From positions 131,954 to 195,953 of the forward strand of contig CAZPVP010000001.1 of NCBI GenBank assembly GCA_964590345.1: a stretch of DNA of 64,000 nt, written 5' to 3'. The stretch comes from an uncultured Gammaproteobacteria bacterium. GTDB taxonomy: Bacteria; Patescibacteriota; Patescibacteriia; CAIXNZ01. The notes below the pieces were generated by a model. That model saw only the letters and a list, made by a program, of their open reading frames with translations. It searched no databases and had not been told where the DNA came from. Both the position numbers and the translations under genes were made by a program. Shown piece by piece: positions 1 to 64,000 of the stretch. Numbering within the stretch: position 1 is the first letter of the stretch; each line of letters opens with the position of its first letter.

Positions 1-719
1 AAAGGGAAAGATGAGGCTATTGGTGACGTATTCATATTAAAAGAAATCATCAATTCATCATTTAACATCGGAATTGTTGATTTAAAACCCTGTTCAGCCT
101 GATATAAAACTTTTTTAGTATAAATTAATTTACCGCCGAAGATTGACTCAATTTCCGAAGTTAATTCATCCAATTCTTCCAAATTATCAGAATAAATTGT
201 CACATATAAAGCAAATTGGAAAAATTTTTCGGTGCCTTGAGTTAAATCATCTCTTAATTTTTCTATATCTTGTAAAGCTGTTTCTACAATTGGATCTCTT
301 GGCGCACCTTTTTCTACATCTGACATTAATTGGGCTTGTAAATTGCCTACCTTTTTTTTCAACTGTTTTAAAATAATTTCTGACTTAACAGGATAAAAAA
401 ACATTGCTACGTCCAAAGTTTTGCTCAAATTAATTATCGGGGTAAACCAACCAACGCTAATATAACGAGGATAATTTAAAACAAAAAGCGTTCTAACATA
501 ATTATCAGCTAACTTTAAAAAACTTGGTTTAATTTCAAAGGCAGCAGGAGCAATTAAATCCTTAATATCAATCACCCCTTTTCTATAAATCCTTTCTTCC
601 TCTAAAGTAATTGCTGCTTCTTTAGCTATTGTTTCTTCTTTAGCCATAGTTTCTTCTGGTGTTGATTTTTTTTCAGCAGCTGTTTCTTTTTTAAATTGTG
701 AAGAAATTGGTAAAGGCAT
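1..719 (-). CDS. virB4: VirB4/TrbE-family conjugal-transfer ATPase, 5' portion; the gene continues beyond the window start.
   Basis: A minus-strand ORF starts at an ATG at about 719-717 and runs off the window edge, which is why it is absent from the ORF track. My translation is MPLPISSQFKKETAAEKK...DLIAPAAFEIKPSFLKLADNYVRTLFVLNYPRYISVGWFTPIINLSKTLDVAMFFYPV... This matches the conserved Gram-positive-type VirB4/PrgJ/TcpF N-domain block (AP..IE..P..L..G..Y.RTL.V..YPR.V..GWL). The Walker motifs would lie outside the window. Confidence 0.6.
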   Translation of the reverse strand, partial: MPLPISSQFKKETAAEKKSTPEETMAKEETIAKEAAITLEEERIYRKGVIDIKDLIAPAAFEIKPSFLKLADNYVRTLFVLNYPRYISVGWFTPIINLSKTLDVAMFFYPVKSEIILKQLKKKVGNLQAQLMSDVEKGAPRDPIVETALQDIEKLRDDLTQGTEKFFQFALYVTIYSDNLEELDELTSEIESIFGGKLIYTKKVLYQAEQGFKSTIPMLNDELMISFNMNTSPIASSFP

Positions 720-740
720 TTTGAAATAAAATAATAATTA

Positions 741-1394
741 TTATCTTGCTATATCTAACTTGCTAATATCGCGTAATTTTTGATTTTGTGCGGTTTTGGG
801 ATTATAAGTATTATAATAAAGCTCTATTAAACCTTGGGTATCCAAAACTGCTGTATCTAAACCTAATGATTTTAAGCTTGATTGTACATTAGCAATTCTT
901 AAATTTAATTCCTCTTTATATTCCAAAAATTTTTCTCGTTTAAGTTTAATTAACTGTCCAGATTTTAAAGTTTCTTTAAATCTTCCCCAAAAATTTTTAG
1001 CCTTAAATCCTGTTGGATTATAAGGTATAACTATAAAAAAATTTTTATTCATTATTTCGCCAATTTCAATTAATTCCTGAATATAATCCAAATAACCAGC
1101 AATTTGAACCCTTAACAGCTCATTAGTCTGTTTTTTATATGCTTCTCTCAATCGCTTTAGATAATCTTCTACATCAAGCTTTCTTGATTGTATAACTATT
1201 TGCAACGGATGATCTAATGTATTTAAAAATTCCATATAACTACCAATCAAAGCATTTTGCTCATCTTCAGATTTTAAGGCAAAGTTAATACTAGAACATA
1301 AAATTACCGCCCTTAATGTCCCGTCTTTAAGAATCACTGTATCCTCCTTAATTTCTGCTATATCCAAATATTTTTGAGTTGAAACTTTGGCCAT
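741..1394 (-). CDS. VirB4-like extreme N-terminal segment (217 aa). It is separated from the downstream VirB4 ORF only by an in-frame TAA-TAA.
   Basis: ORF-track protein. The stretch YLDIAEIKEDTVILKDGTLRAVILCSSINFALKSEDEQNALIGSYMEFLNTLDHPLQIVIQSRKLDVEDYL follows the VirB4/TraC N-terminal pattern (D..I.KDG.L.AV..L.GI.F.L.SEDE...L...L.LQ...R). It is in the same reading frame as the 1..719 ORF and ends 7 codons before that ORF's ATG. Confidence 0.5.
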   Translation of the reverse strand: MAKVSTQKYLDIAEIKEDTVILKDGTLRAVILCSSINFALKSEDEQNALIGSYMEFLNTLDHPLQIVIQSRKLDVEDYLKRLREAYKKQTNELLRVQIAGYLDYIQELIEIGEIMNKNFFIVIPYNPTGFKAKNFWGRFKETLKSGQLIKLKREKFLEYKEELNLRIANVQSSLKSLGLDTAVLDTQGLIELYYNTYNPKTAQNQKLRDISKLDIAR

Positions 1395-1493
1395 TACTAT
1401 AAATTTAATTATTAGTCAAAAACCGCTAATTTCTATTCATATTAAAATCTGTATGCTTCTCTGAATAAAAATCATTGGTTAATTTTTGTATTA

Positions 1494-1913
1494 TTATTCT
1501 TCTTCTTTATAAGCACCGCCAGTATTAACCACCAATGCTAAAGAAGAAAGCCGAGAAGTAGGCAGCGGTTCTTTTTTTATGAATTCTTTTTCAACTTCAG
1601 CTTTCTCTTTAGGGGGGAGAGATTTTACTTTTTCTTTCTTCCAAATTCTTAAACTGGGTCGTCTTAATGTTTGAATAATATTCAAAAAAAAGAAATGAAA
1701 AGGCATACCATTGACTTTAAAAAAAGCAAAAACGCCAAAAATAACAGTCACTATAACAACAACAACAACAAAAGTATTAAAATAAAAAATTTTATAAAAA
1801 ATAAAATCAAGCATACCAGCCACCAGCATAATTAAAAATTGTCTAGTCGTTATTGAGCCGATAATCTTGCTCTCAACATCAATAAATTGTGGCACTAAAA
1901 ATTGATCCGGCAT
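1494..1913 (-). CDS. PrgI/VirB3-like small T4SS membrane protein (139 aa)
   Basis: The N-terminus PDQFLVPQFIDVESKIIGSITTRQFLIMLVAG is followed by two hydrophobic helices. Size, topology and the TxRQ motif resemble the PrgI/VirB3 family. It lies immediately upstream of the VirB4 segments, which is the canonical VirB3-VirB4 order. Confidence 0.5.
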   Translation of the reverse strand: MPDQFLVPQFIDVESKIIGSITTRQFLIMLVAGMLDFIFYKIFYFNTFVVVVVIVTVIFGVFAFFKVNGMPFHFFFLNIIQTLRRPSLRIWKKEKVKSLPPKEKAEVEKEFIKKEPLPTSRLSSLALVVNTGGAYKEEE

Positions 1914-1916
1914 AAC

Positions 1917-3329
1917 TTAATATTTTAATTTTTTATTCAAATCCATAATTGCTTTAAATTCATCTAAAGAAAAGGTGTCTTTATCCTCAACGATTTTTTC
2001 AAATGATTTTCCTTCCTTAATTGCCTGATTCATGATATCAGCATAAATTTTATAAAGTGGGCTGCTTTTCAAAGCCTTAATCCCCTGCACTCTTTTAGCA
2101 ATTGACTCATCCTCCAAAAGATCCAGTTTAACTATTATTTTATTAACTGCTTCTTGAGGATCTTTGGACAGCCGACGAAAATCTTCTGTCTTAAAAACTG
2201 ACAATTCTTCAATCGGACCAACTAATTTTCTTGTAAATTTAACATCTTCAACTTTTGGCCTGCCTTCTGCTCCCTGATCAATTTTTTTAATTAAAGGCTG
2301 ATTAATTTCTTCTTGGCTTGATTCAGCTGGCTCTGGTTCAGCTGGCTCTGGTTCAGCTGGCTGTGATGCTGTTGATTGAGCTTGGGCTGAATCAGATTGC
2401 GGCGAACCAGATGGCTGAAAATTTGACTCGTTTTTTTCCTTTTCTATTGCTGGCGCTGGCGGAGCCAATTCCTCTTTGCTTTCCAAAAATTCTTCTTTTT
2501 CCTCAATTACCTCGGCCAATTCTTCTTTTTTGGGATGCACCCTTTCCTTGTCACCTAATTCTCTTTTTATTGCCTCTTTTTTGGCTAATTCTTCAAATTC
2601 CACCCCTCCTTTTTCTCTCTCAAGCAACTGATCAATAGTCACGTCTTCAGTAATTTTTTCTTTTTCTTGAGGAAGCTTAACTTTTGCTTCAACATCTATT
2701 TCTTCTTCTTCTGGCACTTTTTTTCTAAAGCTTGCCTCTTCTTTTTCTAATTCTTGAGTTATTAAATTAAGAACATCAATCCCCCTTTGAGCGTATTTTG
2801 TTTTTTTTCTTTTTAAAATATTAATTAAATCTTGAGCTTCTTGCTGATCAAAATCCAAACCGCCGACTTTATGGCTCTTGCTTAACACGGCTATTGTTTC
2901 ACTATCATCCCTTACATCACGGAACCAATTAAAAATAATATTTTCAAATCTTTTTTCAAATTTTTCATTAATTTTCAAATTGGCTTCTTTTTTTATTTCT
3001 TTAATGATTTCTTGCAAATTATTTTTTTCCTTATTTTCAGCTTTTGTTTCACTTTCTTCTGCTGCTTTTTGCGCTTCTTTGGGCAACAAAGGCAAAATTT
3101 TATCTATTAAATCATAAACAAAATCCAAAGCCACTGAAAAATCAAGATTAGCTTTTTCTTCTAATTCGCTGGCTAAATCATTTTTTTCTATTGCCCCCCC
3201 CAAATAATCTTCTATTGCTCCTATAATAATCTCCTCTTTCTTTTCTTCAATTTCATATTTTTTAAATAATCCCTCTATTTCAGTAGCAACATCTATCTCG
3301 TTTAAATATTTTTTGATTTTATTTGGCAT
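1917..3329 (-). CDS. Hypothetical acidic E/K-rich coiled-coil protein with a Pro-Ala-Glu repeat linker (470 aa), T4SS-locus associated.
   Basis: ORF-track protein with no TM segment. It contains a PAEPEPAEPEPAE low-complexity stretch. It is tightly packed, with a 3-nt gap to the downstream gene, in a co-directional operon. No recognisable catalytic motif. Confidence 0.6.
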   Translation of the reverse strand: MPNKIKKYLNEIDVATEIEGLFKKYEIEEKKEEIIIGAIEDYLGGAIEKNDLASELEEKANLDFSVALDFVYDLIDKILPLLPKEAQKAAEESETKAENKEKNNLQEIIKEIKKEANLKINEKFEKRFENIIFNWFRDVRDDSETIAVLSKSHKVGGLDFDQQEAQDLINILKRKKTKYAQRGIDVLNLITQELEKEEASFRKKVPEEEEIDVEAKVKLPQEKEKITEDVTIDQLLEREKGGVEFEELAKKEAIKRELGDKERVHPKKEELAEVIEEKEEFLESKEELAPPAPAIEKEKNESNFQPSGSPQSDSAQAQSTASQPAEPEPAEPEPAESSQEEINQPLIKKIDQGAEGRPKVEDVKFTRKLVGPIEELSVFKTEDFRRLSKDPQEAVNKIIVKLDLLEDESIAKRVQGIKALKSSPLYKIYADIMNQAIKEGKSFEKIVEDKDTFSLDEFKAIMDLNKKLKY

Positions 3330-3345
3330 AATTTATACTTTTTAT

Positions 3346-4377
3346 CTATAAAGGCCTTTCAAATAATAAACCGGCTTCAATTGCTAACAAGCTTTTTTTT
3401 ACAATATCACTAATTTTAGCCAAAATTTCATTATTAATTTCTTTGTTAGCTAATACTTCACTGGCATTAGTCAGGGCTTTTTCATAATAGTCTAATTTTG
3501 CTTCATTTAATTTCGCGTTTTTGGCTAACAATTTCTTCTGATAAGCTTTTAAAATACTGTTTGCTTTAAAAACGGCCTTTTTTAATAACTCCAAATTACT
3601 TTTATCTACCTTTTCTTTTAATTCCATAACCTTTTTAATCTCTTTGGGCCAAGTAAAATCTTTAGCTTCTCCTTGTTCAACTTTTATTAATTCTAATTCA
3701 GCCAAAATATCTCGATGCAAAACTTTTTGCACTGCCAAGTATTTTTCTCGAGCTTCTACAAATTTAACTAAATCTTCGGCCAAATCCAAGACCTTGTCTT
3801 CAGCTATTCCCTTATTTATCAACTTAACTTTCAATTTTTTTATTTTTTCTTCGCGATCCATTAATTCACCTGTTGCATAAACAAAATCACTCGGAGCTAA
3901 AATAGGATCTTCGGCTAAAATTTGATTTATCTCTTGCGCATCAATAATATCAGGGGGAGGAAATGAAAAATCAGGCGCTTCAGGCATTGTTTCATTATTT
4001 AAAAACCATTTTTTGCTTTCCTGATAATTTGAATTTAATTGGTCAAGGTTCATTACGTTTACTTGGGGCAAACTAGGCAATTTTTTAGACAGCTCTATTT
4101 TTTTCTGAACATTTTCTTTCAATTCCTTGGGCACCAAATTTTCATAAATTGAATGTAATTTTAAGCCAACGTTAATAGCCAAATTTTGATCCAATTTTAA
4201 TCGCTTTTCTAATTCATTGCTTAAAGCAAATAAAATTATTTTGCCTTCAAGTAAATCTTTAAAAATATCCTTAATTAAATCCTGTTTTGGGGCTGAAATT
4301 TTATATTTTTGAAATACTTTTTTTAAAGCTTTTTGAAAATCTTGAGAATTTAAAAATTCTTTTATCGCTTTATCCAT
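3346..4377 (-). CDS. Hypothetical coiled-coil protein (343 aa), T4SS-locus associated.
   Basis: ORF-track protein with no TM segment and long heptad-like K/E/L-rich regions. It sits between the VirB6-like gene and the acidic protein gene with 16-27 nt spacers. Confidence 0.6.
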   Translation of the reverse strand: MDKAIKEFLNSQDFQKALKKVFQKYKISAPKQDLIKDIFKDLLEGKIILFALSNELEKRLKLDQNLAINVGLKLHSIYENLVPKELKENVQKKIELSKKLPSLPQVNVMNLDQLNSNYQESKKWFLNNETMPEAPDFSFPPPDIIDAQEINQILAEDPILAPSDFVYATGELMDREEKIKKLKVKLINKGIAEDKVLDLAEDLVKFVEAREKYLAVQKVLHRDILAELELIKVEQGEAKDFTWPKEIKKVMELKEKVDKSNLELLKKAVFKANSILKAYQKKLLAKNAKLNEAKLDYYEKALTNASEVLANKEINNEILAKISDIVKKSLLAIEAGLLFERPL

Positions 4378-4404
4378 ATAAAATAATCTTAATTAAAAAT
4401 CATT

Positions 4405-7197
4405 CTATCCCTCGCCTTCTTGCTCTCCCTCCTCTTCCTTACCTGCCAATATATTGAAACTCCTAATTTCTGTAATTAAACGGTTTATTTCATTTTGCAT
4501 TGCTTCTCTGTTATCAGCCTTTCTGTATTCGTCTAAATTATCCCTTGCTTCATTTATTCTGCTTTCGTCAACCTTTACACCAGATTCTTTTAATTTATCC
4601 ATATAACCTTCTAATTGACGAAAAATGCTTTCTACTTGAAAACCTGCATCTTTTGTTGGTGTTTCAGCTTTAGAAATAACAGATAAGCTGGTATTTAAAT
4701 TATTTACTACATTATTAGAAACACTTCTAATATCTCCAGCTTGTTTTCGATCATAAGGAAACAAATTCCTTTCTCTTTCTTTAAAAGCGTCCATATCCTC
4801 TCGCTCTGCTGCTTCAGGGACAGTTGGCGGTGATGGAGGACCAACAGCTTGAATCTTATCCTTTATATTACTATTAAGCCGGCTGGGGTCCAAAGCTGTA
4901 AAGCCCTGCCCTTGACTGCCTTGTACTGGCCGGCCCGAAGCATCATATTCAGTAGTTAATTTGGCTCTTAAATTATTCAACTGAGCTAACTCTTGGTCAT
5001 CAATCAAATCCCGATCAGCAGTCGGATCAAATTCCTTATAATGTTCTAAGGCAGCTTTGCGATAATCTTCATGGCTTTCATCAGGTTTTCTGCGGCGGTA
5101 AACATCTTCTGCTAATTGAGCGCTGTCTTCAGTTAAAGTCGTCACTCTTTTTTCTTCACCGGTTATTGGATCGCGCTCTACTCTTTCTTCAGTTTCAAGC
5201 ATATCTTTTCTGGCATCACTTGAAGACACAATAAAATCTAATTTTTTAACCAGTCTATTGCGTGCCGGACCAGCTAAACTGCCAATAAATTGATTATTAG
5301 CTGCGCCGGTTAACTCTGCTACAGCATGTTTTTGCTGACGATTAATATCTTCTTGCCAAACTTGGCGGTCAGGATTCTTTTGCCAATTTTCCCGAGCTGC
5401 GCGCGCTTTTTCATCGCCAGCTGGATCACCAACACGAGGGGCATCAGGCACTTCACCAGGATTACCAAAGCCAACCCTGTTTGCTTGCTGGACAAAGCGG
5501 TCTTTTTGCGAATTTTTAACAAAATTCTTAACTTCAGAAAAATCATCGCGAGCCTGAAGTGTTTGCGTATCCGGATCCCAGCGCAAAGGAGAAACTGGCA
5601 CTCTGCTGCCTCCTGCCTGTTCATTTTTCCTTTCTAAATTTTCGCCAAAATCAATTTGTTCTGGCTCATTCATTTTTTTAAACATCCCGCCGCGACGCAT
5701 TTGGGCCACATGAGTAGGATTTAAGGCGCCTTGTTCAGCTAAACCATTGGCAAAAGCTTCCATTTTTGTTCTATCTTTCTGCTTTGCCGCTTTTTTCAAT
5801 CCTCGGCTCATAGCAACAGGGTCCTGATACTGGCCCGTCTTTTTTAATTCCTTTAACATGCCTTCTGATTGCTTCCTTTGAACTTGTCTTTTATCTAATG
5901 GTGTGCCGCTTAAAAAGGACCCAACCCTGGCCTTGCCACGCTCATAAGCTTCTCTTCTACCTCTTTTTGTTGCTAAACGCGCCGGACCGCCACGCCGATA
6001 AGCTCTTTGACCCATTCGCGCCATAGTCGGTCTAACGGCTTTAGTATAAGGAGCTTTAACCGCTGCTTTTGTGCCTGCCATTCCTCGCCTGGCTGCGCCT
6101 TCCAATTTTCGACCGCCCCAGGCCCTGCCTCGTTTAATTGCGCCGCTTGCCATACCTGAACCAACAACAGAAAACTGCCCGCTATATTGCAAACCAGCAA
6201 CTAATAAAATAGTGCTAATAATAAATGCTAAAATATTATTCCATTTACCAGCGGCAGAAAAAGTGCCTTGGGCTGTTTCTTGCGCCGCTTCTTGGCAATC
6301 AGCTACCTTTATAAAAGCGCAAGGATCTTTAGATAATTGAGCCATGGTCAAAAGTGACAGCCAAAGGAAAAAAGCCAAAAATGGTCCAATCATGCAATAT
6401 TTCATAAACATGCTCCACCAACGTTTTGATACAGATCCTATGCCTGTTTCTTCAAAAACATAAGCAAAAAAAGCCAATGGCGAAAAAACAATTAAAATCC
6501 ACAAAGCTATTATCCTGAAAACCAATTGGACTAAAAAGATTATCATAATTATCACCAATATAGTCGTATAAACTGCGCCCAATATACTGGCGCCAATTGC
6601 CTTGACCGCATCACCACCGCCTGAAACTTCAGCTTGTTCATTAGCTTTAAACCAATCTATCATGCCTGTGCCGCCAAAAATATTGCCTTCAGTAATGCCG
6701 ACAATGGAATTAACAAAAGTCAGCATTACTACCTGGAAAAAATCAATAATTATACCGCAAATAGTTCTGCTAAAATTAACTAAAATAGCCATAATCAAAA
6801 GCTTGCCTAAAAGCTTGTTCCATTGATATTTCTCTATTTTTAAAACAGTAACAAAAGCAATAAAAAGCAAACCCAGAATAAAAAACATATTAACTATATC
6901 GCGCATCATTTTCCAGCCATCTTTTACAAAAGGAGAATTAATAAAATCATTATATTGAGCAACAATGACAACCCCTTTCATAATTAAAACTAATAAATTA
7001 CCGCAAATCCAAATCCAAACCTTAACTAAAAAATTTATGCCCGCAACCATCCAGGTCAGAACATGACCAGTCCATTTAGAGGCTTCTTCTGCCGCCCAAA
7101 CTGTTTCAACATTAAAAAACAAACAGGCAATTACAACTAAAAAAACTGCTATCATTAAACTGGCTAAAATTTTTTTATTTTGAAATTTTTTCAGCAT
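4405..7197 (-). CDS. VirB6/TrbL-like polytopic membrane protein with a long hydrophilic C-terminal extension (930 aa)
   Basis: It has a signal/anchor sequence followed by about 7-8 hydrophobic helices in the first ~330 aa, for example WMVAGINFLVKVWIWICGNLLVL and ILVIIMIIFLVQLVFRIIALWILIVF. A ~600 aa charged tail follows. This topology is typical of VirB6/TcpH/PrgH-type channel subunits. It includes a striking Arg/Gly/Ala-rich basic segment: GRAWGGRKLEGAARRGMAGTKAAVKAPYTKAVRPTMARMGQRAYRRGGPARLATKRGRREAYERGKAR. Confidence 0.55.
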   Translation of the reverse strand: MLKKFQNKKILASLMIAVFLVVIACLFFNVETVWAAEEASKWTGHVLTWMVAGINFLVKVWIWICGNLLVLIMKGVVIVAQYNDFINSPFVKDGWKMMRDIVNMFFILGLLFIAFVTVLKIEKYQWNKLLGKLLIMAILVNFSRTICGIIIDFFQVVMLTFVNSIVGITEGNIFGGTGMIDWFKANEQAEVSGGGDAVKAIGASILGAVYTTILVIIMIIFLVQLVFRIIALWILIVFSPLAFFAYVFEETGIGSVSKRWWSMFMKYCMIGPFLAFFLWLSLLTMAQLSKDPCAFIKVADCQEAAQETAQGTFSAAGKWNNILAFIISTILLVAGLQYSGQFSVVGSGMASGAIKRGRAWGGRKLEGAARRGMAGTKAAVKAPYTKAVRPTMARMGQRAYRRGGPARLATKRGRREAYERGKARVGSFLSGTPLDKRQVQRKQSEGMLKELKKTGQYQDPVAMSRGLKKAAKQKDRTKMEAFANGLAEQGALNPTHVAQMRRGGMFKKMNEPEQIDFGENLERKNEQAGGSRVPVSPLRWDPDTQTLQARDDFSEVKNFVKNSQKDRFVQQANRVGFGNPGEVPDAPRVGDPAGDEKARAARENWQKNPDRQVWQEDINRQQKHAVAELTGAANNQFIGSLAGPARNRLVKKLDFIVSSSDARKDMLETEERVERDPITGEEKRVTTLTEDSAQLAEDVYRRRKPDESHEDYRKAALEHYKEFDPTADRDLIDDQELAQLNNLRAKLTTEYDASGRPVQGSQGQGFTALDPSRLNSNIKDKIQAVGPPSPPTVPEAAEREDMDAFKERERNLFPYDRKQAGDIRSVSNNVVNNLNTSLSVISKAETPTKDAGFQVESIFRQLEGYMDKLKESGVKVDESRINEARDNLDEYRKADNREAMQNEINRLITEIRSFNILAGKEEEGEQEGEG

Positions 7198-7212
7198 TTT
7201 AAAAAAATAAAT

Positions 7213-10200
7213 TTATGGACTAGACGCGCCACCTTCAGGTGATGAATTGCCTTCATGTTTGCAAACATCGCCATTCCAAGAACAACCAATTTTGTTTTCA
7301 CACTCTGTTTCATCTTTATAATAAGCGCAGGTATCAATCAAAAAAGGATAATAAGTCAAGCAAGCATAGGGTTGATAATCAGAAGTCGTTTCATAAAAAT
7401 CCTGGTAAATCCCGTCATAAAGCGGATTTGAAGTATCAAATTCTAAACACATACCTTCAAGGCCAAAGATTGCTTTTCTATTTTCTATATCTTTACAATT
7501 TGCGAGTTCTTCAGGATTGTCCGGATCATAATATGGATTACAGTCAGATGCCTTACTGCAAACTTGCCCCTTTGCTTCTTCAGGCATGGTACAAATTTTT
7601 GCCGGTGAATCACCTAAAGGAAAATAAGTTGTATAACCTCCTGCTTTAACTTGTTCATAAGAACAAGCAGTACCAATATCTTTTAAGTCTACAGATTGAC
7701 TATATAAATTCGGTATATCTTTATATTCTTGCTCTTCTGATAATTGATAAGGCAAGGGTGCGTTCTGTTCAGGGAATATTTTACAAATTGCTTCTGTATA
7801 ACGTTCATCTGCTGTCCTGCCCAATTTATTCAAATGAAAATATTGTTCAAATTCTTTATCATTTAACTCTGTCTCTAAAGGGAAACGATTAGGGATAGTA
7901 TAACCAGAGTAATCACCTGCGCGCCATTGCGTTAACTGCGTTAACGGGCCTATGCCGAAACGATAAATATAACCTTCTTTGTTATTATAATCGCTTATTC
8001 TTTTTATTGTCATTGGCTCTTCTTGCAAACTATATCGTACATTATCTTTTGGTGCTCTAACTAACTCGCCTCCCTGCCATTCAGTTAATAATCTAACGCA
8101 TTCACTGGCTTCGCGTTCAGCGCACAAATTAACTTGCTGACAAAAACCATTTTCGTCTTTTTCTGTGCAAACGGCCCATTGCTCACAATTACGGTCCTTT
8201 GAAACTTTTATTGTCTCAAAATTATTATTTGCTGTATTTAAAAATTCTACACAGCCATTATTCCAATCAACTTCTGTACAGCTTGACCTGTCAACATTAA
8301 CTCCTAAATCTATAACATAATAACTGTCTTCTGTATTGTCTTTGACTTCAACCTGGTCATAAATTATATAAGAATCGGGGCAGTTGTTTTTTTCAGCGCT
8401 TTTATTCCCATTAAGCGGGGCATATAAGATTAAATTGAAATCAAGCAAATCATCAAATTCGTTCCATGTAAGATCCTCTTCTTCGCAGCTTTTTTGAGAT
8501 TTATAATCAGAATTTTCACACTCACCAAGCGGCACCGAATATAAAATTTCTACTTTTTTCCAGTCAGTTTCAGCTGTATAAATAATTGGTTCGGCTCCCC
8601 TTTCTGAATCAACCGGCCTAAATTCAAAAGCTGCTTCTGGCATTGGGCAATCATTGCCCACGCCTTTTGAATCTTCATTCATTTTATAATAAAAAGAAAT
8701 TTTATAAGCTTTACCTTTTTCTAAACGGACAAGTTTTTGGCTAATACCATAAGGGGGGGCTTCACATTCTTCATATAAAGGCGTACTTGGGCAATCTTGA
8801 GCAGTTTCTTTTATTAATTTAATAGCTGTTTCACCGGCCTGGACATCATCTATTTCTTTATCCTGGCTGCCAGAACTAGCCGCTACAGTCACCCAATTTG
8901 ACAAACCACCAGTCGGATCACGGGTTTCAAAACCACCGTTAAAGACAAAATTAGGATTAATATCTAAAAATTCAGTGCAACCATTCCATTCTTCACTGCA
9001 TTTTCCGACATAACCTTTATATTTATTTGCCTCATAAACTTTATAAATACTAAACGGATAAGCTAAACATTGAGAATTAAGCCATTCGCCTCTTTTTAAC
9101 AAACAGGTTTCTTCATCTTTTATTTCAGGCAAAATTAAAGTGCATTGATCATATTTTTCACTCCACTCTCCGCCATTATCTTGACAATCCTCTATATTAT
9201 CAAAAAGCAAGCCGCCACAGCCAAGTTTAGGATTGCCTTTTTTAAACCAGCCTTCAACCTTTTGACCATTAATTAAATTTTGCTTATACTCGCAAAGTTT
9301 GGTTGGCTCAATTTTATAATACTCTGAAACACCCTCTTCATTAATTAATTCCGTACAACCTAAAGCGTCATGATTGCATAAAATGGCGTCTGGCACATTA
9401 ACATATTTGTCCGGATTATTCTTTAAATAAACTTCTTGAAAAGTTATATTCTCTACATCTTCAAAGTTTGGCTTGCCTAAACGCTGACAACCTTTATCAT
9501 TATCAGAACAGCTATAATTATCATTCAAAACTAAAGTGGTTAATTCATCTTCAGCTACTGAATAATCATCCAAAGGCGAGGCATTCTCATTATTAAAAGT
9601 CTGGCCATGTGGATTGACTGAATTTTTAGTATCAACTAAAATTTGACAACCGACTGCGCTTTCTCTACATAGATTAGTAAACGATCTAAGATAATGAGTC
9701 TGTCCTAAAATATCCTCATAAGCTTGACAACCTATCATTTCTCCCTTTTTAAATACGCCGTAAAATGTTCTATCACAGCTGTCTGGCGTTGACCAACTAT
9801 CTTTAATAGCATAAACATTATCTTTAACCACTTTTAATAAAATATTATCCAAATAAACTTTATTATCAAGGGAATCAAAGATTAAACTGTTATTTTGCAA
9901 ATCATCCCAGCTAACATAAACCGGCCCTAAAGTATAATTTTGCCAGTCCGTAGTCAATCTTACCGTTTGGTTCTCCAAGGTAGCGAAATTTTCCATGGTT
10001 GTAGCATTACCGTCATCTACTGCTGTGCTAAATCTAACTGCGATTACTTCACCTGCTGGATTGTCAGTCTTTGCCCAAAATGACAAAGTGTATAAATTAC
10101 CCCGTTGAATATCAATAAATTTATGAATACTGTTTACTTCTTGCTGAGGAATCAATAAAGAATGGCCGCCTACTGCTATTGATTCGCCAACTCTAGTTAA

Positions 10201-13200
10201 AGAATCATTTTCCTCTCCCTCCAAACCATTATACCAATCTAATTCAGCTGTGTCTTCAAAATTATCAAACATTTTTATATAAACATTATTGCCTTGATTG
10301 CCGACAAAAGCACGGCAGCCATTTGCTTCAGGACGGCAGGCAATGCCTTCATCTGGGATAGCGTCATAAAGGCAAGCTTCAATATCGCTCTGCCAGCGGC
10401 CATTAGTAGCTTCACAATTTTCTTCAGTTGCGTCAGTTTTTCTGTAAGGGTGGCAGTCTTCTGAAACCGAAACTGTTTTTCTAATATTGCGCCAATAATT
10501 GTTGCCATCATTGTCAAAAAAATTAATACACTTAAAATCTTGGCTGCCTAAAGTTACTCTACAATCGGCTGAACCATCAATTGTTTTTGGCGCACCAGTA
10601 TTCTCATCTTGCTGTAATTCATATTTAATCAATTGCGGCGGACCTGTTTCAGAGCCCTGCCAGGTGAAATAGGTCTTTTCTCCTAAGCCTAAATTAGGTT
10701 TAATGCATTGCCTTAAATAAGTATAATATCCAATGCCCTCGCCTCCTCTAGCCACTTCATCTAAATTAGTAAACTGCGAACAGCCAACTTCATCAAGCGT
10801 ACAAGCTGAAGCCGTATCTGGAATAAAATAATGATATAAAGGATCAGGTTCTGGATCATATAGCGCTGACTCTTGTTTATAAGTATCATAACCGACACAT
10901 TCAGCCGGACAATAATCATACGTGCTTACTACGCCAGGAATCGGAGGATCATTATTCAAAGGCGTAAAAAGCTGACAACCGACTTCTTCGGGTTGGCAAA
11001 CTTTCATATAATTTATACAGGCTGAATCATCAGGTGCATATTTATAACAAGCTGTTTTGTCAGCAAAGAATGCTGGTTTATCATCTTCTGGCTGATCCCA
11101 AAAATACCCATTGTCTTCACAAGCCTTTTTAGTTGTAAAATTTGCCATTACCGGCGGCGGATCACCCGGTCCATAGCCATGACAATTTAAAATTTCCGGC
11201 GGTTTCTTATAATAAATCTTATTATTTGATTCATAATCAGTATATCCGCTAATAAAATCTCTGTTTCTCACCTGATCAATTGTGTTTAGAGATAAATCAA
11301 GAGCATCTAAATAAACCTCTGCATCTGTTTCACCGCCTGGCAAATTAATTAAAATTTCAAGAGCTGTGCCTGGACGCGAAGTCATTAATGTGCTATTAAC
11401 TCGAGAATAGGCATTATTTAAGGAAAAACTGCCACTATTAAGCTCGTCAGGGAAAGTTTTTATCTTTTTTACTAAATTAAAAATAATTGGTTGATCCAGG
11501 GGCTGATTAGACTTTAAATAAGCTGTGGCTGTATAAGTGTCGCCTGCTCTTGTTAAATTCCCATCCTCATTAAATTTAAGGCTGTGAACGAGCTGCAATT
11601 CTTGATCAGCTGGAATTTGGCTAATATCCACTTGCAATTTACCTAAGCCACGATGTACATTGAAGCCATCTTTAGAAACAGAAGCTATGTCACTAAATGG
11701 CCCGTACCCCAGCCAATCGCCTAAAAGTTCTTGGCAATTCTCTTTGCTATAATCATAAATAAAAGCATCTTGACAACTCTTTAGCCAACTACCTCCATTT
11801 TGCACGCAAGTCTCTTCGCCTGCTTCAGTTAATTCGCTTGAAATCTGACCGTCAATCTGACATTCAGTCTGCCAAGTTCCATTATTATCTTCACAATCTG
11901 CTTGATTATCAAATTGCGGATTTCTGCAAAGGTTATATTTTAAAATACTTGTTAAACAATATTTTTTATATTCCGCATCTATGCCAAGTTTATCATTAGA
12001 ACAATCATCTTCTTTTACGTCATCATTTACCGCGCCTTCACAACGATAATCCCAAGTTCCCTCGCGAGCTAAACATTCTTCTTCTGTTACTGCATCTTCA
12101 ACACCGTCACAAAAACCCTGCCAAGTGCCATTATTAAAATTACACAATTCTCTTGTTTCATAACCATAATTTAAACAACTTTCATAATAAGTACCGTCAC
12201 ATTCATCTCTTTCTTCTACTTCTTTTTTAAGTCGCAAATCCCAATTAGCCGGGAAATAACCTTCTTTAGTGTATTCAAAGCTTGAATCAGCCACTAAATT
12301 ATTAGCCGAATCACGATATAAGAAAAATTCATTACAGCCTTCGTTTTCTTTTTGGCAGCTTTCAACATTATTGTTTAAATAAATCCTTTGATCATCCTGC
12401 CAAAGACCAGCTTTTGAACGATTAGTAGCATACCAACTGCAGCCTGCATTATGAGGCCCGCAGATTTCGCTGCCGCTTAGAGTATTTTTTAAATATGAAA
12501 TTAAACTAGTGCCTTCAGGCTCACTAATCGTATAAGTACGGCAGCTATTATATGCTTCAGGGCAAGAATCAGCGCCAAATTGCCAAGCATTTTTTTCTTT
12601 GACACAAAATCCATAATCTTCATTAACACAGCCTCCCTTGCCATCTTCCTCCAAGCAGGAAGAAAAATCAGGGCAGCGAGAGTACCTTTGGCCAGTTAAA
12701 TTAGACATTAAAATTTCACCGTAAGGCTCTAAATCAGTTTGCAAAGCGCATTTTGTTGTTGGAATTTTTAAAAGCCAATCAGGATCGACCAAATTACAAA
12801 AAGCTGACTCATCATCATCAAAATCACCGCAAGTTCCAGAACCAATTTTATCAAAACCATTAACGACATCAGCCAGAGTTGCTCCGACAACTTCATTTTT
12901 CTTTCTTATGTTATAATTTCTAATTTCTTCCAAACTGGCCCCAACGCCTGATGGCTTAAATAAACAATTTCTTAATCGTTCCGCAACAAAAGGTTTGGCA
13001 AGATCATTGTAGCCCGGTTGCTGTGCAGTTATATCTTCAAACTTGGCAAAATCAGGCTGGCCATCATTATCTTCATCATAAATATTTCTAAAATTACAGT
13101 CTCTAACTAATTCAATAGCCAATTCCAAACCCAAAGGCACAACACGAGCTTTTCTTAATTTTTTAATATTAGCCAAATGATAAGTGCCTGTTTCTACAGT

Positions 13201-15156
13201 CTCACCCCATGAAAAACCATAATCACCAACTAATTTCCTTTTTTCTAAAGCCTCACTTATTGTTAATTTATCATTAATTGCTAAAGCAAAATTTGAATCA
13301 ATAACATTATTATAAATATTTGGATTAACTTCCCCCTTAAGCTCTAATTGAAAATCAGACAATAAATTCACACTTTTATATGTAGCACTATAACTAAATT
13401 GCTGAGCCAACTTTTCAACATAACTTTGTATGCCTTCACTTGTCACTACTTCCTGGCTAAAAACATTAAAAGGCTGAACAGGATCCAAGGGTTCGCTTTC
13501 TGCTTCATCTGCGGCTTGTTTTTTTAACTTTGCGACTGAATACTCTTCTTGTTGCGATTCATTTAAGGCTGTTAATAACCTTTTTATCATGTGATTCCAA
13601 AGTGTGCCTGTAAAAACACCCAAAGCATCAGCTGCGATTTCTTTAGTATAAATTCTGGCATTATAAACCCCCTTGCTTGCTTTTAAATCTTCTTCTACTG
13701 AATCCCTAATAAGATTAGCAGGGGTTTGAATAGTATCAGTAATGCGATCCATGGCCCCTTTCCAGCCATCATTAATGGTTGCTTCAACGTGACGGTCAAT
13801 AAATTTATCAAGACCAACATCAACTATTTCTTTAGCTATATTTTCCCAAGCATTAAATTCATTGGCTTCAGGATTAAACATTCCCTTGCCTAATTGCCAA
13901 TTATATCTTTCACCGGCTTCAAAATTTTCAGGCGTTAATAATCTATCAAGACTGCTTTTTAAATAATCAAAGCTGCTTTTTATAGAATCAATAACACCTT
14001 CAATCAAGCCAATCTTGCGATTAACTTCATTTTCATAAATTTCAGCCAAATTTCTAGCGTCTTCTGGTATTGTGCCCAGGACCGGGCCTATGCCTAAACC
14101 CTGTAAAACCCTTGCGCAGTCGCCTTCACGCAATTCTATTGCGCTTTTGCCTTTACAGCCTGAATAAACAGATTTGGCTTCCTGTAAATTTTCCAGCCAA
14201 GGATCAATCCTGTTAAACCATTCTTCTTTAATTAAAGGGATATTTTCCGGTGCAATAACAAATTCACCAACTGATAATTCAACCGGTTCACTGCTTGCCA
14301 TTCCGCCTCTAATCGCTCTGCTATCATCTGATAATGTTTCTGTTAAATCATCCAGTTTTTCAGCATATACCTGCAAATTTTCTTGAACTGGCGGCATACT
14401 GCATTTGACTCGGCCTCCAGAAATAGACTCGCAATTTCCTGGTAACCAGTCCATCAACCGGTTATCCCATATCATAAGCTGCTCGTCATAAAGCGTAAAA
14501 TTTCGTAATCTTTCATTGCTCTCACTGACTGTCCCGCCTTCCTGAATTTGATAATTAAAAGAAAACCAATCTGACTCTGCCCATTCTTCCCAATGGCTAG
14601 TCAACTCTGAAAACGAACAATCAGGCGAATAGCCTTTAAAGCCTGGAAACATAGGCATATCCAAAGTTAAATCAATTGCTATTCTTGGATCAAGAGTGCA
14701 AATATCAATACCGGTTAAATCCTGCATCACGGTCTGAATCATATCACCAATTGCCGCATCAGCATAACCCTGAATAAATTGGTCAAAATTTGTAATAAAT
14801 TTAGGCGCACCGCCTTTATCTGAATGAGCCACCCATACAGCTGTCTGCTGGGCAATCGTATTTGCTAATCCGCCTAAAATATTTTTAAAAAACATTGCTT
14901 TTATTTCACTCAAAATTTTTGTGATTATCCTGTCAACTTTTTTTTCTGTTTCCTCTGCTGCTTGCTGACTCATATGAGCGCCTTTCATCACATTCTCGGC
15001 TGTCGAAAGAGGAACTAAATCTGGATTAGTTACAGGCGTTGCTTTTACCTCTTCAAGCTTAAAAAAGAAAACAGCATAAAAATTGCTAAAAACAAAAATC
15101 AGCGCAACAACTAAAATTATCAGCTTTTTAATTTTTATTTTTCTTGACTTAAGCAT
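7213..15156 (-). CDS. Giant secreted or membrane-anchored cysteine-rich protein (2647 aa), a putative surface/adhesin component of the T4SS-like locus.
   Basis: A single uninterrupted ORF with an N-terminal hydrophobic anchor (LIILVVALIFVFSNFYAVFFF). Paired cysteines recur along its length and there are many Asn-x-Ser/Thr sites. It is co-directional and immediately downstream of the VirB6-like gene (15-nt gap). Confidence 0.7.
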   Translation of the reverse strand: MLKSRKIKIKKLIILVVALIFVFSNFYAVFFFKLEEVKATPVTNPDLVPLSTAENVMKGAHMSQQAAEETEKKVDRIITKILSEIKAMFFKNILGGLANTIAQQTAVWVAHSDKGGAPKFITNFDQFIQGYADAAIGDMIQTVMQDLTGIDICTLDPRIAIDLTLDMPMFPGFKGYSPDCSFSELTSHWEEWAESDWFSFNYQIQEGGTVSESNERLRNFTLYDEQLMIWDNRLMDWLPGNCESISGGRVKCSMPPVQENLQVYAEKLDDLTETLSDDSRAIRGGMASSEPVELSVGEFVIAPENIPLIKEEWFNRIDPWLENLQEAKSVYSGCKGKSAIELREGDCARVLQGLGIGPVLGTIPEDARNLAEIYENEVNRKIGLIEGVIDSIKSSFDYLKSSLDRLLTPENFEAGERYNWQLGKGMFNPEANEFNAWENIAKEIVDVGLDKFIDRHVEATINDGWKGAMDRITDTIQTPANLIRDSVEEDLKASKGVYNARIYTKEIAADALGVFTGTLWNHMIKRLLTALNESQQEEYSVAKLKKQAADEAESEPLDPVQPFNVFSQEVVTSEGIQSYVEKLAQQFSYSATYKSVNLLSDFQLELKGEVNPNIYNNVIDSNFALAINDKLTISEALEKRKLVGDYGFSWGETVETGTYHLANIKKLRKARVVPLGLELAIELVRDCNFRNIYDEDNDGQPDFAKFEDITAQQPGYNDLAKPFVAERLRNCLFKPSGVGASLEEIRNYNIRKKNEVVGATLADVVNGFDKIGSGTCGDFDDDESAFCNLVDPDWLLKIPTTKCALQTDLEPYGEILMSNLTGQRYSRCPDFSSCLEEDGKGGCVNEDYGFCVKEKNAWQFGADSCPEAYNSCRTYTISEPEGTSLISYLKNTLSGSEICGPHNAGCSWYATNRSKAGLWQDDQRIYLNNNVESCQKENEGCNEFFLYRDSANNLVADSSFEYTKEGYFPANWDLRLKKEVEERDECDGTYYESCLNYGYETRELCNFNNGTWQGFCDGVEDAVTEEECLAREGTWDYRCEGAVNDDVKEDDCSNDKLGIDAEYKKYCLTSILKYNLCRNPQFDNQADCEDNNGTWQTECQIDGQISSELTEAGEETCVQNGGSWLKSCQDAFIYDYSKENCQELLGDWLGYGPFSDIASVSKDGFNVHRGLGKLQVDISQIPADQELQLVHSLKFNEDGNLTRAGDTYTATAYLKSNQPLDQPIIFNLVKKIKTFPDELNSGSFSLNNAYSRVNSTLMTSRPGTALEILINLPGGETDAEVYLDALDLSLNTIDQVRNRDFISGYTDYESNNKIYYKKPPEILNCHGYGPGDPPPVMANFTTKKACEDNGYFWDQPEDDKPAFFADKTACYKYAPDDSACINYMKVCQPEEVGCQLFTPLNNDPPIPGVVSTYDYCPAECVGYDTYKQESALYDPEPDPLYHYFIPDTASACTLDEVGCSQFTNLDEVARGGEGIGYYTYLRQCIKPNLGLGEKTYFTWQGSETGPPQLIKYELQQDENTGAPKTIDGSADCRVTLGSQDFKCINFFDNDGNNYWRNIRKTVSVSEDCHPYRKTDATEENCEATNGRWQSDIEACLYDAIPDEGIACRPEANGCRAFVGNQGNNVYIKMFDNFEDTAELDWYNGLEGEENDSLTRVGESIAVGGHSLLIPQQEVNSIHKFIDIQRGNLYTLSFWAKTDNPAGEVIAVRFSTAVDDGNATTMENFATLENQTVRLTTDWQNYTLGPVYVSWDDLQNNSLIFDSLDNKVYLDNILLKVVKDNVYAIKDSWSTPDSCDRTFYGVFKKGEMIGCQAYEDILGQTHYLRSFTNLCRESAVGCQILVDTKNSVNPHGQTFNNENASPLDDYSVAEDELTTLVLNDNYSCSDNDKGCQRLGKPNFEDVENITFQEVYLKNNPDKYVNVPDAILCNHDALGCTELINEEGVSEYYKIEPTKLCEYKQNLINGQKVEGWFKKGNPKLGCGGLLFDNIEDCQDNGGEWSEKYDQCTLILPEIKDEETCLLKRGEWLNSQCLAYPFSIYKVYEANKYKGYVGKCSEEWNGCTEFLDINPNFVFNGGFETRDPTGGLSNWVTVAASSGSQDKEIDDVQAGETAIKLIKETAQDCPSTPLYEECEAPPYGISQKLVRLEKGKAYKISFYYKMNEDSKGVGNDCPMPEAAFEFRPVDSERGAEPIIYTAETDWKKVEILYSVPLGECENSDYKSQKSCEEEDLTWNEFDDLLDFNLILYAPLNGNKSAEKNNCPDSYIIYDQVEVKDNTEDSYYVIDLGVNVDRSSCTEVDWNNGCVEFLNTANNNFETIKVSKDRNCEQWAVCTEKDENGFCQQVNLCAEREASECVRLLTEWQGGELVRAPKDNVRYSLQEEPMTIKRISDYNNKEGYIYRFGIGPLTQLTQWRAGDYSGYTIPNRFPLETELNDKEFEQYFHLNKLGRTADERYTEAICKIFPEQNAPLPYQLSEEQEYKDIPNLYSQSVDLKDIGTACSYEQVKAGGYTTYFPLGDSPAKICTMPEEAKGQVCSKASDCNPYYDPDNPEELANCKDIENRKAIFGLEGMCLEFDTSNPLYDGIYQDFYETTSDYQPYACLTYYPFLIDTCAYYKDETECENKIGCSWNGDVCKHEGNSSPEGGASSP

Positions 15157-15215
15157 GGTAAAAAAATAATTTTATAACTCTTTGATAATTAAACCAAATT
15201 GCTTATTTTTACGCC

Positions 15216-16022
15216 TCAATATGAATTAAGAATTTCTAAAAACGTGTTTTTTAAAGTCTGATCATCAATCTGATCCAATAAGTTTTTATCAATACCGCTT
15301 TTTTCCAGCTCCTCTCTTATTTGAGCCGGGGTTAAATTTTTTAGTTCTTCTATTGTTAATTCCTTTGCTTCAGGACTTAATTGCTCAGTTGTTTCTGTCC
15401 CTATTGACTCACCGCTGCTAAACTCTTCTAACATTTGCTGAAAATCCTGATCATAAATACCCATTGCCTCTAAATTCATATCCTCAGAAGAATATGTATC
15501 AATTAAATCAGTTATTTCATTTGCCGGTCCATTCATGTTTTGATTTAAAGATGTTCCTGCTGCTTCTTCTTCAAACTGCTGAGCAGTACAATCTTCCCCC
15601 TCCGGGCAATTGGGATCAGTGCCAGCCAAAATTTCCTGTTTATCCCAAATGCCATCACTGTCGCTATCCTCCAAATAAGGACTGGTTTGATAAATATAAA
15701 TCTCACTATAATCATCTAAACCGTCTAAATCACTATCCTGATTTTGCAATTTAATAACTTCTTCTTCTGGCCTTGCTTGATTTGTAGCGCTAACCTTATA
15801 TTTGTTCCGCAAGTCACTTCTTATATTATGCAAATAGCTGGGATACAAAGGCTCTTCTAAATTTTTTTTAAACTGGAGATAACCAAGGACTAAAGCAGAA
15901 ATTGTAATTAAAATTAAAAAAAATACAAAGAATTTCTCCATAGGAGTCTTTTCTATTTTGCTGCTTATTTCTTCGCTTTTTTCTTCAAAAAATTCTTTTA
16001 TTTTTTCTCGTCTGTCTGTCAT
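15216..16022 (-). CDS. Membrane-anchored acidic protein with TSP3-like calcium-binding Asp motifs (268 aa)
   Basis: One TM helix (FFVFFLILITISALVLGYLQF). After it come DSDLDGLDDYSE and DSDSDGIWDKQEILAGTDPNCPEGEDC, which fit the thrombospondin type-3 repeat pattern DxDxDG..D...DNCP. The C-terminus is acidic. Confidence 0.6.
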   Translation of the reverse strand: MTDRREKIKEFFEEKSEEISSKIEKTPMEKFFVFFLILITISALVLGYLQFKKNLEEPLYPSYLHNIRSDLRNKYKVSATNQARPEEEVIKLQNQDSDLDGLDDYSEIYIYQTSPYLEDSDSDGIWDKQEILAGTDPNCPEGEDCTAQQFEEEAAGTSLNQNMNGPANEITDLIDTYSSEDMNLEAMGIYDQDFQQMLEEFSSGESIGTETTEQLSPEAKELTIEELKNLTPAQIREELEKSGIDKNLLDQIDDQTLKNTFLEILNSY

Positions 16023-16078
16023 TAAACTGTTTTTATTATAACATAAATTCTTTAATAATTATATCACAAAAACACTCT

Positions 16079-16927
16079 TTAAACCACAAATTGTTGATAA
16101 ATATCAGCCCAATTTTTTAAACTCAAATCTTGAGCTCTGATATTCTCTTTTAATTGAGCTGATTTTAGCTTATTTTTAACTATTTGTTTGTCTAATTTTA
16201 AGCCAGCTGCCAAATTATTTTGCAATTGTTTCCTGGGCGAACTAAAGCCAATTTTAACCAACTGCCAGAATTTATTTTCCTTGAAATTTTTTATCTTTGA
16301 TACCGCGGCTGGCAAGGTTTGGCTTAATTTTATTTTTAAAATTGCGCTATCAACCTTTGGCTGCGGATAAAAACTTTTTGCAGAAATATAATCAATTATT
16401 TGAGCTTGGCCATAAAATTGGACTGACAAGCTTAAAAGGCTCATTTTGCCGGGTTTTGCTACAATTTTTTGTGCTACTTCTTTTTGCACCAAAACAACCA
16501 TTATTCCTGGCTTTGGCTCATAAGTTAAAAATTTTTTCAAAACCGGCTTAGTAATCAAATAGGGCAAATTAGCCACTACTTTATATTTGTCACTTTGCAA
16601 TTCTTTAGCTAAATCTGAATTTTTAATTTCTAAAATATCAGCCTGTAAAATTCCCAGGTTTTTAATCCCTTTGAATTTCTGTTTCAAAAAACAAGCTAAT
16701 CCTTTATCTAATTCAATGACCAAAACTCTTTTGCTAAACTCTATTAATTTTTCGGTAAGAATGCCAAAGCCCGGCCCAATTTCTAAAACATAGTCGTTTT
16801 TATTTAGATTCGCTGTTTCAGCTATTTTTTCTAAAACTTTTTTATCAGTTAAAAAATTCTGGCCCTTATTTCTGCTTGGCCTAATGCCATACTTCTGACA
16901 CATTTTTTTTATCTCATTTTTTTGCAT
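16079..16927 (-). CDS. rsmA: 16S rRNA (adenine1518/1519-N6)-dimethyltransferase RsmA/KsgA
   Basis: KGQNFLTD signature and EIGPGFGILT SAM-binding motif; 282 aa. Confidence 0.85.
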   Translation of the reverse strand: MQKNEIKKMCQKYGIRPSRNKGQNFLTDKKVLEKIAETANLNKNDYVLEIGPGFGILTEKLIEFSKRVLVIELDKGLACFLKQKFKGIKNLGILQADILEIKNSDLAKELQSDKYKVVANLPYLITKPVLKKFLTYEPKPGIMVVLVQKEVAQKIVAKPGKMSLLSLSVQFYGQAQIIDYISAKSFYPQPKVDSAILKIKLSQTLPAAVSKIKNFKENKFWQLVKIGFSSPRKQLQNNLAAGLKLDKQIVKNKLKSAQLKENIRAQDLSLKNWADIYQQFVV

Positions 16928-16996
16928 AAATAAAACTTATTAAAACAGGGGATTTCAGCATATTGCTTCACCGGCGAATTCTTTTGAATCAAAACT

Positions 16997-17377
16997 TTAA
17001 TGTGATACTTCATTATTATCATTATCCTTCTTGTCCAAAGCCATCTTTCTAACTATCTTGGTTATATTTTTTTCAATTTTATCCAAACGCACCAAAATCC
17101 GAAAAGCAATATAAAACAAAATTAAAATTGAAATATAAATTACTAAATCAACTCCTCTGCCAACACCAACCAAATTTGCTACGAATGAGGTTGTTTCCGG
17201 CAAAATCACAACAAAACCGACCATAAACCAAAAAATAGTCCACAAAATAAATTCCTGCAAAGAAATTATCTTATCTTTATAACGCAAAGCTACTTTGGTA
17301 ACGGCAAAAAGTATAAAAAGAATTAAAATAAGCTGAATAATCATATATTTTAAATTTATTTTTGGTTTAAAAAACAA
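16997..17377 (-). CDS. DUF2304-family small membrane protein
   Basis: Two TM helices plus a GVGRGVDLVIYISIL...IVRKMAL motif. This family is typically encoded next to GT2 glycosyltransferases. It overlaps the ROK gene by ~22 nt. Confidence 0.6.
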   Translation of the reverse strand: MFFKPKINLKYMIIQLILILFILFAVTKVALRYKDKIISLQEFILWTIFWFMVGFVVILPETTSFVANLVGVGRGVDLVIYISILILFYIAFRILVRLDKIEKNITKIVRKMALDKKDNDNNEVSH

Positions 17378-18168
17378 AGCCCGCCATATAGACCGGCTAA
17401 ATCTCCTAATTTGGCTTTTTTAATTTCTGGTAAATAAGGAAAAATTTCCAATCTCTTTTTTAACTGGTCTTTAACCAAATCTAAAGAAACACTTTTCATT
17501 AGAGAGCCCCCCAAAATTATCGCCTCAGGTGACCACAAAACAATAACATTATTCAAGCCAGTCGCCAAAATATCCGCCTCTTTGCGCCAAATTTCTTGCT
17601 TCTTAATTTTATGGGCTTTTTTATTATATCTTTCTTCTAAGGCTGAACCGGCAATGTTTTCTTCTAGAGTTTTGCTGCCATTTTTGGCAGAAAAATTTAT
17701 AATCTGATGACCTGGCTCAAAACCAAAATAGTTATCATCAATTTTTCCTTTAATTATTCTTGCCCCGCCGACACCAGTGCTTATAGTTAAATAAGCAATG
17801 ATTTTATAACCTTGACCCGCGCCATATTTAGTTTCGCCTAAACCAGACAAAGCAGCGTCATTCTCCAAATAAACTGGGGCTTTTATTATCTTTTGCAAGT
17901 TTTCCTTCAAAGGTTTATTAATCCAATCTGGCAAATTAGGCGAATTTACTAATTTTGTCTTTTTTCTGTCAAATGGCCCGGCAACTCCGCCCGCCACTGC
18001 TTTAACTTTTTTATTATTAGTAAGCTGAGAAATCAATTTTTGAAAAAGCAAAATTGCTTGATTAAAATCCAAAGGCGTAGCAACTATCTTTTTTTTATAA
18101 AAAGTCTTTCTATCTTTGGAAACTGCTAAGCGTGTTTTTGTCCCGCCAATATCAAAAACTAAATACAT
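17356..18168 (-). CDS. ROK-family sugar kinase (glucokinase-like)
   Basis: N-terminal MYLVFDIGGTKTRLAV phosphate-1 motif and a DNDAALSGLGE motif; 270 aa. Confidence 0.75.
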   Translation of the reverse strand: MYLVFDIGGTKTRLAVSKDRKTFYKKKIVATPLDFNQAILLFQKLISQLTNNKKVKAVAGGVAGPFDRKKTKLVNSPNLPDWINKPLKENLQKIIKAPVYLENDAALSGLGETKYGAGQGYKIIAYLTISTGVGGARIIKGKIDDNYFGFEPGHQIINFSAKNGSKTLEENIAGSALEERYNKKAHKIKKQEIWRKEADILATGLNNVIVLWSPEAIILGGSLMKSVSLDLVKDQLKKRLEIFPYLPEIKKAKLGDLAGLYGGLCFLNQK

Positions 18169-18172
18169 AAAA

Positions 18173-19801
18173 TTATTTTTTAAGCTTTATTAAATAACCC
18201 TCGTAAGGCCTTAAATATAATTTATTTAAATTGATCGGCTGGCCTTGTTTTTTTGTTAAATAAGTATTACAAATTAATTCCGCGGAAGAAAAAGGCAAAG
18301 AAATCTTTTTTCTTCGGCTGGCAAAATTTAACAAGACCAAAACTTTTTCTTTTTCGCTTTCCCTAATATAAGCCAAAAGATCTTTTGTCCTTATATCTAA
18401 AGAATAATAAACCCCTTGCAAAATCGCTTGTGACTTTTTCCTGAAGCTAATTAATTTTTTATATAAACTTAAAATTGACTTGGTATCGGCTAATTCTTTT
18501 TTTACATTAAAAATCAAATAATTCCTGGCCACTGGCAGCCATGGCTTTACTTTGGAAAATCCGGCATATTTTTGGCTTGACCACTGCATTGGTGTCCGGT
18601 GAGGATCGCGTCCCAAATCAAAACCGGGAACATTTTTGCCCCAGGGATCTAATTGCTCATCTTTTTTAATTGGCACATCTGACATGCCAATTTCTTCACC
18701 GTAATAAATAAAAGGCATGCCTTTTAAAGTCAATTGCAACATAGCAAATAGCCTGGCCTTTTTTCGGCTTTCTAGGCGAGAAGCAACTCTAGGACGATCA
18801 TGATTGCCCAAAACATAATTGGCGCAATCTCCTGCATCTAAATTTTCCTCATAATTATCCAAAAAACTTCGGTAAGCCCAGGCATTCCAAGGCAATCTAA
18901 TAAAATTAAAATTAAAGGGAGCATGAAGCCCCTGCTGGCAAAGCTTATAATACATTTTCATTTCTGCCATTTTTGTTTTATAAAAAACTTCGCTGACTAA
19001 AAATTTATTTTTATATTGGCCGACAATACTGCAAAATTTATTTAAAATTTCCAAAGTTTCTGGCCTGCCCCTATCATAAACATTTAAAAATTGGCGGTAA
19101 GGATCGTCATGCCCGGGAATATATTTAGGATTTACTGGATTGTCACGAAATTTATCATCTTTAATAATATGATAAACGGCATCCAAGCGAAAGCCGTCAA
19201 CTCCTTTGGCTAGCCAAAATTTCATTATTTTTTCCATCTCCTTTTGAACTTGTTTGTTGCGCCAATTTAAATCCGGTTGGCATTCTAAAAAAGTATGCAA
19301 ATAATACTGATTTGTTCTTTTGTCTAAAGTCCAAGCTGAACCGCCAAATCGGCTTAACCAATTATTGGGCGGTGAGCCATCTGGTTTTGGCTTATGCCAA
19401 ATATACCAATCGCGTTTCGGGTTTTTTAATGAAGATTTTGATTCAACAAACCAAGGGTGCTGGTCAGAAGTATGATTAGGCACGAAATCCATTAAAATTT
19501 TTATCCCATGTTTATGGGCTTCTTTAACAAATTTTTCAAAAATTTTTATATTGCCAAAAATAGGATCTATTTTATAATAATCTGAAATATCATAACCGAA
19601 ATCTTTCATCGGTGACTTATAAACCGGGCATAACCAAATAGCATTAACTTGCAAAATTTTCTTCAAATAATCAAATTTTTCAATTATGCCCTTTAAATCA
19701 CCTTTGCCATCTTCATTAGTATCTTTAAAACTTAAGGGGTAAACCTGATAAACAGTATCATTAGTTGACCATTTTAATTCTTTTTTGTTTTTTTTAGGCA
19801 T
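18173..19801 (-). CDS. GH13 alpha-amylase-family glycosidase (oligo-1,6-glucosidase/alpha-glucosidase-like)
   Basis: DTVYQVYPLSFKD...GDLKGI N-terminal GH13 region. GVDGFRLDAV nucleophile region. NHD and EVF conserved blocks. 542 aa. Confidence 0.8.
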   Translation of the reverse strand: MPKKNKKELKWSTNDTVYQVYPLSFKDTNEDGKGDLKGIIEKFDYLKKILQVNAIWLCPVYKSPMKDFGYDISDYYKIDPIFGNIKIFEKFVKEAHKHGIKILMDFVPNHTSDQHPWFVESKSSLKNPKRDWYIWHKPKPDGSPPNNWLSRFGGSAWTLDKRTNQYYLHTFLECQPDLNWRNKQVQKEMEKIMKFWLAKGVDGFRLDAVYHIIKDDKFRDNPVNPKYIPGHDDPYRQFLNVYDRGRPETLEILNKFCSIVGQYKNKFLVSEVFYKTKMAEMKMYYKLCQQGLHAPFNFNFIRLPWNAWAYRSFLDNYEENLDAGDCANYVLGNHDRPRVASRLESRKKARLFAMLQLTLKGMPFIYYGEEIGMSDVPIKKDEQLDPWGKNVPGFDLGRDPHRTPMQWSSQKYAGFSKVKPWLPVARNYLIFNVKKELADTKSILSLYKKLISFRKKSQAILQGVYYSLDIRTKDLLAYIRESEKEKVLVLLNFASRRKKISLPFSSAELICNTYLTKKQGQPINLNKLYLRPYEGYLIKLKK

Positions 19802-19807
19802 TATTAA

Positions 19808-20482
19808 CTATTTCCTAAATAATTTAGCAAAAATTAAATCTCGGATAATTTTAAAACCGTTTAAAAATTTCTGGCCATATTGATTATAAATAATTTCCAC
19901 TGGTATTTCAGTATAATTTAAACCGTAAATTCTAACTAAATCCAAAATTTCAGTGGCATGAGCCATGCCATCCTGGCTTATTTTTGTTGCTTTAGCTGCT
20001 TTTTTGGAAAGGGCCCTAAAACCATTATGTGCGTCAGTTAACTTTACGCCCGTAAAAAACCAATTGAAAATAATGGCTGGTTTCAAAATAAAATATTTTT
20101 TAGTCCAGGGCATTTTTGATTTTTTATCTAAAAAACGGGAACCAAAAACAATATCTGCTTCTTTATTTACAATTGGCGCAATCATTCTATAAATATCTTT
20201 GGCTTGCATTTGTCCATCAGCGTCAAAATGAACAATAATTTTTGCGCCTTTTTTTAAGGCAAATTCCATGCCCGTTTGCAAAGCTGCTCCTTGTCCACGA
20301 TTAATCATGTGATTAATTAAATAAACTCCTAAAGGTTTAATAATATCTTTTGTCCGATCATTTGAAGCATCATTAATAACTACAATATTTCGGCTGTGCT
20401 CCTGCAGGCTTTTAATGACCCCGAAAATATTTTTGTGTTCGTTGTAAGCTGGAACAATTATCCAGACTTTGTTGTTTAGCAT
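19808..20482 (-). CDS. GT2 family glycosyltransferase (polyprenol-phosphate sugar transferase-like)
   Basis: IIVPAYNE...VINDASNDRT, DAD and GFR motifs typical of DPM1-like GT2 enzymes; 224 aa. Confidence 0.75.
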   Translation of the reverse strand: MLNNKVWIIVPAYNEHKNIFGVIKSLQEHSRNIVVINDASNDRTKDIIKPLGVYLINHMINRGQGAALQTGMEFALKKGAKIIVHFDADGQMQAKDIYRMIAPIVNKEADIVFGSRFLDKKSKMPWTKKYFILKPAIIFNWFFTGVKLTDAHNGFRALSKKAAKATKISQDGMAHATEILDLVRIYGLNYTEIPVEIIYNQYGQKFLNGFKIIRDLIFAKLFRK

Positions 20483-20548
20483 AATTTAGTTTTTAAAGTT
20501 AAAAGTCTAAAGTTGAAAGTTAATTTTACTTTATAACTTTATAACTTT

Positions 20549-21643
20549 CTACTTCATTTTTAAATACGCTTCAATAAACCCGTCCAAATATCCATCCAAA
20601 ACCCCCTCCACAGCAGCTGTTTCAAAATTTGTCCGATGATCTTTAACTAAGTGATATGGCTGCAAGACATAAGATCTAATCTGATTACCCCAGACGGCTT
20701 CGGAAAATTCACCGCGTAATTGTTTTTTTTCTTCTTCTTTCTCTATTTCTGCTAATTTCTGCAATTTTGATTTTAAAATTTTTAATGCCTGTTCTTTATT
20801 TTGCGCTTGAGAACGTTCACTTTGGCAAGACGCAATAATTCCTGTTGGCAAATGCGTGATACGAACAGCTGATTCTGTTTTATTAACGCTTTGTCCGCCA
20901 TGCCCAGATGCCCGAAAAGTATCAATTTTCAAATCTTCCGGTTTAACGTCAATTTCCAATGATTCTTCAATTTCAGGGATTACTTCAACTAAAGCAAAAG
21001 ATGTATGGCGCATGGCTTCAGCGTCAAAAGGCGAAATTCTCACTAAACGATGTACTCCATTTTCTGATTTTAAATTACCATAAGCATAATTTCCTCTCAC
21101 TTCAATAACTGCACTTTTTATACCGGCTTCAGAACCAAAGTTTTCATCTAAAATTTTAGTTTTAAATCCTTTTTTATCACAAAACCTCAAATACATGCGC
21201 AAAAGCATCTGTGCCCAATCTTGCGCATCAACGCCGCCTGTACCAGCATGAATAGCTAAAATCGCATTATTCTTATCATTTTTATCCCCAAATAACAAAT
21301 AAAATTCCAAATCTGAAAATCTTTTTGCTAATTCTTCATATCTTTTCTCAACTTCTTTTCTCAAATTAACTGCTTGATCTTTTTGATCCATTTTAGCTAA
21401 TTCTAAAAGATCATTAACTTCATCTCTTAAACTGCGCCAGGTTTCAATTTCATCTTTTAATTCATTGGCCTTTTGGCTAATTTTTTTAGCTTCTTGCTGA
21501 TCCTGCCAAAAATCCTTTTGGCTCATTAATTTTTCTAATTTTTTGCTTTCTTCTATTTTTTGGTCAATTTCAAGAAAGCCCCAAGATTCCTTAATTTTCC
21601 TAAATAATTCCTGCATTTTTTGCACTAATTCTTTCTCTTTCAT
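20549..21643 (-). CDS. prfB: Peptide chain release factor 2
   Basis: SPF tripeptide (RISPFDAEAMRH) and GGQ motif (GHGGQSVNKTESAVRITHLPTG). It is a full-length 364-aa single ORF, so there is no programmed +1 frameshift in this genome. Confidence 0.9.
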   Translation of the reverse strand: MKEKELVQKMQELFRKIKESWGFLEIDQKIEESKKLEKLMSQKDFWQDQQEAKKISQKANELKDEIETWRSLRDEVNDLLELAKMDQKDQAVNLRKEVEKRYEELAKRFSDLEFYLLFGDKNDKNNAILAIHAGTGGVDAQDWAQMLLRMYLRFCDKKGFKTKILDENFGSEAGIKSAVIEVRGNYAYGNLKSENGVHRLVRISPFDAEAMRHTSFALVEVIPEIEESLEIDVKPEDLKIDTFRASGHGGQSVNKTESAVRITHLPTGIIASCQSERSQAQNKEQALKILKSKLQKLAEIEKEEEKKQLRGEFSEAVWGNQIRSYVLQPYHLVKDHRTNFETAAVEGVLDGYLDGFIEAYLKMK

Positions 21644-21679
21644 AACTAGTTAAAAATATATAGTTAAAAAGTTATAAAG

Positions 21680-22024
21680 TTATAAGGTTTTTATAAAACC
21701 AGAAAGCATTTTTGATATTTCAATTAACTTTTTATAAGCTTGCTCAAACTCTTGTCTTGAAATATATTTTAATTCTAATGCTAAATATAGCATAGACCGC
21801 ACTTCTGCGCATGATCCCTTAGCTATGTATAAAAATCTTGTAAATTCTTTATTGGTTCGTCTTTCAAAGCCTTCGACAATATTATTCATAACCGAAATTG
21901 CTGCTCTCTGTATTTGTCTTTTAAAATTATGATCCAAACATTTCTTAAACTGACTATAAATATCTAAGGTTAATTCCTTGCTTTTTTGCCAGGCAATTAT
22001 CTCCTCAAATTTTTCAATTTTCAT
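21680..22024 (-). CDS. Four-helix-bundle protein (TIGR02436-like, a family often encoded within 23S rRNA intervening sequences)
   Basis: 114 aa. IIAWQKSKELTLDIY...QIQRAAISVMNNIVEGFERRTNKEF..AKGSCAEVRSMLYLA matches the four-helix-bundle family signature. It is flanked by inverted AACTTTATAACTT-type repeats. Confidence 0.7.
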   Translation of the reverse strand: MKIEKFEEIIAWQKSKELTLDIYSQFKKCLDHNFKRQIQRAAISVMNNIVEGFERRTNKEFTRFLYIAKGSCAEVRSMLYLALELKYISRQEFEQAYKKLIEISKMLSGFIKTL

Positions 22025-22225
22025 ACTGTTTAACTTTATACTTTATGAACTTTATAACTTTCAACTTATCTTAATTTTAGCAAAAAAAATCACACTTGAA
22101 AAGCCCCTTTCACTTTAAACCTTTACAAACTTTTAAACTTTTTAAACTTTCAAACTACAAAAAAACAGCGCATCATTTTGACACGCTGTTTACTTTATAC
22201 TTTAAGAACTTTATAACTTTTAACT
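22024..22225. repeat. Two ~42-bp direct repeats (22024-22066 and 22185-22225) containing the AACTTTATAACTTT motif. They bracket a ~118-bp AT-rich segment between the four-helix-bundle gene and htrA.
   Basis: Copy A is actgtttaactttatactttatgaactttataactttcaact. Copy B is gctgtttactttatactttaagaactttataacttttaact. Related AACTTTATAACTTT copies also occur at ~20520-20548 in direct orientation and ~21668-21686 in inverted orientation. Confidence 0.7.
22158..22190 (-). terminator. Rho-independent terminator candidate downstream of htrA
   Basis: Plus strand reads aaaaaaACAGCGcatcattttgacaCGCTGTtt. On the minus strand this gives the stem ACAGCG/CGCTGT, a 13-nt loop, and then TTTTTTTG. Confidence 0.45.
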
Positions 22226-22232
22226 AAATAAA

Positions 22233-23504
22233 CTAATTCTCAATTTCCCTTTCTACCAAAGTCGCTTTAACTGTTTTTTCTTCACCATCATGCAAAATTT
22301 TCAGTTCAACTTCATCACCTGGCTGAAAACGAGCCAAAACCCGGCCCAAAGAATGATTTGGATTAATTCTTTGACCATTAACTTCCAAAATAATATCATT
22401 TTCTTCCAAACCTGCCTTATCAGCTGGTGATCCAGGCACAACAGCCAAAGTGCCGTCTGAACCTTTAATAATTAAAGCACCGTAATTAACTGGTAAATTA
22501 TTAATTTTTGCCAACTGTTTGTTAAGCATAATATAACGCACGCCTAAAAACGGCCTGACAATTTTGCCGTATTTTTCTATACTTTCAATTACCTGCTTAG
22601 CTTCGTTAATTGGGATAGCAAAACCAACCGATTGTCCTGCTCTGGAAATAGCCGTATTAATACCAATTACCTCGCCTTTTAAATTTAATAAAGGGCCCCC
22701 TGAATTACCAGGGTTAATTGCTGCATCAGTCTGAATCGCTTCTTCCAAAACTTCGCTAATACCAGCCCCGCCTGCTTCAACTCTTCGGCCAACACCGCTA
22801 ATCACGCCTCTAGTAACTGTATTTTGGAATTCAGACAAAGTATTGCCAATAGCAATTACTGTCTGTCCGATTTGAATATTGTCTGAATCGCCTAAAACTA
22901 AAGGCGTCAACTTATTTGCCTCAATTTTTAATACTGCCAAATCATTAATTGGATCTTTAGCCAAAACTTCAGCATCATATTTTTGGCCGTCATTGGTCAC
23001 AACAGTATATTCTGCATTTTCGTCCATAACAACATGCTTATTAGTTAAAATCAAACCGTCTTTAGAAACAATAAATCCTGTCCCGCCGCCAATTTCTGTT
23101 TTTTCACCACTTTTTTCTTTTGGTAGGCTGGGCTGATTAAATCTATGTTCAAAAGGCCAGCCAAATTCAAAAAATTTATTAAATAAATCTGGCCCTGTTG
23201 AACTATAAACATCTTGAATTTCCTTAGTAATTACAATACTAACCACACTAGGCGTAGTCTTTTTTACTACATCAATAGTAGCTGATTCTTCTTCTGCTAA
23301 GGTTATTTTTTCTGTCTCAACTTTTTCTAATTTCAAACCGTTTTCATCTTTAATAATAAAGCCAAAGTTATCAAGGTTTTGCCAAATCAAAACACTAGAA
23401 CAAACACCTGCTAAGCCACCGAAAATTAAGCTTAAAACAATAATTAAAACCAAAAATTTTTGTGAAAATTGTTTTTCTTTATTTTTAGGCTCTTTAAAAA
23501 ACAT
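22233..23504 (-). CDS. htrA: HtrA/DegP-family periplasmic serine protease with a PDZ domain
   Basis: N-terminal TM anchor. Trypsin-like catalytic motifs TNKHVV (His), D and GNSGGPLLN (Ser). C-terminal PDZ domain. 423 aa. Confidence 0.85.
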   Translation of the reverse strand: MFFKEPKNKEKQFSQKFLVLIIVLSLIFGGLAGVCSSVLIWQNLDNFGFIIKDENGLKLEKVETEKITLAEEESATIDVVKKTTPSVVSIVITKEIQDVYSSTGPDLFNKFFEFGWPFEHRFNQPSLPKEKSGEKTEIGGGTGFIVSKDGLILTNKHVVMDENAEYTVVTNDGQKYDAEVLAKDPINDLAVLKIEANKLTPLVLGDSDNIQIGQTVIAIGNTLSEFQNTVTRGVISGVGRRVEAGGAGISEVLEEAIQTDAAINPGNSGGPLLNLKGEVIGINTAISRAGQSVGFAIPINEAKQVIESIEKYGKIVRPFLGVRYIMLNKQLAKINNLPVNYGALIIKGSDGTLAVVPGSPADKAGLEENDIILEVNGQRINPNHSLGRVLARFQPGDEVELKILHDGEEKTVKATLVEREIEN

Positions 23505-23576
23505 ATAACATCCCCTTAACTAAAGACAGGAAAAAATAATTTCTTCCCGTCTTTTTTAAAAAAATATTTATAAATT

Positions 23577-23909
23577 TTAAACACTGGGCTCTTCTTTTTT
23601 TTCTTCTTCAGCTGATTCTTTTTCTGTTGGCATCTCTCCAGCAGAAGCTTCGCCAAAAGTCGTTTCTTTAGGAGCCTCTTCTTCAATAGAAGATTCTTCA
23701 GTGGTTTCTTCGCTAGCAGAACTCTCTCCGACAGCAGTTTCTGTCGCACTAGAAGCTTCTTCTGTTTCAGATTCAGCAGCAGTTGCTGCTTCAGCACACT
23801 TATTACAGATTTCAGGATCTTGTTCAGAAGGCTTAATACCCATTAATTTGCCAATTGTTTTATACAAAAATCCTTCCAATGGTGCCCCGCATTTTTTACA
23901 TTTTTTCAT
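23577..23909 (-). CDS. Small zinc-ribbon protein with an acidic Ser/Glu/Thr-rich tail (110 aa)
   Basis: CKKCG...CNKC forms two Cys pairs at the N-terminus, followed by a low-complexity acidic tail. This frame is preferred over the overlapping 23516..23797 frame, which is K-rich low-complexity. Confidence 0.5.
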   Translation of the reverse strand: MKKCKKCGAPLEGFLYKTIGKLMGIKPSEQDPEICNKCAEAATAAESETEEASSATETAVGESSASEETTEESSIEEEAPKETTFGEASAGEMPTEKESAEEEKKEEPSV

Positions 23910-23964
23910 ATAAATTTTCCTTAAATAACTAAAATCTAAAAGATTTTAGCTAAATTAGTAATCA

Positions 23965-24270
23965 TTAATTAAAATGATAAAGATAGCTATAAAAATTAGC
24001 TATTTTCCCCCTTTTTATGCTTATACCCTCATTTTGCAACAATTTAATTTTTTTTGCAAGTCCTAAGCAATAATTTCCTGCTTTTTTATCATTTCTGACT
24101 ACCCGATGACAAGGTATTTCAACCAATATAGGATTCTTATTCAAAGCATTTCCAACTGCCCGGGCAAGTTTTTTATTGCCCAACTTTAGCGCCAAAATAT
24201 GATAAGTTGTAATTTTCCCTTTGGGAATTTGTCTAACTAAATCCAGTACTTTTTGCTCAAAATCAGTCAT
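23965..24270 (-). CDS. Methylated-DNA-protein-cysteine methyltransferase DNA-binding/active-site domain only (101 aa)
   Basis: PCHRVV active-site motif (IPCHRVVRNDKKAGNY) and an upstream helix-turn-helix (IPKGKITTYHILALKLG). The N-terminal Ogt domain is absent. Confidence 0.7.
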   Translation of the reverse strand: MTDFEQKVLDLVRQIPKGKITTYHILALKLGNKKLARAVGNALNKNPILVEIPCHRVVRNDKKAGNYCLGLAKKIKLLQNEGISIKRGKIANFYSYLYHFN

Positions 24271-24271
24271 T

Positions 24272-24526
24272 TTAAATGCCTCTAAATTGATTGATTAAAT
24301 CCAATAGTGGTTTATAAATTTCAATAAATTCTCTAAAAAGCGGAATTAAATATAAAACAGCCAAAATTACAGGAATTGCTACAATTAAAAACCGAATTAA
24401 ATTCATTAACCGTGCTTTTTTTAAATCTTTATTCAAACTCTCAACTTTATCAAGCAACAAATCCGTTTTTTTTAAATTTTGTTTTATTAATTTTTCTAAA
24501 TTTTGTTTGTTTTTTGATTCTGCCAT
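24272..24526 (-). CDS. Hypothetical small membrane protein (84 aa)
   Basis: It fits exactly between nrdG and the ogt-like gene with 1-3 nt gaps. It has a C-terminal TM helix (LIRFLIVAIPVILAVLYLIPLF). Confidence 0.5.
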   Translation of the reverse strand: MAESKNKQNLEKLIKQNLKKTDLLLDKVESLNKDLKKARLMNLIRFLIVAIPVILAVLYLIPLFREFIEIYKPLLDLINQFRGI

Positions 24527-24529
24527 ATT

Positions 24530-25225
24530 CTATCCTCTTATTTGGCAATTTTTAACATATTTTAAGGCTAACTTTTTCATTTCTGCCAATTCTTCTTCTT
24601 TAAAGCTTTTCTCTCTCTCAAAACTAATATCAAGAGTTTTATTATTACTGAAACCCTGCAAATAATATTTATCAGCTCCTTTTATCATTTTAGCAATCTT
24701 TTCTATCTCTGACAAATCATGAAATTTGGGCAAAACAGTCGTTCTAAATTCATAATCTAAACCAGAATCCATTATTAATTTTATGCTTTGTTTAATTTTA
24801 TTATTATTAATCTTCACATTTGTAACCTTATCATATTGCTCTAAAGAAGCTTTAACATCCATAGCAATATAATCAATTAACCCCTGTTTTATTAATTTTT
24901 CTAAAAGATCCGGTTTGCTGCCATTCGTATCTAATTTAATTAAATAACCTAATTTCTTAATTTTTTCTAAAAAGCTAACTAAATCTTTACTCATTAAAGG
25001 TTCGCCGCCACCGACACAAACCCCCTCTAAAAGACCTTTTCTTTTTTTTAAATAAGAAAAAAATTCTTTTTCTGGAATATATTTTTTATCTGACGCTGTT
25101 TCAATTAAATCTGGATTATGACAATAAGGGCAACGAAAATTACAGATAGCTAAAAAAACAGAGGTTGCCACCAGCCCTGGATAATCAATTAAAGTAACTT
25201 TTTGTAAACCACCGATTTTTACCAT
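24530..25225 (-). CDS. nrdG: Anaerobic ribonucleoside-triphosphate reductase activating protein (radical SAM)
   Basis: CNFRCPYCHNP is the CxxxCxxC radical-SAM cluster motif. It lies downstream of nrdD. 231 aa. Confidence 0.85.
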   Translation of the reverse strand: MVKIGGLQKVTLIDYPGLVATSVFLAICNFRCPYCHNPDLIETASDKKYIPEKEFFSYLKKRKGLLEGVCVGGGEPLMSKDLVSFLEKIKKLGYLIKLDTNGSKPDLLEKLIKQGLIDYIAMDVKASLEQYDKVTNVKINNNKIKQSIKLIMDSGLDYEFRTTVLPKFHDLSEIEKIAKMIKGADKYYLQGFSNNKTLDISFEREKSFKEEELAEMKKLALKYVKNCQIRG

Positions 25226-25242
25226 AATAAAATTATTTTATA

Positions 25243-25269
25243 ATAAAAAACCAACCTCGGCAAGAGGTT
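25243..25269 (-). terminator. Hairpin plus T-run between nrdD(+small ORF) and nrdG (terminator or attenuator-like)
   Basis: Plus strand reads aaaaaaCCAACCTCggcaaGAGGTTGGatttt. It is a perfect 8-bp stem with a 5-nt loop. On the minus strand it is followed by TTTTTTATTAT. It sits ~20 nt upstream of the nrdG ATG. Confidence 0.4.
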
Positions 25270-25312
25270 GGATTTTGTTTAAAGAACTGTTTTCCTCCTA
25301 ATTAAAGAACAC

Positions 25313-25453
25313 TTCATTCGGATAGCTGTTTATTAAATTCCCTCCGATCAACAAATTCTGCTCGTTTTCCTTTGTTCCACTGGTTAACCGGTCTAATATA
25401 GCCAACTATCCGAGAATACACCTCGCAAGGCGTACGTTGCATTTTTGTGTTCA
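25313..25453 (-). CDS. Stand-alone NrdD C-terminal glycyl-radical peptide (46 aa), hand-called
   Basis: Not in the ORF track because it is shorter than 60 aa. GGGGAGGAG is 1 nt upstream of its ATG. Translation: MNTKMQRTPCEVYSRIVGYIRPVNQWNKGKRAEFVDRREFNKQLSE. SRIVGY matches the NrdD glycyl-radical pattern R[VI]xGY and WNKGK..EF.DR matches the NrdD C-terminus. The main nrdD ORF ends right after its Zn-ribbon without this motif. Coordinates are approximate (+/-2 nt). Confidence 0.5.
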
Positions 25454-25515
25454 TACTCCTCCCCATTTAGCTATCTATTTGTAAAAAAATAGATAGTCTT
25501 ATATAAATATTTTTA

Positions 25516-27564
25516 TTAACTTAATTTTTCCTGTTTTGCCTGGCCTTTTTCAATATAACCTATTTCCGCATCGCATTTAGGACAGAAAAAATGTTCTCCC
25601 GGGATATAACCATGAACAGGACAGACAGAAAAAGTCGGAGTAATGGTAAAATACGGCAAATGATAATTTTCAGCAATTTTTTTAACTAATTTTTTAGTTG
25701 CAGAAACAGAAGGCATTTTTTCTCCAATAAAGCCGTGAAGGACCGTACCCCCAGTATACCTTGTTTGCAGGTCATCTTGCAAATCCAATGCCTCAAAAAT
25801 ATCTTCAGTATAATTAACTGGTAATTGCGAAGAATTTGTATAATAAGGATCAGCACCTTCTTCCCTATAAGCTTTTTCATTAGCGCAAATAATATCCGAA
25901 TATTTTTGTTTGTCAGCTTTAGCAAACCGATAAGCAGTGCCTTCAGCTGGTGTAGCTTCTAAATTATATAAATTATTAGTTTCATTTTGATAATCCATTA
26001 ATTTTTCTCTCATAAAATCCAGAACCTCTACAGCAAATTTATGCCCCTTTGATTTTGTAATATCTTCGCCAAGTAAATTCAAGGCTGCTTCATTCATGCC
26101 ATTAATACCAATGGTATTAAAATGATTTTTCCAATATTCGCCGAATTTACTTTTTATATCTTCCAAATAATAACGGGAATAAGGATATAAACCTTCTTCA
26201 GTAAATTTCTCAATTACTTTACGTTTTAGATCTAAACTATTTTTGGCAATCTGCATTATTTTTTCTAATTTGGCAAGAAATTCATTTTTATCTTTGGCTA
26301 AATAACCTAAACGCGGCAAATTAATTGTCACCACACCAATTGAACCAGTCAAAGGATTAGCAGCAAAAAGCCCTCCGCCTCTTTTTCTTAATTCACGATT
26401 ATCCAACCTCAAACGGCAACACATACTTCTGGCATCTTCTGGTTTCATGTCAGAATTAACAAAATTTGAAAAATAAGGAATACCGTATTTAGCTGTCATA
26501 GCCATAATTTCATCAGCTACTTCATTCTGCCAATTAAATTCTTTAGTGATATTATAAGTTGGAATCGGAAAGGTGAAAACTCTACCGTTAGCATCGCCTT
26601 CAGTCATTACTTCAGTAAAGGCTAAATTAAGCATATCCATTTCTTTTTGAAAATCTTTATAAGTTTTTTCCTGAAATTTGCCGCCAATAATTACTGGTTC
26701 CTCTTTCATCACATCAGGAACGACCAAATCCATAGTAACATTGGTAAAGGGGGTTTGAAAGCCCACCCTGGTCGGGACATTCATATTAAAAAGAAATTCC
26801 TGAATACCTTGTTTAACATCATTATATTTCAAATTATCATAAGCAATAAAAGGAGCTAAATAAGAATCAAAACTAGAAAAAGCTTGAGCCCCGGCTGTTT
26901 CGCCCTGCAAAGTATAAAAAAAATTAACTATTTGACCCAAGACAGTGCGAAAATGTTTTGCTGGCTTAGAATTAACTTTGCCTGGCACCCCACCAAAACC
27001 CTTAATTAATAAATCCCGTAAATCCCAACCACAACAATAAGCTGACAATGTCTGCAAATCATGAATATGTAAATCTGCATTAGCATGGGCTTCTCTAATC
27101 TCCGTTGGATAAACTTTATTTAACCAATAATGAGCTGAAACAGAGGAAGCAACATGATTATTCAAACCTTGCAAAGAATAAGCCATATTAGAATTTTCTT
27201 TAACACGCCAATCACTTTGCACCAAATAACCCTCCATCAAAGCATCGGAATCAATCAAAGTTTTAAAATCTCTGATTCTGGCGTGTTGATCACGATATAA
27301 AATATATGCTTTGGCTGTCTGTATCTGCTTATTCTTAATTAAAGTTGCTTCAACAATATCTTGAATTTCTTCAACTGCTGGAATGCTTCTTTCATGAAAC
27401 CTCTTGTTTAATTCTTTTTCTACCTGCAAAGCTATTTTTTGAGCCCGTTTTTGATTCGGGTCACCAATAGCTTCCATCGCCTTGTAAATTGCGTTTTCAA
27501 TCTTAACTATATCATAATCAACAATTCTATCATCACGCTTTTTGATTTTATTAATTTTACCCAT
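25516..27564 (-). CDS. nrdD: Anaerobic (class III) ribonucleoside-triphosphate reductase, main ORF lacking the canonical glycyl-radical tail
   Basis: N-terminal ATP-cone (KIKKRDDRIVDYDIVKIENAIYKAM). Large class III RNR core. C-terminal zinc ribbon (CPVHGY...FFCPKC). 682 aa. The ORF stops as ...CDAEIGYIEKGQAKQEKLS. Confidence 0.85.
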   Translation of the reverse strand: MGKINKIKKRDDRIVDYDIVKIENAIYKAMEAIGDPNQKRAQKIALQVEKELNKRFHERSIPAVEEIQDIVEATLIKNKQIQTAKAYILYRDQHARIRDFKTLIDSDALMEGYLVQSDWRVKENSNMAYSLQGLNNHVASSVSAHYWLNKVYPTEIREAHANADLHIHDLQTLSAYCCGWDLRDLLIKGFGGVPGKVNSKPAKHFRTVLGQIVNFFYTLQGETAGAQAFSSFDSYLAPFIAYDNLKYNDVKQGIQEFLFNMNVPTRVGFQTPFTNVTMDLVVPDVMKEEPVIIGGKFQEKTYKDFQKEMDMLNLAFTEVMTEGDANGRVFTFPIPTYNITKEFNWQNEVADEIMAMTAKYGIPYFSNFVNSDMKPEDARSMCCRLRLDNRELRKRGGGLFAANPLTGSIGVVTINLPRLGYLAKDKNEFLAKLEKIMQIAKNSLDLKRKVIEKFTEEGLYPYSRYYLEDIKSKFGEYWKNHFNTIGINGMNEAALNLLGEDITKSKGHKFAVEVLDFMREKLMDYQNETNNLYNLEATPAEGTAYRFAKADKQKYSDIICANEKAYREEGADPYYTNSSQLPVNYTEDIFEALDLQDDLQTRYTGGTVLHGFIGEKMPSVSATKKLVKKIAENYHLPYFTITPTFSVCPVHGYIPGEHFFCPKCDAEIGYIEKGQAKQEKLS

Positions 27565-27673
27565 GATATATTAATGATGATTTAAACACCAATTTATTTT
27601 CACGAATCGCACTAATTTTTAAAATTTCAACTATTAATGTAATTAGTAATTATAGATTCGTGATTCTGTCTGC

Positions 27674-28138
27674 TTATTTTTTCCTCTTTTTTTTAAAAAC
27701 AGTATTTATTTCTTTTTGAAAAGTTTCCAAATCTTCAAAAGCCCGGTAAACGGAAGCAAAACGGATATAAGCCACCGGATCTTTTTTCTTTAATTCTTTA
27801 ATAATAATTTCACCGATTTCCTGGCTCGTCATTTCAGATTTTTTCTTGGCCTGGATATTTCTTTCAATTTTATTAATTAAAATCCTAAAAGCCTCATCAC
27901 TAATTGACCGTTTTTCAAAGGCTTTTCTTAGTCCTTGCTCTAATTTATCCCTTGAATAACTTTCTTTTCTACCGTCTCTTTTTATCACCGACAGTTCCAG
28001 CAATTCAACCTGCTCATAGGTGCTGAACCTAAAGCCGCACTTTAAACATTCCCGTCTCCTTCTAATTGTAATTTCGTCAGAAGCAACACGAGAGTCAAGA
28101 ACTTTGGTTTCTTTATAATTACAGACTGGACATTTCAT
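27674..28138 (-). CDS. nrdR: Transcriptional repressor NrdR
   Basis: MKCPVCNYKETKVLDSR...ECLKCGFRFSTYE zinc ribbon plus ATP-cone. 154 aa. It is adjacent to nrdDG. Confidence 0.9.
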   Translation of the reverse strand: MKCPVCNYKETKVLDSRVASDEITIRRRRECLKCGFRFSTYEQVELLELSVIKRDGRKESYSRDKLEQGLRKAFEKRSISDEAFRILINKIERNIQAKKKSEMTSQEIGEIIIKELKKKDPVAYIRFASVYRAFEDLETFQKEINTVFKKKRKK

Positions 28139-28464
28139 ACATTTTCAAAAAGCAAAAACAACCTTGCAAAACAAGCCTATTTTGCTTAATTTTAATAATA
28201 CTATATTTAGTATCCTCTATTTATATTTTAATACTATATCTTGGGGCTGTCAAATTTATGTCAAGAGTCCATTAAAATAAAATTTGAAACTTTATAAAAA
28301 TTTTAATTTAAAGCTAAAATAAAGGTTTCTCTCGGCGTCGTAAAAATATTTCCTATAATTATAAGATTAAAAATGTGGAAAACTTTTTAAATTTTTATAA
28401 AAAAATCCCAGACTTTAAACCTGGAATCTTAAATTAGTATATAATTCGTGCTAATTAGTGTTTC

Positions 28465-29658
28465 TTACATCATCTTTTTTCTAATAAAAGCTGGTATATC
28501 TAAATCTTCTTCTGACTTTTCTTCATCTTTTTTTGAGCTGGAAATTTTATAATCCTCTTTTTTCTCTTCTTTCTTTTTTGTTTCTTCTTCCTCTTGTTTC
28601 TCAGTTTTTTCTTTTTCGCTCTCTTCAACTAAAAATTGGCTGGGTTTATAAGAAGCAGCTTTTTCTGTAAATGTCTTATTATTTTCATTCTCTTTATTAC
28701 TTTTTATATTTTTATCAAAACCTGTTGCGATTACGGTTAACTTCGCCTCATCGCCCAAGTTTTTATCAATAATTGCTCCAAAAATAATTTTCGCATTCTC
28801 ATCAGCTGAAGCAGTAATTACTTTAGCTGCCTCATTAACTTCGTGCATGCTTAAATCAGGTCCGCCAGCAACAATAAATAAAACGCCTTTAGCGCCATCC
28901 ATAGAAAGCTCCAATAACGGACTGGAAATGGCTGATTTAGCTGCCTCAACCGCTCGACTATCACCATTTGCCTGTCCCATGCCCATTAAAGCCGTGCCTT
29001 GCTCTCTCATGATAGATTTAACATCAGCAAAATCAACATTGATCAAACCAGGTACAGTAACCAAATCTGAAATTCCTTGAATGGCATGTCTCAAAACATC
29101 ATCAACAATAGCAAAAGCTTCCAATAAAGAAGTCTTTTTATCAATTATTTGTAGTAATCTATCATTTTGAACAGTAATTAAAGTATCTACTTTGTCAGAC
29201 AATTGCTCCCAAGCTTTATCAGCGATTTCTTTTCTTTGCGCTCCCTCAAAAGAAAAAGGCTTTGTCACTACAGCGACAGTTAAAGCTCCTAATTCTCTGG
29301 CAATATCGGCAATAACAGGCATACTCCCACTACCAGTGCCGCCGCCCAAACCACAAGTAATAAAAACCATATCAGCATCTTTTAAGACTTCCCTGAGATC
29401 ATTTTGTGATTCTTCAGCAGCTTTAGCCCCTAATTCTGGATCCATGCCTGCGCCAAGACCTCGAGTAACTGTCTTGCCGATATGAAGCTTTTTATTAGCT
29501 TGCGAATAATGCAAATCCTGAACATCAGTATTAACGCTAATAAATTCTACCCCTCTTATTTGCGCATCTATCATTCTGTTTACAGCTGAACAACCGCCGC
29601 CGCCGACTCCCATTATTTTTATCTTGGCAAAAGTTTCTATTTCTGGTTTTATTTCCAT
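28465..29658 (-). CDS. ftsZ: Cell division GTPase FtsZ
   Basis: Tubulin signature GLGGGTGSGSMP, a T7 loop, and an acidic/K-rich C-terminal tail. 397 aa. Confidence 0.95.
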   Translation of the reverse strand: MEIKPEIETFAKIKIMGVGGGGCSAVNRMIDAQIRGVEFISVNTDVQDLHYSQANKKLHIGKTVTRGLGAGMDPELGAKAAEESQNDLREVLKDADMVFITCGLGGGTGSGSMPVIADIARELGALTVAVVTKPFSFEGAQRKEIADKAWEQLSDKVDTLITVQNDRLLQIIDKKTSLLEAFAIVDDVLRHAIQGISDLVTVPGLINVDFADVKSIMREQGTALMGMGQANGDSRAVEAAKSAISSPLLELSMDGAKGVLFIVAGGPDLSMHEVNEAAKVITASADENAKIIFGAIIDKNLGDEAKLTVIATGFDKNIKSNKENENNKTFTEKAASYKPSQFLVEESEKEKTEKQEEEETKKKEEKKEDYKISSSKKDEEKSEEDLDIPAFIRKKMM

Positions 29659-29684
29659 ATGGGTTAGTAAATTGGTTGATTAGC

Positions 29685-29704
29685 CCCAAGGGGGTCCCTT
29701 TGGG
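29685..29704. repeat. 20-bp near-perfect palindrome CCCAAGGGGGTCCCTTTGGG in the ftsA-ftsZ spacer. It is a second copy of the element inserted in the tRNA-Pro T-loop.
   Basis: Direct reading. It differs by one central base from the minus-strand insertion CCCAAGGGGATCCCTTTGGG in tRNA-Pro (63276..63297). It lies ~25 nt upstream of the ftsZ start codon. Confidence 0.7.
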
Positions 29705-29894
29705 ATAAATTAATTTATTAGGTAATGGTTAATCTAATTTTTTATATAAATTTTTCCTTTCCCTAATTTACCAATATACCGATTACCTAATAATCTTATT
29801 TTTATTGTACCATTTATTTAAAATTATGCAAGTCTTTTTTGCACAGCTTTGGACACATTTTTTGTTCATACAAATTTACAAAAAATAAAAGAAT

Positions 29895-31139
29895 TTACGG
29901 CATTAAAGATTTGAACCATTTTTTCATTTTGTTTGTTACGCCTGCTACGCTTTTAAAACGAGAGATGCCTTTACGCTGACCTTTTAATTGGTTTCCCCAT
30001 TTTACTAAGCCTATCGCAGTAGTAAAAGATAAATCATTCACTTTATCAATAACACTAACAATATCATAAGGATAGCCCAAAGAAGCTGGCAACCTTAATT
30101 TCTTCTTCGTTGCTTCAATTATCTTAGGCAATTTAGCGCCTGAACCTGTTAAAATCGCTCCGGCAGGTAAAGCTCCGCTTCTCTCTGTTTTTTTTAGTTC
30201 TTCATCAACTTTTTCCATAATCTCTTCTACGCGAGCTTCAATTATTTCAGCTAAATATTTTTTGCTAATCAAGCCTTCTTCATTTTCATCAAATTCTTTC
30301 AAATCAAATTCATCTTTTTTATCTAATCCTTTAGTCATGGCTATACCATGTTTTAATTTTATCTCTTCAGCTACATCAATAGACGTCCTTAAGCCAATGG
30401 CAATATCAGAAGTAATGTGTTCAGAGCCAATCGGTAAAATTACTGCACTTAACAAATCTCCTTGTTCAAAAACTGCTATACTGGTTGTTGCTCCGCCAAT
30501 ATTAATGACTACAACGCCTAATTCTTTTTGGCGTTTTGTTAAGACTGCCTCACTCGTAGCTAAAACTGATAAAACCAAATCTTCAATATCCAAACCTGTC
30601 TGATAAATGCATTTAGTCAGATTTTTAACCTGGGAGCTTAAACCTTCAATTATATATGTCTCAACTTCCAAACGTACACCGGTCATGCCGATGGGATCCT
30701 TAATATTGGTCTGGCCGTCAACAGTAAAGCTTTTAGGAATAACATGCAAAATTTCATAATTTGGCGGAGTTGTTACTGTCCTGGCTGCTTCAATAGCTCT
30801 TTCCACATCTTCCTCTCTAATTTCGCCGTCAGTTTTTGAAACAGCAACAACGCCCTTGCTGATTTGAGAAGTTATATGACCGCCAGAAATGCTTACCCAG
30901 GCTTGTTCAATGGGCAAACCAATCAATTTCTCTGTTTTATCCAGGGCCTTGCTTACGCTTTCTACTGCGTCTTCAATGCTCGTAATAACTCCTCTGTTAA
31001 TTCCTTCGGCTGCTTCTTCAATTGCGCCGATAATATGTAATTTTTGTTGTTTTTCCTCGCCAATGGTTCTTTGGCCGACTGCAATTTTAACCGATGTTGA
31101 ACCAATGTCAAGACCAACAATTATTTCTTCTTGCGACAT
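29895..31139 (-). CDS. ftsA: Cell division protein FtsA
   Basis: Actin-like ATPase with IVGLDIGSTSVKIAVGQ N-terminus, and it lies immediately upstream of ftsZ. 414 aa. Confidence 0.9.
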   Translation of the reverse strand: MSQEEIIVGLDIGSTSVKIAVGQRTIGEEKQQKLHIIGAIEEAAEGINRGVITSIEDAVESVSKALDKTEKLIGLPIEQAWVSISGGHITSQISKGVVAVSKTDGEIREEDVERAIEAARTVTTPPNYEILHVIPKSFTVDGQTNIKDPIGMTGVRLEVETYIIEGLSSQVKNLTKCIYQTGLDIEDLVLSVLATSEAVLTKRQKELGVVVINIGGATTSIAVFEQGDLLSAVILPIGSEHITSDIAIGLRTSIDVAEEIKLKHGIAMTKGLDKKDEFDLKEFDENEEGLISKKYLAEIIEARVEEIMEKVDEELKKTERSGALPAGAILTGSGAKLPKIIEATKKKLRLPASLGYPYDIVSVIDKVNDLSFTTAIGLVKWGNQLKGQRKGISRFKSVAGVTNKMKKWFKSLMP

Positions 31140-31220
31140 TTTTTACTTTAATTATGAATTATGAATGCCGACCTCCGAATAAATCAACATTTCAGCTTTC
31201 AGCATTCAGATTTCATAATT

Positions 31221-31580
31221 CTACTTAAAAATATAAGGTAAAAATATTAAAACGCCTATTATCAAAGCCGCCAAAGCGCCTATAAAAACTAGAGCCGAAC
31301 CCATATCCTTAATATCTTTTACATACTGGTGCATTCTTGGCTTAAGCAAATCAATCAGCCTTTCAAAAACGCTGTTTATAATTTCTAAAATCAAAACCAA
31401 GGCAATAACCAAAATTAATATTATAAACTGCCAAACTGCAATCTGAAAATAAATAGCTAAAACCAAAACAATTATAGTAAAAATCAAATGAATGCGAAAA
31501 TTTTGTTCTTCCCAAAAAACTTTTTTCAAGCCGGCAAAGGCATACTCAAAACTTTTTTTCAATCTTTTTAATTTAACCAT
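31221..31580 (-). CDS. dgkA: Diacylglycerol/undecaprenol kinase (prokaryotic DgkA family)
   Basis: 119 aa with three TM helices and the characteristic N-terminal FEYAFAGLK..EQNFRIH motif. Confidence 0.75.
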   Translation of the reverse strand: MVKLKRLKKSFEYAFAGLKKVFWEEQNFRIHLIFTIIVLVLAIYFQIAVWQFIILILVIALVLILEIINSVFERLIDLLKPRMHQYVKDIKDMGSALVFIGALAALIIGVLIFLPYIFK

Positions 31581-32022
31581 AAATTTTATTCATGATTTTA
31601 TCTTGTAATTTTTTCATTTTTAAATAATCCGCCTTTTTTTCATCACCATAACCCAAAAGATGCAAAAATCCATGAATCAATAATAAGCTGAATTCCCTTT
31701 TTAACGATTGGCCATAATTTTTTGCCTGTCTTTTTGCCTGCGGATAGCAAATAAAAATATCACCCAAATAATTATTTTCGGTTTCAGGCAAAATTAGTTC
31801 TTGCCCCTCTTTTTGGCTAAAAGCTAAAACATCTGTAATTTTGTCTTTATTCTTATATTTTTTATTTAACGAACGGATTTTTTTGTCTCCTACTAACAAA
31901 ACGGTTAATTCAAAATCTTTAAAAATTTTTAATTCAGCTGCTGCCCGGCTGATATTTTTTTCTACAAATGCCTGATTAAAAGGGGTTTTGCTTTTACTTT
32001 TATTGTAAAAATTACAAACCAT
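31573..32022 (-). CDS. ybeY: rRNA maturation endoribonuclease YbeY
   Basis: HGFLHLLGYGDE is the H..H.....H-type zinc-binding motif. 149 aa. It overlaps dgkA by 8 nt, as in many genomes. Confidence 0.85.
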   Translation of the reverse strand: MVCNFYNKSKSKTPFNQAFVEKNISRAAAELKIFKDFELTVLLVGDKKIRSLNKKYKNKDKITDVLAFSQKEGQELILPETENNYLGDIFICYPQAKRQAKNYGQSLKREFSLLLIHGFLHLLGYGDEKKADYLKMKKLQDKIMNKIYG

Positions 32023-32034
32023 AAATCTTACAAT

Positions 32035-33099
32035 TTATTCTTCAGCTTCTGCTGGCTGCTCTGCTTCAGCTTGCTCTAATACCAAGAAACTGTTAATCAT
32101 CATCTTAAAAGTGGTTAAAAAATTCACTTTTGTTTTATTGCCAATATTATAGGTAATAATATAGATTGTTGATAAATCGTCTTTATCAGCTAAATAATAA
32201 GTTAACTTATCCGGACTAATCAAAGCGTCATAACCCTTTTTGGTTGTTTCTCTTTCCAGCTGTCTGACATCAGTTGAAGGTGATTGGTCTATATACCATT
32301 CAACTAAATCTAATCCGTTCGGATTATATCCCATTAAAACCTGAATGTATTCACCGGTAGCGGACTGAAAAATAATTTCTGTTAAGCTTTGATCCGTCGG
32401 CCGAGCCAGCCAATTCGCCAAATGCAAAATCTCATAATTAAAGATGGGATTTGTATATTTGTTGACCAAACCTGAAAGTTTCAGCAAAGAAGAACCAGCG
32501 GCTTTTGGATTATAGCCATTAATAATTTCCTGACCGTCAATAAAGCCATCAGCATCTGTATCTGGTTTTCTTTTTTCTGTTCCGTATAATTCTTCTTCCA
32601 CGTCAGTCAGGTCATCTTTATCTGAATCTAAACTGCTTGAATAAGTTATTGGCGAAGGTGGCTGTGGCGCATTAATATTAACATTTTCATTAATGTTCTG
32701 GTTAATATTTTCGTTGGCATTAATATTTTCATCGGCATTTACATTCTCGTTTTCATTAATATTTTCATTAACATTTACATTTTCGTTAATATTTTCGTTT
32801 TCATTTTCGTTTTCATTAATATTTGCTGGCGCTTGCTGATTAAGATTAGCTGGTTGTGAAGGCTGCATCGGCTGTTCTTGGTCCATTTGGCTAATTAAAT
32901 AAAAAGCGCCGAGCGCTACTCCGCCCAAAACTGCCAGTATTATGCCTGTAATTAAAATCCACCGTCCTATGCCTTTTTTCTTAACAGCCAAAAACTTATG
33001 AAATTTTTCCGGCATCACGCGAATTTCATAGGGCTCTACCTTTGGTTTGATTTCTTTTGCTGGCTCTTTTTTTTCTTTTTTGTTTTTACCAAAAAGCAT
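32035..33099 (-). CDS. Membrane-anchored protein with an Asn/Glu-rich hexapeptide-like repeat region and a TSP3-like Ca-binding motif (354 aa)
   Basis: One TM helix (WILITGIILAVLGGVALGAFYLI). Low-complexity stretch NENENENENINENVNVNENINENENVNADENINANENINQNINENVNINA, encoded by tandem hexanucleotides. DTDADGFIDGQEIINGYNP motif. Paralogous in architecture to 33228..33959. Confidence 0.65.
   Translation of the reverse strand: MLFGKNKKEKKEPAKEIKPKVEPYEIRVMPEKFHKFLAVKKKGIGRWILITGIILAVLGGVALGAFYLISQMDQEQPMQPSQPANLNQQAPANINENENENENINENVNVNENINENENVNADENINANENINQNINENVNINAPQPPSPITYSSSLDSDKDDLTDVEEELYGTEKRKPDTDADGFIDGQEIINGYNPKAAGSSLLKLSGLVNKYTNPIFNYEILHLANWLARPTDQSLTEIIFQSATGEYIQVLMGYNPNGLDLVEWYIDQSPSTDVRQLERETTKKGYDALISPDKLTYYLADKDDLSTIYIITYNIGNKTKVNFLTTFKMMINSFLVLEQAEAEQPAEAEE
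32671..32822. repeat. Imperfect tandem hexanucleotide repeat (ATTTTC/ATTAAT-type units) inside the coding sequence
   Basis: Direct reading of the sequence: about 25 consecutive 6-nt units encode the N-E/N-V/N-I dipeptide repeats. Coordinates approximate. Confidence 0.7.
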
Positions 33100-33227
33100 A
33101 AAATTTATTAAATTCTAAATTCTAATATCCAAATCCCAAACAATATCTAAATCCAAAATTCTAATGTTTAAAATAAGTATTTAGAATTTAAAATTTATTT
33201 AGGATTTAGAATTTCGTACTTAATGTT

Positions 33228-33959
33228 TTATTCAGTCGGTGGCACCAAAAGCCGGCCCGGACCATTTGGGTCATAACCATTGCGAACTTCTTCTCCGTCA
33301 TTAAAACCATCGCCATCAGTGTCCGGATCAAGCGGATTAGTCCCGTAAATTTCTACTTCTTCCTGATCAAAAAGCCCGTCATTATCAGTATCAGCATTTA
33401 ATGGATTGGTGCCCAAAGCTTCTTCTTCCTCATCAGTCAAACCGTCATTATCACTGTCTACAGCTGGCGCGGCATTAACATTGGCATTGGCATTAGCATT
33501 GGCATTGGCGTTGGCGTTAGCATTGGCATTGGCGTTAATATTGGCATTGGTGTTAACATTGGCATTGGCATTAGCATTGGCATTGGCATTAACATTGGCA
33601 TTGGGTGTTGGCTCTGGCTGCTGAACAAAACTCAAATATGCCAAGACTCCGCCGACAATTAATAAGATAACAATTACCACAATTAAAATAATTAAAATGA
33701 CCCTTTTACTCTTGCCTATTTTTGGCATTTGGGGCGGTTTGGTCGTGCCTTCACCAGCAGCCTTGCCAGCAGCTGGACTGCCAGTATCAATACCGGCAAA
33801 AATATCTTCGGGTTCGCCAGCTGGTTTGGCTGATTCTGGCCGAGGGCTTTGATCTTGCCCGCCAGCTGGTGCTGCTGAAGGGCTTGACCCTGATGGTTGA
33901 GGACCAGATGGTGTCTGCTCTCTTTCTCCCCCTGATCTTTGTTCTGGTTTGTCAAACAT
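33228..33959 (-). CDS. Membrane-anchored protein with an Asn-Ala dipeptide repeat and tandem TSP3-like Ca-binding repeats (243 aa)
   Basis: TM helix ([23 protein letters not shown]). [42 protein letters not shown] repeat. [58 protein letters not shown] fits the thrombospondin type-3 pattern. Confidence 0.7.
33478..33606. repeat. Near-perfect tandem hexanucleotide repeat (GCATTG/GCGTTG)n of about 21 units inside the coding sequence
   Basis: Direct reading: gcattggcattggcattagcattggcattggcgttggcgttagcattggc..., encoding (NA)n. This is a likely length-variable simple sequence repeat. Confidence 0.8.
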
Positions 33960-33996
33960 AAAATAATTTTGTTAATTTTTAAATAAATTTTTTATC

Positions 33997-34533
33997 TTAT
34001 TGGTTTAAAGCTTGAATGCATTCTTCGGTTTGACAAAAATTAATTTGAGTAACCTGACTAACACACCGCTCAATTAAATTATCTATATTTATCTCATAAC
34101 AAGGATCTGCGCTTTTTTCTTCTAAAGCTTTATTTTTATAAACAATAAAAACACACCTGTTTTTGTCTGTTTCATTTTCAATATTTTGGCAAACAGAGCT
34201 GTCTCCCAGATCAACGGCTATTTTTTCAAAACACAAATCGCGCGTACCTGCAGAATCTATCTCATTGCATAATTCAAAATCTTTTTTTTCTAAAGCTGTC
34301 TCATATTTATTAACTTGCTCTAGCCGCTTATTCCTAAGTTCTTCCTGGCTCAAATCTGCTGATTCTGCTGGTTCTGATTTAGGCTCAGACTTTGTTTCTA
34401 AAACTGTTTTTTTAGCTTCTTTTTCATCTTCAAATAATATAGGCACAAAAACAAATACAATAACTAAAATAATAGCTATTATCACGGCTATCAAAATTAA
34501 AATTAATTTGTTTTGGCTGAAAAAATTTGGCAT
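33997..34533 (-). CDS. Small membrane-anchored cysteine-rich protein (178 aa)
   Basis: N-terminal TM helix (LILILIAVIIAIILVIVFVFVPILF). Extracytoplasmic domain with 8 Cys. Confidence 0.55.
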   Translation of the reverse strand: MPNFFSQNKLILILIAVIIAIILVIVFVFVPILFEDEKEAKKTVLETKSEPKSEPAESADLSQEELRNKRLEQVNKYETALEKKDFELCNEIDSAGTRDLCFEKIAVDLGDSSVCQNIENETDKNRCVFIVYKNKALEEKSADPCYEINIDNLIERCVSQVTQINFCQTEECIQALNQ

Positions 34534-34550
34534 AAAATAAATTTTAGAAT

Positions 34551-36275
34551 TTAAGATGAAGGCGGAGTATAAGAAATAATTACTGGTTTGGTTAAATCAA
34601 GAATTTCTTGTCCTTCATAAACGCCATCTGGACCTGGTTCTTTTAAAAACCAACTATCTATACCATCAATAAATTTTGGTTCTATTATCATAGACCAGCT
34701 GGTATCTAAATTAGCTATCTCAAACATCCCTCCATCAGTACAACACTTGAACCATTCCCAATCAGCTGGCCAGTCTTTTTCATCATCAGCACTAAATTCA
34801 GAGCCATCGTCATCAGCTACTGCTACTACTGCCATATCCCAACCTGTCCTTGAAAAATCAAACTTAACACGACCACCACCCTCATCTGTTTTATCGTCTA
34901 AAATAATCGTACAATCATTATTTTCACCAATATTTGGCACATCATGAATAAAGCCCAAGCTCATCATATCATCACTACCATCAATATACGCAAAAATATT
35001 GCTGCGATCAGGATAAACCATATCATATTCTACTACATTACTTGAATTCGGACAGCTTGTTGTTGAATCATCACACTCACCCCCATAACAATAAAATCCA
35101 CTAGCACTTTTTTCAGTAACATATGGTCTAATTTTGGCTGAAAAATCAGTCTCTAGCTGAGTAACTTCTAGTTCTACACACGATCCTTTATAATCATAAC
35201 AGTCATCGCAAAGATCACCAATACCGTCCCCATCAACATCATCCTGGTTAGGATTAGAAATTCCTGGACAATTATCCAAAGAATCAGCAACTCCGTCTTC
35301 ATCAGTATCATCAGGAAATGGAAGCCGATAACCATTAAATTTACTGCCCTGCCAAGTCATCTCATCATTTGCGTTAATAACACAAGTATTGCCTTCAACA
35401 TGATTACCATCACTGCAATCAACCACTCTTTCAGTTATACTTACCGACTCATCCTGCGCGCAAAAGCCAATGTCGTCACAATAATCGCCAATACTAATAT
35501 CTTGGTCATTTTTACAGTCAGAATCATAATTATCACATTTCCTGTTATAAACTGTTTTTAATATTCCGCCAGTAACTGCTTGGCCATTGTCAATAGAACT
35601 TGTTATTACCTCAATAAACTTCTTTTCAATAACCTCTGGAGTGCGATCAACAACACACCAGGCATTTAATCTCATTCCTTTGCCAAAAACCGGGGTATCC
35701 ACTTCGCTGTTTAATAAATTTACTGACCGCTTATAATCCCGCATCTCATTGCCCGGAGGCACTACTTTTGGATCTCGCCAGCTGTCTGGCTCATTAAAAT
35801 CATTAATTGCCCAATAAATGCCTTGAGAAAAAAATGGCTGTCCATCAACAATTGATTCATCTAAGCTCGCTTTACAACTGCTATCATCACACTGATATTC
35901 TACTAATGTTAATAATTCTTCCACTGTGGGCAGACGAAACATGCCAGCTGGTTCTAAATCAGCACAAGCATCATAAGCTTCCTGCCAAGTATAGCCGGGC
36001 TCTAATTCTGCTGTTTCTAAATTTTCTGCGCTATCATAATAAGTAGGCAATTCATGACGCGCCCAGACCAAGCCAGTACATTCATCCTTCATGGTTAGGG
36101 CATTAACATTAACATCAACAAAACCAGGACAGTCTTTATCTTTAATCTCTTTAAGATATTCTTTTAACACCCAGTCTGTTTCAACCACTTCAGCCCAAAT
36201 GTTGCAGCCAACAAAGCCAAAACTAATAATAATTATTATTAAAATATAAATTTTAAACCAATGAAAATTTTTCAT
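34551..36275 (-). CDS. Secreted cysteine-rich protein with a DUF1566 (Lcl C-terminal-like) domain and thrombospondin type-3 repeats (574 aa)
   Basis: Signal peptide. ECTGLVWARHELPTYYDS...YTWQEAYDACADLEPAGMFRLPTVEELLTL matches DUF1566 (D..TGL.W....W..A...C..L...G..WRLPT..EL..L). DTDEDGVADSLDNCPGISNPNQDDVDGDGIGDLCDDC is a textbook TSP3 repeat. Confidence 0.7.
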   Translation of the reverse strand: MKNFHWFKIYILIIIIISFGFVGCNIWAEVVETDWVLKEYLKEIKDKDCPGFVDVNVNALTMKDECTGLVWARHELPTYYDSAENLETAELEPGYTWQEAYDACADLEPAGMFRLPTVEELLTLVEYQCDDSSCKASLDESIVDGQPFFSQGIYWAINDFNEPDSWRDPKVVPPGNEMRDYKRSVNLLNSEVDTPVFGKGMRLNAWCVVDRTPEVIEKKFIEVITSSIDNGQAVTGGILKTVYNRKCDNYDSDCKNDQDISIGDYCDDIGFCAQDESVSITERVVDCSDGNHVEGNTCVINANDEMTWQGSKFNGYRLPFPDDTDEDGVADSLDNCPGISNPNQDDVDGDGIGDLCDDCYDYKGSCVELEVTQLETDFSAKIRPYVTEKSASGFYCYGGECDDSTTSCPNSSNVVEYDMVYPDRSNIFAYIDGSDDMMSLGFIHDVPNIGENNDCTIILDDKTDEGGGRVKFDFSRTGWDMAVVAVADDDGSEFSADDEKDWPADWEWFKCCTDGGMFEIANLDTSWSMIIEPKFIDGIDSWFLKEPGPDGVYEGQEILDLTKPVIISYTPPSS

Positions 36276-36402
36276 AAAAAAATATTTAAATTTTTAATTT
36301 CTCTCAATACGGCGGACAAAACAACCTGCCAATCTATTAAAATAAAATTCTAAGAGTAAAATCCATTAGCCACTGCCGAATGCCCAATACCCAATGCCTA
36401 AT

Positions 36403-39400
36403 TTATTCTTCTTCTTTACAATTACAATAAGAATATTCTGAGTTAAAAGGCGCGTATTGGCCAGTGTCAGGATCATAACAATTTCTTTCGCGGTTAACAA
36501 ATTCGTAATCGCAGCCAATATTACCGCGTTTTTCGCAATAATTGCCCTGCGAATCAATATTCATTAAATATCTATTGCCAGCAAAATTAACGTCGTCTTT
36601 TTCTGTAATGTTTAAACCTACTGATTCACAAGCTAAGCCTTTTTCTGCCTGACAAATGTCTTCACAGCTTTTATCATACCCTGAATTAAAGTAACAATCA
36701 TCTTTCTTAAATGTACAGCTGATCTGATCACAATGCAAAAATCCTCCGTCATAACCAAATTCAGTGCATTGGCGGGCTATTTCTTGCTCTAATAAATTAC
36801 CTTCCATATCAACGTAAAACTCACAGCTTTCACCTTCTTCTATAACTCCATTGCCACAAGCTGTGTCTTTTAAACAACGAACTTTAAATTTAGCAGAAGA
36901 AGTCGGATATTCTTCAATGCTGCCGTATTTAAAATTAACAGCTAAAGCTTTGGTGCAGTTATCCTCATCATCTTTTGCCACGCAAGTATTTGACCAATAA
37001 AGGTAATTATCATCCGGGCAATCACTGCATAAATCTGCTTCATTTTCATCATAAGTGCAATTAGCCGGGCATAATCGTAATTTTTCTTTATCTGCATAAA
37101 GCAGGCCTTGCCCTGTCTGCCTGACCAAGCTGTATAATTCTGAAATCGTTGGCATTCTGGTCGCGCCAATACAAGCATTTTCAAGAGCGTTTTGATAATC
37201 CCATTGTGGACGAGAAATATTGTCTGTTGAAGACCAATTAATGCCCGTGCATAAATCTGCAAGATAATAGGTTTCCTGCTCGGTTATAATGGTTACCAAA
37301 TCAGGACATTCACTAATATTTACATCATAAGTAAGACAATCAGTATCAGTAGGATCACAAGCCTCAATCGGAGAAGGTGGGGGTAAAGTATATAATGGTT
37401 CTTTGGTTTTTTCTTTTGAATGATATTTTAAATAAGTTGATATTTCTGGCTGGCATCTGGTTGTTGTTAAATCACAATAATAACTCAAAATGCAGTCACT
37501 ATTGGAACTGCAGCCCATACTGCCTCTAGTGCCCAGGCAACGTCTTGGACCGGCATCACCAAAATTCCTAATCGTACAAGATAAATTAGTATCACAAGTT
37601 AAGCAATTGCTGTTTGTTTCTGGGTCACAAGAGGAAACTGAGGAAGAATCATGGTTGCACTCACCGCCCATTTTTATATGCTGGCAATCAAAAGCACATA
37701 AAGGATCGTCGCCCCAATCGCAAATTTCATAAAGACCTTCTGAATTAGGCCTTTGCACAATGCCATCACCGCAAAAAGTTGCTTGACAAACATCATTGCA
37801 ATTAAAGCTTTGGCAAGTATTATTAGCGCAAAAGCCACCAGCGCCGCAATCAGCATCAGTTGTGCAGCTAAAACCAACCCGGTCATCGCAGTTTTCACCA
37901 AAACCCTCCTGAATTATGCCATCACCGCAATAACCGCCGCGGTACTGGCAAATTTTACCCGTAACCGGATCATTGCCACATTTATACTGCGGCCGGACAC
38001 CATTAACTAAGCTGGTTGTTTCTTCTGGGAACGGCGGTGAATAATTTTTAATATCACATTGTTCGCCAAAATTCGATTGCACAATGCCATCACCGCACCA
38101 GCCGCCATAAGTTTGACAATCGCCTACATCTAACTCTGGTGAAAAAAGCGAAACAGAATAAATAATCGGGTTAATGTCCAAGTCCTGATCTTCATCCAAA
38201 TCAACATTGGAAAAATTATCAAGATAGTCTGGTAAATTTAAATCGGAAAACAGCAGCCAAAAATGATCGCCAACAAAATGCAAATAAATAGTATGCTGGC
38301 CAGCTGTCAAGCCGCCAACTGAAATACTGCCTGATTGAATTTGATTTTCATTGTTAGCTGGCACAACTATAGAGCCTATTTTATTTTCTTCATCATCATC
38401 ATCTAAATATACGCTAAAAATTAAACTGCGCAACAAATTGTTTCTTTGCCCGTCATCAGCAGCAATATCGCCATATTCCGGAATAGAAAGCCCGCCTTCA
38501 GGTGTTAAATTATATAAATTTTCAGTGCCCTCATTTTTCAAAAAGAATAAATAGTCAATTTGCTCATCAGTTAAATTATTTATCTTATCGCCAGAATTAG
38601 CTGTTTGTAATTTAAAGGTGTAATTACCAGCTTCTTCAATATTAAATTCATAACTGACCTTAAACCCGCCCAAGGAAGTTATTGCACTGTCGCTTAAACT
38701 GACACGTTCCGAATCAAGCGGAGGTGAGCAGGAAAAAAAATCTTCTTTATCATGATCATCGGCAAAATTAGTGCATTCAGATCCTGTCTTGTCTAAAATT
38801 TCCCCGGTTTCGCCAATGGCACTTACCCCTGAACACATATATTGCAAACTCTGGATGATTCCGCCCGGACCTCCTTGCTCTGGCCTTTTTAAAGGCGCTG
38901 GTGAAAAACCCAAATCACATTGTTCGCCATACAAAGCTTGCTGAATTTTATCACCGCAATAACCGCCGCAATCAATATCATCAACTTGTGGCGTATATGA
39001 TTGAGGCATATAACCAATCAAGCCAAATTCCTGCCATTCGCATTCCGGGCTGCAGCTTCCGCTGATATTTTCCTCATTATGCCAATCCTGCTCACCATAC
39101 TGCTGATCGCACCAGGATTCATCAGCAGCTAACGGTCGGTTCGGATCACAAGCTTCTCCACAACGCTCCTGCACAAAACCGTCGCCGCATGAACTGGTCC
39201 ATTTGCCTAAATAACAATAAACATTCTTATGTTCTGGAAATTCGCATTCTTCATCCTCTATTACGCCATTATTATTATTGTCAAAACAACCAGCCAAGCA
39301 AGTCCCCGGCTGATAGCATCTATTAGCAAAAAAGCATTGGCCCGGGGAACAGATTTCTTCTTCGGCATATTCCAAACGATAATTTAACAAATAACCATCG

Positions 39401-41217
39401 CCGCTTTTGCCGTCATCATCAAGGTCAAGCGCTGTATATTGATAAACATAAGCCCCGTCATACTCGCATTCAGTGCCGCCCAAATTAAATGAACCGTTTA
39501 ATCTAAGATTTTCATCACAATCCGAATGAGTGCCATAAGCAAAACTGGCATTAATCTCATCCCAGCAAGTCTCTTCATCATAACCGGGCGGACAAATGCT
39601 GCAATATTGGTCATCAACGCATTGCTGGTCAGCCGGGCAGCCAGTTAAAGGATTACCAGCTTCATCGCGTGAACAAATATTTTGGCAATCTGCCTGCTCA
39701 ATAGAATCCTGGCAGTCATAAGGCCCTCTATTTTCAGTTGACATAATATTTAAAGGATCAACTGGCAAAGCTGCTCCCAGCTGATTGCCCAAAGCAGCCT
39801 GCCATGACGGCCAAATGGAAATTGAATGTCCGCTAACAAAAGTGCCGGCCTCTAAAGTCGGATATTGGCCGTTTCTATTGTAATAAGTTCTAAGCAGGTC
39901 TTTTATATCATTCAAATCAGATAATCTAATCGTATCTCTACGCAATTGTTCTTTAATCTTTTCCACCCCTAAAACACCTACTTTTTCAATCAAATTAACA
40001 TTAAAATTCCAATTTTCTAACATTTGATTGAAAATATCAACTGTTGGTGTTGCTGCGGCTTGATTATAGGCTATAACATAAATATTAGTGAAAAAAAACT
40101 TTCGCAAACCGCATTCAGCTTCTTCAGCACAATCCGCATCCTCGCCGCACTCTTTGCCGTCATCAGGCCCGCTCAGACAAACATTTCTTTCAACCAAATT
40201 AGCTGCATTAATATAAATAGTTCGGTCATCCCTGACAGCGTCATAACCGTCAATTGTTATCCGTTCAACAGCTGGCGAAGGATTAACCACGTTTTCATTG
40301 TACCAAGTTAAGGGATCTTTGTTTTTTAAATTTTGATAAATCCTAACGCCAATAATATCATCAGCCGGCACAATACCGTCAATTGAGACTGAATGGACTA
40401 CCGGATTAGTATCTAAAATTTGATCATTATTTAAATCAGCATTAGTAAAATTATTTAAATATTCCGGCAGTGGATCCTGCCGATCGCTAAAATCCCACCA
40501 ATAATCGCTCAAAAAATGGAGATGAATTGTATGATTGCCAGGGCTTAAATTGTCAATTAAAATTTCTCCTTCTTTAACCTCGCTGGGATCTGTATTTTTT
40601 ACTATAATAAAACCTTTTTTGTTTTCAGCTTCTTCGCCGTCAACATAAACACTAAAAACAAAACTTCTAACCAAATTATAAATTTGCATTTCTGATGTGC
40701 CCAGCGCAGTCAAGTCATCTTTTGAAATTCCTTCACCAATATAAGCTAAAATCGCATCAAGATCTTCTACTTTCTTATCATCAAGAATAAAATCAATTTG
40801 CTGGACTGTTAAATTTTCAAAATTATCCTGATCATTGGATACTCTGATTTTAAAAGCATAATCATCCTGCTCTGTAACATTAAAATTATAACGCAATTTA
40901 GCTGGCTTTGAAGCCAAAACCCCTGCGCCGTCCACCCATTCTTTAATTTCACCTTCATCATCAAAAGGCGGCAAGTCAGGGCAAGCAAGATAACCTTGCT
41001 CATCATCATAATAAAGCTTGTAACCTTCGCATTCTGTGCCTCTTTTTTGCAAAGGCGTGCCTTCTTTTTCATAAGAGCTAATCGGAAAAAAATATTCTTT
41101 TAACAAAACATCTTCACCCAAAACGTCTACTTGGCCAAAAGCAAAAAAGGGCAGAATTAAAAAGATTACAAAAGCGATAATGAATAATGAATATTTATTT
41201 TTATTTATCTTTGTCAT
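36403..41217 (-). CDS. Giant secreted protein (1604 aa) with Myxococcus-type cysteine-rich repeats and a C-terminal DUF1566-like region
   Basis: Signal peptide (LFIIAFVIFLILPFFAFGQ). Repeated CGDG[IV]xQ..GE.CD units: GWCGDGIVQSNFGEQCD, GGYCGDGIIQEGFGENCDD, TFCGDGIVQRPNSEGLYEICD, SCGDGFVQERCGEACD, ACGNGVIEEGESCE. Near the C-terminus, CTGINWSST...WDYQNALENACIGATRMPTISELYSLV is DUF1566-like. Two internally duplicated ~250-aa modules (...GNHTIHLHF.../...GQHTIYLHF...). Confidence 0.75.
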   Translation of the reverse strand: MTKINKNKYSLFIIAFVIFLILPFFAFGQVDVLGEDVLLKEYFFPISSYEKEGTPLQKRGTECEGYKLYYDDEQGYLACPDLPPFDDEGEIKEWVDGAGVLASKPAKLRYNFNVTEQDDYAFKIRVSNDQDNFENLTVQQIDFILDDKKVEDLDAILAYIGEGISKDDLTALGTSEMQIYNLVRSFVFSVYVDGEEAENKKGFIIVKNTDPSEVKEGEILIDNLSPGNHTIHLHFLSDYWWDFSDRQDPLPEYLNNFTNADLNNDQILDTNPVVHSVSIDGIVPADDIIGVRIYQNLKNKDPLTWYNENVVNPSPAVERITIDGYDAVRDDRTIYINAANLVERNVCLSGPDDGKECGEDADCAEEAECGLRKFFFTNIYVIAYNQAAATPTVDIFNQMLENWNFNVNLIEKVGVLGVEKIKEQLRRDTIRLSDLNDIKDLLRTYYNRNGQYPTLEAGTFVSGHSISIWPSWQAALGNQLGAALPVDPLNIMSTENRGPYDCQDSIEQADCQNICSRDEAGNPLTGCPADQQCVDDQYCSICPPGYDEETCWDEINASFAYGTHSDCDENLRLNGSFNLGGTECEYDGAYVYQYTALDLDDDGKSGDGYLLNYRLEYAEEEICSPGQCFFANRCYQPGTCLAGCFDNNNNGVIEDEECEFPEHKNVYCYLGKWTSSCGDGFVQERCGEACDPNRPLAADESWCDQQYGEQDWHNEENISGSCSPECEWQEFGLIGYMPQSYTPQVDDIDCGGYCGDKIQQALYGEQCDLGFSPAPLKRPEQGGPGGIIQSLQYMCSGVSAIGETGEILDKTGSECTNFADDHDKEDFFSCSPPLDSERVSLSDSAITSLGGFKVSYEFNIEEAGNYTFKLQTANSGDKINNLTDEQIDYLFFLKNEGTENLYNLTPEGGLSIPEYGDIAADDGQRNNLLRSLIFSVYLDDDDEENKIGSIVVPANNENQIQSGSISVGGLTAGQHTIYLHFVGDHFWLLFSDLNLPDYLDNFSNVDLDEDQDLDINPIIYSVSLFSPELDVGDCQTYGGWCGDGIVQSNFGEQCDIKNYSPPFPEETTSLVNGVRPQYKCGNDPVTGKICQYRGGYCGDGIIQEGFGENCDDRVGFSCTTDADCGAGGFCANNTCQSFNCNDVCQATFCGDGIVQRPNSEGLYEICDWGDDPLCAFDCQHIKMGGECNHDSSSVSSCDPETNSNCLTCDTNLSCTIRNFGDAGPRRCLGTRGSMGCSSNSDCILSYYCDLTTTRCQPEISTYLKYHSKEKTKEPLYTLPPPSPIEACDPTDTDCLTYDVNISECPDLVTIITEQETYYLADLCTGINWSSTDNISRPQWDYQNALENACIGATRMPTISELYSLVRQTGQGLLYADKEKLRLCPANCTYDENEADLCSDCPDDNYLYWSNTCVAKDDEDNCTKALAVNFKYGSIEEYPTSSAKFKVRCLKDTACGNGVIEEGESCEFYVDMEGNLLEQEIARQCTEFGYDGGFLHCDQISCTFKKDDCYFNSGYDKSCEDICQAEKGLACESVGLNITEKDDVNFAGNRYLMNIDSQGNYCEKRGNIGCDYEFVNRERNCYDPDTGQYAPFNSEYSYCNCKEEE

Positions 41218-41255
41218 AAAAATATTTTATTATAAAAAATAAGTAGCAAATTTTA

Positions 41256-44200
41256 TTAAAATCTAATTGGTATTTCTATGCCATTCTTATATTGCCTTAA
41301 ATCATCAAAATTTGTATAACCGCCAAAATTATTATCATATATATATATTATACCAGCTACTGGCGTACATTGACACTCCTCGCCTGGCAAATCACCGCAA
41401 ATAGAGCCTTCTAAATCCTTACACGTGCCATAACCATTACAATCATTATCATCTGAACATTGCCTGCCAGTCATAAACTTTGCGGTATCAAATATTTCTT
41501 CTCTCATTGTAGTGCGATCTTCACCAGTCGCGCTATCAACAATTTGCCATTCTTTTTCAGGGTCATCTCTGATCGCCCAAACAACAGCATTAGCATTGTT
41601 TGAATCATCCACGCTATAACTATAACTAGCCTCTGGCCAAGGGTTATTACTGCCGCCAATTTTAAATCTAATTTCATTGCCTTCAATTAAAAAGGCCTGT
41701 GAATGCAAAACTCCAGTTGGCTTCGTATCTTGAATATCAGTAGTTTCTTCCCAGTAATTGCCCCTATATCTTTCATATGTGCCTATCCACCAATTGCCTT
41801 GAATTTGAGAAGAAATCCCGTCCCGTTGCGAAGTAATATCAGTATAAACTGGCTGAGAATCAAAAGCAGTGCCTGTTGCCTCAACCCAATTAAGCAAATT
41901 GCCATACTCAAAATCAGTATTCGTTAAATTACTCAAATTAGCTACATCTGGAAATAACCAACGGGCAGCCGGCAAATCACCAGCCGGGCCTGGCGGTCCG
42001 GCATCACGGCAATAATAAGTTTGGAAATTATAAGCATTGATTAGGCTGGAAATCGGGAATTTTTCTTGAATTGAAGGCCAAGGATTTTCGCAAAGCAAAA
42101 TATAAACATCAAAATTTTCCTGCGCAGGCGGCTCAAAGCTGCCTTTAGCCTGTGCTTCAATCGCTAACTGGGCAAAAGCCTCTTCTATTGGCTTTGCTGT
42201 GACAAAAGTTATGCCTGTATCATTTTGAACTTTATAATCATCTTCTGAACTGTCACCGCCGGTTAATTCTGGCTTATCATTATATATTTCTATTGCCCGT
42301 TGCGGATCTGTATCATCGGTTTTTGACCATTGATAATTAGCTTTTAAAGAAAAACCTTTTTTTGATTTGCCAATCGCATCGTATTCATGCTGATTGCCTT
42401 CTGTAGCAGGATCCTGGTCAAAATCTAAATCTAAGGCACAATCATCCCTGCCAGCACACATAAACAAATCATCATCTCTAAATTCAGCATTTCTATTATC
42501 CCAAATTGTGAAAGGCTTGCTATAAACAGAAACATCAATCCATTCAACATTGCAGATTCCGCTTTGAGGATCATCAGCTTCACCCAAAGTTTTGAAACCA
42601 AAAATATAATCTTCAGAATCAGCTAATGGATCTGGCCAGGGCGAATTGCTGTTATCTAATTGGCCGCCGGCTAAACTTTTTATACCTATTTCACCGCCTA
42701 TAATAGTTACCTGATAATATTGTTCAGAGTCTAAAAAATTATCAGTAAACAAAGAAACTATTGTTTTATCATAAGCATTTAAAGTTTCCAATTCATATTC
42801 TTCACTGCTAAATTCAGTGCATTCTTGAGCCAAGGCTTGCCTGTCATAACCGACCAATCTCTTGAAAATATTTTTAAAATATTGGACTGTTTTATAAACC
42901 AAACCTTTATTTTGCTGCCGGGCAAAAGTTGAATCGCTGCAAGAAGCAATCCTGATATGATTTTCCAAAGTGCTTTCATCAATTAAATCATCAAAATAAA
43001 TATCAACAATACCATTAGTGCAAAATTCCTCTTCGCCATGATTCGGCATTGTAGCCTGAACTTTAAATTGCGGCAGCTCTAATAAACTACAAGCAGAAGT
43101 ATCAAATTCACATTGTTCATTATGGCCAGGCGGATAACAACTTAATTCCCCTGGCTCAAGCTCCAAAGTTTCGCAAGTTTGATTATTTAATCCAACAACT
43201 GTACATTGCCACTCTTCACCGCAATCACAATCTTCCATATAATTTAATTCCGGATAATTACTGATTATATTGTTGCCGCATAAATCTAAAATCGAGCGGC
43301 AATCATTGCCAATGCAAAACATTAAATTGCAATCATCTGCGCAGTCAGCATAACATTGATCTATTTCTTCATCAGGTCTTTCAGAAAACAATTTTTGACA
43401 AATTTCTTCTAATTCGGAATCTTCTATTTCCGGCATTGTGCCGTCATCACACATTTCACCTAAACCACGGTCAATGATTTTGTCACCGCAAGCGCCAAAA
43501 CTAACATCAAAACGCAAAGCACTGCTTAAAATATCCTGGCCATTAATATCTTTAGAAACCTGTACTTGATTCCTGCCTGTACCAAAAGTCGTACCATAAC
43601 CAGCAGCATCTTCTGGCACCTTAAAACAAATATTTTCATTTGCCCATCCGTCATCAGCCGGACAAGCATTAAATTCTTGCTCATTAATATAATCAGTTAT
43701 TTTAAAGCTATAATCATCAGCTGATAAATCAGTATCATACAAGCCATTTTCATTAACATCAATAAAAAGTTCGCCAATCCCTTCCTTTTCATCATAATCA
43801 TATTGATTATTGCCTTCTGTTCCGTCCGGGTTTGAACTGCTGTCAAAATCATCTGAAGCAGGATCAGGATTTATTTCCGGATCATAGCCGTCTTCTTGCT
43901 CGCTTGGTAAGCCGTCAAGGCCGTAATCATACCAGGGCTCCCGTAATTCTGACAGTTCTGAATTTGGCCCAAATTTTATATAATCATTTGCTTGCAAATC
44001 AGCGAAATTCTCACCAATGGCTCTAACTGTTATGCCTTGATTGCCCAAATCAGGTGTTAAACGGCAAAGATTAGGAACTGAGACATCATCCACATCATAA
44101 TTAGCCGGATCCAAATGTTCAGTCGTATCTTCATATGGCGCGCCAAAAGCTGTAATTAACTTAATCGGCCCGTCAATTGCATCATTTAAATCATACCCTT

Positions 44201-47200
44201 CTGGCGGACAATCGCCTTCAGGGCAGTCCATATTTGGCTCAATATCCTGATTCGGCACTTCAACAATAACCTCGTCATAATCATCAGGATTACAGCGCCA
44301 GGTCTCACCGCAGTCTGGATTTTTTTCGCCCACATTTAAAGCTTCCTTAATATAACCAGTTGCTTGTTTGCCTGCCAAAACTTGTATTTCAACATCAGTC
44401 AATGCCCGGTCATAAATCCGCAATTCATCTATCTGGCCATAAAACCATGACTCCGGGGATTTTACTCCATCAGGCTTGCGTGCTTCTGAACCTACGCCAA
44501 TAAAACCAAAGCTTTGTGATCTTTCTTGGCCTGCGCCCAAACTTTTATCACCAGGGGTAGTTACTGCAGCTACTTGTTCGCCATCTACATAAATTCTTTT
44601 ATTGGGTGATGCATTAGTATTAAACCAGCCGCAAATATAATGCCAGTTTCCATCAGCATAATCGCTTTCTGTTGACAAATCACGTGTTTGATCTAAACTA
44701 TCTGTTGTATCCCAGCCAACATTTGCAGCTCCTGTAGGAACGGTGTCTTTCAAGGCCAATCGCCAAACTTCGCTCCTGTCAAAAGAAGCTATTATTTGAG
44801 CTTGTTGGCTGGAAGATTTCACCCGGGCGCAAACCGTAGTTTCTGGAAGCTCACTCTGGCCATAACTTATTGGCAAGGCAACATAATCGCCAGTGCCGTT
44901 TAAATTTAAAATACCTTGATCAATAGAAGCATCACCTTTTAATTCCCCGTGATATTCATTAGCTGAAGCATCGTTAGCTGTGTCATCATCAAATGAATAA
45001 TAAGCCTTATAATCCTGCAAGGAAGTCAAGTCTTCCATTTGTTCAGCTGTCTTGCCCCAGAAATAAACCTGGCCCGGATCACAGCCAAAATAACAGCCAT
45101 TCAATGCCACCCAAGTGCCGACAGCACCGCTATTTGGCGTAAATTCCATAATATATGGAGTACAACGGCCATTAATGCAACTGCTTGTGCCTTCACCGCA
45201 GGCATTACAATCCAAGTCAGTTTTGCACTGGTCTGCTGCGCCAGTTAAAGGGCAGGCTACATATTTAGAAATTCTATTTTTTTCTGCATCACGAACAAGC
45301 GATAATTCACCAGTCCAAAAGACTCTGTTTTCCCAGTCATAACCGCCGATTGCTTCATTTTCTTCGTTTGGTGAAAGATTGTTTTTGGACCAAGAAGTAA
45401 CATATTCTTCTGAATGCCAGTTAAGGGCGACCACGCCTATTGATGAATTATTATAATAATTAGAAATATAAATAATATTTTCATCAACTGCAATGCCCAA
45501 TGGGCCGGCTACGCCATTTGGCAAATCATCAACAGTAAAGCTTTTTACCAAGCGCCAATTATTTTTAGGATCATAAATTTTAACTTTATAGGTTTTTCCC
45601 CACCAAAATTTAATCTGTGCAACATTAAAGACATACTGGCCATTTGAATCAATTAATCCGCCATTTATCAGTGAGCCATTGCTTATATTGCGAGCTGCAT
45701 TAATTATCCCGCCCACAAAATTCAAAAACGGTGATGGCAATGAGGCTGATTGCTGTAAATAAAATTCATTAGTTTCATCATCAAAAATTATTTCCGGCAC
45801 CCACCAATTACCGCCTTCGGCATAAGTAAGCCCCGGATAAAATTTGCCGTCAGAATGATAAGTTATTGAAGGCAAATATATTACTTGCTCGCTGCTGTCA
45901 GGCTGGATCCTGTCACGCCAGACATATTCATTATATATCCTGCCCAATTCAGTGCCATTATAACCAGTGCCAATTTTATAAATAATATTACGGGGGTTAA
46001 CGCCAGAAATATTTGAATCATAAGATAGCCGCCAATTCCACCAAGTCGTATCTGTTCTGGCATATAAATATGTTCCGTCACTGGTTGAATTATAAGTATT
46101 AACATAAGATGCGATCTTGCCTGCCTGATCATGGGGCCTTATCGGGAACCCCGACAAGACTGCTTCTTTACGGCCGATTTTCCCGCTGCCAGTAACTTCA
46201 CAACCGCCAAAAACAGTAAAATTAACTGGATTACTAGGCACATCTTCATAAACAATGTCGTATTGGCCGCTTGGGCACCATGTACCGATACTAAAGCCAG
46301 CGCAAGCCCGGCCTGTTTCAATTCTTTTAGTCACTACCACTTCGCCGGTTTCAGCTCCGGCCGGCACATTGCCTGTAATAGTCTTATTATCCCAATAAGA
46401 AGTTGTGGCTATCGCCCTATCCGTAAAAATCAAATTGCTGTTTCCTTTTTCAACTTCAAACCTGTCGCCCTGAACAACAACTACTTCATCCGGCTCGCCA
46501 AATGTCGGCGTTATCTGACAAATTCCAGCGCCCAGCGGATCATCATTAACTTCATAATTGACTCGATTGCTTTCCAAGCCAGTCCCAGTTATTAAATAAA
46601 GATCGCCTGGCTCAGCGCCTTCTGGCACTTCCACAATGATTTGGGTATTAGTCCAATAATTATCACAAGGCGGCGGCGGAAACAAGGCTTCTTTATCATT
46701 ATAAAAGAAAACCTTACTTTCCCCTTTCACATACTCGCCAAAATTATAACCAGAAATAGTCACCCAAGTGCCGATTGGCCCGTTATCAGGTGAAATTTTC
46801 TCTATTACCGGCGGCAAATAAAAAGGCAAGGTATTGCTTTCAAGAGAATCTACTTGTTCAGTATTTTGTTCAGTATTGCCGGTTTCAAAATTTTCTACTG
46901 AATAAGTGCCTGAATCATATTCAAAATTGGAATTTATATCAGCATACTCGTCGCAGCCTTCGGTCTGGCCTTCTGCACAGGGAGTAAAAAAACCATCACC
47001 TGTTAAATCATTATATGGCTCTGAATAAGGATCAATGGATATTGAAACGTCTATTTCTGGATAACCAATATCACTAAACGGATTAATTGCTTCCACCAAT
47101 TTGTTGGTCCAGCCCCTAATATTCTCGTCTCCCAAAAAATCAGCGTCAAAAATAGTATAACTGCCTACGCCATATTCTTTGCCCTCATAAGTCGTTTTAT

Positions 47201-50200
47201 TGGAATCGCCGAAATTATCGCCATCCAAAGCAACTTCTGTCCCTTCCAAACCAAAATCAGGCTGCAAATCGCATAAGAAAGGATAAACATTTTCACTATA
47301 AATAAAAGTCCGATCACTTTTAGCTTTACCAAAAAGTGTTTGGACATAAACATATGAACCGTCTTTAGCGCCCAAGCGGCTCTGGATTTCTCCCTCGCTT
47401 AATGCCCGGTTATAAACAACTATTTCATCCAAAGCACCGGTAAATTCATTATCACAGCCGCCTAAGCATGAATCGCCATAAATATCCTGTTTATAATATC
47501 TGCCTGGTTCATCATATTCAGCTTGCTGGCCATTAAGGTAAATTTTCACTTTTTCACCGTCATAAACTCCGGCAAAATAATTCCATTGGTCAATATTTAT
47601 GCCATTTGAAGTTTCGGCATAAACAGATGAACCAGTTTTTTCTCCCTCATCAGCCACAAAAACACTAAAGAGCAAACTATCATCAACTATTCTCACTGAC
47701 AAATTATCGCCTTGCTCAAAGATCACATTGTCTTGAGTATCACTAACTTTAAACCAGCCCTCAATAGTTATGCCTTTATAAAAACGCAAAGCCGGATTAT
47801 CAGCAATGTTTATATGATTATCATTATTAAAACTAATTGCTTTGCCATAGCGCCCTTCGTCAATTCTAAAGCTCTTGCTTGGATCAGCAATTGAAACTCC
47901 CTGAAAATTATTAACTGATGAATCAATAATTTGTTCTCCTGTACCTTCAAAATTAAGCAATAAAGTTTGACCTGATTGCAAGCCATAATTATTACGGACT
48001 TCTCCTGCGCCTAAAACACGATCATAAATAGCAAATCCGTCCATTGTTCCTTTAAAATAATCTTTAATACCTTGGCTGTTTTTTGCACCAATTAAAACAT
48101 CAGTTTTGTTAATAACATCAGCTAAAAATCCTTGCTGACTTAAATTATTATTAGCTAAATTCCCTTCACTGGCTAAATATTGCAATTTAACGCCATTAAT
48201 ATAAATATTGTATTTTTCACCGTCAAAAGTATAGACAAGATGATTCCAGTTATTCCATTTGACTGGCGCGCCAATTGTTTTATTAAATTGACCATTAATA
48301 ACCAAATTCAAATCAGTGCCATTTTCAGTGCCACTTTCCAAATCTAACGAAAATAAATCATCTGAACCGTCAGAAGCGCTAAACAAAGTTTGTTGGCCTG
48401 CTTGCTCCGGCTTAAACCATAATTCAAGACTGCCCGTTTCCAAATCTAAAGTATTTGGCAATTTAACATAATCACTAACTCCATTAAACAACATAGCCTG
48501 GCCAAACTGATCACTAACTCTTTGAGGTGAGCCCATTATTTCGCCTTCATAATTGCCCAACTGATCTTCTAAAATAACTCCGCCAGTATCTTCAAAACTA
48601 TAAAATAAAATCATACCATTTCTATCCACTAATTCCGGCAAATTATAAGTGGCTTGTTGTTCTGCCTCCACTGGTTTGGCTTTGGGCGCTAAGACCTGAA
48701 TTATTTCATCTGTCCAAGGATCACCGCAGTCAACCAATTCAGCCGGCACTTCTTCAAAGGTAACCCCACCAGCCAAAGGCTCATCACCAAAATTCTTGCC
48801 GTAAATTGTCACATAAGCATTAATATCAGGATGAATCAGGCCATTGTTAGGGTAAATTCTATCAATTTCCGGCAGATTCAAATCAATTACCAATTCATTG
48901 TCTTCATCCTTTTCATTATCCGGTGAATCAGGAAAAACTTCAGCGCCAATATAAGTTAATCCCTGATCAATCGGTGTCGCTATTTGTTTATAATCAATCT
49001 TATTATTGCCCTCGCTTATTATATTGCCGGATTCATCACGAATACGCGGCCGAATATCTTGCTCTGATATAGTGGCAATGCCATAATCTTCCAATGTTTC
49101 TGAAGCTTCTTCTCTGGTACCATCACTATAAACTTTATACCACGTCCAGTCATAAGCATTACCATTCAAAATATTGCAATTTTCAGCCAAGGCAAAGGCA
49201 TTATATTCCTGATCTTCAGTAATTAATTCTATTAATGCTTCTTGGGGATTAACCACGACGTTATCAATTTCACAAGCTTCAGCTGAATTTCTGATTCTAA
49301 AATGCCAAGAATAATCTCCGCCTTCAATGCCGTCAAAATCACCATCCAGCCAATAATTACCCAGCTCTAACGCCGATTTAATGCCATCACGACCACTTTT
49401 TAAGGTCACTTTATACCAAGTATTAGGCTTTAAATAATTATCCGGATGTTCTGTCCTTGGCTCAAAAACAAAGCCAGTATCTTCATTAATTGTATCTATT
49501 GCTAAAGGTTCAAGCGGCCTTGGCGAACAAAGATTTTCCTCAAAAGCACCATCATCATTACATTTCTGAACAATAATAGTATTTTTATTTAAAGAAGCTA
49601 CATCCATCTTTTGGGTAAAACGGGCTGAAATCCAAATATTGGCACAATTATCAACTGAATTTTTCCAAGGTGTCGGGCTTTGTGTGTTCTCTTCACAAGG
49701 CAGCTCTTCAATAACTTGGGGTGGTTCTACGTCAATATCTAAACCTGTTGTAAAAGACCATTTATAAGTGCACATTGGCGCCACTTCCATTTCGCAGTCT
49801 TCTGGCAAACGGCAAACGCCATCTAATTCACAGCAAATTAAGCCCGTATTTTCTGTATCACAAATACTTGGATCATCACGGCAATCAATTACTTCAAATT
49901 GCATTTGATTGCTTACCAAACCATTTTGATCAATTAATTCAACTGGACCTGTTACTGCTCCTTCAGGAACAGTCATTGGCAATCCGCTCCTTACTTGGCC
50001 AGAACCAACTTGATTTTCAGTCCAATAATTTGATAAATCATCAGCAACTTCTTTGTCATCCCAAAAAAATACTTTGCTTTGCTCTGAATCATAATCATAA
50101 CTATCAAAATTTTCGCCGTAAAGCGTAATATCAGTAGTGCCAATTGGACCCTGATCAGGCTCAAGCAAACAAATGCCTGGCCTCAAAGGGCAAGTCTCGG

Positions 50201-52571
50201 GATCCTGCTGGCAAACTCTAAAATCAACTGTATTAGTAAATAAACCTTCAGCTGTTTCCAGCACTATTTGACTGTCAGGAGAAGATGTTCCGTCTGGCAC
50301 GTCTGGCACTTTAACAACAACAGAAGTATTACTCCAAAATTTAGCTTGGCAAGCTTCAGGGAAATCAGTATCGGCCCGTTGCCAGTCTTCTTGATCCGGC
50401 TCATTATTATCAAATCTAACAGAACCTTCCTGATTGCCGAAATTACTGCCAAAAATCGTTACATATTGGCCAACTGGACCAAAATTAGGGCTAATATAAT
50501 CAATTCTTGGCGCTATTGCCGAAGGCAAAACAGTAAAATTAAAAGGATTACTGAATAATTCACTGACTTGAACCTGAACCGATAAAATTTCAGGCTCAAT
50601 ATTTGGTATTAAAGCATTGCTTATTTCAATGTCTGACCAAGACCAGTTTGCTTTGTTGTCAAATTCCATTCCGCCAATTAAAGCTCTTTCTTTTGTCTCA
50701 CCAAAATTTTTACCGCCCAAAGCAACTGACTCGCCAAACTCGCCTTGACTTGGAGTCAAGCTGCATAAAGCCGGCCTGACAATATTATTAATTTTAAAAT
50801 CGCCGACCCAGCCGTCTTCATCACTGGTTGTTTCTTCAAGACCATCAGCATTAATTAATTTCAAAGGTCCGGTCACTGCTTCTTCTGGTATTTCTATAAT
50901 TAATTGATCATCCTGCCAAATATTTTCTGCGCCACAGCCAAGCGGCAATACCGCATTCACGTCATCAGCTAAATCCGCTTCATCACCTAAAAAAATCACC
51001 CTGCCTAACGAAGTGCCAAAACCGCGCCCCCATAAAGTAATAAAATTGCCTGGCGCGCCATTATCTGGCTGAACATCATCAATACGCGGCAAATATTGGC
51101 AAGTACAATCTTCAGTACCTGAACAATAAAATTCAGGACCGCATTTTGTATCATCAGCTTGGCAGCCAGTTGCTGGATCATCATCTTCATCGCAAGGAAA
51201 GCCCATGCCTCTTTCCTGACAAATACAATTTTCATCACAATATAAACCTTCCTGACAGCCAGCATCAGTGCAAAGAGCTCCATCTACTTCAACACATTCT
51301 TCGCCCGGGCCTGGTTTTTCCTGACAAGTACATGTTTCAGAATCACAAACTAATCCAGGATAACAATCGCTTATTTCACAGGCTTCAGTTTCAGTATCAG
51401 CATCGCAACTTTCGCCAATATAAGGCAAACAATATTCAGCGTCCTGGCAAATCTGACTAATACAGCAATCAGACAAACAATCAGCATCAGTTTCACATAT
51501 AATATCAGTCCACAAACCATTACTTTGTTGGGTGCTCACTGTTACCCTTACCTTTCCTGAACTTGTCCCTGGCACGGTTGAATCAATAAATTCTTCAGAC
51601 CAGGATGATGTTTCCGCAATAACATTATTGTAAGTTACTGTGCCAGTCACACCAAATCTTTCACCTTTTAATCCTCTAAAATCACCAGTTTTAGCGCTAT
51701 AAACTTCATTATTGTTTTCATCAAGCAAACAAATTAAAATTGGCGCGGTTGACAACTCTTCACCAGTTAATCTAAAAACATCCAATCGATCGCTTATACC
51801 CCAATCCTTTTCCGAACTTAAAAGCTCATCGGCTGTTTCAGCTACAACCATATAATCATTACCCTCTAAAGTTATTTCTTCTGGCACCTTAACCACTACT
51901 CGGCTAAGCTCGCTGTCTGATATTGGCTTAAACCAATCCGGGTCATCTTCTTTACATTTTAATATCTCAGCTGGGAATTCATTGCCGTCTTTATCCTTAA
52001 AGAAAAGCCGGCCCGGCTCATCGCCGACTAAACCGCCAGTAACTGTAACTCCAGCTCCGCGCAAGCCGCTATCAGGATCAATACATAACCAAGGCTTAGA
52101 ATCATTAGGGTTGGGATCCGCACAATAAATTGTTGGGCCAGGTGAGGGAGGCGGAGGTGAAGGAGGCCCGGGTGGGCCTGGAGGCTCGGTTGGTGCTGTT
52201 ACGCTGACCAACCGGCTTATTACAAAACTGGCTATGGCAAAAGCTGATAAAATTATAACTAAGCCAATAACTGCACCAGTTAACAATTTTTTTGCTTTAT
52301 CAATTTTTTCCGGCATGCCTGCTGCTGTCATATAAAGATACCCTCCGTAAATTATCAAAGCAACAGCTAAAATCCCCAAAAAGCCCAAAAATCCTCTGAT
52401 AATATTCGCGATAGTTATCCTAATGTCTTGAGTGCCCAAACCAGTCCCAGCGCCGTATTCTATGCCAACATCCAAAGCTCCGGCATTTGCAAAATTGCAA
52501 ACAAAAATCAGGCCTAAAACTAAAATTAAGCTTGTAAATATTAATCGTTTTTTAGTTAAAAAATTCTTCAT
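41256..52571 (-). CDS. Giant protein (3771 aa): N-terminal VirB2/TrbC-like T4SS pilin module fused to IPT/TIG repeats, three LamG/concanavalin-like lectin domains and Cys-rich modules
   Basis: The N-terminus has a signal peptide, then LDVGIEYGAGTGLGTQDIRITIANIIRGFLGFLGILAVALIIYGGYLYMTAAGMPEKIDKAKKLLTGAVIGLVIILSAFAIASFVISRLV, which is two hydrophobic helices around a conserved loop. A PGPPGPPSPPPPSPGP linker follows. There are at least 7 IPT/TIG-like units, for example ISPNFGPVGQYVTIFGSNFG, ISPDNGPIGTWVTISGYNFG, FTPNSGAVGTWVALNGCYFG. Three Laminin_G_3-like blocks, for example AMLFNGVSDYVKLP...LELWFKPEQ...WNHLVYTFDGEKYNIYINGVKL. EGF-like CxC-rich segments. Confidence 0.75.
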   Translation of the reverse strand: MKNFLTKKRLIFTSLILVLGLIFVCNFANAGALDVGIEYGAGTGLGTQDIRITIANIIRGFLGFLGILAVALIIYGGYLYMTAAGMPEKIDKAKKLLTGAVIGLVIILSAFAIASFVISRLVSVTAPTEPPGPPGPPSPPPPSPGPTIYCADPNPNDSKPWLCIDPDSGLRGAGVTVTGGLVGDEPGRLFFKDKDGNEFPAEILKCKEDDPDWFKPISDSELSRVVVKVPEEITLEGNDYMVVAETADELLSSEKDWGISDRLDVFRLTGEELSTAPILICLLDENNNEVYSAKTGDFRGLKGERFGVTGTVTYNNVIAETSSWSEEFIDSTVPGTSSGKVRVTVSTQQSNGLWTDIICETDADCLSDCCISQICQDAEYCLPYIGESCDADTETEACEISDCYPGLVCDSETCTCQEKPGPGEECVEVDGALCTDAGCQEGLYCDENCICQERGMGFPCDEDDDPATGCQADDTKCGPEFYCSGTEDCTCQYLPRIDDVQPDNGAPGNFITLWGRGFGTSLGRVIFLGDEADLADDVNAVLPLGCGAENIWQDDQLIIEIPEEAVTGPLKLINADGLEETTSDEDGWVGDFKINNIVRPALCSLTPSQGEFGESVALGGKNFGETKERALIGGMEFDNKANWSWSDIEISNALIPNIEPEILSVQVQVSELFSNPFNFTVLPSAIAPRIDYISPNFGPVGQYVTIFGSNFGNQEGSVRFDNNEPDQEDWQRADTDFPEACQAKFWSNTSVVVKVPDVPDGTSSPDSQIVLETAEGLFTNTVDFRVCQQDPETCPLRPGICLLEPDQGPIGTTDITLYGENFDSYDYDSEQSKVFFWDDKEVADDLSNYWTENQVGSGQVRSGLPMTVPEGAVTGPVELIDQNGLVSNQMQFEVIDCRDDPSICDTENTGLICCELDGVCRLPEDCEMEVAPMCTYKWSFTTGLDIDVEPPQVIEELPCEENTQSPTPWKNSVDNCANIWISARFTQKMDVASLNKNTIIVQKCNDDGAFEENLCSPRPLEPLAIDTINEDTGFVFEPRTEHPDNYLKPNTWYKVTLKSGRDGIKSALELGNYWLDGDFDGIEGGDYSWHFRIRNSAEACEIDNVVVNPQEALIELITEDQEYNAFALAENCNILNGNAYDWTWYKVYSDGTREEASETLEDYGIATISEQDIRPRIRDESGNIISEGNNKIDYKQIATPIDQGLTYIGAEVFPDSPDNEKDEDNELVIDLNLPEIDRIYPNNGLIHPDINAYVTIYGKNFGDEPLAGGVTFEEVPAELVDCGDPWTDEIIQVLAPKAKPVEAEQQATYNLPELVDRNGMILFYSFEDTGGVILEDQLGNYEGEIMGSPQRVSDQFGQAMLFNGVSDYVKLPNTLDLETGSLELWFKPEQAGQQTLFSASDGSDDLFSLDLESGTENGTDLNLVINGQFNKTIGAPVKWNNWNHLVYTFDGEKYNIYINGVKLQYLASEGNLANNNLSQQGFLADVINKTDVLIGAKNSQGIKDYFKGTMDGFAIYDRVLGAGEVRNNYGLQSGQTLLLNFEGTGEQIIDSSVNNFQGVSIADPSKSFRIDEGRYGKAISFNNDNHINIADNPALRFYKGITIEGWFKVSDTQDNVIFEQGDNLSVRIVDDSLLFSVFVADEGEKTGSSVYAETSNGINIDQWNYFAGVYDGEKVKIYLNGQQAEYDEPGRYYKQDIYGDSCLGGCDNEFTGALDEIVVYNRALSEGEIQSRLGAKDGSYVYVQTLFGKAKSDRTFIYSENVYPFLCDLQPDFGLEGTEVALDGDNFGDSNKTTYEGKEYGVGSYTIFDADFLGDENIRGWTNKLVEAINPFSDIGYPEIDVSISIDPYSEPYNDLTGDGFFTPCAEGQTEGCDEYADINSNFEYDSGTYSVENFETGNTEQNTEQVDSLESNTLPFYLPPVIEKISPDNGPIGTWVTISGYNFGEYVKGESKVFFYNDKEALFPPPPCDNYWTNTQIIVEVPEGAEPGDLYLITGTGLESNRVNYEVNDDPLGAGICQITPTFGEPDEVVVVQGDRFEVEKGNSNLIFTDRAIATTSYWDNKTITGNVPAGAETGEVVVTKRIETGRACAGFSIGTWCPSGQYDIVYEDVPSNPVNFTVFGGCEVTGSGKIGRKEAVLSGFPIRPHDQAGKIASYVNTYNSTSDGTYLYARTDTTWWNWRLSYDSNISGVNPRNIIYKIGTGYNGTELGRIYNEYVWRDRIQPDSSEQVIYLPSITYHSDGKFYPGLTYAEGGNWWVPEIIFDDETNEFYLQQSASLPSPFLNFVGGIINAARNISNGSLINGGLIDSNGQYVFNVAQIKFWWGKTYKVKIYDPKNNWRLVKSFTVDDLPNGVAGPLGIAVDENIIYISNYYNNSSIGVVALNWHSEEYVTSWSKNNLSPNEENEAIGGYDWENRVFWTGELSLVRDAEKNRISKYVACPLTGAADQCKTDLDCNACGEGTSSCINGRCTPYIMEFTPNSGAVGTWVALNGCYFGCDPGQVYFWGKTAEQMEDLTSLQDYKAYYSFDDDTANDASANEYHGELKGDASIDQGILNLNGTGDYVALPISYGQSELPETTVCARVKSSSQQAQIIASFDRSEVWRLALKDTVPTGAANVGWDTTDSLDQTRDLSTESDYADGNWHYICGWFNTNASPNKRIYVDGEQVAAVTTPGDKSLGAGQERSQSFGFIGVGSEARKPDGVKSPESWFYGQIDELRIYDRALTDVEIQVLAGKQATGYIKEALNVGEKNPDCGETWRCNPDDYDEVIVEVPNQDIEPNMDCPEGDCPPEGYDLNDAIDGPIKLITAFGAPYEDTTEHLDPANYDVDDVSVPNLCRLTPDLGNQGITVRAIGENFADLQANDYIKFGPNSELSELREPWYDYGLDGLPSEQEDGYDPEINPDPASDDFDSSSNPDGTEGNNQYDYDEKEGIGELFIDVNENGLYDTDLSADDYSFKITDYINEQEFNACPADDGWANENICFKVPEDAAGYGTTFGTGRNQVQVSKDINGQDILSSALRFDVSFGACGDKIIDRGLGEMCDDGTMPEIEDSELEEICQKLFSERPDEEIDQCYADCADDCNLMFCIGNDCRSILDLCGNNIISNYPELNYMEDCDCGEEWQCTVVGLNNQTCETLELEPGELSCYPPGHNEQCEFDTSACSLLELPQFKVQATMPNHGEEEFCTNGIVDIYFDDLIDESTLENHIRIASCSDSTFARQQNKGLVYKTVQYFKNIFKRLVGYDRQALAQECTEFSSEEYELETLNAYDKTIVSLFTDNFLDSEQYYQVTIIGGEIGIKSLAGGQLDNSNSPWPDPLADSEDYIFGFKTLGEADDPQSGICNVEWIDVSVYSKPFTIWDNRNAEFRDDDLFMCAGRDDCALDLDFDQDPATEGNQHEYDAIGKSKKGFSLKANYQWSKTDDTDPQRAIEIYNDKPELTGGDSSEDDYKVQNDTGITFVTAKPIEEAFAQLAIEAQAKGSFEPPAQENFDVYILLCENPWPSIQEKFPISSLINAYNFQTYYCRDAGPPGPAGDLPAARWLFPDVANLSNLTNTDFEYGNLLNWVEATGTAFDSQPVYTDITSQRDGISSQIQGNWWIGTYERYRGNYWEETTDIQDTKPTGVLHSQAFLIEGNEIRFKIGGSNNPWPEASYSYSVDDSNNANAVVWAIRDDPEKEWQIVDSATGEDRTTMREEIFDTAKFMTGRQCSDDNDCNGYGTCKDLEGSICGDLPGEECQCTPVAGIIYIYDNNFGGYTNFDDLRQYKNGIEIPIRF

Positions 52572-52577
52572 GCTATT

Positions 52578-53726
52578 TTATTGATTTGGTTTAAAATTAA
52601 TAGTTACAGTCGCTGGAAATTCCTTGGCCAAAAGAATGCCCTCTTTCAAATCTGCTGAGAAAAAATACCATTCTGCATCTAAAAGTGGGCTTTTGAAACC
52701 CCACTCATGAGGCTCAAATTTATTTACTGTTAAATCAAAAATCAATTCTTCAGATCCATCACCAATATAAATAACTTCGCCGTCAGTACAGCAAGGCGCC
52801 CAGCCATTATTATAAACTAATTTATTATTGCACTCGCCATACCTGTCGCCTCTAATATTAGTCTTATCACATGGATAATTTGGCAAAGATGCCAATATGC
52901 CATCGTCTAATATTGCAAATTTAAAATAATCCCTGGTCTTTGTTAATGAACCATTAAATCCGCCTGATCCCTTGTTAATCTCGCTATGAATATTAATTAA
53001 ATAATATTTTGGCTGATTAGGATTGCTTTGATCTTTATAAATAAAGCTTATTGTGCGATTAGCCGCTATCATCCTGTTAAAAAAACCGCCATATTCTTCA
53101 AGAGAAATAATATTAGTGCTTGCAGTGAACTCAGTGCCATAACTGTAAAAATCTTTAATTGATTTATTTAAACTAAAAATACCCAAATCAACGCTCTGCC
53201 CATTATAATCCATTGAAAAACCAGTATCAGTCAATAAACCAATAGAATCATCATCATCTTCTTCCTCGCCATTTTCTTGCTCGCCATCACCATAATATTG
53301 CTGATTAATATTTTCATTTACGATTCGGCCGTTCTCTGCCATTTCCACACCTGTTGCTTCCATTATTTTTTTCAAAATATAATTAGTTATACCAAAAGCA
53401 ACCAAAATGACAACTAAACCAGTACCAGCAGAAATTAATATTTTCTTAGCTTTTTCTAATTTTTCTGAATCATTCCTGCCAATTAGATATAAAAATCCGC
53501 CATAAATAAACAAAGCCACTGCCACTATTCCTAATAAACCTAAAGAAACTTTAATTATATTTGCCATCGTCAGCCTAAAATCTCCAGCGCCTAAACCTGT
53601 TTCTGTGCCATATTCTAAGCCAACTTCTATCATGCCTGCATTTGCCTGACTAACTAATAAAAATAAGCTTAAAAGAACAATTATTCCTAACAAATATATA
53701 ACTTTTTTTGCAAAAATTTTATTCAT
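52578..53726 (-). CDS. T4SS pilin-like N-terminal module fused to a ~260-aa extracellular domain (382 aa)
   Basis: The N-terminus GMIEVGLEYGTETGLGAGDFRLTMANIIKVSLGLLGIVAVALFIYGGFLYLIGRNDSEKLEKAKKILISAGTGLVVILVAFGITNYIL is colinear with the N-termini of the two neighbouring genes. The C-terminal domain is unrelated. Confidence 0.65.
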   Translation of the reverse strand: MNKIFAKKVIYLLGIIVLLSLFLLVSQANAGMIEVGLEYGTETGLGAGDFRLTMANIIKVSLGLLGIVAVALFIYGGFLYLIGRNDSEKLEKAKKILISAGTGLVVILVAFGITNYILKKIMEATGVEMAENGRIVNENINQQYYGDGEQENGEEEDDDDSIGLLTDTGFSMDYNGQSVDLGIFSLNKSIKDFYSYGTEFTASTNIISLEEYGGFFNRMIAANRTISFIYKDQSNPNQPKYYLINIHSEINKGSGGFNGSLTKTRDYFKFAILDDGILASLPNYPCDKTNIRGDRYGECNNKLVYNNGWAPCCTDGEVIYIGDGSEELIFDLTVNKFEPHEWGFKSPLLDAEWYFFSADLKEGILLAKEFPATVTINFKPNQ

Positions 53727-53734
53727 AAAATTGT

Positions 53735-55825
53735 TTATTCTATTTCACAGCTTGGGAAAACACCAAGCCAAGGATCGTCTTCCAAATAAACGCCAGGGGT
53801 GTCAGTCTCTTCCTTAACACAACCAGGACCGGCGCAAGGCTGATAACAATTTTGGAAAATATCTTTAACTCCTGAACCGACTCTTAAACTAAAATCCAAA
53901 TTCTCGCCTAAAACCGCATGTCCCATAATTGCAATTGTCTGCCCTTCGGGTCTATTTAAAAATTTATTCACGCTCTCCAGCCAGTAAGCCCAGCCGCCGC
54001 CTGGATAATTAGCGCTTTCCAAAATTTCACTTGAAGGCTGAATCAGCGTTATATATTCAGTCTCAACACAAGTCTGGCCTGCCGGGCAAGCAACATTTGG
54101 GGTACAAACAAGTCTTTCTCCTTGATCATTCAAACAATAACCGCTAGCGCTATCACAACTCGTTCCAGGACACTCATCATCGCTTGTACAAGGGCAATAA
54201 CCGTCGCCATAACCGCTGTCTGGCTTAATTGTGCTTGCCATTATTAATCTGTCAAAAGCTATTTCAAAATTAACTCTGGGACGAATATCTGTGCCGCCAG
54301 CCTCTGGATAATATCTTTCTATTTCTGGAGGGGATAATTGTATCTTGTCACTAGTGTAAAAACTCCACTGCGAATCATCACCTTGATCATCAGGATCAGG
54401 AATATTGATATAATAAGGGGGATTTTTGCTTTGAGATTCCGGCCCTTGGGCTTGATTATCTAAATTACCATCTAAAGAATTATCAGCCATATCAACTATG
54501 CCGTCGTAAGGGAAACTGGCAGCCGGGCTTCCGGCTTCAAATAAAGAAGCAGCTTTAACTAAAACAGTAATAAATTCGTTTTCAGGCAGGCAAAAAACAT
54601 CGCCGCCGCAAGTATTTTTACCGCACAAGTCATTAGTTACAAATTCAACTGTTTTATATTGATTGGAATATAAAAATTCTCCAGCAATTATATTATCACT
54701 ATCTTCATTACAATCAGCAGGATTAGATTCAGCACATACGTTAATATTATTGAAAGTATTAATTTGGTTAGTTTGAGGATCTCTTCTTAAACTGCCGACT
54801 GTGCCCCCTTTTTCCAGTTCAACCAAGCCCCTCATTGTCATTGGATTAATTGCTTCATTAAAATTAAGCTGGACAATATGATTTCTAGGCACTGTCTGTT
54901 CAGGGGTATTAGCTGGCCGTGGCAAGACTGAAACAATTTTTGGCGGAGTTAAATCAACCACTGTTGAAACCTCAAAACTCCAGTCATAACCGCCAAACAA
55001 GCCAAAGGCATCTTGGCCATTAAACTTTTTAATATTATCAGTTAATTCAACAGTATAATTAGTCGGTTCATCAGGACTGCCCAATAAGGTTATTGGCTTA
55101 AAAACAAATGTTTTCAAATCATCAGTATGAAAAGCCCTTACATCCGAAACATAAGGTCCGTCAAAATCAGCTGTTTTACGAATTTTAATGCTGTCAGGAT
55201 TAATTAAATCATCTAAATCATCCTCGGGATTCTTCTCATTGACAATGCTAGTAACATCCATTTCTTCTTTAAAAGTCACTACAATGCTGGTATTGCGCGG
55301 AATATCAAAAGCATTGCGAGCAGGATAATGACTTTCAATAATGCCATTGCCCAAAGCACCCCCTCCTCCGCCATAAGGTGGCGGTCCCGGCGGTCCAAGT
55401 CCGGTTGCTTCCAATAAAAGATTAATAATAAAACTGGCAATAGCAAAAGCCATTAAAATAATCAATAAACCAATTACTGCATTTATTAAAATCTTTTTTG
55501 CTTTTTCAATTTTTTCAGGATTACCAGCTGAAGTCATGTAAATAAAGCCGCCATAAAGAATAATTCCAACAGCCAAAATGCCCAAGAAACCCAAAGCCGC
55601 TCTGATAATATTGGCTATAGTAATTCTAATATCCTGAGTACCTAAACCAGTTCCTTCAGCATATTCTAATCCCACTTCAAGCTCGCCAGCAAAAACAACT
55701 GAAGCAAATAAAAAAACCGCCAAAACCAAAAAACCTATCACTAAAATTTTGGCAGCTTTACTGATTTTCTTTTTCTTTTTTTTCTCTTGGCTTGCTTTCG
55801 AAGTCAAGAGTGATTTTTGACGCAT
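53735..55825 (-). CDS. T4SS pilin-like N-terminal module fused to a ~560-aa extracellular Cys-rich domain (696 aa)
   Basis: The N-terminus GELEVGLEYAEGTGLGTQDIRITIANIIRAALGFLGILAVGIILYGGFIYMTSAGNPEKIEKAKKILINAVIGLLIILMAFAIASFIINLL is a third paralogue of the module. A GLGPPGPPPYGGGGG linker follows. The C-terminal Cys-rich region includes CPCTSDDECPGTSCDSASGYC. Confidence 0.65.
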   Translation of the reverse strand: MRQKSLLTSKASQEKKKKKKISKAAKILVIGFLVLAVFLFASVVFAGELEVGLEYAEGTGLGTQDIRITIANIIRAALGFLGILAVGIILYGGFIYMTSAGNPEKIEKAKKILINAVIGLLIILMAFAIASFIINLLLEATGLGPPGPPPYGGGGGALGNGIIESHYPARNAFDIPRNTSIVVTFKEEMDVTSIVNEKNPEDDLDDLINPDSIKIRKTADFDGPYVSDVRAFHTDDLKTFVFKPITLLGSPDEPTNYTVELTDNIKKFNGQDAFGLFGGYDWSFEVSTVVDLTPPKIVSVLPRPANTPEQTVPRNHIVQLNFNEAINPMTMRGLVELEKGGTVGSLRRDPQTNQINTFNNINVCAESNPADCNEDSDNIIAGEFLYSNQYKTVEFVTNDLCGKNTCGGDVFCLPENEFITVLVKAASLFEAGSPAASFPYDGIVDMADNSLDGNLDNQAQGPESQSKNPPYYINIPDPDDQGDDSQWSFYTSDKIQLSPPEIERYYPEAGGTDIRPRVNFEIAFDRLIMASTIKPDSGYGDGYCPCTSDDECPGTSCDSASGYCLNDQGERLVCTPNVACPAGQTCVETEYITLIQPSSEILESANYPGGGWAYWLESVNKFLNRPEGQTIAIMGHAVLGENLDFSLRVGSGVKDIFQNCYQPCAGPGCVKEETDTPGVYLEDDPWLGVFPSCEIE

Positions 55826-55847
55826 GGGAATCTATTTAAATAAAATT

Positions 55848-56288
55848 TTATTCGGCAATTTCTTTTTCAACAATTTGCTTAACTAAGCTACCATCGGCTT
55901 TATCTTTTAATTCACTCATAACCGCAGCCATAACTTTGCCTATATTCTCTTTATCCTCTAATTGGTTTATTATCTCTTTAACTTTTTTTTCAATTTCTTC
56001 TTCACTCATTTGTTTCGGTAAATATTTCTCTAAAATCTCTAACTCTTTCTTTTCTTTATCAGCTAATTCCTGGCGATTAGCTTTTTCGTATTCGATTATT
56101 GATTCTTTTCGTTTTTTTATCTCACTCTTTATTACTTTAACAACATCTTCATCTTTTAAATCTTCTTTTTTTTGTATTCTTTCATTTTTTAAAGCAGCCA
56201 AAAGCAGACGTAATGTTGAAACTACGGCTTGCTCTTTTTTTACAAAAGCTTGCTGAAAATCTTTTTCTATTTGCTCTAAAAGCGACAT
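55848..56288 (-). CDS. yqeY: GatB/YqeY-domain protein
   Basis: MSLLEQIEKDFQQAFVKKEQAVVSTLRLLLAALKNE matches the YqeY family N-terminus. The track ORF extends to 56375, but the internal Met gives the canonical start. It is immediately downstream of rpsU, which is the conserved rpsU-yqeY arrangement. Confidence 0.7.
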   Translation of the reverse strand: MSLLEQIEKDFQQAFVKKEQAVVSTLRLLLAALKNERIQKKEDLKDEDVVKVIKSEIKKRKESIIEYEKANRQELADKEKKELEILEKYLPKQMSEEEIEKKVKEIINQLEDKENIGKVMAAVMSELKDKADGSLVKQIVEKEIAE

Positions 56289-56376
56289 TTTTACATGGCT
56301 ACGGATACTACAAAATGATACAGAAATTTGCTTAAAATTTATAATTCTGTAACTGAGCTGCAGCTCCGCATCCAAA

Positions 56377-56598
56377 TTAATCTTCCATCAATTTGCCAAT
56401 TTTTTTTAAATATTCTTTTTTAGCTTTAATTTTATTTCTTCTTAAAGCTAATTTTTTAGCTAAATTTTTATTTGGCTCTTTTTCCAAAAATCTAATTTTT
56501 TTGGCTTGTAAAATCTTACCGCTTTGTAAAACTTTTTTATTAAAACGTCTCAACAAGCTTTCAAAAGTCTCGCTTTTTTTTCTTTTTGCTTCTGCCAT
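56377..56598 (-). CDS. rpsU: 30S ribosomal protein S21
   Basis: 73 aa and very basic. SLLRRFNKKVLQSGKILQAKK...ALRRNKIKAKKE fits S21. Confidence 0.8.
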   Translation of the reverse strand: MAEAKRKKSETFESLLRRFNKKVLQSGKILQAKKIRFLEKEPNKNLAKKLALRRNKIKAKKEYLKKIGKLMED

Positions 56599-56720
56599 TT
56601 ATTTACTCACATCTCCTTTCTAAAACTTAACTTAATAATAACAATAAACTTAAATTTCGTCAAACAAAATTAATAAAAAAACGCTGGCTTTAAACCGGCG
56701 CCTATTTTATTGTAAAAATC

Positions 56721-58172
56721 TTACAAACCTAACCTTTTCTTCACCTCTTTAACTGCCTTATTATAATTAATGGTTTCTTGTATGCCGCCTTCCATATCAC
56801 GGAGCAAAATTGTTTCTTCAGAAAGTTCTTTCTGACCTAAAATTAAAGCATATTTAACACCTAACTTATTAGCGATATCCAATTGATTCTTAAGCCCATC
56901 TTTAGAAAAACTTTCTGCCATTTTAATTCCTTCCTGTCTTAAAGTCTCATAAAGAACCAGACATTTTCTTTTGGCTGCCTCGCCCAACTGGGCAATAAAA
57001 ACATCGGGGTTTTCTTCTTCTGATACTTCTATTTCCAATTCTTTTATTTTTAAAATAATACGCTCAATCCCCAAAGCTACGCCAACTGCCGGAGTTGGAC
57101 GACCGCCTAACATCTCTATCAAGCCATCATAACGGCCGCCACCGCCTAAAGCATTTTGCGCTTTTTTACTACCTTGTTCTGCCCAAACTTCAAAAACTGT
57201 TTTAGTATAATAATCTAATCCGCGAACTAAACAAGAATTAAGATTATAAGGTGTTTCTATTTCATCTAAAAATTCTAAAACTTTAACAAAATGATTTTTA
57301 CAATCATCACATAACCAATCAACAATCTGAGGCGCATCTTCGCTAATAGCTATACATTTTTCTTCTTTACAATCCAAAAGTCGCAAAGGATTTTTAGTTA
57401 ATCTTGCTTTACAATTATCACATAAATCTGTTTTTTGAGTTTTATAATAATTAATTAATTGAGTTTTATATTCTTTTCTACATTCTGGACAACCGATGCT
57501 ATTTATTTGGATATTAACATCTATGCCCAATTCTTTAAAAAAATTATAACTCATAATTATTATTTGAGCATCTAAAACTGGATTAATATCACCAAGCGAT
57601 TCAAAACCAAATTGATGGAATTGACGATATCGGCCTGACTGCGGACGATCATAACGAAACATATGGCCAATATAAAAAAACTTAACTGGTTGAGACAAAT
57701 TAAGCATGCCATGATTAATATACGCACGCGCTACTGAAGCTGTTGCTTCGGGCCTTAAACTTACATTATCACCGCCTTTATCTACAAAAGAAAACATTTC
57801 TTTTTCAATAATATCGGTGTCTTTGCCTACTGCATGAATAAACAAAGAGGATTCCTCCAAAATTGGCAAATCAATCCTTTCAAAACTATAATCTTTTGCC
57901 ATTTGCTTTGCTTTATTTCTAATCAGCTGCCAATATTTTTGTTCAGAGGGTAAAATATCTTTAAAACCTCGCAAAAGCTGGGGTGTGCTTCTTGTCGGCT
58001 TAACTATTTTTGTTGCCTCTTCTGCTTTCTTTTTCTCAGTTTTCTTTTTGGCTGCTTTTGTTTTTTTACTGGCTGTTTTTTTTGTTTTAGCCTTTACTTT
58101 TTTGGTTGCAGATTTTGATGCAGTTTTTGCTGCGGCTTTTTTAGTTGTTTTTTTCTTTTTAGTTCTGGTCAT
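56721..58172 (-). CDS. hisS: Histidyl-tRNA synthetase with a ~60-aa Lys/Ala-rich N-terminal extension
   Basis: Class II aaRS motifs (LRGFKDILP, FRYDRPQSGRYRQFHQ, GGGRYDGL) and a C-terminal anticodon-binding domain. The N-terminus MTRTKKKKTTKKAAAKTASKSATKKVKAKTKKTASKKTKAAKKKTEKKKAEE looks like a histone H1-like tail. Confidence 0.9.
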   Translation of the reverse strand: MTRTKKKKTTKKAAAKTASKSATKKVKAKTKKTASKKTKAAKKKTEKKKAEEATKIVKPTRSTPQLLRGFKDILPSEQKYWQLIRNKAKQMAKDYSFERIDLPILEESSLFIHAVGKDTDIIEKEMFSFVDKGGDNVSLRPEATASVARAYINHGMLNLSQPVKFFYIGHMFRYDRPQSGRYRQFHQFGFESLGDINPVLDAQIIIMSYNFFKELGIDVNIQINSIGCPECRKEYKTQLINYYKTQKTDLCDNCKARLTKNPLRLLDCKEEKCIAISEDAPQIVDWLCDDCKNHFVKVLEFLDEIETPYNLNSCLVRGLDYYTKTVFEVWAEQGSKKAQNALGGGGRYDGLIEMLGGRPTPAVGVALGIERIILKIKELEIEVSEEENPDVFIAQLGEAAKRKCLVLYETLRQEGIKMAESFSKDGLKNQLDIANKLGVKYALILGQKELSEETILLRDMEGGIQETINYNKAVKEVKKRLGL

Positions 58173-58213
58173 ATTTTTGCTTATCGCTAATAGCTATATG
58201 CTATTTTGCTAAA

Positions 58214-58837
58214 TTAAAAATTATATTCTGGTGTCTGAAAAATAGTTGCTTTATCAAAAGGCCAACCCCTAATCCAAGCCTTACCAATAATTAAACGTCT
58301 GGGGACCGGACCAAATCTACGAGAATCAAGGCTTGCCTCTCTGTTGTCGCCTAAAACAAAATATTCATTATCTTCCAAAATAAATTCTGTTTTACCCAAA
58401 TGCGGTGTTTCCATATCTTCAAATAAATAAATGTCTTCATCAAGTGGCACCCCATTTGGGAATTGATCATTATAGATAAAAATATCGCCTTCTTTAATCT
58501 TAACTTTTTCATCTGGCAAGCCAACAATCCTTTTTATAAAATATTGACTTGGATCTTTAGGATAACGAAACACTACAATATCGCCTCTTTCCGGCTCATT
58601 AAAACGATAAACTATTTCATTAATAATTAAATATTCATGATCGTGAAAGCTTGGCTCCATAGAAGCGCCTTTGACATAAAAAGGCTGTATAAGAAAATAC
58701 CTGACTGGAATTATAATTGCAAGAGAAATAATAACAACTTTAATAATTTCTACAAAAAATTCCCCTATAGTTCGGCCTAAAGAATCATAGGTTGATTTTG
58801 TTCGCCACTCAAATTGATCATCATTTTTATTAAACAT
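58214..58837 (-). CDS. lepB: Signal peptidase I
   Basis: GASMEPSF (box B, catalytic Ser), IKRIVGLPDEKV (box D, Lys), VLGDNREASLDSRRFG (box E). 207 aa. Confidence 0.9.
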   Translation of the reverse strand: MFNKNDDQFEWRTKSTYDSLGRTIGEFFVEIIKVVIISLAIIIPVRYFLIQPFYVKGASMEPSFHDHEYLIINEIVYRFNEPERGDIVVFRYPKDPSQYFIKRIVGLPDEKVKIKEGDIFIYNDQFPNGVPLDEDIYLFEDMETPHLGKTEFILEDNEYFVLGDNREASLDSRRFGPVPRRLIIGKAWIRGWPFDKATIFQTPEYNF

Positions 58838-59017
58838 TTCTTTTTAATCTAATTAAGATTTAAATAATAAAAATAAAAGCTTAATTATAATTATAAAGAT
58901 TATACCATAAAAAATCAAAGTCATCAAATTCAATTAATTTGAAATTTTTTCTTTTTTTTGGTTAAATATAAAGAGGAAGAATAAACGATACTTTGAAGTT
59001 TTATATTTATTTAAATT

Positions 59018-60409
59018 ATGGAAACGCCCAAAATAAATTTTTTAAACAACTTATTAGATAAAAAAAATAAAAGGAAAAAAAGGATCTTGCCTAAACTGTT
59101 TTTTTATCCTTTAATTTTTTTTATTATTTTTATTCTTGTTTTTTCTTTTCAAATTATTCTATCTGGCGATAGCTTAAGCGAAAGTTTTGAAAAAATTAAT
59201 ATCTTTAGCACTTATGGGCTTTCTTTAAGCAAAGACAAGCCTTTAGCAGGCGAAACTGATGACAGAATCAATGTACTACTTTTAGGTATGGGCGGTTCTG
59301 GCCATCCCGGACCTTATTTAACTGACACTATAATTATTATTTCTTTAAAACCTTCAGAAAATAAAGTTGCAATGATTTCTATCCCACGAGATTTATCAGT
59401 GCCAATTCCGGGCTATGGCTGGCGCAAAATTAATAATGCCAATCATTTCGGGGAATTAAAAGAACCAGGCAAAGGAGGAAAATTTGCCGCTGAAGTTATC
59501 AGTGAAACTTTTGACCTGCCAATACATTACTACGTAAGAATTGACTTTTCGGGTTTTGAAAACTTAATCAATGAATTGGGCGGAATTAAAATACATGTAG
59601 ACAATGATTTTGCTGATTATAAATTCCCGGCTGATAATTACGCCTACCAAACAGTAGCCTTTGAACAAGGCTGGCAAAAAATGGACGGACAAACTGCTTT
59701 GAATTATGCCCGATCAAGGCACGGCACTAATGGAGAAAATTCTGATTTTGCCCGCAGCAAAAGACAGCAAAAAGTCATTCAAGCAGTAAAAGAAAAGGCT
59801 CTTTCTTTTACCACTTTTTTGAGCTACAGAAAAATTTCAGCCATGCTTGACCTTTATCAAGAACACGTAACTACGAATTTAAAAGTCTGGGAAATTTTCA
59901 AATTTGCAAAATTGGCAAAAAACATTGGACAAGAAAACATTAATAATATTGTTCTGGAAAACGGCGCCGATGGCCCCCTTTATTCAACCAATATCAACGG
60001 AGCCTATTTGCTGCTACCTAAAGACATGTCATTTTATCAACTCCAACAAATAGTTAAATATGCCTTTGAACCAGAAAAACAAATTAAAGCAAAAGAACAA
60101 GTCAAAGTAGAGATACAAAATGGCACAAGGATAGAAGGATTGGCTTATCGCACTTCAGTTTATTTAAAAAACAAAGGTTATAAAGTACTCAAAATTAGCA
60201 ATGCTCATGAACAAAATTTTGAAAAAACCGTTATTTTTGATTTTAGCCAAGGCCAAAAATCAGAAGCATTGGCAGATTTAAAAAGTAAATTAAGCGCCAA
60301 TATCTCTCCTGCTATACCTGATTCTTTATTATCCAAATCTGGGATAGATTTTTTAATTATTTTAGGCCAAAATCAAAAAGATGAAACTTCAATTTCCCAA
60401 TTAGATTAA
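59018..60409 (+). CDS. LytR-CpsA-Psr (LCP) family cell-envelope polymer transferase
   Basis: N-terminal TM anchor. RINVLLLGMGGSGHPGPYLTDTIIIISL...ISIPRDL LCP core. C-terminal LytR_C-like region. 463 aa. Confidence 0.85.
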   Translation: METPKINFLNNLLDKKNKRKKRILPKLFFYPLIFFIIFILVFSFQIILSGDSLSESFEKINIFSTYGLSLSKDKPLAGETDDRINVLLLGMGGSGHPGPYLTDTIIIISLKPSENKVAMISIPRDLSVPIPGYGWRKINNANHFGELKEPGKGGKFAAEVISETFDLPIHYYVRIDFSGFENLINELGGIKIHVDNDFADYKFPADNYAYQTVAFEQGWQKMDGQTALNYARSRHGTNGENSDFARSKRQQKVIQAVKEKALSFTTFLSYRKISAMLDLYQEHVTTNLKVWEIFKFAKLAKNIGQENINNIVLENGADGPLYSTNINGAYLLLPKDMSFYQLQQIVKYAFEPEKQIKAKEQVKVEIQNGTRIEGLAYRTSVYLKNKGYKVLKISNAHEQNFEKTVIFDFSQGQKSEALADLKSKLSANISPAIPDSLLSKSGIDFLIILGQNQKDETSISQLD

Positions 60410-60413
60410 AATT

Positions 60414-61781
60414 ATGAAAACCTTACCTCAAGTCATTATTATTGGTAGGGCTAATGTCGGCAAATCTACTCTTTTTAACCGGTTAATTGAAAGACCAAAA
60501 GCTCTTACTTCAAAAACCGCTGGCACAACCCGCGATATTAATATTGGTCGAGTCTATTGGCAAGGTATTAATTTTGAGTTAGTTGATACTGGCGGCATAG
60601 AAACAATTATTACTTCAAAAAAATTAAAAACACTTTCGCCTGCTTTAAACATTGAATTTGCTCAGGATATTATTAAAAAAACTCAAACAGCTTTAAAAAA
60701 AGCTGATTTAATTTTGTTTGTCGTTGATATTCAAAGCGGGCTTTTGCCACAGGATAAAGAATTAGCCGGAGCTATAAAAAAATCAAATAAAGAAATTATT
60801 TTTGTAGCCAATAAAACCGATTCCCCCAAATATAAATCAAATATTTCGGATTTTTACAAACTTGGCTTTGGTGACCCAATTTATGTTTCAGCCTTAAATG
60901 GCTCTGGCACAGGTGATCTTTTGGATTCAATTACAATTAAATTAAAAAAAACAAAAAAAACAAGAAAAACAAAAAAATTTGAAATCGAAAAAGCCATTAA
61001 AATTTCTATTTTAGGCAAACCAAATGTTGGCAAATCCTCACTTTTAAATGCGATTCTGGGTGAAGATCGGGTTATTGTTTCTCCCATTCCTTTTACAACA
61101 CGAGAAACCATTGATACTCATTTAGAATATAAAAAACAAAATTTTATTCTCGTTGATACAGCAGGGATTCGCAAACAAGCAAAAATAAAAAAAGACTTGG
61201 AAAAACTTTCAGTAAAAAAAAGTTTAACAAATGCTAAAAATTCCGATATCTGTTTTTTAGTCATTGATATCTCCAAACCAATTTCGGTTCAGGATAACCG
61301 ATTAAGCCGAATTTTACTTAACGCTCAAGTTAGTATTATTATTGTGGCTAACAAGTGGGATAAAATTGAAGAAAAAGAAACAAAGAGCCAAAAGAAATTT
61401 GAAAATTATATTTATAAAAATTTTCCTTATTTAACCTGGGCACCGATTATTTTTGTTTCTGCCTTAACAGGTAAAAATGCCCATAAAATTCTAGATTTAG
61501 CTTTAAAAGTTTATCAAGCTCGGCAGATTAAAATTTCTGAAAATGCTTTAAATAAATTTTTAAAACAAGCCATAAAAAAGCATAAACCAACTAAAGCCAA
61601 GGGCCTTAAACATCCTCGTCTTTTAAATCTGAAACAAATTAAAACAAATCCGCCTAAATTTGAACTGCGTATTGGCAAAACTGATACATTAAGCCAAGCT
61701 TATCTAAAATATTTAGAAAATGCTTTGCATCAAAAATTTGATTTAATAGGCACACCAATAAAAATAAATCTCAAACAATGA
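60414..61781 (+). CDS. der: Ribosome-biogenesis GTPase Der/EngA (tandem GTPase domains plus KH-like C-terminus)
   Basis: Two G domains: GRANVGKSTLFN / DTGG / NKTD and GKPNVGKSSLLN / DTAG / NKWD. 455 aa. Confidence 0.9.
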   Translation: MKTLPQVIIIGRANVGKSTLFNRLIERPKALTSKTAGTTRDINIGRVYWQGINFELVDTGGIETIITSKKLKTLSPALNIEFAQDIIKKTQTALKKADLILFVVDIQSGLLPQDKELAGAIKKSNKEIIFVANKTDSPKYKSNISDFYKLGFGDPIYVSALNGSGTGDLLDSITIKLKKTKKTRKTKKFEIEKAIKISILGKPNVGKSSLLNAILGEDRVIVSPIPFTTRETIDTHLEYKKQNFILVDTAGIRKQAKIKKDLEKLSVKKSLTNAKNSDICFLVIDISKPISVQDNRLSRILLNAQVSIIIVANKWDKIEEKETKSQKKFENYIYKNFPYLTWAPIIFVSALTGKNAHKILDLALKVYQARQIKISENALNKFLKQAIKKHKPTKAKGLKHPRLLNLKQIKTNPPKFELRIGKTDTLSQAYLKYLENALHQKFDLIGTPIKINLKQ

Positions 61782-62647
61782 AACTGCTCATCATTTACAA
61801 TCCATTGGCTGGTAAAAAAAGTAAAAAAGACCAGCAGATAAAAAATTTTTTTAAAACTTTTAATCTTGAAATTGATTGGCATTATACAACTAAAGGTGCT
61901 TTTACCAAATTAAATCCTAATCATTATGACCGAATTTTTGCTTGTGGTGGCGATGGCACTGTAAAAGAAGCTGCCTCTTGGATTATTAACAATGAAAGCA
62001 AGACTCCATTAGCCATCATTCCCTCTGGAAGCGCTAATATCTTAGCTCTATCATTGGGCATCCCCTTAGATATTAAAAAGGCTTTAAAGCTTGGCTTTAC
62101 TCAAAATATAAAAAAAATTGATGTTGGCTTAATTAATAATCGTCATCATTTTTTAATTGCTGCTGGCTGCGGTTTTGATGCCAAAGTTATAAAAAACGCT
62201 TCCACAAAATCAAAAAAAACATGGGGATTTATTGCTTATATTATTAGTCTTATTTTTAGTTTTTTTAATACTAAAGCTAATAAATTTTTTATAAAAACAA
62301 ATAGTCAGCAACAAACTGTTACTGCTCAAAGTATTTTTGTCTCCAATTTTGCCAGTTTCTTTAATTTAAATTTAAATCCCCAAGCAAAAATTAATGACGG
62401 CTATTTAAATATCAGTATTTTAAAAACTTTAAATATCAGTGACTTAGGCATCTTAATTTATCGTTTATTTACTGGCAATTACCAAAAAGATTGGCGTTAT
62501 GAATATTACACGGCTCAAAATGTTTATATTTTGCCTTTTTATAAAAAAACGCCTATTCAAATTGATGGCGAAGTGGTAGAATTACCTTATTTAGATATTA
62601 AAATTTTATCAAAAGCTTTAAAAATAATTGCTACTAAATTACCTTAA
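61778..62647 (+). CDS. DAGK_cat-family lipid kinase (YegS/BmrU-like)
   Basis: ACGGDGTV is the GGDGT catalytic motif. 289 aa. It overlaps der by 4 nt. Confidence 0.75.
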   Translation: MKLLIIYNPLAGKKSKKDQQIKNFFKTFNLEIDWHYTTKGAFTKLNPNHYDRIFACGGDGTVKEAASWIINNESKTPLAIIPSGSANILALSLGIPLDIKKALKLGFTQNIKKIDVGLINNRHHFLIAAGCGFDAKVIKNASTKSKKTWGFIAYIISLIFSFFNTKANKFFIKTNSQQQTVTAQSIFVSNFASFFNLNLNPQAKINDGYLNISILKTLNISDLGILIYRLFTGNYQKDWRYEYYTAQNVYILPFYKKTPIQIDGEVVELPYLDIKILSKALKIIATKLP

Positions 62648-62683
62648 TTACATATTGCAAATGGCTTATAGCTTAATGGCTGT

Positions 62684-63235
62684 TTGCTATTCGCCAAATC
62701 TATGAAACTTGTCGTCGGATTAGGTAATCCCGGAAAACAATACCAAAATACTCGCCACAATATTGGTTTTGCTGCTCTGGATTTTATCAGAGAGTCTTTT
62801 GATTTGCCAAAATTTAAACTAGATAAAAAATTAAAAGCTGAAATTTCCAAAAACAAAGAAATTATTCTGGCCAAGCCGCGAACCTTTATGAACAATTCAG
62901 GTGAGGCTGTTAGCTTATTGAAAAAATATTATAAAATTAAAATTTCCGATATCATTGTTTTGCGCGATGACGTTGATATTCCTATCGGAAAAATTAAAAC
63001 AAAAAAAGGCTCAAACGGCGCAGGCCATAAAGGCATTCAATCAATTATAAAGCATTTAAAATCAAATGATTTCTGGCAAATAAAAATTGGCGTTGCCAAT
63101 GAAATGATCAGAAAAAAAATCCCGACAGAAAAATTTGTTTTACAAAAGTTTATAAAAGAAGACTTGGAAAAAGCCAAAGAGCTACCCAAAAAAACAATAA
63201 AAGAAATTCAATCAATTATAAATAAAAAAACCTAG
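62684..63235 (+). CDS. pth: Peptidyl-tRNA hydrolase
   Basis: LVVGLGNPGKQYQNTRHNIGF N-terminal signature. 183 aa. Confidence 0.9.
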   Translation: MLFAKSMKLVVGLGNPGKQYQNTRHNIGFAALDFIRESFDLPKFKLDKKLKAEISKNKEIILAKPRTFMNNSGEAVSLLKKYYKIKISDIIVLRDDVDIPIGKIKTKKGSNGAGHKGIQSIIKHLKSNDFWQIKIGVANEMIRKKIPTEKFVLQKFIKEDLEKAKELPKKTIKEIQSIINKKT

Positions 63236-63253
63236 TCATACGACTAGATTTTT
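63224..63253. terminator. Bidirectional rho-independent terminator candidate (serving pth on the plus strand and tRNA-Pro on the minus strand)
   Basis: aaaaaaaC CTAGTC atac GACTAG atttttg. It is a 6-bp stem with a 4-nt loop. The plus strand has an A-run upstream and a T-run downstream, so both strands read stem plus T-run. Confidence 0.45.
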
Positions 63254-63257
63254 GAAA

Positions 63258-63353
<96 letters not shown>

Positions 63354-63362
63354 ATTTTGAAA

Positions 63363-63530
63363 TTAGCGGCAAAAAATTGCCAAATAAAGTTTGTAAGGGA
63401 CAAGGAAATAATACTTTCCCCATTTAAAGGGATCGTAAATTTCATAACCTGTTAAGGCTCTAGCCATACAGGCTAAACCAATAATAATCACTCCTCCCCA
63501 AAACCAGGCGCTAATTATTGCTATCAGCAA
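63363..63530 (-). CDS. Hypothetical 55-aa hydrophobic small protein (TTG start), hand-called
   Basis: AAGGAGG lies 6 nt upstream of the TTG. Translation: (M)LIAIISAWFWGGVIIIGLACMARALTGYEIYDPFKWGKYYFLVPYKLYLAIFCR. It has one predicted TM helix. It lies between the structured upstream region and tRNA-Pro. It is not in the ORF track because it is shorter than 60 aa with a non-ATG start. Confidence 0.3.
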   Translation of the reverse strand: MLIAIISAWFWGGVIIIGLACMARALTGYEIYDPFKWGKYYFLVPYKLYLAIFCR

Positions 63531-63867
63531 AGTACACCTCCTTATTAATTTAATATCCAGAGTACTACCTACCAGCGTAGAGTTCTTAGCACTAGGCTAA
63601 TGGCCCTAACTTGTGGCAAATCAGGAGAAGGAGGGACCTCCCTCATTGCCGGCTGGCAAGGTAGAAATCTGGATACTAATATTTTAACATTATAGCACAA
63701 TAGCTGACCTTTGTCAAACACGTTTTTCACATCTGATTGGTTTGAATATCCGCTAACTTTCCTGAATATCTCTTTTTGCCTTGTTTCATCTTGATTTATA
63801 TACCCGATTTCTCCTAATCTCATTCTTTATTTCTCTTCTTTCTCCAATATGCTAATATTATTAAAGT

Positions 63868-64000
63868 ATGAAACAAGATTCAAAATACTGGATTGCTTTT
63901 TCGCAATTTGCAAAAATCGGTCCAAATCGCTTTAAAAAATTATATACTTATTTCCCTTCACTGAAAGAAGCCTGGCAAGCTTCTTTATTAGAGTTGCAAC
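63868..64000 (+). CDS. dprA: DNA processing protein DprA (Smf), N-terminal fragment; the gene continues beyond the window end.
   Basis: ATG at 63868. Translation MKQDSKYWIAFSQFAKIGPNRFKKLYTYFPSLKEAWQASLLELQ matches the DprA N-terminal SAM/HhH-like region (W.AL....GIG..RF..L...F.S...AW.AS..EL). Confidence 0.5.
   Translation, partial: MKQDSKYWIAFSQFAKIGPNRFKKLYTYFPSLKEAWQASLLELQ

Follow-up and report, generated by a model that had tools for sequence, protein, structure and literature searches.

Positions 1..16022 of the window (the whole 64,000-nucleotide stretch of DNA analyzed here) hold Locus A, whose core consists of VirB6-like, VirB3/PrgI, TrsD-like, and VirB4 genes in an arrangement typical of monoderm (MPF-FATA-like) systems. 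At the head of the same operon stands a two-gene module, a TSP3-like protein followed by a giant Cys-rich protein, which recurs beside the VirB6-like gene in many divergent genomes. The core is the chromosomal, non-conjugative T4SS already published for ultra-small Patescibacteria in 2025 (PMC12102498), and the two surface protein genes at the head of its operon are apparently a new point beyond that published core. Because this pair heads the same operon in many related genomes, its products are candidates for the host-contacting part. Quite probably, Locus A is a chromosomal, vertically inherited Patescibacteria (CPR) T4SS that serves as a host-interface machine, with the giant as its extracellular contact part.

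Gene order and the secretion core

A tight co-directional string of eight ORFs on the minus strand fills 1..16022, with intergenic gaps of 3 to 99 nt (59, 15, 27, 16, 3, 99, and 21 nt, in order along the string). The earlier note had recognized this string but counted nine genes, placed the VirB6-like gene first and the TSP3-like gene after the giant, and described a VirB4 ATPase in two segments; there are eight ORFs, the TSP3-like gene precedes the giant and the giant precedes the VirB6-like gene, and the two segments are two genes, one TrsD/TraD-like and the other VirB4 proper. All eight ORFs are intact, the VirB4 ORF being cut by the window edge. In 5′-to-3′ order the string reads as follows.

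15216..16022, minus strand: TSP3-like bitopic protein, 268 aa, first gene of the string
7213..15156, minus strand: giant secreted or anchored protein, 2647 aa
4405..7197, minus strand: extended VirB6/TrbL-like polytopic membrane protein, 930 aa
3346..4377, minus strand: soluble protein without TM segment, 343 aa
1917..3329, minus strand: soluble acidic protein, 470 aa
1494..1913, minus strand: VirB3-type protein of the PrgI family (Pfam PF12666), 139 aa
741..1394, minus strand: TrsD/TraD-like protein (NCBIfam NF041427), 217 aa
1..719, minus strand: VirB4-family ATPase gene, 5′ part (NCBIfam VirB4 models), 239 codons

The 5′ part of the VirB4 gene matches the NCBIfam models conju_CD1110 VirB4 (E = 1.2e-22, profile positions 165 to 382 of 752), VirB4_plasma (E = 2.5e-20), and TIGR00929 (E = 7.8e-5). 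It encodes the N-terminal domain; the sequence for the ATPase domain falls outside the window, past position 1. The earlier note had made its VirB4 reading depend on Walker A and B motifs in that continuation; an orthologue that is 79% identical (L001) has a full VirB4 gene of 648 aa with Walker A GAGKS and Walker B VIDEAW, so the reading survives. The L001 protein also matches Pfam P-loop_TraG at 1e-27, and the same holds in L081. The closest VirB4 relatives all come from Patescibacteria genomes, and the best curated models are VirB4s of monoderm ICEs.

The TrsD-like protein (NCBIfam TrsD/TraD NF041427, E = 8.6e-9) is similar to the very N terminus of VirB4/TraC ATPases. It also matches VirB4_plasma (positions 103 to 257), conju_CD1110 (positions 2 to 95), and Pfam TraC_F_IV (positions 20 to 183, E = 1.2e-3), and its orthologues in L081 and L082 have a precomputed Pfam PF26593 TraC-like match. 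The gene ends in TAA TAA, and VirB4 starts 21 nt further on. In our sample of related loci (80 loci from different species), full-length homologues were extracted from 76, and TrsD is a separate gene of 192 to 241 aa in every listed related locus; since the TrsD/VirB4 split is present in essentially all 80, this is not a broken gene. The PrgI-like protein (Pfam PF12666 PrgI, E = 4.5e-10, 40.4 bits against a cutoff of 27) has two adjacent TM helices, with segments at 17 and 36, and is kept in 71 related loci.

The 930-aa protein comprises a conserved helical membrane domain (residues ∼40 to 345) and a variable hydrophilic domain (∼346 to 930), the latter probably cytoplasmic because it opens with a very Arg/Lys-rich stretch. 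The protein itself has no direct Pfam or NCBIfam match; a family member, P0117 (hhalign to the 930-aa family profile, E = 4e-68), scores just under the Pfam TrbL cutoff (E = 3.4e-5, 24.1 bits, cutoff 25.9). An AlphaFold model (pLDDT of 76 overall and >90 through most of the membrane domain) gave four R388 chains as its top Foldseek matches in the PDB (8rtd_L, 8rt9_F, 7o3v_J, and 7o3v_F; prob 1.00, E 0.007 to 0.016, TM-score on target 0.42 to 0.52), followed by a fifth match at E 0.8. These four, the only specific PDB fold matches, belong to entries titled TrwJ/VirB5-TrwI/VirB6, and from their modeled length of 260 to 272 residues and the membrane-helix alignment we infer that they are TrwI/VirB6. 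As the scores are weak (Foldseek E of about 0.01, Pfam just below cutoff), we assign the protein to the VirB6/TrbL type of polytopic membrane proteins with moderate confidence. The position of its gene is kept in at least 45 loci. The R388 fold matches and the family member close to the TrbL cutoff favor the earlier note's view of the 4405..7197 product as VirB6-like, and its wider view of a minimal, relaxase-less, Gram-positive/CPR-type VirB3-VirB4-VirB6 module is supported by the Pfam match of PrgI, the NCBIfam matches of VirB4, and the VirB6 fold match.

The 343-aa and 470-aa proteins are paralogues through a homologous N-terminal domain of about 85 to 95 aa, with 33% identity over residues 1 to 85 and a match of the 343-aa protein to the domain HMM at E = 7.9e-15. 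Ten related loci carry two ORFs that match this HMM, one of 300 to 410 aa beside one of 415 to 570 aa. Both proteins had been described as soluble and acidic, which is right for the 470-aa protein (net charge −29) and wrong on acidity for the 343-aa protein (about neutral, +3), for which neither Pfam nor NCBIfam gave a match. In almost all related loci (67 homologues in 80 loci), a counterpart of the 470-aa protein immediately precedes PrgI. Besides the N-terminal domain, the 470-aa protein has a second conserved domain at its C terminus, about 115 aa long and with the motif GPIEEL..DFRRLS...GIKAWR.SP. A profile of this second domain found nothing above noise in the PDB and Pfam; judged by its sequence, the protein belongs to no known family.

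Chromosomal setting and pilin genes

The order VirB6-like, 0 to 5 variable genes, 470-aa homologue, PrgI, TrsD, VirB4 is found in nearly all of the 80 loci. VirB4 identity is 60 to 79% across at least 80 species-level genomes, in the same housekeeping position. The related genomes are labeled Uhr-, Falkow-, and Magasanikbacteria, which we take to be GTDB class ABY1. The rest of the window is housekeeping (ksgA, ROK kinase, amylase, RF2, HtrA, NrdD, FtsZ/FtsA, HisRS), and the same neighbors recur in L081 and L082. We scanned window ORFs of ≥100 aa with Pfam for T4SS and conjugation families and read the ORFs in 16079..25225 by eye, aided by Pfam records of syntenic L081 genes; in agreement with the earlier note, this covered window contains no relaxase, VirD4/TraG coupling protein, VirB1, or VirB8-11. 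Nor does the window hold an integrase family, repeats, or a composition shift that would mark an element, and the GC content across the locus (0.29 to 0.39) is similar to that of the rest. Locus A is not a mobile or conjugative element.

It is likewise highly improbable that Locus A is a nonworking remnant, left by the decay of an integrated conjugative element whose relaxase and coupling protein were lost. The missing relaxase and VirD4 would fit such an origin, as would the fact that VirB4, PrgI, and TrsD are most similar to conjugation components of Gram-positive and Mycoplasma ICEs. The intact state of all eight ORFs, the uniform composition, and the lack of integrase and repeats argue against decay, and the T4SS is essential for epibiotic growth in a cultivated relative, a Saccharibacterium (Wang et al. 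2023, PMC10633639). The conservation of the same gene set across related genomes effectively refutes the remnant.

The earlier gene list had no pilins, and Pfam finds no VirB2-like pilin gene within 1..16022, but such genes are present in the window 34 kb away.

41256..55825, minus strand: three tandem pilin-domain genes (696, 382, and 3771 aa), Pfam PF18895 T4SS_pilin

The PF18895 matches of the three genes have E = 9.2e-11, 3.2e-9, and 3.6e-7. Each gene starts with a VirB2-like domain, that is, a signal peptide ending in ANA, followed by G, and two hydrophobic helices. A Pro-rich linker connects this pilin domain to adhesin-type domains in the 696-aa and 3771-aa proteins, and the 3771-aa protein also has Laminin_G_3 (1e-51), TIG (4e-33), and Big_5. 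These tandem genes are probably the missing pilin component of the T4SS.

After VirB4, 63 of 65 related loci encode a conserved bitopic protein, mostly of 180 to 240 aa, whose profile has no PDB match and gives weak matches to SnoaL_4 in 3 members and to VirB8 in 2 at E = 0.07. In orthologous loci, comFC-like and recG genes also lie just downstream of VirB4, outside this window.

The giant and its TSP3-like partner

The giant conforms to its earlier description as a secreted Cys-rich protein: it has a single N-terminal hydrophobic segment (signal peptide or anchor), no other TM segment, 94 Cys (3.6%), and a net charge of −200. The Cys-rich body starts at about residue 760 and contains eight C-x6-GC-x2-aromatic and five C-x3-NGxW-x3-5-C motifs. 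A CBM_4_9 carbohydrate-binding module at residues 1672 to 1742, matched in 9 of 10 close homologues, is the giant's only Pfam domain. A low-confidence model shows mainly helices in region ∼40 to 750; for the N-terminal half AlphaFold gave a poor model (pLDDT 48.7), and a fold search with it returned no match. We found no LPxTG motif, no C-terminal hydrophobic anchor segment, and, in Pfam and NCBIfam searches that included close homologues, no known T4SS domain. Full-length orthologues are 41 to 57% identical. An exhaustive family search with residues 1 to 960 as the query gave, counted as cluster representatives, 1122 members at E ≤ 1e-3, 1027 at E ≤ 1e-10, and 186 at E ≤ 1e-30; family members are Cys-rich and mostly 2000 to 3800 aa long.

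The 268-aa protein begins with a short cytoplasmic tail, crosses the membrane once (TM segment ∼26 to 46), and continues outside as an acidic part with a net charge of −36. It carries two exact DxDxDGxxDxxE loops, at residues 96 and 119, from which calcium binding is predicted. Its own match to Pfam TSP3_bac falls below the cutoff of 25 (E = 9.6e-4, 19.4 bits); a paralogue in the window (33228..33959), 46% identical over 57 aa, matches the family at 7.8e-24. In seven of nine related loci, TSP3_bac is on record for the gene upstream of the giant, marked faint in five and without that mark in L081 and L083. We therefore assign the 268-aa protein as a bacterial TSP3-repeat-type, putatively calcium-binding protein; with its one TM segment and two loops, it bears out the earlier note's TM-anchored, TSP3-like acidic protein.

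That note had also proposed that the T4SS is wired to the giant and the TSP3-like anchor and had suggested examining gene order in related genomes, where the coupling proves to be kept across many. We looked up nine giant-family genes. A TSP3-like homologue is directly upstream in all nine loci (tblastn E 1e-15 to 1e-92), and VirB6-like, PrgI, TrsD, and VirB4 genes are directly downstream in six; in the seventh (L083) a VirB6-like gene follows the giant before the contig ends, and in L084 and L089 the pair stands away from VirB6 and VirB4. Viewed from the VirB4 side, 27 of 40 loci have Cys-rich ORFs upstream of the VirB6-like gene that match C-terminal parts of giant-family proteins, and the other 13 show no giant within the 1.5 to 4.5 kb inspected there. 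Given the two separated pairs and these 13 loci, the coupling is frequent and not obligatory. The giant-T4SS link is one of gene order, and common descent within one class could account for part of its conservation.

The separated pairs in L084 and L089 are also what one would expect if the T4SS core is real but the TSP3-like protein and the giant are general surface proteins, an S-layer-like coat or a generic adhesin, that act independently of the secretion machine, merely lie between ksgA and the T4SS genes, and share their orientation through inherited gene order. That the window encodes further Cys-rich giants and TSP3 paralogues at a different locus, and that no T4SS domain was detected in the giant, points the same way. 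We nevertheless regard this explanation as distinctly unlikely. The distance from the giant's stop to the VirB6-like start is 15 nt here and 2 to 139 nt in seven other loci, and the adjacency persists where the giants are only 26 to 33% identical and the genes of the VirB6-PrgI interval are reshuffled. For genes with one or a few copies per roughly thousand-gene genome, we judge adjacency in 7 of 9 family loci and 27 of 40 VirB4 loci to be far above chance.

Known systems and a proposed role

Published Patescibacteria T4SSs form their own VirB4 clade, lack relaxases, and comprise TrsD, PrgI, VirB6, and VirB2-like pilins (Quinonero-Coronel et al. 2025, PMC12102498); they lie near ksgA and, in ABY1, near comF and recG (PMC12102498), and their function is stated as unknown (PMC11665869). 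Locus A resembles them in its TrsD-like gene before VirB4, PrgI-type VirB3, VirB6-like protein, chromosomal position next to ksgA with no relaxase or coupling protein nearby, and VirB2-like pilins in the genome, and also in the comF and recG genes downstream in ABY1-type genomes. It differs in that its operon begins with the TSP3-like and giant genes, a pair that recurs with it, the pilin genes lie 34 kb off and are fused to large adhesin-type domains, and two paralogous soluble proteins of no Pfam or NCBIfam family stand between VirB6 and PrgI.

The MPF-FATA systems (pGO1/pSK41 Trs, pCF10 Prg, pIP501 Tra, CTn2 CD1110, and the Mycoplasma ICE) provide the best VirB4, TrsD, and PrgI matches, and like them Locus A has no outer-membrane core components. 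Unlike them, it has no relaxase, VirD4, VirB1-type hydrolase, or LPxTG adhesin, it is not on a mobile element, and its VirB6-like protein is extended to 930 aa. The giant also departs from PrgB-type Gram-positive adhesins, having no LPxTG, C-terminal anchor, or PrgB-type domains.

For the host-interface machine that we favor, the following course can be proposed. The N-terminal hydrophobic segment would route the giant through the Sec pathway. Outside the cell, numerous disulfides would stabilize it, and calcium would do so for the giant and its TSP3 partner together. There the giant would form the outward-facing, host-contacting part, an adhesin or docking structure that may recognize host surface glycans via the CBM module. 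At the point of contact, macromolecules would cross the epibiont envelope by means of the VirB6 platform, VirB3, and the TrsD/VirB4 motor, possibly assisted by the two paralogous cytoplasmic proteins, and this machinery probably also assembles the VirB2-like pilins encoded 34 kb away. Its traffic could be effectors out or host nucleic acid in; what suggests nucleic acid uptake is the presence of comFC and recG downstream in orthologous loci.

Helicobacter pylori ComB, a diderm system with VirB7-10, operates with a VirB-type core that lacks a relaxase and a coupling protein, and its function is linked to ComF-type competence proteins. Locus A shares such a core, but uptake by it is putative and its comFC neighbor is known from orthologous loci alone. 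The ComB precedent is cited in PMC11665869, where uptake is proposed as a possibility for Saccharibacteria. A machine of this type, in which VirB4 and VirB6 import host nucleic acid for ComFC and RecG while the giant holds the host close, is a tentative possibility that we consider somewhat unlikely. It is favored by the lack of a relaxase or coupling protein nearby, by the ComFC-like and RecG genes that follow VirB4 in orthologous loci and are noted for class ABY1 (PMC12102498), and by a 2026 preprint on another phylum member that describes host RNA as a food source and, where the cell meets its host, possible T4SS pili. Against it, comFC and recG are outside this window, so that the link is by orthology, and no DNA-binding component was identified in the locus. 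In Saccharibacteria, moreover, the T4SS is essential and comEC dispensable (PMC12857230), so classical competence does not explain T4SS essentiality. Uptake is a proposal about what is transported and which way, and it can hold alongside the host-interface machine.

According to the account of Mace et al. 2022 given in PMC12624023, the exported VirB5 of R388/Agrobacterium is seated on the VirB6 platform, finally occupies the tip of the pilus, and touches the recipient cell. The R388 VirB5-VirB6 stalk is the only specific PDB match of the 930-aa membrane domain, and by analogy the giant could fill the VirB5 place on the VirB6 platform; in contrast to R388 VirB5, it is >10 times larger and Cys-rich, and no sequence or fold similarity between them was found. 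That the giant and the TSP3-like protein are a structural part of the machine, taking VirB5's docking place on VirB6 and riding on a VirB2-like pilus, either at its tip or along its side, seems unlikely to us. If true, the pair would, together with the pilin-fused giant adhesins of the second locus, represent an outer T4SS apparatus of a new kind, a glycan-binding “grappling head” of 300 kDa, knotted by disulfides, with which ultra-small epibionts seize and open the host envelope.

In Omnitrophota, very large proteins are encoded near a multi-subunit secretion or pilus system, and this arrangement is conserved (West-Roberts et al. 2023 preprint, 10.1101/2023.11.21.568195). By description, the likeness to Locus A lies in a giant gene near a secretion system in ultra-small, host-dependent bacteria. 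Elsewhere in our window, 36403..41217 and 34551..36275 encode other large Cys-rich surface proteins, so proteins of this kind are common in this genome.

Gene order and T4SS core of Locus A

Locus A (window positions 1..16022) consists of eight tightly packed ORFs, all on the minus strand and separated by gaps of 3 to 99 nt. The earlier note had counted nine genes and had placed the VirB6-like gene first and the TSP3-like gene after the giant; its inventory of proteins was essentially right, and the count and order are corrected here. With these changes its observation is confirmed in part and its interpretation is supported.

Genes of Locus A, listed in 5' to 3' order
16022..15216, minus strand: first, TSP3-like protein, 268 aa, one TM segment, acidic
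15156..7213, minus strand: second, giant, 2647 aa
7197..4405, minus strand: third, polytopic protein (VirB6-like), 930 aa
4377..3346, minus strand: fourth, soluble protein, 343 aa
3329..1917, minus strand: fifth, soluble protein, 470 aa
1913..1494, minus strand: sixth, PrgI/VirB3 family protein, 139 aa
1394..741, minus strand: seventh, TrsD/TraD-like protein, 217 aa
719..1, minus strand: eighth, VirB4 ORF running past the window edge

The proposed type IV secretion system (T4SS)-like core was borne out by identification of PrgI (Pfam), VirB4 and TrsD (NCBIfam), and a VirB6-like protein (fold match). The 139-aa protein is a PrgI/VirB3 member (Pfam, E=4.5e-10, above the cut-off) with two TM helices. 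Among NCBIfam models, the VirB4 ORF matches conju_CD1110 (E=1.2e-22, positions 165-382 of 752) and VirB4_plasma (E=2.5e-20), the matched parts being N-terminal domains. For the 217-aa protein, the match is to TrsD/TraD (E=8.6e-9), and it also aligns with the first ~100-250 positions of VirB4 models. Exact-sequence look-ups of the 217-aa, 139-aa, and 930-aa proteins returned no record. In scans for regulatory signals, terminators were no more frequent than chance, and promoter-like sites in this AT-rich DNA numbered 81 where 59 were expected.

The last two ORFs had been read as one VirB4 ATPase in two segments, which would raise the possibility of a split or pseudogenised gene. A genome scan yielded at least 363 relatives, of which we kept 80 loci, all with Patescibacteria-type labels or from obviously mislabelled metagenome-assembled genomes (MAGs). 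Throughout these loci the TrsD-like gene (192-241 aa) is separate from a VirB4 gene of ~640 aa; the "two segments" are therefore a conserved arrangement of two genes, and this conservation rules out a broken VirB4. An alternative genetic code is likewise ruled out, because the long ORFs are open under table 11 and the intergenic stops are TAA TAA; in the window, TAA TAA and 21 nt lie between the TrsD-like and VirB4 genes. Sequence past window position 1 was read from orthologous loci instead of this contig. The closest related locus, L001 (79% identity), encodes a VirB4 that is complete, carries both Walker motifs (GAGKS for A, VIDEAW for B), and matches P-loop_TraG at 1e-27. The earlier note had held that a lack of these motifs would speak against its reading; both are present in this orthologue, so that reading is not refuted.

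The 930-aa protein has no direct match in Pfam or NCBIfam scans, and profiles of its family (287 homologues at E<=1e-5) returned only low-complexity or coiled-coil noise against PDB sequences. One homologue, P0117, aligns with the family profile (hhalign E=4e-68) and falls just short of Pfam TrbL over the conserved membrane domain (E=3.4e-5, 24.1 bits, cut-off 25.9); TrbL was reached by only 1 of 46 family members (E=1.8e-4). Precomputed PF19590 matches on some homologues were absent with the current Pfam copy and were not used as evidence. An AlphaFold model built on an alignment of 63 sequences has pLDDT >90 across most of residues 50-340, and its four best Foldseek PDB matches are R388 stalk chains from entries titled TrwJ/VirB5-TrwI/VirB6 (prob 1.00, E 0.007-0.016, TM-score on target 0.42-0.52, ~290 columns); the next match has E=0.8. 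From their modelled length (260-272 residues) and the alignment of membrane helices, we infer that the matched chains are TrwI/VirB6. The C-terminal ~580 residues of the 930-aa protein are hydrophilic, differ between relatives, and begin with a strongly Arg/Lys-rich stretch, and are therefore probably cytoplasmic. The protein fits "extended VirB6" as that term is used in PMC12857230.

The 343-aa and 470-aa proteins encoded between the VirB6-like and PrgI genes gave nothing in direct Pfam and NCBIfam scans. They have a common N-terminal domain of ~85-95 aa, and ten related loci carry two ORFs matching its HMM, one of 300-410 aa beside one of 415-570 aa. The 470-aa type precedes PrgI in 67 of 80 loci and has a conserved C-terminal domain of ~115 aa, the profile of which found no PDB or Pfam relative. 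Both are probably cytoplasmic, class-specific parts of the machine, a role that we regard as putative.

Immediately after VirB4, 63 of 65 related loci encode a bitopic protein, mostly 180-240 aa long (12025..12687 in L001); the equivalent place is outside the window, just past position 1. A TM segment lies near the N-terminus of the protein, and its C-terminal domain carries the motifs FAERFGSYSNQ and WKVD. This topology is VirB8-like, and profile searches gave weak NTF2/VirB8 hints that do not establish it as VirB8. A ComFC-like gene and then RecG follow in L001; the related loci L081 and L082, as shown, reach only the ComFC-like gene.

The TSP3-like protein and the giant

Full-length orthologues of the giant are 2600-2850 aa long with 41-57% identity. 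With residues 1-960 as the query, an exhaustive search recovered 1122 cluster representatives (E<=1e-3); 1027 of them pass E<=1e-10 and 186 pass E<=1e-30, and almost every one is 2000-3800 aa long. The sequences collected have a median length of ~2680 aa and a median Cys content of 3.9%, and share a core (~755-960), stretches at ~560-700, and the N-terminus.

The giant itself has a single N-terminal hydrophobic segment, either a signal peptide or an anchor, with a possible cleavage site (VKA|T); neither LPxTG nor a C-terminal anchor was found in its sequence. It contains 94 Cys, eight C-x6-GC-x2-aromatic and five C-x3-NGxW-x3-5-C motifs, and a CBM_4_9 module (Pfam) that is also present in 9 of 10 close homologues. 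Together, the hydrophobic N-terminus, the Cys motifs, and CBM_4_9 point to a predicted extracellular, disulfide-stabilised, glycan-binding protein. For residues 1-960, an AlphaFold model from a 10-sequence alignment was poor (pLDDT 48.7), and Foldseek on this low-confidence model gave no match below E=2.8.

The giant is genetically coupled to the T4SS core. Among the 40 VirB4-anchored loci with any upstream sequence visible, 27 have Cys-rich ORFs just upstream of the VirB6-like gene that match C-terminal parts of the giant family, these ORFs extending past the locus start. We also looked up nine giant-family members in their contigs, checked by tblastn. A homologue of the 268-aa TSP3-like protein lies directly upstream of the giant in all nine, at distances from overlap to 54 nt, and in six the giant is directly followed by VirB6-like, PrgI, TrsD, and VirB4 genes; in a seventh (L083), the contig ends after the giant and the VirB6-like gene. 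In the remaining two (L084 and L089), the pair is located elsewhere, away from VirB6 and VirB4. The TSP3-like gene and the giant gene thus constitute a fixed module of two genes, found at the head of the T4SS operon in most cases but not in all.

Several features of individual loci were also recorded. L084 (GCA_022843095.1) carries a VirD4-like gene (TrwB_AAD_bind, TraG-D_C) at 30152..31457, ~9 kb downstream of the giant, with NusA, YidC, and SecDF in between. In L088 (GCA_020061045.1), a 3116-aa giant-family member at 5954..15304 has Dockerin_1 on record besides CBM_4_9, and VirB4 is closely followed downstream by a gene with a T4SS_pilin domain (marked weak). In many related loci (L009, L021, L022, L025, L031, L036, L044, L047, L061, and L067), the interval from the giant to the VirB6-like gene additionally encodes a protein of 160-290 aa with 2-3 TM segments, a gene absent from that position in the window. 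Of ten such proteins examined as candidate pilins, none matches a Pfam family.

Pilin-domain genes and chromosomal setting

Two further gene clusters lie elsewhere in the window:

41256..55825, minus strand: tandem array of three genes (products of 696, 382, and 3771 aa), all beginning with a VirB2-like T4SS_pilin domain
32035..41217, minus strand: second surface-protein gene cluster, adjoining the pilin-domain genes

The aligned N-termini of the three tandem genes match PF18895 T4SS_pilin (Pfam; E=9e-11, 3e-9, and 3.6e-7), and the domain combines a signal peptide, which ends in ANA|G, with two hydrophobic helices. A Pro-rich linker follows in the 696-aa and 3771-aa proteins, and the latter continues with Laminin_G_3, TIG, and Big_5 domains. 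The genome therefore encodes predicted components of pilin type, and some of them are fusions with giant adhesin modules. The passages of the literature examined describe no adhesin-like giant that bears a T4SS pilin domain. The adjoining cluster encodes two paralogues of the anchor protein of Locus A, both TSP3-like (354 aa and 243 aa, the latter matching TSP3_bac at 7.8e-24), and three Cys-rich proteins (178, 574, and 1604 aa); Lcl_C domains occur in two of these three. Beyond the pilin genes, on the side away from this cluster, is a signal peptidase I gene (58214..58837).

Pfam scans found no relaxase, coupling protein, or integrase, in agreement with the earlier note on the first two. The ORFs at 16079..25225, read by eye and from Pfam records of syntenic L081 genes, include ksgA, ROK kinase, amylase, glycosyltransferase, RF2, and HtrA; the remaining window is also housekeeping in character (NrdD/NrdR, FtsZ/FtsA, YbeY, HisRS), L081 and L082 are flanked by the same neighbours, and GC content is even over the window. 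A mobile element is ruled out by this housekeeping synteny: Locus A is a chromosomal, vertically inherited, non-conjugative system.

Relation to published systems and proposed function

The T4SS core of Locus A is already known and described for the phylum. According to a 2025 survey (Quinonero-Coronel et al. 2025, PMC12102498), the VirB4 proteins of Patescibacteria T4SS make up a clade of their own, related to the MPF-FATA systems of monoderms. TrsD is abundant beside VirB4, and VirB3 is of the PrgI type; VirB6 and arrays of VirB2-like pilins are present, VirB8 is rare and found mostly in ABY1, and relaxases are almost absent. The systems lie near ksgA and, in ABY1, near comF, recG, and radA. 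The core is therefore a further member of a kind already described. The survey reports no adhesins detected with Patescibacteria T4SS and names neither the giant nor its TSP3 partner; the conserved TSP3-giant operon head appears to be undescribed. In Saccharibacteria, epibiotic growth required the T4SS in the single species tested (Wang et al. 2023, PMC10633639); reviews call the function of Patescibacteria T4SS unknown (PMC11665869, PMC12857230).

We propose that the giant and its Ca-binding-type partner would face outward and make the machine's contact with the host, and that VirB6, VirB3, and TrsD/VirB4 would there power the assembly of pilins and the transfer of macromolecules. Uptake of host nucleic acids may be involved, hinted at only by precedent and by the comFC and recG genes found downstream in orthologues. 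More speculatively, the giant might stand in for VirB5 on the VirB6 platform (compare PMC12624023).

If co-encoding with VirB6 and VirB4 is consistent in one major class, the giant and its TSP3 partner would be candidates for host recognition and docking, and possibly markers for host-range prediction and tagging targets for cryo-tomography. The soluble pair between VirB6 and PrgI might likewise be class-specific parts of the machine, as might the pilin domains that the second locus joins to kilodalton-scale adhesin modules. The basic classification is unchanged, as these data refine a known system and do not reveal a new one; what appears to be new is the conserved TSP3-giant operon head, the soluble paralogues, and the giants with pilin domains. 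Many related loci (L005, L007, L011, L014, L018, and others) are deposited as 'uncultured Gammaproteobacteria bacterium', labels that look wrong given their Patescibacteria-like gene content and closest relatives.

Follow-up and report, generated by a model that had tools for sequence, protein, structure and literature searches.

A TrsD-like gene and a VirB4 core gene as the probable two-piece VirB4 of a chromosomal T4SS in Patescibacteria

TrsD and VirB4 in described systems

Fused VirB4 proteins of monoderm bacteria, such as PrgJ, the CD1110 family and the Mycoplasma Mbov_0397 family, are single polypeptides of 750-900 aa with PrgI encoded immediately upstream. PrgJ of pCF10 is a single 796-aa chain directly after PrgI. 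The diderm MPF_T system of R388 also has its TrwK/VirB4 as one chain (PDB 7O3J-7O43, 8RTB/8RTD), and the R388 inner-membrane-complex structures hold TrwM/VirB3 together with TrwK/VirB4. The Staphylococcus plasmid pSK41 is arranged differently from these single-chain forms: an unnamed 135-aa gene at the TrsC position is followed by TrsD (227 aa) and then by a 672-aa VirB4-like DUF87 ATPase, which is TrsE.

A recent study reported a remote homology between TrsD and the N-terminus of VirB4 (Quinonero-Coronel et al. 2025, PMC12102498). Of all T4SS components, TrsD is also the one found most often in Patescibacteria: 2,272 homologues were counted, 1,664 of them associated with virB4 (PMC12102498). 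The study describes chromosomal TrsD homologues beside virB4, together with PrgI/VirB3, VirB6 and VirB2-like pilins; elsewhere TrsD occurs only in the pGO1 subclass of MPF_FATA, and no function has been attributed to it (PMC12102498). The TrsD homologue of Ca. Southlakia epibionticum is listed as essential (PMC12102498), and the essential T4SS locus of this species, SEML1_0006-0019, was described by Wang et al. 2023 (PMC10633639). The pairing of trsD and virB4 in Patescibacteria is already known from this work (Quinonero-Coronel et al. 2025, PMC12102498). The published pairs are the same system as the one described here, to which our locus adds only the coincidence of a shared reading frame and a tandem TAA.

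The locus and its two genes

We analysed a stretch of 64,000 nucleotides, referred to below as the window. The minus strand is the coding strand of all genes at its low-coordinate end, where a PrgI gene (1913..1494), ORF A (1394..741) and ORF B (719..<1) follow one another in the same order as on pSK41. The features of this region are:

1494..1913, minus strand: PrgI-family (VirB3-like) small membrane protein, 139 aa; Pfam PF12666 PrgI, E 4.5e-10, 40.4 bits against a cutoff of 27 bits; directly upstream of ORF A
741..1394, minus strand: ORF A, TrsD-like or 'TraC-like' (PF26593), 217 aa; ATG at 1394, stop codon TAA at 743..741
720..740, minus strand: intergenic spacer, 21 nt, A/T-rich, TAA TTA TTA TTT TAT TTC AAA, read directly
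609..719, minus strand: ORF B start codon (719..717) and K/E/A/T-rich N-terminal linker, residues ~1-37, from the translation
1..608, minus strand: conserved part of ORF B (rest of the VirB4 N-terminal domain), from NF045971 and NF045975 profile matches

An earlier note on this DNA described a VirB4-like gene that is interrupted by tandem in-frame stops and restarts a few codons later. Direct reading confirmed the arrangement itself. ORF A is ended by TAA TAA, the second in-frame TAA (740..738) being the first triplet of the spacer, and an ATG (719..717) opens ORF B 21 nt on in the same frame. ORF B leaves the window at base 1, with 239 codons visible. Its translation opens with MPLPISSQFKKETAAEKKSTPEETMAKEETIAKEAA..., and the low-complexity linker that had been placed right behind the restart ATG is indeed found immediately 3' of it, as the K/E/A/T-rich stretch SQFKKETAAEKKSTPEETMAKEETIAKEAA. 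The start context of ORF B is A/T-rich, has no Shine-Dalgarno motif and resembles that of other genes in the window. We found no terminator-like site between ORF A and ORF B, and a promoter and terminator scan at the junction did not rise above background. Across the window, which has a GC content of 35.3%, 23 of 32 long ORFs end in TAA, more than in any other stop, and almost every long ORF is preceded by 20 A/T-rich nucleotides in which no Shine-Dalgarno motif is recognisable.

Profile searches aligned the two ORFs with consecutive stretches of VirB4. Residues 5-148 of ORF A match positions 103-257 of the 894-position model NF045975 (VirB4_plasma; E 5.5e-9), and residues 28-239 of ORF B match positions 284-479 of the same model (E 2.5e-20). 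On the CD1110 VirB4 model NF045971, ORF A matches the N-terminal part (positions 2-95 of 752) and ORF B matches positions 165-382 (E 1.2e-22); ORF B additionally matches TIGR00929 (E 7.8e-5). The ORF B scores remain under the full-length cutoffs because only 239 aa lie inside the window. The regions matched by the two ORFs are consecutive and do not overlap, in agreement with the earlier claim that both ORFs carry successive VirB4 N-terminal blocks. The fused monoderm VirB4 proteins cover the same profile positions, in the same order, as ORF A and ORF B do jointly.

Comparison with TrsD gave a distant match. ORF A scored 35.5 bits (E 8.6e-9) against the NCBIfam TrsD/TraD model NF041427, and because this is far below the curated cutoff of 200 bits, its sequence marks it as a remote relative, not an equivalog, of staphylococcal TrsD. 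Residues 40-221 of pSK41 TrsD align with residues 12-198 of ORF A by BLASTP (25% identity, E 5e-9), and hhalign returned a probability of 91.2% (E 1e-6) over 178 columns; the similarity to TrsD thus extends along the whole of ORF A, some 200 residues. Residue 33 of pSK41 TrsE aligns with residue 51 of ORF B, so that the break falls at the same homologous point in the two systems; ORF B has an extra K/E-rich N-terminal linker relative to TrsE of pGO1/pSK41. A tblastn search of plasmids with ORF A matched 337 records, mostly Bacillota conjugative plasmids, and several of the matches are annotated trsD. The match on a Pontibacillus plasmid immediately precedes a gene for a CD1110-family VirB4.

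Homologues of ORF A are numerous and close to it in form. The protein collection yielded 6788, and the best 120 of these (57-100% identity) are all stand-alone proteins of 192-237 aa that come, where named, from Patescibacteria (Buchananbacteria, Uhrbacteria, Falkowbacteria, Parcubacteria). PF26593 ('TraC-like') is the precomputed hit for these 120 and for P0001, a protein 100% identical to ORF A; it was absent from our local Pfam scan results for ORF A. The predicted fold of ORF A gave R388 TrwK/VirB4 as its top matches by structure comparison, at a sequence identity of ~10%, and a profile search of ORF A against PDB sequences produced chance hits only. Homology of ORF B to PrgJ begins at PrgJ residue 225. 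Aligned directly, ORF A and the N-terminal part of fused PrgJ showed no significant similarity (hhalign probability 0.2%; BLASTP E 0.027), and the link between ORF A and fused VirB4 therefore rests on the NCBIfam profiles and on a natural fusion, P0270. ORF A is the free-standing counterpart of the N-terminal stretch in fused VirB4 proteins.

We recovered P0270 by searching 1.84 billion 50%-identity representatives with ORF A, which yielded 2387 clusters at E <= 1e-3. Among the best 150 clusters, 149 have representatives of 117-445 aa and one, P0270, is a fused TrsD-VirB4 of 898 aa (locus L087, 4001-6697). ORF A aligns to its residues 11-223 (38% identity, E 2e-44) and residues 44-239 of ORF B align to its residues 322-517 (46% identity, E 1e-66), with Walker A and Walker B further on. 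Between the two parts lies a disordered, low-complexity, P/A/G/Q-rich linker of ~98 residues. The identical protein is found on five contigs and is shown for three sequencing runs, each time with a PrgI gene directly before it; P0270 is thus a real gene and not an error.

The fusion also helps to locate the gene boundary. Several stand-alone TrsD-like representatives (P0126, P0129, P0142 and P0155) carry P/Q/A/T-rich C-terminal tails of 150-220 aa, whereas in the window it is ORF B that begins with the low-complexity stretch. The start M-(P/A)-(L/I)-P-I is common to ORF B and its two closest relatives and the linker behind it diverges fast; tblastn alignments of ORF B to 79 orthologues begin anywhere from query residue 1 to 46. 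From the linker of P0270, the tails of the TrsD-like proteins and the diverging N-terminus of ORF B, we infer that the gene boundary lies inside a flexible inter-domain linker.

Full-length orthologues of ORF B measure 571-658 aa (median 635), from which ORF A and ORF B together would amount to ~850 aa, as long as an entire VirB4. All 68 full-length orthologues have Walker A (ATSGAGKS) and 65 of the 68 have Walker B (ILVIDEAW); the ATPase domain of the window's own ORF B lies beyond base 1.

Conservation of the split and competing readings

A scan of one genome per species confirmed 472 relatives of ORF A, and 80 loci were kept. In 79 of these 80 species-level Patescibacteria loci, orthologues of ORF A and ORF B stand in this order on one strand, and a PrgI-like gene lies directly upstream of the ORF A orthologue, also on the same strand, in all 77 related loci with enough upstream sequence. 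The junction itself is variable. The gap separating the stop codon of A from the start codon of B ranges from -4 (an overlap) to 240 nt across the 79 orthologous loci, the stop codon of A is TAA in 55, TAG in 16 and TGA in 8, and B shares the frame of A (0) in 31 cases and is shifted by +1 in 27 and by +2 in 21, with no departure from uniform use (chi-square ~1.9). The closest relative found, L081 (80% identity), has a 29-nt spacer and a different frame; the next, L082 (75% identity), has a 27-nt spacer and the same frame. Selection on both ORFs is strongly purifying, with dN/dS against L081 of 0.128/1.35 (~0.095) for ORF A and 0.110/1.21 (~0.09) for ORF B at synonymous sites that are near saturation. 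In four loci (L025, L037, L056 and L075, just downstream of position 6640 in each) the spacer between trsD and virB4 spans 80-240 nt, and these long spacers contain short tandem-like repeats, for example ctcgtaactcgtaac..., aataacgaaataacgaaataac and aaaatcaaaatgcaaaaatcaaaatgcaaaatg.

The features that had drawn attention to this junction are unremarkable in this setting. Two ORFs would share a frame by chance in one case out of three, and since the orthologous junctions are spread over all three frames as counted above, its occurrence here calls for no explanation. TAATAA terminates 3 of the 32 long ORFs in the window (35% GC), against an expectation of 6.4% for a stop per triplet, and a special role for the tandem was rejected on finding this same ending elsewhere in the window. 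The shared frame and the tandem stop are coincidences, no more than chance.

The earlier note had left three explanations standing: a genuinely two-piece VirB4, a recent nonsense pseudogenisation and a readthrough or recoding site. Its picture of a gene interrupted and restarted in this particular genome is wrong, as the orthologous virB4 genes of 79 out of 80 species proved to be divided at this very place. Pseudogenisation would mean that a continuous VirB4 gained two adjacent stops in this lineage and that the system is defective. Two ORFs in one frame and 21 nt apart look like such an event, and the fused form does exist in nature, but the relatives are divided at this position in all three frames, and 149 of the best 150 50%-identity representatives are split as well. 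Moreover, ORF B has its own conserved start, and the low dN/dS (~0.09) is found on both parts, with synonymous sites near saturation, and we reject pseudogenisation as extremely improbable. We likewise reject the idea that the stops were created by an assembly or sequencing error, given that the same gene boundary recurs in hundreds of independent assemblies and that an NCBI assembly already includes a 217-aa protein 100% identical to ORF A.

Programmed readthrough or recoding at TAATAA would yield a full-length fused VirB4 besides or instead of the two proteins. The shared frame in the window and in 31 of 79 relatives would permit it, and fused proteins are functional in other lineages. However, neither the frame relation nor the spacer is conserved: frame use is uniform within chance, spacers that run from an overlap to 240 nt leave no conserved recoding signal, and all three stop codons are used. 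Two UAA codons in a row are a strong termination signal, we know of no bacterial code with a reassigned UAA, and the window carries a gene for a class-I release factor (20549-21643, PCRF and RF-1 domains). We therefore reject readthrough as very improbable. A different possibility accepts two proteins but separates their functions, with ORF A as an independent accessory T4SS subunit that descends from the VirB4 N-terminus but has ceased to be part of VirB4, may act at the membrane or in the handling of substrate or pilus, and does not dock to ORF B. Such a role would suit the Gracilibacteria, whose TrsD homologues are not encoded beside virB4 (PMC12102498), and the many TrsD-like proteins with long disordered C-terminal tails of their own. 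Yet what is missing from ORF B and TrsE is precisely what ORF A and TrsD provide, the fused form contains one copy of each part in the same order, and adjacency is strict (79 of 80 loci). We judge an accessory role improbable on these grounds.

Support from the conserved split, selection on both genes, pSK41 TrsD/TrsE and P0270 converges on the two-piece alternative. ORF A and ORF B very probably constitute an intact gene pair of a chromosomal T4SS in a Patescibacteria (CPR) bacterium, together encoding a two-piece VirB4.

Genomic setting and proposed assembly

The window is chromosomal and includes ksgA, a ROK kinase, an alpha-amylase, a class-I release factor, htrA, nrdD with an adjoining radical-SAM gene, ftsZ, ftsA, hisS and der. 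This setting amid housekeeping genes differs from that of pGO1/pSK41 (pGO1 subclass of MPF_FATA), in which the genes are plasmid-borne; in contrast to these plasmids, we saw no relaxase or coupling protein within the window. The T4SS encoded here resembles the conjugation machinery of single-membrane (monoderm) bacteria. Other features along the window are:

4405-7197, minus strand: 930-aa hydrophobic ORF with no Pfam hit
7213-15156, minus strand: 2647-aa cysteine-rich giant ORF
15216-16022, 33228-33959 and 34551-36275, minus strand: TSP3 (bacterial thrombospondin type-3) repeat proteins, one also with an Lcl C-terminal domain
36403-41217, minus strand: giant ORF, 1604 aa
41256-52571, minus strand: giant ORF, 3771 aa
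52578-53726 and 53735-55825, minus strand: VirB2-like T4SS_pilin domain proteins (PF18895)
63258-63353, minus strand: tRNA by Rfam (51.7 bits), missed by ARAGORN; reads as tRNA-Pro (anticodon UGG), 96 nt

The 2647-aa ORF and then the 930-aa ORF both lie upstream of the PrgI, TrsD-like and VirB4 genes, and their equivalents in L082 occur in the same order with >2781 aa and 1032 aa; the 930-aa protein could be a VirB6-like candidate. The giant ORFs of 3771 and 1604 aa are directly downstream of the two T4SS_pilin genes, and the whole interval 36403-55825 (minus strand) looks like a second T4SS-related block. The three TSP3-repeat proteins may be surface or adhesion proteins. The tRNA-Pro has ~22 extra T-loop bases, palindromic tcccaaggggatccctttggga, with 27 bases present where the model expects 5.

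The TrsD-like ORF A (217 aa) and the VirB4 core ORF B correspond to what is one polypeptide in fused VirB4 such as PrgJ, here encoded by separate genes. ORF A stands for the N-terminal ~200 residues, and ORF B for the remaining N-terminal domain and, going by its relatives of ~635 aa, the ATPase domain with Walker A and B. The gene break falls where the fused forms have a flexible, low-complexity linker, with both TAA codons serving as ordinary termination and the in-frame ATG as the ordinary start of the next gene. Co-transcription of ORF A and ORF B is likely because the spacer is only 21 nt and contains no terminator. The two polypeptides would then associate non-covalently and rebuild the complete VirB4 N-terminal domain, probably with the TrsD-like module as the part that attaches the ATPase hexamer to PrgI/VirB3 in the membrane.

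The position of the break in a disordered inter-domain linker and the existence of a natural fusion support the view of TrsD as nothing more than an N-terminal VirB4 module that has become detached, which would be a refinement of published knowledge rather than a discovery. A bolder and rather unlikely idea is that the near-universal split (79 of 80 species and 149 of 150 representatives, the fused form being rare) is itself functional. The TrsD-like protein would in that case be a separately dosed or assembled adaptor that binds PrgI/VirB3 first and then recruits the VirB4 core via the flexible linker. Were this adaptor reading true, Patescibacteria and pGO1-type plasmids would possess an assembly checkpoint that is absent from fused VirB4 systems. 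Annotators should not flag the junction as a pseudogene, a frameshift or a recoding site and should regard the T4SS locus as intact. An epibiotic lifestyle is impossible without the T4SS in the one Patescibacteria species amenable to genetics.

Follow-up and report, generated by a model that had tools for sequence, protein, structure and literature searches.

The question raised by this locus is why a short, GC-rich palindrome in the leader of ftsZ should recur, almost unchanged, inside a tRNA gene of the same window (by which we mean the whole stretch of DNA analyzed, 64 kb in length), and whether it has a role in either place. A sequence-only reading had drawn attention to the interval 29659-29894, which corresponds to the entire ftsA-ftsZ spacer, and had proposed that one element occupies two unrelated loci, one of them within a tRNA gene. 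This proposal is borne out. The core 20-mer CCCAAGGGGGTCCCTTTGGG lies at 29685-29704 on the plus strand, and a second core copy at 63277-63296, which reads CCCAAGGGGATCCCTTTGGG on the minus strand, is identical to CCCAAGGGGGTCCCTTTGGG at 19 of 20 positions and differs in one central base; 0.01 matches are expected by chance against the 2 sites seen, and none of 100 dinucleotide-preserving shuffles reached two. The two copies are oppositely oriented relative to their own transcripts. The sequence ahead of ftsZ had been described as a perfect hairpin; a hairpin is indeed present, but the palindrome is imperfect in both copies, with arm position 6 being G.T or A.C according to the strand, and the ftsZ copy (copy A) ends 26 nt before the ATG in the ftsZ sense. 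A lone CCCAAAGGG at 24217 was set aside, as it represents codons for I-P-K-G-K.

Flanking bases extend the unit to a 22-mer of the form T/C-CCCRRRGGG-NN-CCCYYYGGG-A/G, having arms of 9-10 bp with one mismatch. The outermost pairs are T..A, C..A or T..G, with T..A present in 56 of 138 copies among the matches listed. The same 22-mer can be read as two complementary 11-nt mini-hairpins (e.g., TCCC-AAA-GGGA followed by TCCC-TTT-GGGA), each with 4-nt stem strands on either side of a 3-nt loop composed of purines or of pyrimidines. We consider it reasonably probable that both window sequences are copies of a 22-nt, GC-rich, non-autonomous miniature palindromic insertion element. Features of the two loci are collected in Table 1.

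Table 1. Features of the window at and around the two palindrome copies
Feature	Position	Strand	Description
ftsZ	28465..29658	-	397 aa; downstream of copy A; homologues assigned to Pfam PF00091/PF12327
Copy A	29684..29705 (core 29685-29704)	-	ftsZ sense T-CCCAAAGGG-AC-CCCCTTGGG-G; in the ftsZ 5' UTR
AT-rich imperfect inverted repeat	29707..29801	none	25-nt arms, 80% complementary, 45 nt apart; adjoins copy A; single-copy in the window
Promoter-like TTGCAT-16 nt-TACAAT	29804..29831	-	kept in 4/4 aligned ftsA-ftsZ spacers (window and relatives)
ftsA	29895..31139	-	414 aa; upstream of the spacer; synteny with FtsA-annotated genes in loci L138-L141
Terminator-like hairpin and T-run	63226..63253	-	directly after the tRNA 3' end; shared with convergent pth
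tRNA-Pro(UGG) gene	63258..63353	-	96 nt; interrupted by copy B; Rfam RF00005, 51.7 bits
Copy B	63276..63297	-	tRNA sense T-CCCAAGGGG-AT-CCCTTTGGG-A; in the T-loop, between U55 and C56
Weak promoter-like site	63383-63354	-	just upstream of tRNA-Pro

The window is 35% GC, with nearly all genes on the minus strand, and the best named relatives of its FtsZ and Pth are in Candidatus Buchananbacteria, Parcubacteria and the Patescibacteria group. The host is a small candidate-phyla (Patescibacteria) genome. Two gene orders, hisS-lepB-lytR-der-dagK-pth and ybeY-dgkA-ftsA-ftsZ-nrdR-nrdD, are common to several metagenome-assembled genomes (MAGs) and metagenome contigs. A close relative, GCA_964400885, bears the NCBI label "uncultured Gammaproteobacteria", which its gene content contradicts. 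Of the 39 ORFs with a length of 110 aa or more, Pfam searches of 20 further ORFs and the conserved gene order of the ftsA-ftsZ and hisS-pth regions together covered about 30, a set that does not include the four longest. Among the ORFs so scanned there was no transposase, restriction enzyme or DNA methylase, the sole methyltransferase being KsgA, an rRNA enzyme; nor was there a RAYT (Y1 HUH) gene or, within this 64 kb of genome, a splicing endonuclease EndA or ligase. The lack of a mobilizing gene among the ORFs covered counts against the insertion reading.

This survey bears on the simplest alternatives, namely that the resemblance is fortuitous, that the tRNA copy reflects a chimeric assembly, or that both sequences are binding or restriction-modification sites without any history of insertion. 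Only two copies occur in the window, and the palindrome centre does contain GGATCC/GGGTCC, a feature the earlier reading had pointed out in raising a methyltransferase or restriction site as its alternative. That alternative has no support: no restriction or DNA-methylase gene was seen among the scanned ORFs, and a 22-mer greatly exceeds the length of a restriction-modification site. The outcome that would have undone the original claim, just two copies explicable by chance, is contradicted by the expectation of 0.01. Since the same insertion in tRNA-Val was encountered in three independent assemblies, an assembly artifact is unlikely as an explanation for the class, and the clean pairs of filled and empty sites described below also tell against this group. 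We therefore regard this whole group of explanations as very improbable.

In the ftsZ leader, the evidence for insertion comes from comparison with relatives whose FtsZ sequences (loci L138/L139, L140 and L141) are 76-77% identical to that of the window. The hairpin is absent from the homologous ftsA-ftsZ spacer in all four of these nearer relatives (L138, L139, L140 and L141, the spacer of L139 being identical to that of L138), and spacer length is 236 nt in the window versus 105-135 nt in the relatives. Approximately 120 nt of extra sequence downstream of the promoter-like motif comprises the AT-rich inverted repeat followed by copy A. Conservation of this motif upstream suggests that copy A lies within the ftsZ leader transcript, although the site was not among the matches of a strict consensus promoter scan. 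No U-tract follows copy A in the sense direction, the next sequence being CTAATCAACC. An intrinsic terminator was accordingly rejected for this copy: there is no sense-strand terminator, and only a weak antisense half-site. Copy A would add a stable stem-loop to the ftsZ 5' UTR and is probably neutral or mildly stabilizing.

A more distant MAG, CAZDHZ01, whose FtsZ is 60% identical, has its own hairpin copy 14 nt before ftsZ, and further copies 22 nt before clpB and, in the secD-secF spacer, 19 nt before secF. All three share the same orientation and the same extended flanks, TAAA-hairpin-GKWAAC, and none of the ftsZ, clpB and secF leader copies has a tRNA or GIY-YIG context. The placement of the hairpin 14-26 nt ahead of four start codons (ftsZ in two genomes, clpB and secF) hints at function rather than random insertion.

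The second window copy was said to occupy the T-loop of a tRNA-Pro gene, and this was confirmed in two ways. The RF00005 alignment shows 27 nt where the T-loop of the model has 5, and ARAGORN, which misses the gene in its intact sequence, recognizes a tRNA-Pro(tgg) after removal of about 22 nt. The T-arm can be read as GCAGG-TT[TCCCAAGGGGATCCCTTTGGGA]CAAAT-CCTGC, placing the 22-nt insert exactly between U55 and C56 on the assumption of a standard TTCAAAT T-loop. The predicted fold (MFE -50.5 kcal/mol, z -3.8) retains a full cloverleaf, and the insert projects from the T-loop as a helix of its own, 9 bp long; at the insert, the T-stem leads into a 2x5 internal loop and then this helix, the two junctions facing each other. 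The acceptor end has G1-C72 and U2.G71, and G37 is also present; G1-C72 differs from the C1-G72 found in all nine of the other tRNA-Pro genes in the loci compared. No CCA is encoded. Its lack was dropped as a sign of a dead gene, as some hairpin-free tRNAs of relatives also lack CCA and a hairpin-bearing copy in another locus (L150) has it.

Contacts made by U55 and C56 at the elbow are universally conserved in tRNA. With copy B in place, the usual 7-nt T-loop becomes a 2x5 internal loop followed by a 9-bp helix, a change that should destroy the elbow between D-loop and T-loop; copy B therefore probably disables the tRNA-Pro gene, unless the hairpin is removed from the RNA. No duplicated tRNA fragment exists in the window, and there is no hairpin-free copy of the same tRNA near either the window tRNA-Pro or one of its tRNA-Val counterparts (L126) described below. 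The slot downstream of pth is variable among relatives, which favors insertion: it holds the hairpin-bearing tRNA-Pro in the window, tRNA-Cys in L137, tRNA-Ala-Cys-Thr in L134, and no tRNA in L131.

The family extends well beyond this genome. Searching a single genome from each species for CCCAARGGGNNCCCYTTGGG gave at least 119 loci, and among the matches listed the hosts include Patescibacteria, Bacteroidota, Desantisbacteria, Ignavibacteria, Nitrospirota and others. By our own estimate, chance alone should produce roughly 35 matches to CCCAARGGGNNCCCYTTGGG in 596 Gb of sequence with uniform base composition; the family matches are nonetheless not attributable to chance, because they are clustered within genomes and share particular contexts. 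Some genomes among the matches listed have 5-10 or more loci, the multi-copy hosts including Desantisbacteria MNUP01 (at least 10 loci) and Chitinophagaceae CAYHZL01 (at least 8). The commonest variants in the same set are CCCAAAGGGATCCCTTTGGG, the one-mismatch form present in the window tRNA, and a form with an AC/GT centre. Copy number is otherwise low, with 2 per 64 kb in the window and none in about 84 kb of close relatives. A collection of viral sequences contained 2 loci and was uninformative. Interpretation of certain loci as CRISPR was rejected, the copies in L050/L089 being about 1 kb apart with conserved long flanks.

Insertion is documented by 22 pairs of filled and empty sites in other genomes, in which a paralogous empty site could be compared with its filled counterpart at the same locus. 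Each pair shows a clean insertion of 22 nt. None of the 22 shows a target-site duplication, and no common target motif was found at the empty sites. Nested self-insertion has occurred in L001, L100, L056 and L065, and in the T-loop of L150. Perfect stems of at least 7 bp surround 5.3% of insertion sites versus 0.9% of random control sites, from which it appears that stem-loop apexes are favored, not obligatory; the notion that the element always enters at a stem apex is only partly true, such stems being present at approximately 5% of sites. In L127, L057 and L129 there are other inserts composed of similar mini-hairpin units, for example AGCCAAAGGCT+CCCCTTCGGGG.

Genes for tRNA are strikingly overrepresented as targets. 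Among the matches listed, tRNA-like flanks occur in 24 of 153 family copies, a strong enrichment, with inserts positioned in D-, anticodon- and T-loops. When metagenomes were scanned for the hairpin within T-loop sequence, 11 loci were found, and in each the match lies in a tRNA T-arm. Most tRNA-associated copies, however, reside in displaced, duplicated fragments beside an intact tRNA gene. The hairpin may lie in a duplicated 3' part, 40-400 nt downstream of the intact copy (L120 Gly, L121 Ser, L122 and L123 Pro-GGG, L125 Pro-CGG, L129 Ile and L082 Gly), or in the D-loop or anticodon arm of a duplicated 5' part upstream of it (L071, L033, L118 and L057). Arrays of hairpin-bearing fragments are found in L118 and L082, and L127 contains a nearly full second copy of tRNA-Lys carrying four inserts of the mini-hairpin type. 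When 20-24-mers were deleted at all loci and the products submitted to ARAGORN, only the window tRNA was recovered; fragments and multiply interrupted copies were analyzed manually and by BLAST.

Complete tRNAs with the same insert at 55/56 are represented elsewhere by tRNA-Val(UAC), seen independently in the assemblies of L016, L126 and L130. In L144, L145 and L147, the position orthologous to this tRNA-Val is vacant. In L150 it is occupied by a hairpin-bearing tRNA-Val with a nested second insert and a mutated anticodon, AAC, and 50 nt downstream of this copy is a hairpin-free, tRNA-Val(UAC)-like gene. Between L126 and L150, the hairpin-bearing tRNA-Val genes show 14 differences over 72 positions, including four double compensatory changes in stems and one broken pair. 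If the insert predates the species split, these changes argue for selection on RNA structure; if insertion into the T-loop occurred independently in each lineage, the pattern carries no such implication.

These observations frame the main competitor of the insertion reading, which is that the palindrome acts as a module at the RNA level: in leaders, a processing or stabilizing stem-loop some 20 nt before the start codon, and in tRNAs, a 22-nt mini-intron or tolerated insert, with tRNA-Pro and tRNA-Val still working. In the mini-intron variant, a protein endonuclease would cut at the base of the hairpin and the ends would be rejoined, e.g., by RtcB. Several features noted above are in keeping with this proposal and to that degree weigh against insertion, namely the flawless cloverleaves of both complete carriers, tRNA-Pro (in which the hairpin forms a separate helix) and tRNA-Val, the promoter-like site and terminator that the tRNA-Pro gene retains, and the compensatory stem changes between the tRNA-Val genes of two species. 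The spacing of 14, 19, 22 and 26 nt upstream of start codons, the common orientation and flanks in CAZDHZ01, the want of a nearby hairpin-free copy for the window tRNA-Pro and L126, and the presence of G.U, in the tRNA sense, at the imperfect arm position of both complete hairpin-bearing tRNAs (Pro and Val) point in the same direction. On the other hand, no bulge-helix-bulge or ribozyme motif is present, most tRNA-associated copies are in plainly dead fragments next to an intact gene, and the mismatch is A.C in the tRNA sense in 4 of the 11 T-loop copies, as it is in the mRNA sense of the ftsZ copy. The tRNA slot is not conserved among relatives, the L150 copy has the anticodon AAC, and insertion between U55 and C56 strikes the conserved elbow contacts. 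An RNA-level module thus seems to us unlikely, if well worth keeping in view, and that the complete hairpin-bearing tRNAs are functional is likewise doubtful. A still more specific form is, in our estimation, slightly less credible again: that the T-loop hairpin is a new type of bacterial tRNA intervening sequence, with tRNA-Pro(UGG) and the tRNA-Val(UAC) of a sister species working either after proteins have cut the transcript at the hairpin base and rejoined it or with an enlarged T-arm, and with the leader hairpins serving as a processing site for the same enzyme. We know of no bacterial intron at position 55/56.

Returning to insertion, a possible source of the required activity is suggested by the neighbors of the element in other genomes. 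In many loci, a small ORF of 80-100 aa, consisting of a GIY-YIG catalytic domain only (Pfam PF01541, E 1e-12 to 1e-16), sits between the displaced tRNA fragment and the intact tRNA. Nine of these ORFs were used to build an HMM, which detected 16 in 1.06 Mb of family loci, 13 of them no farther than 620 nt from a hairpin and 10 no farther than 160 nt. Unbiased clustering of ORFs within 1.2 kb of hairpins placed GIY-YIG first, with 11 loci against 6 for the next family, and revealed no transposase family. Adjacent GIY-YIG ORFs combined with a duplicated target are found in L033, L057, L071, L118, L123, L127 and L129, but not in the window, which is devoid of GIY-YIG ORFs throughout. An earlier suggestion that the palindrome might be the site of a site-specific nuclease may in this respect be nearer the truth, GIY-YIG being the commonest neighbor elsewhere. 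The hairpin is never contiguous with the GIY-YIG ORF, as at least 11-27 nt of target-derived sequence intervene, and so is not simply the end of a cassette. Neither tRNA nor GIY-YIG genes occur close to about 90% of family copies; hence the link to tRNA and GIY-YIG may be indirect.

One could also suppose that the palindrome is a by-product or immunity device of GIY-YIG homing, placed in the displaced target copy or selected there, where it would block re-cleavage or interrupt direct repeats that otherwise delete the cassette; solo copies would then be leftovers after cassette loss. At cassette loci the displaced fragments, unlike the neighboring intact tRNA, do carry the hairpin, at a distance of 11-27 nt from the ORF-proximal end of the repeat, and arrays of such fragments are present in L118 and L082; a complete tRNA with a T-loop hairpin would moreover result if an intact tRNA recombined with a 3' fragment upstream of the hairpin. 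The intact tRNA of L118, however, has the same sequence as the fragments and would stay cleavable, the ftsZ, clpB and secF leader copies lack any tRNA or GIY-YIG context, and the account does not say where a 22-mer shared unchanged among phyla would come from. We consider this account distinctly improbable.

Under the insertion reading, we envision DNA-level copying of the element, the recipient being single-stranded or extruded stem-loops such as may be offered by heavily transcribed tRNA genes, open AT-rich leaders, and the apex of the element itself. Copying would depend on a nuclease supplied in trans, for which the best candidate is a Slx1/YhbQ-like GIY-YIG protein. As no GIY-YIG gene is present in the window, its two copies would be solo products, either relics or served from elsewhere in the genome. 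At cassette loci, recombination between the intact tRNA and a downstream, hairpin-bearing 3' fragment, occurring upstream of the hairpin, could delete the cassette and leave the hairpin behind, which would yield a complete tRNA with a hairpin in its T-loop.

How this element relates to known palindromic sequences is best judged first against the REP/REPIN class of Enterobacteria and Pseudomonas, which comprises short, GC-rich, imperfect and non-autonomous palindromes presumed to be mobilized in trans by a hairpin-recognizing nuclease, and in which REPs have a conserved 5' GTAG-type motif, reach hundreds of copies, and are extragenic, mostly following genes (PMC3116915). The 22-nt element is similarly a dispersed imperfect palindrome, and its 22 nt with one mismatch fall within the 20-40 nt of that class. 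It differs in lacking a GTAG-type motif, in its few copies, in entering tRNA genes and 5' UTRs, and in having a GIY-YIG rather than an HUH protein as recurrent neighbor. The initial description of the palindrome as a miniature mobile or REP-like element can therefore be retained in its broader part, a miniature inserted palindrome being upheld by the empty spacers of relatives, the 22-nt filled and empty pairs and the nesting, while strict REP identity is not supported, given the missing GTAG motif, low copy number, location in 5' UTRs and structural RNA, and lack of any RAYT among the ORFs scanned. A related proposal would have the element moved by a RAYT (Y1 HUH) or IS200/IS605-type enzyme acting on single-stranded hairpins, the GIY-YIG association being coincidental. 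Its short imperfect palindrome, its multiple copies in MNUP01 and CAYHZL01, and its entry without duplication into loops and other targets resembling single-stranded DNA, as in HUH transposition, are all compatible with this. Yet there is no guide tetranucleotide of the GTAG kind and no motif common to the 22 empty sites, transposases are missing from the clustered neighbors, no such gene occurs among the scanned window ORFs, RAYT is not among the recurrent neighbors elsewhere, and copy number is far below that of typical REPs; we rate the proposal as improbable. Assignment as a MITE is likewise contradicted by the 22 filled and empty pairs without target duplication and by a whole unit of just 22 nt.

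Similar in size are the SDR1-8 sequences of Nostocaceae, 21-27 nt long, which Elhai et al. reportedly described in 2008 (in Genome Res 18:1484) as perhaps the smallest mobile element. They are said to have a hairpin structure, to nest in their own copies and to insert into specific short motifs. That work is cited in PMC5861425. Size, hairpin form and nested self-insertion (in L001, L100 and L150) are shared with the 22-nt element; by their description, however, SDRs are restricted to a single group of cyanobacteria, reportedly differ in sequence, and are not known from tRNA loops or from the vicinity of GIY-YIG genes. Because its hosts are Patescibacteria, Bacteroidota and others, the element is at best an analogue of the SDRs. 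Yeast mitochondrial GC clusters and Rickettsia palindromic elements are further GC-rich palindromes that invade AT-rich, streamlined genomes; 30-150 nt long, they hit structural-RNA or protein genes and are tolerated or bypassed, and GC clusters duplicate a short target. To our knowledge neither occurs in tRNA T-loops. The present element is shorter, inserts without target duplication, and is found in tRNA T-loops.

Short inserts in tRNA genes have their own precedents. The transposed short tRNA introns of Thermoproteales, reportedly sequence-related according to Fujishima et al. in 2010, resemble the 22-nt element in being related inserts, about 12-25 nt long, that occupy many non-canonical sites in tRNA genes (D-loop, T-loop and stems). 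Archaeal tRNA introns have a bulge-helix-bulge motif that is cut by EndA (PMC3241643). No such motif (3-nt bulges and a 4-bp helix) can be drawn at the 22-nt insert, its host is bacterial, and many of its carriers are dead fragments. Group I introns have been described in Patescibacteria tRNAs in a survey that makes no mention of hairpins or the T-arm (PMC13011429). The insert is unlike these in being 22 nt long and in lying in the T-loop rather than the anticodon loop, and no RF00028 match was found in the window. In "collaborative homing", an intron without an ORF moves with a neighboring endonuclease. The T4 protein SegB is a free-standing GIY-YIG homing endonuclease of a tRNA region (PMC13096335). 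Both situations recall the loci described here, in that a small GIY-YIG gene lies among tRNA genes and an insert interrupts the target beside a free-standing nuclease gene. They are nevertheless phage systems with full-length enzymes and self-splicing introns, whereas the related loci encode catalytic domains of 80-100 aa, a 22-nt palindrome serves as the insert, and partial gene duplication restores the tRNA. The palindrome sequence was found in none of the papers searched, and searches on T-loop insertions, on tRNA introns of Patescibacteria and on GIY-YIG proteins with tRNA turned up analogues only; as far as we can tell the family, its habit of entering tRNA loops, and its association with GIY-YIG genes are previously undescribed.

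If the insertion reading is correct, this 22-nt family would be among the smallest insertion elements known, with the unusual habit of entering tRNA loops and keeping company with GIY-YIG cassettes that rebuild tRNA genes by partial duplication. It would thereby offer a mechanism for the turnover of tRNA genes in streamlined candidate-phyla genomes, would explain why some tRNA genes there are missed by standard finders, as ARAGORN missed the window tRNA-Pro, and would provide a concrete test substrate for the abundant, uncharacterized GIY-YIG proteins of 80-100 aa. Should the interrupted tRNAs instead prove functional, they would represent a new route of bacterial tRNA processing and, if the hairpin is a mini-intron, protein-dependent tRNA splicing in bacteria.

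Among loci of other genomes and metagenomes, several arrangements associated with the 22-nt GC-rich palindromic hairpin are found at tRNA genes. At a tRNA-Ser and a tRNA-Pro locus (L121 and L125), an intact tRNA gene is flanked on either side by the two halves (5' and 3') of an earlier copy of that tRNA, which is split at the anticodon loop and carries hairpin inserts in its T-loop; three such "generations" are present for tRNA-Pro(CGG) in L125. Three further loci are clusters in which tRNA genes are interleaved with one or two of the small ORFs encoding a GIY-YIG nuclease domain. One of these clusters, L021, also contains a tandem array whose 30-nt repeat unit, gccgaggtttactcggcgtaatgtatggaaaa, derives from the 5' end of tRNA-Phe.

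Family copies also occur in other settings. In L114, a group I intron contains a copy at 6406-6425, apparently as one of its peripheral hairpins. Upstream of clpB in the more distant MAG CAZDHZ01 (locus L039), a promoter-like site (TTGACA-17-TATTAT) and a CIRCE-like operator (TTAGCAGTC-N9-GAGTGCTAA) precede the hairpin, which is positioned 22 nt before the clpB ATG. On the viral contig L142, a related hairpin, CCCGAAGGGACCCCTTCGGG, is located 230 nt from tRNA-Gly.

In the window itself, the GC hairpin of the ftsZ leader is adjoined by an AT-rich inverted repeat that is single-copy in the window and was not found in the ftsZ leaders of relatives; it may represent a second insertion or a structure of the leader. 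Elsewhere in the window, a free-standing gene for a "23S rRNA intervening sequence protein" is present, and a gene resembling it occurs about 900 nt from a hairpin at another locus (L022). HisRS carries an N-terminal extension of about 60 aa that is rich in lysine and alanine, and the larger of two giant ORFs has counterparts in the T4SS_pilin/Big_5 giant proteins encoded upstream of hisS in relatives.

Features of the window and of compared loci
Feature	Location	Strand	Details
AT-rich imperfect inverted repeat	window 29707-29801		25-nt arms, 80% complementary
Variable tRNA slot	window 63236-63540		pth to conserved RNA; compared with L131, L134, L137
Structured RNA candidate	window 63543-63694	-	~140 nt; conservation and RNAalifold
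Promoter of RNA candidate	window 63717-63689	-	perfect TTGACA-17-TGnTATAAT
23S rRNA intervening sequence protein gene	window 21680-22024	-	PF05635, E 6e-35
HisRS gene	window 56721-58172	-	
Giant ORF	window 7213-15156	-	2647 aa
Giant ORF	window 41256-52571	-	3771 aa
Nested tRNA locus	L121 601-800		Ser-UGA
Nested tRNA locus	L125 1005-1413		Pro-CGG
tRNA cluster with GIY-YIG ORFs	L123 1690-2453		
tRNA cluster with GIY-YIG ORFs	L129 197-1336		
tRNA cluster with GIY-YIG ORFs	L021 3760-4570		
Group I intron with family copy	L114 6261-6577		RF00028, 80 bits
clpB upstream region, CAZDHZ01	L039 1-135		promoter-like site, CIRCE-like operator, hairpin
Viral contig	L142		IMG/VR, 14.4 kb, 39 tRNA genes

Two related MAGs, GCA_964400885.1 (L016, L134 and L138) and CAZDHZ01 (L093, L039 and L109), are labeled "uncultured Gammaproteobacteria" at NCBI. 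Because both have gene order in common with the Patescibacteria window, with protein identities of 60-80%, these labels look wrong.

Between the hairpin-bearing tRNA-Pro gene and dprA, the window contains a candidate structured RNA, with 76-81% conservation across five relatives (L131, L134-L137). Its consensus fold from RNAalifold has 42 pairs, six of them with compensatory changes, and an Rfam search returned no match at E<=1. The slot between pth and this conserved RNA varies in tRNA content by genome: tRNA-Pro with the hairpin in the window; Cys in L137; Ala-Cys-Thr in L134; and two ORFs with no tRNA in L131. The slot appears to be a turnover hot spot for tRNA genes.

Follow-up and report, generated by a model that had tools for sequence, protein, structure and literature searches.

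Five consecutive open reading frames, encoding proteins of 354, 243, 178, 574 and 1604 amino acids (p354, p243, p178, p574 and p1604), exactly fill positions 32035-41217 on the reverse strand of the window, the whole 64,000-nucleotide stretch of DNA that we analysed. Together they make up the downstream half of a surface-protein cluster whose genes all run in one direction and which is conserved over a class-level group of the ultra-small Patescibacteria (CPR). The block is not homogeneous: its universal core is p243 and p354, p574 and p178 are confined to the window's clade, and the core of p1604 is best read as a portion split off from a giant protein. The initial annotation had described five neighbouring exported or anchored proteins here; the genes are real, lie where it placed them and each encode a predicted signal peptide or single hydrophobic segment. 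Intergenic gaps measure 12-128 bp, and terminator-like sites are not in excess, their counts being those expected by chance. The cluster opens with pilin fusions:

41256..55825, reverse strand: three N-terminal T4SS_pilin (VirB2-like) fusions of 696, 382 and 3771 aa (Pfam PF18895, 30.6-42.1 bits; cut-off 26.6 bits)

The N-terminal domains of the three fusions are 52-67% identical among themselves, and the 3771-aa giant also has Laminin_G_3, TIG and Big_5. All genes lie on the reverse strand and the block is therefore transcriptionally downstream of the pilin fusions; the annotation's title, which put it upstream, had the direction the wrong way round. Housekeeping genes flank the cluster, with S26 peptidase, HisRS and YqeY upstream and YbeY, DAGK, FtsA and FtsZ downstream.

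Domains of the encoded proteins

Profile searches bore out TSP3_bac in p243 and both Lcl_C and TSP_3 in p574, while Lcl_C and TIGR02232 in p1604 and TSP3_bac in p354 and in p268, a protein of a second locus, scored below their cut-offs. The anchors and their parts are:

33228..33959, reverse strand: p243, bitopic anchor with a cytoplasmic Pro/Ser-rich N-terminus, TM segment, (NA)n linker and TSP3_bac repeats
33255-33458, reverse strand: three TSP3_bac repeats of p243, residues 168-235 (83.6 bits)
32035..33099, reverse strand: p354, bitopic anchor with a cytoplasmic ..VMPxKF motif, TM segment, N-rich linker and ectodomain (family alignment)
32506-32628, reverse strand: two TSP3-type Ca loops of p354, residues 158-198 (invariant Asp/Glu)
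32065-32487, reverse strand: predicted PsbP/Mog1-fold domain of p354, residues ~205-345 (AF2 and Foldseek)
33997..34533, reverse strand: p178, N-terminal TM anchor (hydrophobic segment 3-38) with an 8-Cys ectodomain
15216..16022, reverse strand: p268, TSP3 anchor of the second locus (Locus A), directly before a 2647-aa giant (motifs and likeness to p243)

Two TSP3-repeat anchors had been reported in the block, and p243 clearly is one. p354 alone gives no significant Pfam match, its TSP3_bac score included, but 27 of 41 family members do match TSP3_bac, and none of the ligand residues D158/160/162/E168/E169 and D180/182/184/188/E191 varies among the 41 homologues. Calcium binding by these ligand positions is plausible. 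The TSP3 motifs claimed for Locus A are present in p268 as two DxDxDG motifs, and a 57-aa stretch of the protein shares 46% identity with p243; the family match itself stayed under its cut-off (TSP3_bac 19.4, cut-off 25).

In p354, p243 and p178 a charged or Pro-rich N-terminus precedes the hydrophobic segment (residues 43-72 in p354 and 80-114 in p243), which suggests N-in/C-out anchors. The predicted cytoplasmic N-terminus of p243 carries a conserved EPEDIFAGI motif. Structure prediction, which the annotation had recommended, gave a confident AF2 model of p354 (pLDDT above 90 at residues 150-345), whose C-terminal domain is, as modelled, a PsbP/Mog1 fold: Foldseek retrieved CyanoP 2lnj at E 8e-6, and also 2xb3, BT_1490 and Tsi3. 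Sequence identity to proteins of the PsbP/Mog1/DcrB/DUF1795 fold (CyanoP, BT_1490, Tsi3, SciW, LpqN) is only 7-13%; their photosystem, T6SS or lipoprotein context is absent here and their function is not transferable. The same fold was found in the core of p1604.

The description of p178 as a small Cys-rich anchor stands. Its cysteines form, as judged by eye, roughly four C-x10-12-C units, with no family match in profile searches.

34551..36275, reverse strand: p574, predicted secreted DUF1566 and thrombospondin type-3 protein (Lcl_C and TSP_3 matches, signal peptide)
35799-36095, reverse strand: Lcl_C domain of p574, residues 61-159 (40.6 bits; curated cut-off 34.9 bits)
35184-35312, reverse strand: type-3 repeat of p574, residues 322-364 (alignment to COMP and thrombospondin-2 type-3 repeats)

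p574 is likewise the predicted secreted DUF1566 and TSP3 protein it was taken for, with TSP_3 at 25.0 bits, exactly the cut-off; no family could be assigned to its C-terminal domain. The signal peptide is conserved, with the pattern ..AQ|VEETP. We ruled out a lipoprotein because Cys24 varies among the homologues, most of which have only the N-terminal 318 aa in common with p574.

The DxDxDGxxDxxD Ca-binding loops are common to TSP3_bac and to the 'calcium wire' of thrombospondin and COMP, and residues 322-364 of p574 align to COMP (3fby) and TSP-2 (1yo8), Cys pattern included. Partial NCBIfam matches link p243 and p574 to Myxococcus MtsC/MtsD and CglD. These matches are confined to the repeats, at 32-40 bits against cut-offs of 350-800, and we therefore rejected p243 and p574 as orthologues of CglD, MtsD or MtsC. 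Unlike the thrombospondin/COMP and Myxococcus proteins, those encoded here have only 2-3 repeats each, borne on bitopic membrane stalks where the others are a glycoprotein of the matrix or a lipoprotein of the outer membrane.

36403..41217, reverse strand: p1604, predicted Sec-secreted multidomain protein with 88 Cys and without membrane anchor (ORF and N-terminal signal peptide)
40378..41040, reverse strand: domain D1, residues ~60-280, copy 1 of an internal duplication (36% identity to D2, E 5e-43)
39538..40365, reverse strand: core module, residues ~285-560, with a Mog1/PsbP-like subdomain, a long helix and an invariant-Cys region
38146..38784, reverse strand: domain D2, residues ~812-1024, copy 2 of the duplication (match to D1)
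37693..38097, reverse strand: three CGDG[IV]xQ..GExCD half-repeats at residues 1041, 1097 and 1149 (motif count)
36871..37260, reverse strand: divergent DUF1566/Lcl_C-like domain, residues 1320-1449 (27.4 bits, E 4.5e-6, profile positions 4-116 of 117)

The entire architecture of p1604 is kept in 21 homologues. The annotation had seen at least five Myxococcus-type cysteine repeats in it. Six CG[DN][GK][IVF]x[QE] motifs occur, at residues 677, 754, 1041, 1097, 1149 and 1454, against an average of 0.003 in shuffled sequences, so the repeats are non-random; the Myxococcus-type label falls below significance (TIGR02232, 13.7 bits, E 0.042, cut-off 20.8), and PF13948 gave no match even with isolated fragments. 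The DUF1566 match of p1604 spans nearly the full profile at a score under the curated cut-off; homologues have precomputed PF07603 matches. PDB and Pfam searches with a D1 profile returned no match, and D1 homologues have weak precomputed CBM_4_9 matches only. Among proteins of characterised function our searches found no relatives of the core or D1/D2 of p1604, of the C-terminal domain of p574 or of the p178 repeat.

Gene order in related species

We surveyed the 61 GTDB species representatives whose sequence extends 8 kb or more upstream of the p354 homologue. In 60 of the 61 loci a T4SS_pilin giant or pilin domain, the p1604 core module, or both precede this homologue, with every match on one strand. 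The anticipated co-occurrence with T4SS pilin fusions thus holds in relatives, and the idea of scattered genes that are not co-conserved is refuted. Almost always a p243-like TSP3 anchor lies between the giant or module and the p354 homologue; the ORF directly upstream of the latter has a TM segment in 63/64 loci and at least two DxDxDG motifs in 59/64. In the syntenic contigs examined the order is T4SS_pilin giant, (p1604-type module), TSP3 anchor, p354-like gene. It is extended to giant, p1604-type, Lcl_C, small anchors and p354-like in loci L002, L004-L007 and L010, and is minimal (giant, TSP3 anchor, p354-like) in L008, L011 and L012. The MAG titles of relatives with the cluster read Uhr-, Buchanan-, Kerfeld-, Komeili-, Falkow- and Magasanikbacteria.

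Such order could also arise if unrelated surface proteins were mere neighbours on the slowly rearranging backbone of small CPR genomes. Housekeeping genes keep the same order on either side at the same loci, L010 is collinear with the window even through Locus A (where a TSP3 anchor is again paired with a giant) and the intervening metabolic genes, and p574, p178 and the accessory domains of p1604 are gained and lost between lineages. Since collinearity in the clade extends over the entire region and takes in the housekeeping genes, synteny alone over-states functional coupling, and a stable genome backbone may account for part of it. As a full explanation we nevertheless consider this unlikely. 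The gene order persists at p354-homologue identities as low as 25-35%, and L001, L005 and L011 combine a p178-like Cys repeat and TSP3_bac repeats in one fused protein. The giant, Lcl_C, TSP3 and Cys anchor sub-block has moved as a unit into an unrelated context in L001, where a 173-aa protein is 34% identical to p178.

Downstream of the p354 homologue, YbeY/DAGK lie within 1.5 kb in 60/68 loci and FtsA/FtsZ within 3.5 kb in 59/68. These neighbours, the conserved EPEDIFAGI and VMPxKF motifs, and the presence of PsbP/DcrB-type domains in proteins of envelope biogenesis, DcrB and LpqN among them, would fit p243, p354 and perhaps p178 being envelope or division factors, with cytoplasmic motifs directed to the divisome and ectodomains to the wall, and no part in adhesion. 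We regard that role as quite improbable: at five loci YbeY/DAGK no longer adjoin the p354 homologue, yet the giant or module is still found upstream, which speaks against mere neighbourhood as well; the TSP3 anchor of Locus A pairs with a giant far from ftsAZ; and Pfam, NCBIfam and fold searches gave no likeness to FtsQ, FtsL, DivIC or other divisome proteins.

The p1604 core and the pilin-fused giants

BLAST found no similarity between the window's 3771-aa giant and p1604, which have a single motif in common, CGDK..GEMCD. In relatives the tie is stronger than the annotation had proposed: the p1604 core shares one ORF with the giant body and/or T4SS_pilin sequence in 35/55 loci, a further point against mere neighbours. 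In seven of the 35 the ORF is complete and runs from pilin domain through body to module, as Pfam confirmed for three of them; P0081, P0083, P0084 and P0086 are T4SS_pilin proteins that match p1604. p1604 is therefore best read, from these comparisons, as a detached distal piece of a pilin-fused giant. The best explanation of its present form is that, as a separate gene, it gained the duplicated domain, the DUF4215-like half-repeats and the DUF1566 (C-type-lectin-like) domain. The half-repeats align weakly to genuine DUF4215 repeats of the fused giant in L017.

A putative attachment apparatus

On balance, the domain families lead us to favour an apparatus for Ca2+-dependent attachment at the cell surface, working together with the VirB2-like pilin fusions. 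The T4SS_pilin membrane domains at the head of the cluster, fused to giant extracellular lectin/Ig arrays, would form with the anchorless lectin-like proteins the outward, glycan-binding part of a structure for attachment to host or substrate. The ectodomains of p178 (Cys repeat), p243 (three TSP3 Ca2+ loops) and p354 (two TSP3 loops and a PsbP/Mog1-type domain) would stand on flexible low-complexity stalks. The PsbP/Mog1-type fold often serves protein binding. The TSP3/PsbP anchors might form a Ca2+-dependent membrane-proximal base that holds or organises the anchorless proteins through physical interaction, a tether role that we purely infer. With the block and pilin-fused giants present in ~60 related species, a host-attachment apparatus seems likely.

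DUF1566 forms the C-type-lectin-like, glycosaminoglycan-binding adhesin head of Legionella pneumophila Lcl (PMC11162425), and is shared by p574 (above the cut-off) and p1604 (below it). Lcl differs in its collagen-like stalk and N-terminal amphipathic helix, both absent from p574 and p1604, in a C-terminal domain without disulfides where the context here is Cys-rich, and in being a T2SS substrate of a proteobacterium, whereas the organism here is a monoderm CPR bacterium.

According to the available portions of PMC12102498 and the Tn-seq study PMC10633639, patescibacterial T4SS (MPF-FATA-like, VirB2-like arrays; Ca. Southlakia epibionticum) also have tandem PF18895 genes, three here, and belong to a host-dependent CPR lifestyle in which T4SS, T4SS pilins and several adhesins are essential, as for epibiotic growth of cultured Saccharibacteria (PMC10633639). 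The window likewise has a monoderm-type T4SS elsewhere (PrgI, TraC-like). In contrast, the pilin domains here belong to fusions whose extracellular arrays reach 3.6 kaa, the cluster adjoins ftsAZ and not virB4, and conserved secreted lectin-like proteins and TSP3/PsbP anchors follow, an arrangement undescribed in those portions. The CPR survey, in the part available, found no PrgB-type adhesins and rarely detected VirB8 homologues in Patescibacteria (PMC12102498).

The rarity of VirB8 would leave room for the small anchors to be T4SS or pilus structural or assembly subunits, functional analogues of VirB8/VirB10-type parts missing in CPR, that assist export or polymerisation of the VirB2-like fusions and do not tether lectins. 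The anchors always come after T4SS_pilin genes, and p243 and p178 have weak NCBIfam matches to VirB10 and IcmG/DotF over the TM/linker (E 0.0015-0.067). We give this possibility little credence, as those matches reach 18 bits against cut-offs of 200-400 in low-complexity sequence, the PrgI and TraC/VirB4-like machinery genes lie about 30 kb off in another locus, and the p354 fold search returned no VirB8 or VirB10 similarity.

The favoured attachment apparatus would follow, by analogy only, a logic like that of cellulosome anchoring: genes for anchorless, secreted, putatively carbohydrate-binding multidomain proteins lie next to those for membrane-tethered proteins in which a pair of EF-hand-like Ca2+ loops is all that can be recognised. 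None of the proteins could be assigned to a cohesin or dockerin family, and where cellulosomes carry the Ca2+-dependent dockerin on secreted subunits, the putative Ca2+ loops here lie on the anchors.

Organization and domain content of the block

The region at 32035-41217 is filled exactly by five consecutive open reading frames, as the initial annotation had claimed, with intergenic gaps of 12-128 bp. The encoded proteins are named here by their length in amino acids:

32035-33099, minus strand: p354, ORF of a candidate TSP3 anchor
33228-33959, minus strand: p243, ORF of a TSP3 anchor
33997-34533, minus strand: p178, ORF of a small Cys-rich predicted anchor
34551-36275, minus strand: p574, ORF of a predicted secreted Lcl_C and TSP_3 protein
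36403-41217, minus strand: p1604, ORF of a predicted secreted protein with CG-type repeats

The window has a G+C content of ∼35%, and its minus strand carries nearly all genes. The five genes share this strand with three genes at 41256-55825 encoding proteins of 696, 382 and 3771 aa, which score 42.1, 37.2 and 30.6 bits for an N-terminal T4SS_pilin (VirB2-like) domain (PF18895; at least 26.6 bits at the N-terminus was required). With this orientation, transcription reaches the pilin-fusion genes before the block, and the description of the block as lying upstream of them holds in plus-strand coordinates only. Transcriptionally downstream of the block are YbeY, DAGK, FtsA, FtsZ, NrdR and NrdD, which places the cluster beside ftsAZ; YqeY, HisRS and an S26 signal peptidase precede the pilin genes. 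A promoter and terminator scan found terminator-like sites at chance level and plentiful promoter-like sites in the AT-rich DNA. Together with the shared strand and the short gaps, the terminator count bears only indirectly on whether the five genes may be co-transcribed with the pilin-fusion genes. The proteins are singletons, all from a single NCBI contig, and the names that their homologues bear point to Patescibacteria/CPR. Residues 546-588 of the 696-aa pilin protein (53735-55825) give a weak Dickkopf_N-like match below the cut-off (E 0.0026), and this stretch may be a further Cys-rich module.

Hydrophobicity and comparison of N-termini support the proposal that all five proteins are exported or anchored. 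p354, p243 and p178 each have one hydrophobic segment after a charged or Pro-rich N-terminus, and the signal peptides of p574 and p1604 are predicted to be cleavable. p574 was considered as a lipoprotein on account of an 'FVGC' sequence; this was rejected because Cys24 is not conserved, the lipobox Cys being missing in 11 of 11 homologue N-termini, which share ..AQ|VEETP.

Thrombospondin type 3 repeats had been proposed for several of these proteins. For the bacterial type (TSP3_bac, PF18884) we applied the gathering cut-off of 25 bits together with repeated DxDxDGLxDxxE units, and for TSP_3 (PF02412) at least 25 bits with the pattern DxDxDGxxDxxDNCPxxxNxxQxDxDxDGxGDxCD. The proposal stands for p243 (TSP3_bac, 83.6 bits, three repeats) and for p574 (TSP_3, 25.0 bits, exactly at the cut-off). 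For p268, the anchor encoded at 15216-16022, the TSP3_bac score of 19.4 bits lies below the cut-off. p354 alone has no TSP3_bac match at E≤0.1; its assignment is strengthened by its family alignment. Of the 41 homologues aligned, 27 match (best E 3.9e-11), and all share the presumed Ca ligands D158/D160/D162/E168/E169 and D180/D182/D184/D188/E191.

Residues 322-364 of p574 align convincingly with the type-3 repeats of COMP and thrombospondin-2, and a phmmer search of the PDB with p574 returned COMP 3fby and TSP-2 1yo8 (best single stretch, i-E 7.4e-5). The DUF1566/Lcl_C domain (PF07603, cut-off 34.9 bits), which had been assigned to both p574 and p1604, is found in p574 at 40.6 bits over residues 61-159. 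p1604 scores 27.4 bits, below the cut-off (E 4.5e-6, profile positions 4-116 of 117), and PF07603 is precomputed in several of its homologues. p178 has eight Cys residues, by eye in roughly four C-x10-12-C units, and related repeats are fused with TSP3_bac repeats in three related loci (L001, L005 and L011). There are no Pfam matches, even at E≤10, for p178, the C-terminal domain of p574 or the Cys regions of p1604.

The AlphaFold2 model of p354 has a pLDDT above 90 over residues 150-345, and its C-terminal domain is predicted to adopt a PsbP/Mog1-like fold, with a structural match to CyanoP (E 8e-6). In p243 and p354, the DNA for the Asn-rich linkers of the stalks consists of tandem repeats, (GGCATT)x22 at 33471-33604 and units of 30/36 nt at 32670-32824, respectively; stalk length could therefore vary through slippage. 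Two conserved motifs lie in the predicted cytoplasmic parts of the anchors. The N-terminus of p243 contains 'EPEDIF(A/G)GI' (residues ∼49-57, 33789-33815), a pattern that occurs once in the window and in 41 of 64 related loci. The p354 family has 'EI(H/R)VMPxKF' right before the transmembrane helix (residues ∼25-33, 33001-33027), with M29, P30 and F33 invariant or nearly so.

The repeats and core module of p1604

The initial annotation had assigned the repeats of p1604 to the Myxococcus type. We required the full ∼38-47 aa repeat CGNG..E.CDDGN..C..C and cut-offs of 20.8 bits for TIGR02232 and 27 bits for PF13948 (DUF4215). The assignment is not upheld: TIGR02232 reaches 13.7 bits (E 0.042) over profile positions 4-19 of 38 only, and PF13948 gives no match to the whole protein or its fragments at E≤10. 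The count of at least five CGDG-type repeats was borne out by six CG[DN][GK][IVF]x[QE] motifs, against 0.003 expected from shuffled sequences, and the Cys, Gly, Asp and Glu of the motif are invariant among 21 homologues. The description that fits the motif best is that of half a DUF4215-type repeat, in divergent form. In the giant of the related locus L017, the same upstream module precedes four genuine DUF4215 repeats (131 bits), with which those of p1604 show a weak alignment (E 0.002-0.07). One p1604-type CGDKIIDRGLGEMCD repeat occurs at residue 3028 of the 3771-aa pilin giant (43444-43488), and is the sole sequence feature common to the two proteins in this genome.

A fragment-against-fragment comparison, but not BLAST self-comparison, detects an internal duplication in p1604 between residues ∼60-280 (D1) and ∼812-1024 (D2), with 36% identity (E 5e-43). 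The duplicated domain was tried as CBM_4_9 (PF02018) and rejected: p1604 and all 16 D1/D2 fragments are without a match, and precomputed matches in homologues are only weak or faint. One of the 16 fragments matches CBM_6 (E 0.0046), and a D1/D2 profile has no matches in the PDB.

The entire architecture of p1604 is kept in its homologues, and conservation peaks at residues 441-560. The AlphaFold2 model of residues 281-800 has a pLDDT of ∼85-90 across ∼300 residues; neither this model (Foldseek) nor the p1604 sequence has a match in the PDB. A type IV pilin or pseudopilin globular domain, considered for residues 420-500, was discarded after neither a Pfam nor a structural pilin match was found. 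When 1.84 billion cluster representatives were scanned in full with HMMER, 1027 matched p1604 at E≤1e-3, most of them over residues ∼285-495 only. The matching proteins are 197-3493 aa long and carry the module either right after the signal peptide or near the C-termini of giants. By these matches, the core of p1604 (residues ∼285-560) is a widespread, predicted secreted module without a Pfam model; it comprises over 1000 clusters at 50% identity and could become a family.

A [VL]LKEY[LF] element lies near the mature start of p1604 (residues 38-43, 41089-41106) and of p574 (residues 36-41, 36153-36170), and is absent from 77 of 77 p354-family proteins. In the fused giants of L023, L017, L067 and L043 an LLKEY-type element precedes the p1604-type module by ∼20 residues, and for this reason it looks like the first element of the module, with D1 inserted behind it in p1604. 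The p1604 family also ends in a conserved '..SEYSYCNCxE' tail (36403-36440), which has neither a transmembrane segment nor a known sorting signal.

Gene order and gene fusion in related genomes

Contigs with homologues of p574, p1604 and p354 keep one gene order: a T4SS_pilin giant (3300-4100 aa), the p1604 homologue, an Lcl_C protein, a small anchor, a TSP3 anchor, the p354 homologue and YbeY-DAGK-FtsA-FtsZ. The more distant L008, L011 and L012 are without Lcl_C and p178-type genes and retain the giant, TSP3 anchor, p354-like gene and YbeY; in L011 and L012 the giant and the anchors are not separated by another large gene. With a 12-sequence p354-family alignment as query, a survey of GTDB at one genome per species recovered at least 211 relatives. 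In the best 80 of these, queried with the window proteins by tblastn, all matches are on the same strand and in the order HisRS, T4SS_pilin, giant body, p1604 module, TSP3, p354-like, YbeY, DAGK, FtsA, FtsZ. The predicted co-conservation was thus confirmed in ∼60 species: a giant, pilin domain or module lies upstream of the p354 homologue in 60 of the 61 loci whose upstream sequence extends to 8 kb or more. Immediately before the p354 homologue comes a p243-like ORF. Among 64 evaluable loci, this ORF is shorter than 400 aa in 62, has a transmembrane segment in 63 and carries two or more DxDxDG motifs in 59. Sequences of the p574 and p1604-D1 types were each found by tblastn in one of the 80 loci, and of the p178 type in none. 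The genes thus fall into three tiers of conservation: a universal core of p243 and p354, a common tier formed by the core module of p1604, and a set of accessories of the window's own clade, namely p574, p178 and the extra domains of p1604. Many of the GTDB representative MAGs surveyed (those of L015-L017, L022-L024 and some 25 further loci) bear the title 'uncultured Gammaproteobacteria bacterium' despite a typically patescibacterial locus, and are probably mislabelled.

The strongest support for the link between the block and the pilin fusions, beyond synteny, comes from gene fusion and fission. In 35 of the 55 module-bearing loci, a single ORF joins the core module to homologues of the window's giant body, of its T4SS_pilin domain or of both. 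Seven of these 35 fused ORFs are complete within the locus, with pilin domain, body and module. The fused giants of L023, L017 and L043 have an N-terminal T4SS_pilin domain above the cut-off and Pfam matches to TIG, Big_5 or Laminin_G_3, with the module near their C-termini (tblastn, 27-30% identity, E 1e-15 to 1e-28). In the other 20 loci, as in the window, the module stands at the start of an independent gene that encodes a signal peptide. Four T4SS_pilin proteins (P0081, P0083, P0084 and P0086) were independently recovered as p1604 homologues. By the Rosetta-stone argument, the fusion and splitting of the module across loci suggests that the secreted p1604 and the VirB2-like fusion protein act together.

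These data bear on two other readings. YbeY/DAGK lie within 1.5 kb in 60 of the 68 loci with at least 3.5 kb of downstream sequence; in five loci the adjacent YbeY/DAGK are lost and the upstream giant or module is kept. Adjacency could reflect mere neighbourhood in a collinear genome, but these five loci and the fusions argue against this explanation, which we consider unlikely. A role of p243 and p354 in division or the envelope would fit their linkage to ftsAZ and their conserved cytoplasmic motifs; the same fusions and YbeY-less loci oppose it, and we consider it more improbable still.

A candidate attachment apparatus

We lean towards the view that the block is a surface attachment apparatus coupled to the VirB2-like pilin fusions. 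A role in T4SS assembly for the small anchors seems to us about as improbable as the division role. A specific tether model is a tentative elaboration of the attachment reading: the pilin-fused giant and the anchorless p1604 and p574 would form the glycan-binding outer part, and p243, p354 and p178 a Ca2+-dependent base on flexible stalks. With similar reserve we suggest that a class-level group of Patescibacteria may share an undescribed attachment organelle, in which a VirB2-like pilin carries or nucleates a giant lectin/Ig fibre with a tip module and a Ca2+-dependent base. The tip would be a distal 'Mog1-like + Cys-knot' module, supplied in cis when fused or in trans as p1604, and the base would consist of dedicated TSP3 + PsbP-like bitopic proteins. 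A conjugative pilin would then have been repurposed to provide the missing CPR T4SS adhesin.

The recognisable domains are all ordinary surface-protein parts, and the block belongs to a known kind, the CPR T4SS-associated surface and adhesion systems. In Legionella Lcl, DUF1566 is the C-type-lectin-like, glycosaminoglycan-binding head of an adhesin (PMC11162425); here p574 carries the domain, and p1604 a candidate below the cut-off. Epibiotic growth of Saccharibacteria requires T4SS, pilins and adhesins (PMC10633639), and a survey across CPR found arrays of VirB2-like pilins and no adhesin of the PrgB type (PMC12102498). Neither the block nor any thrombospondin repeat from Patescibacteria turned up in the open-access literature. 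Two things appear to be undescribed there: the unannotated module family, and the clade-wide combination of a pilin-fused giant with a detachable tip module, a TSP3 anchor and a TSP3+PsbP anchor. For uncultured CPR, host recognition and attachment are largely a blank outside Saccharibacteria, and the locus offers a concrete, clade-conserved candidate set, with the fusions and fissions as sequence-level evidence that its secreted giant and VirB2-like protein act together. To our knowledge this clade has no cultured member, which means that the attachment hypothesis is for now not easy to test.

Among the housekeeping genes, a gene for a 23S_rRNA_IVP/bAvd-like small four-helix protein is present at 21680-22024, and also at 16587-16958 of L008. 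No reverse transcriptase was found among the window ORFs scanned against Pfam, and hence no diversity-generating retroelement is evident. A second pair of TSP3 anchor and giant occupies 741-16022 on the minus strand. Its order is RrnaAD, p268 (a transmembrane segment and two TSP3 motifs), a 2647-aa giant (CBM_4_9), a 930-aa polytopic protein (VirB6-like by eye, with no Pfam match), two unknown proteins, PrgI (VirB3-like) and a TraC/VirB4-like fragment. The same layout of RrnaAD, a 283-aa TSP3 protein and a 2848-aa giant is found in a related contig (L010:18399-20975).
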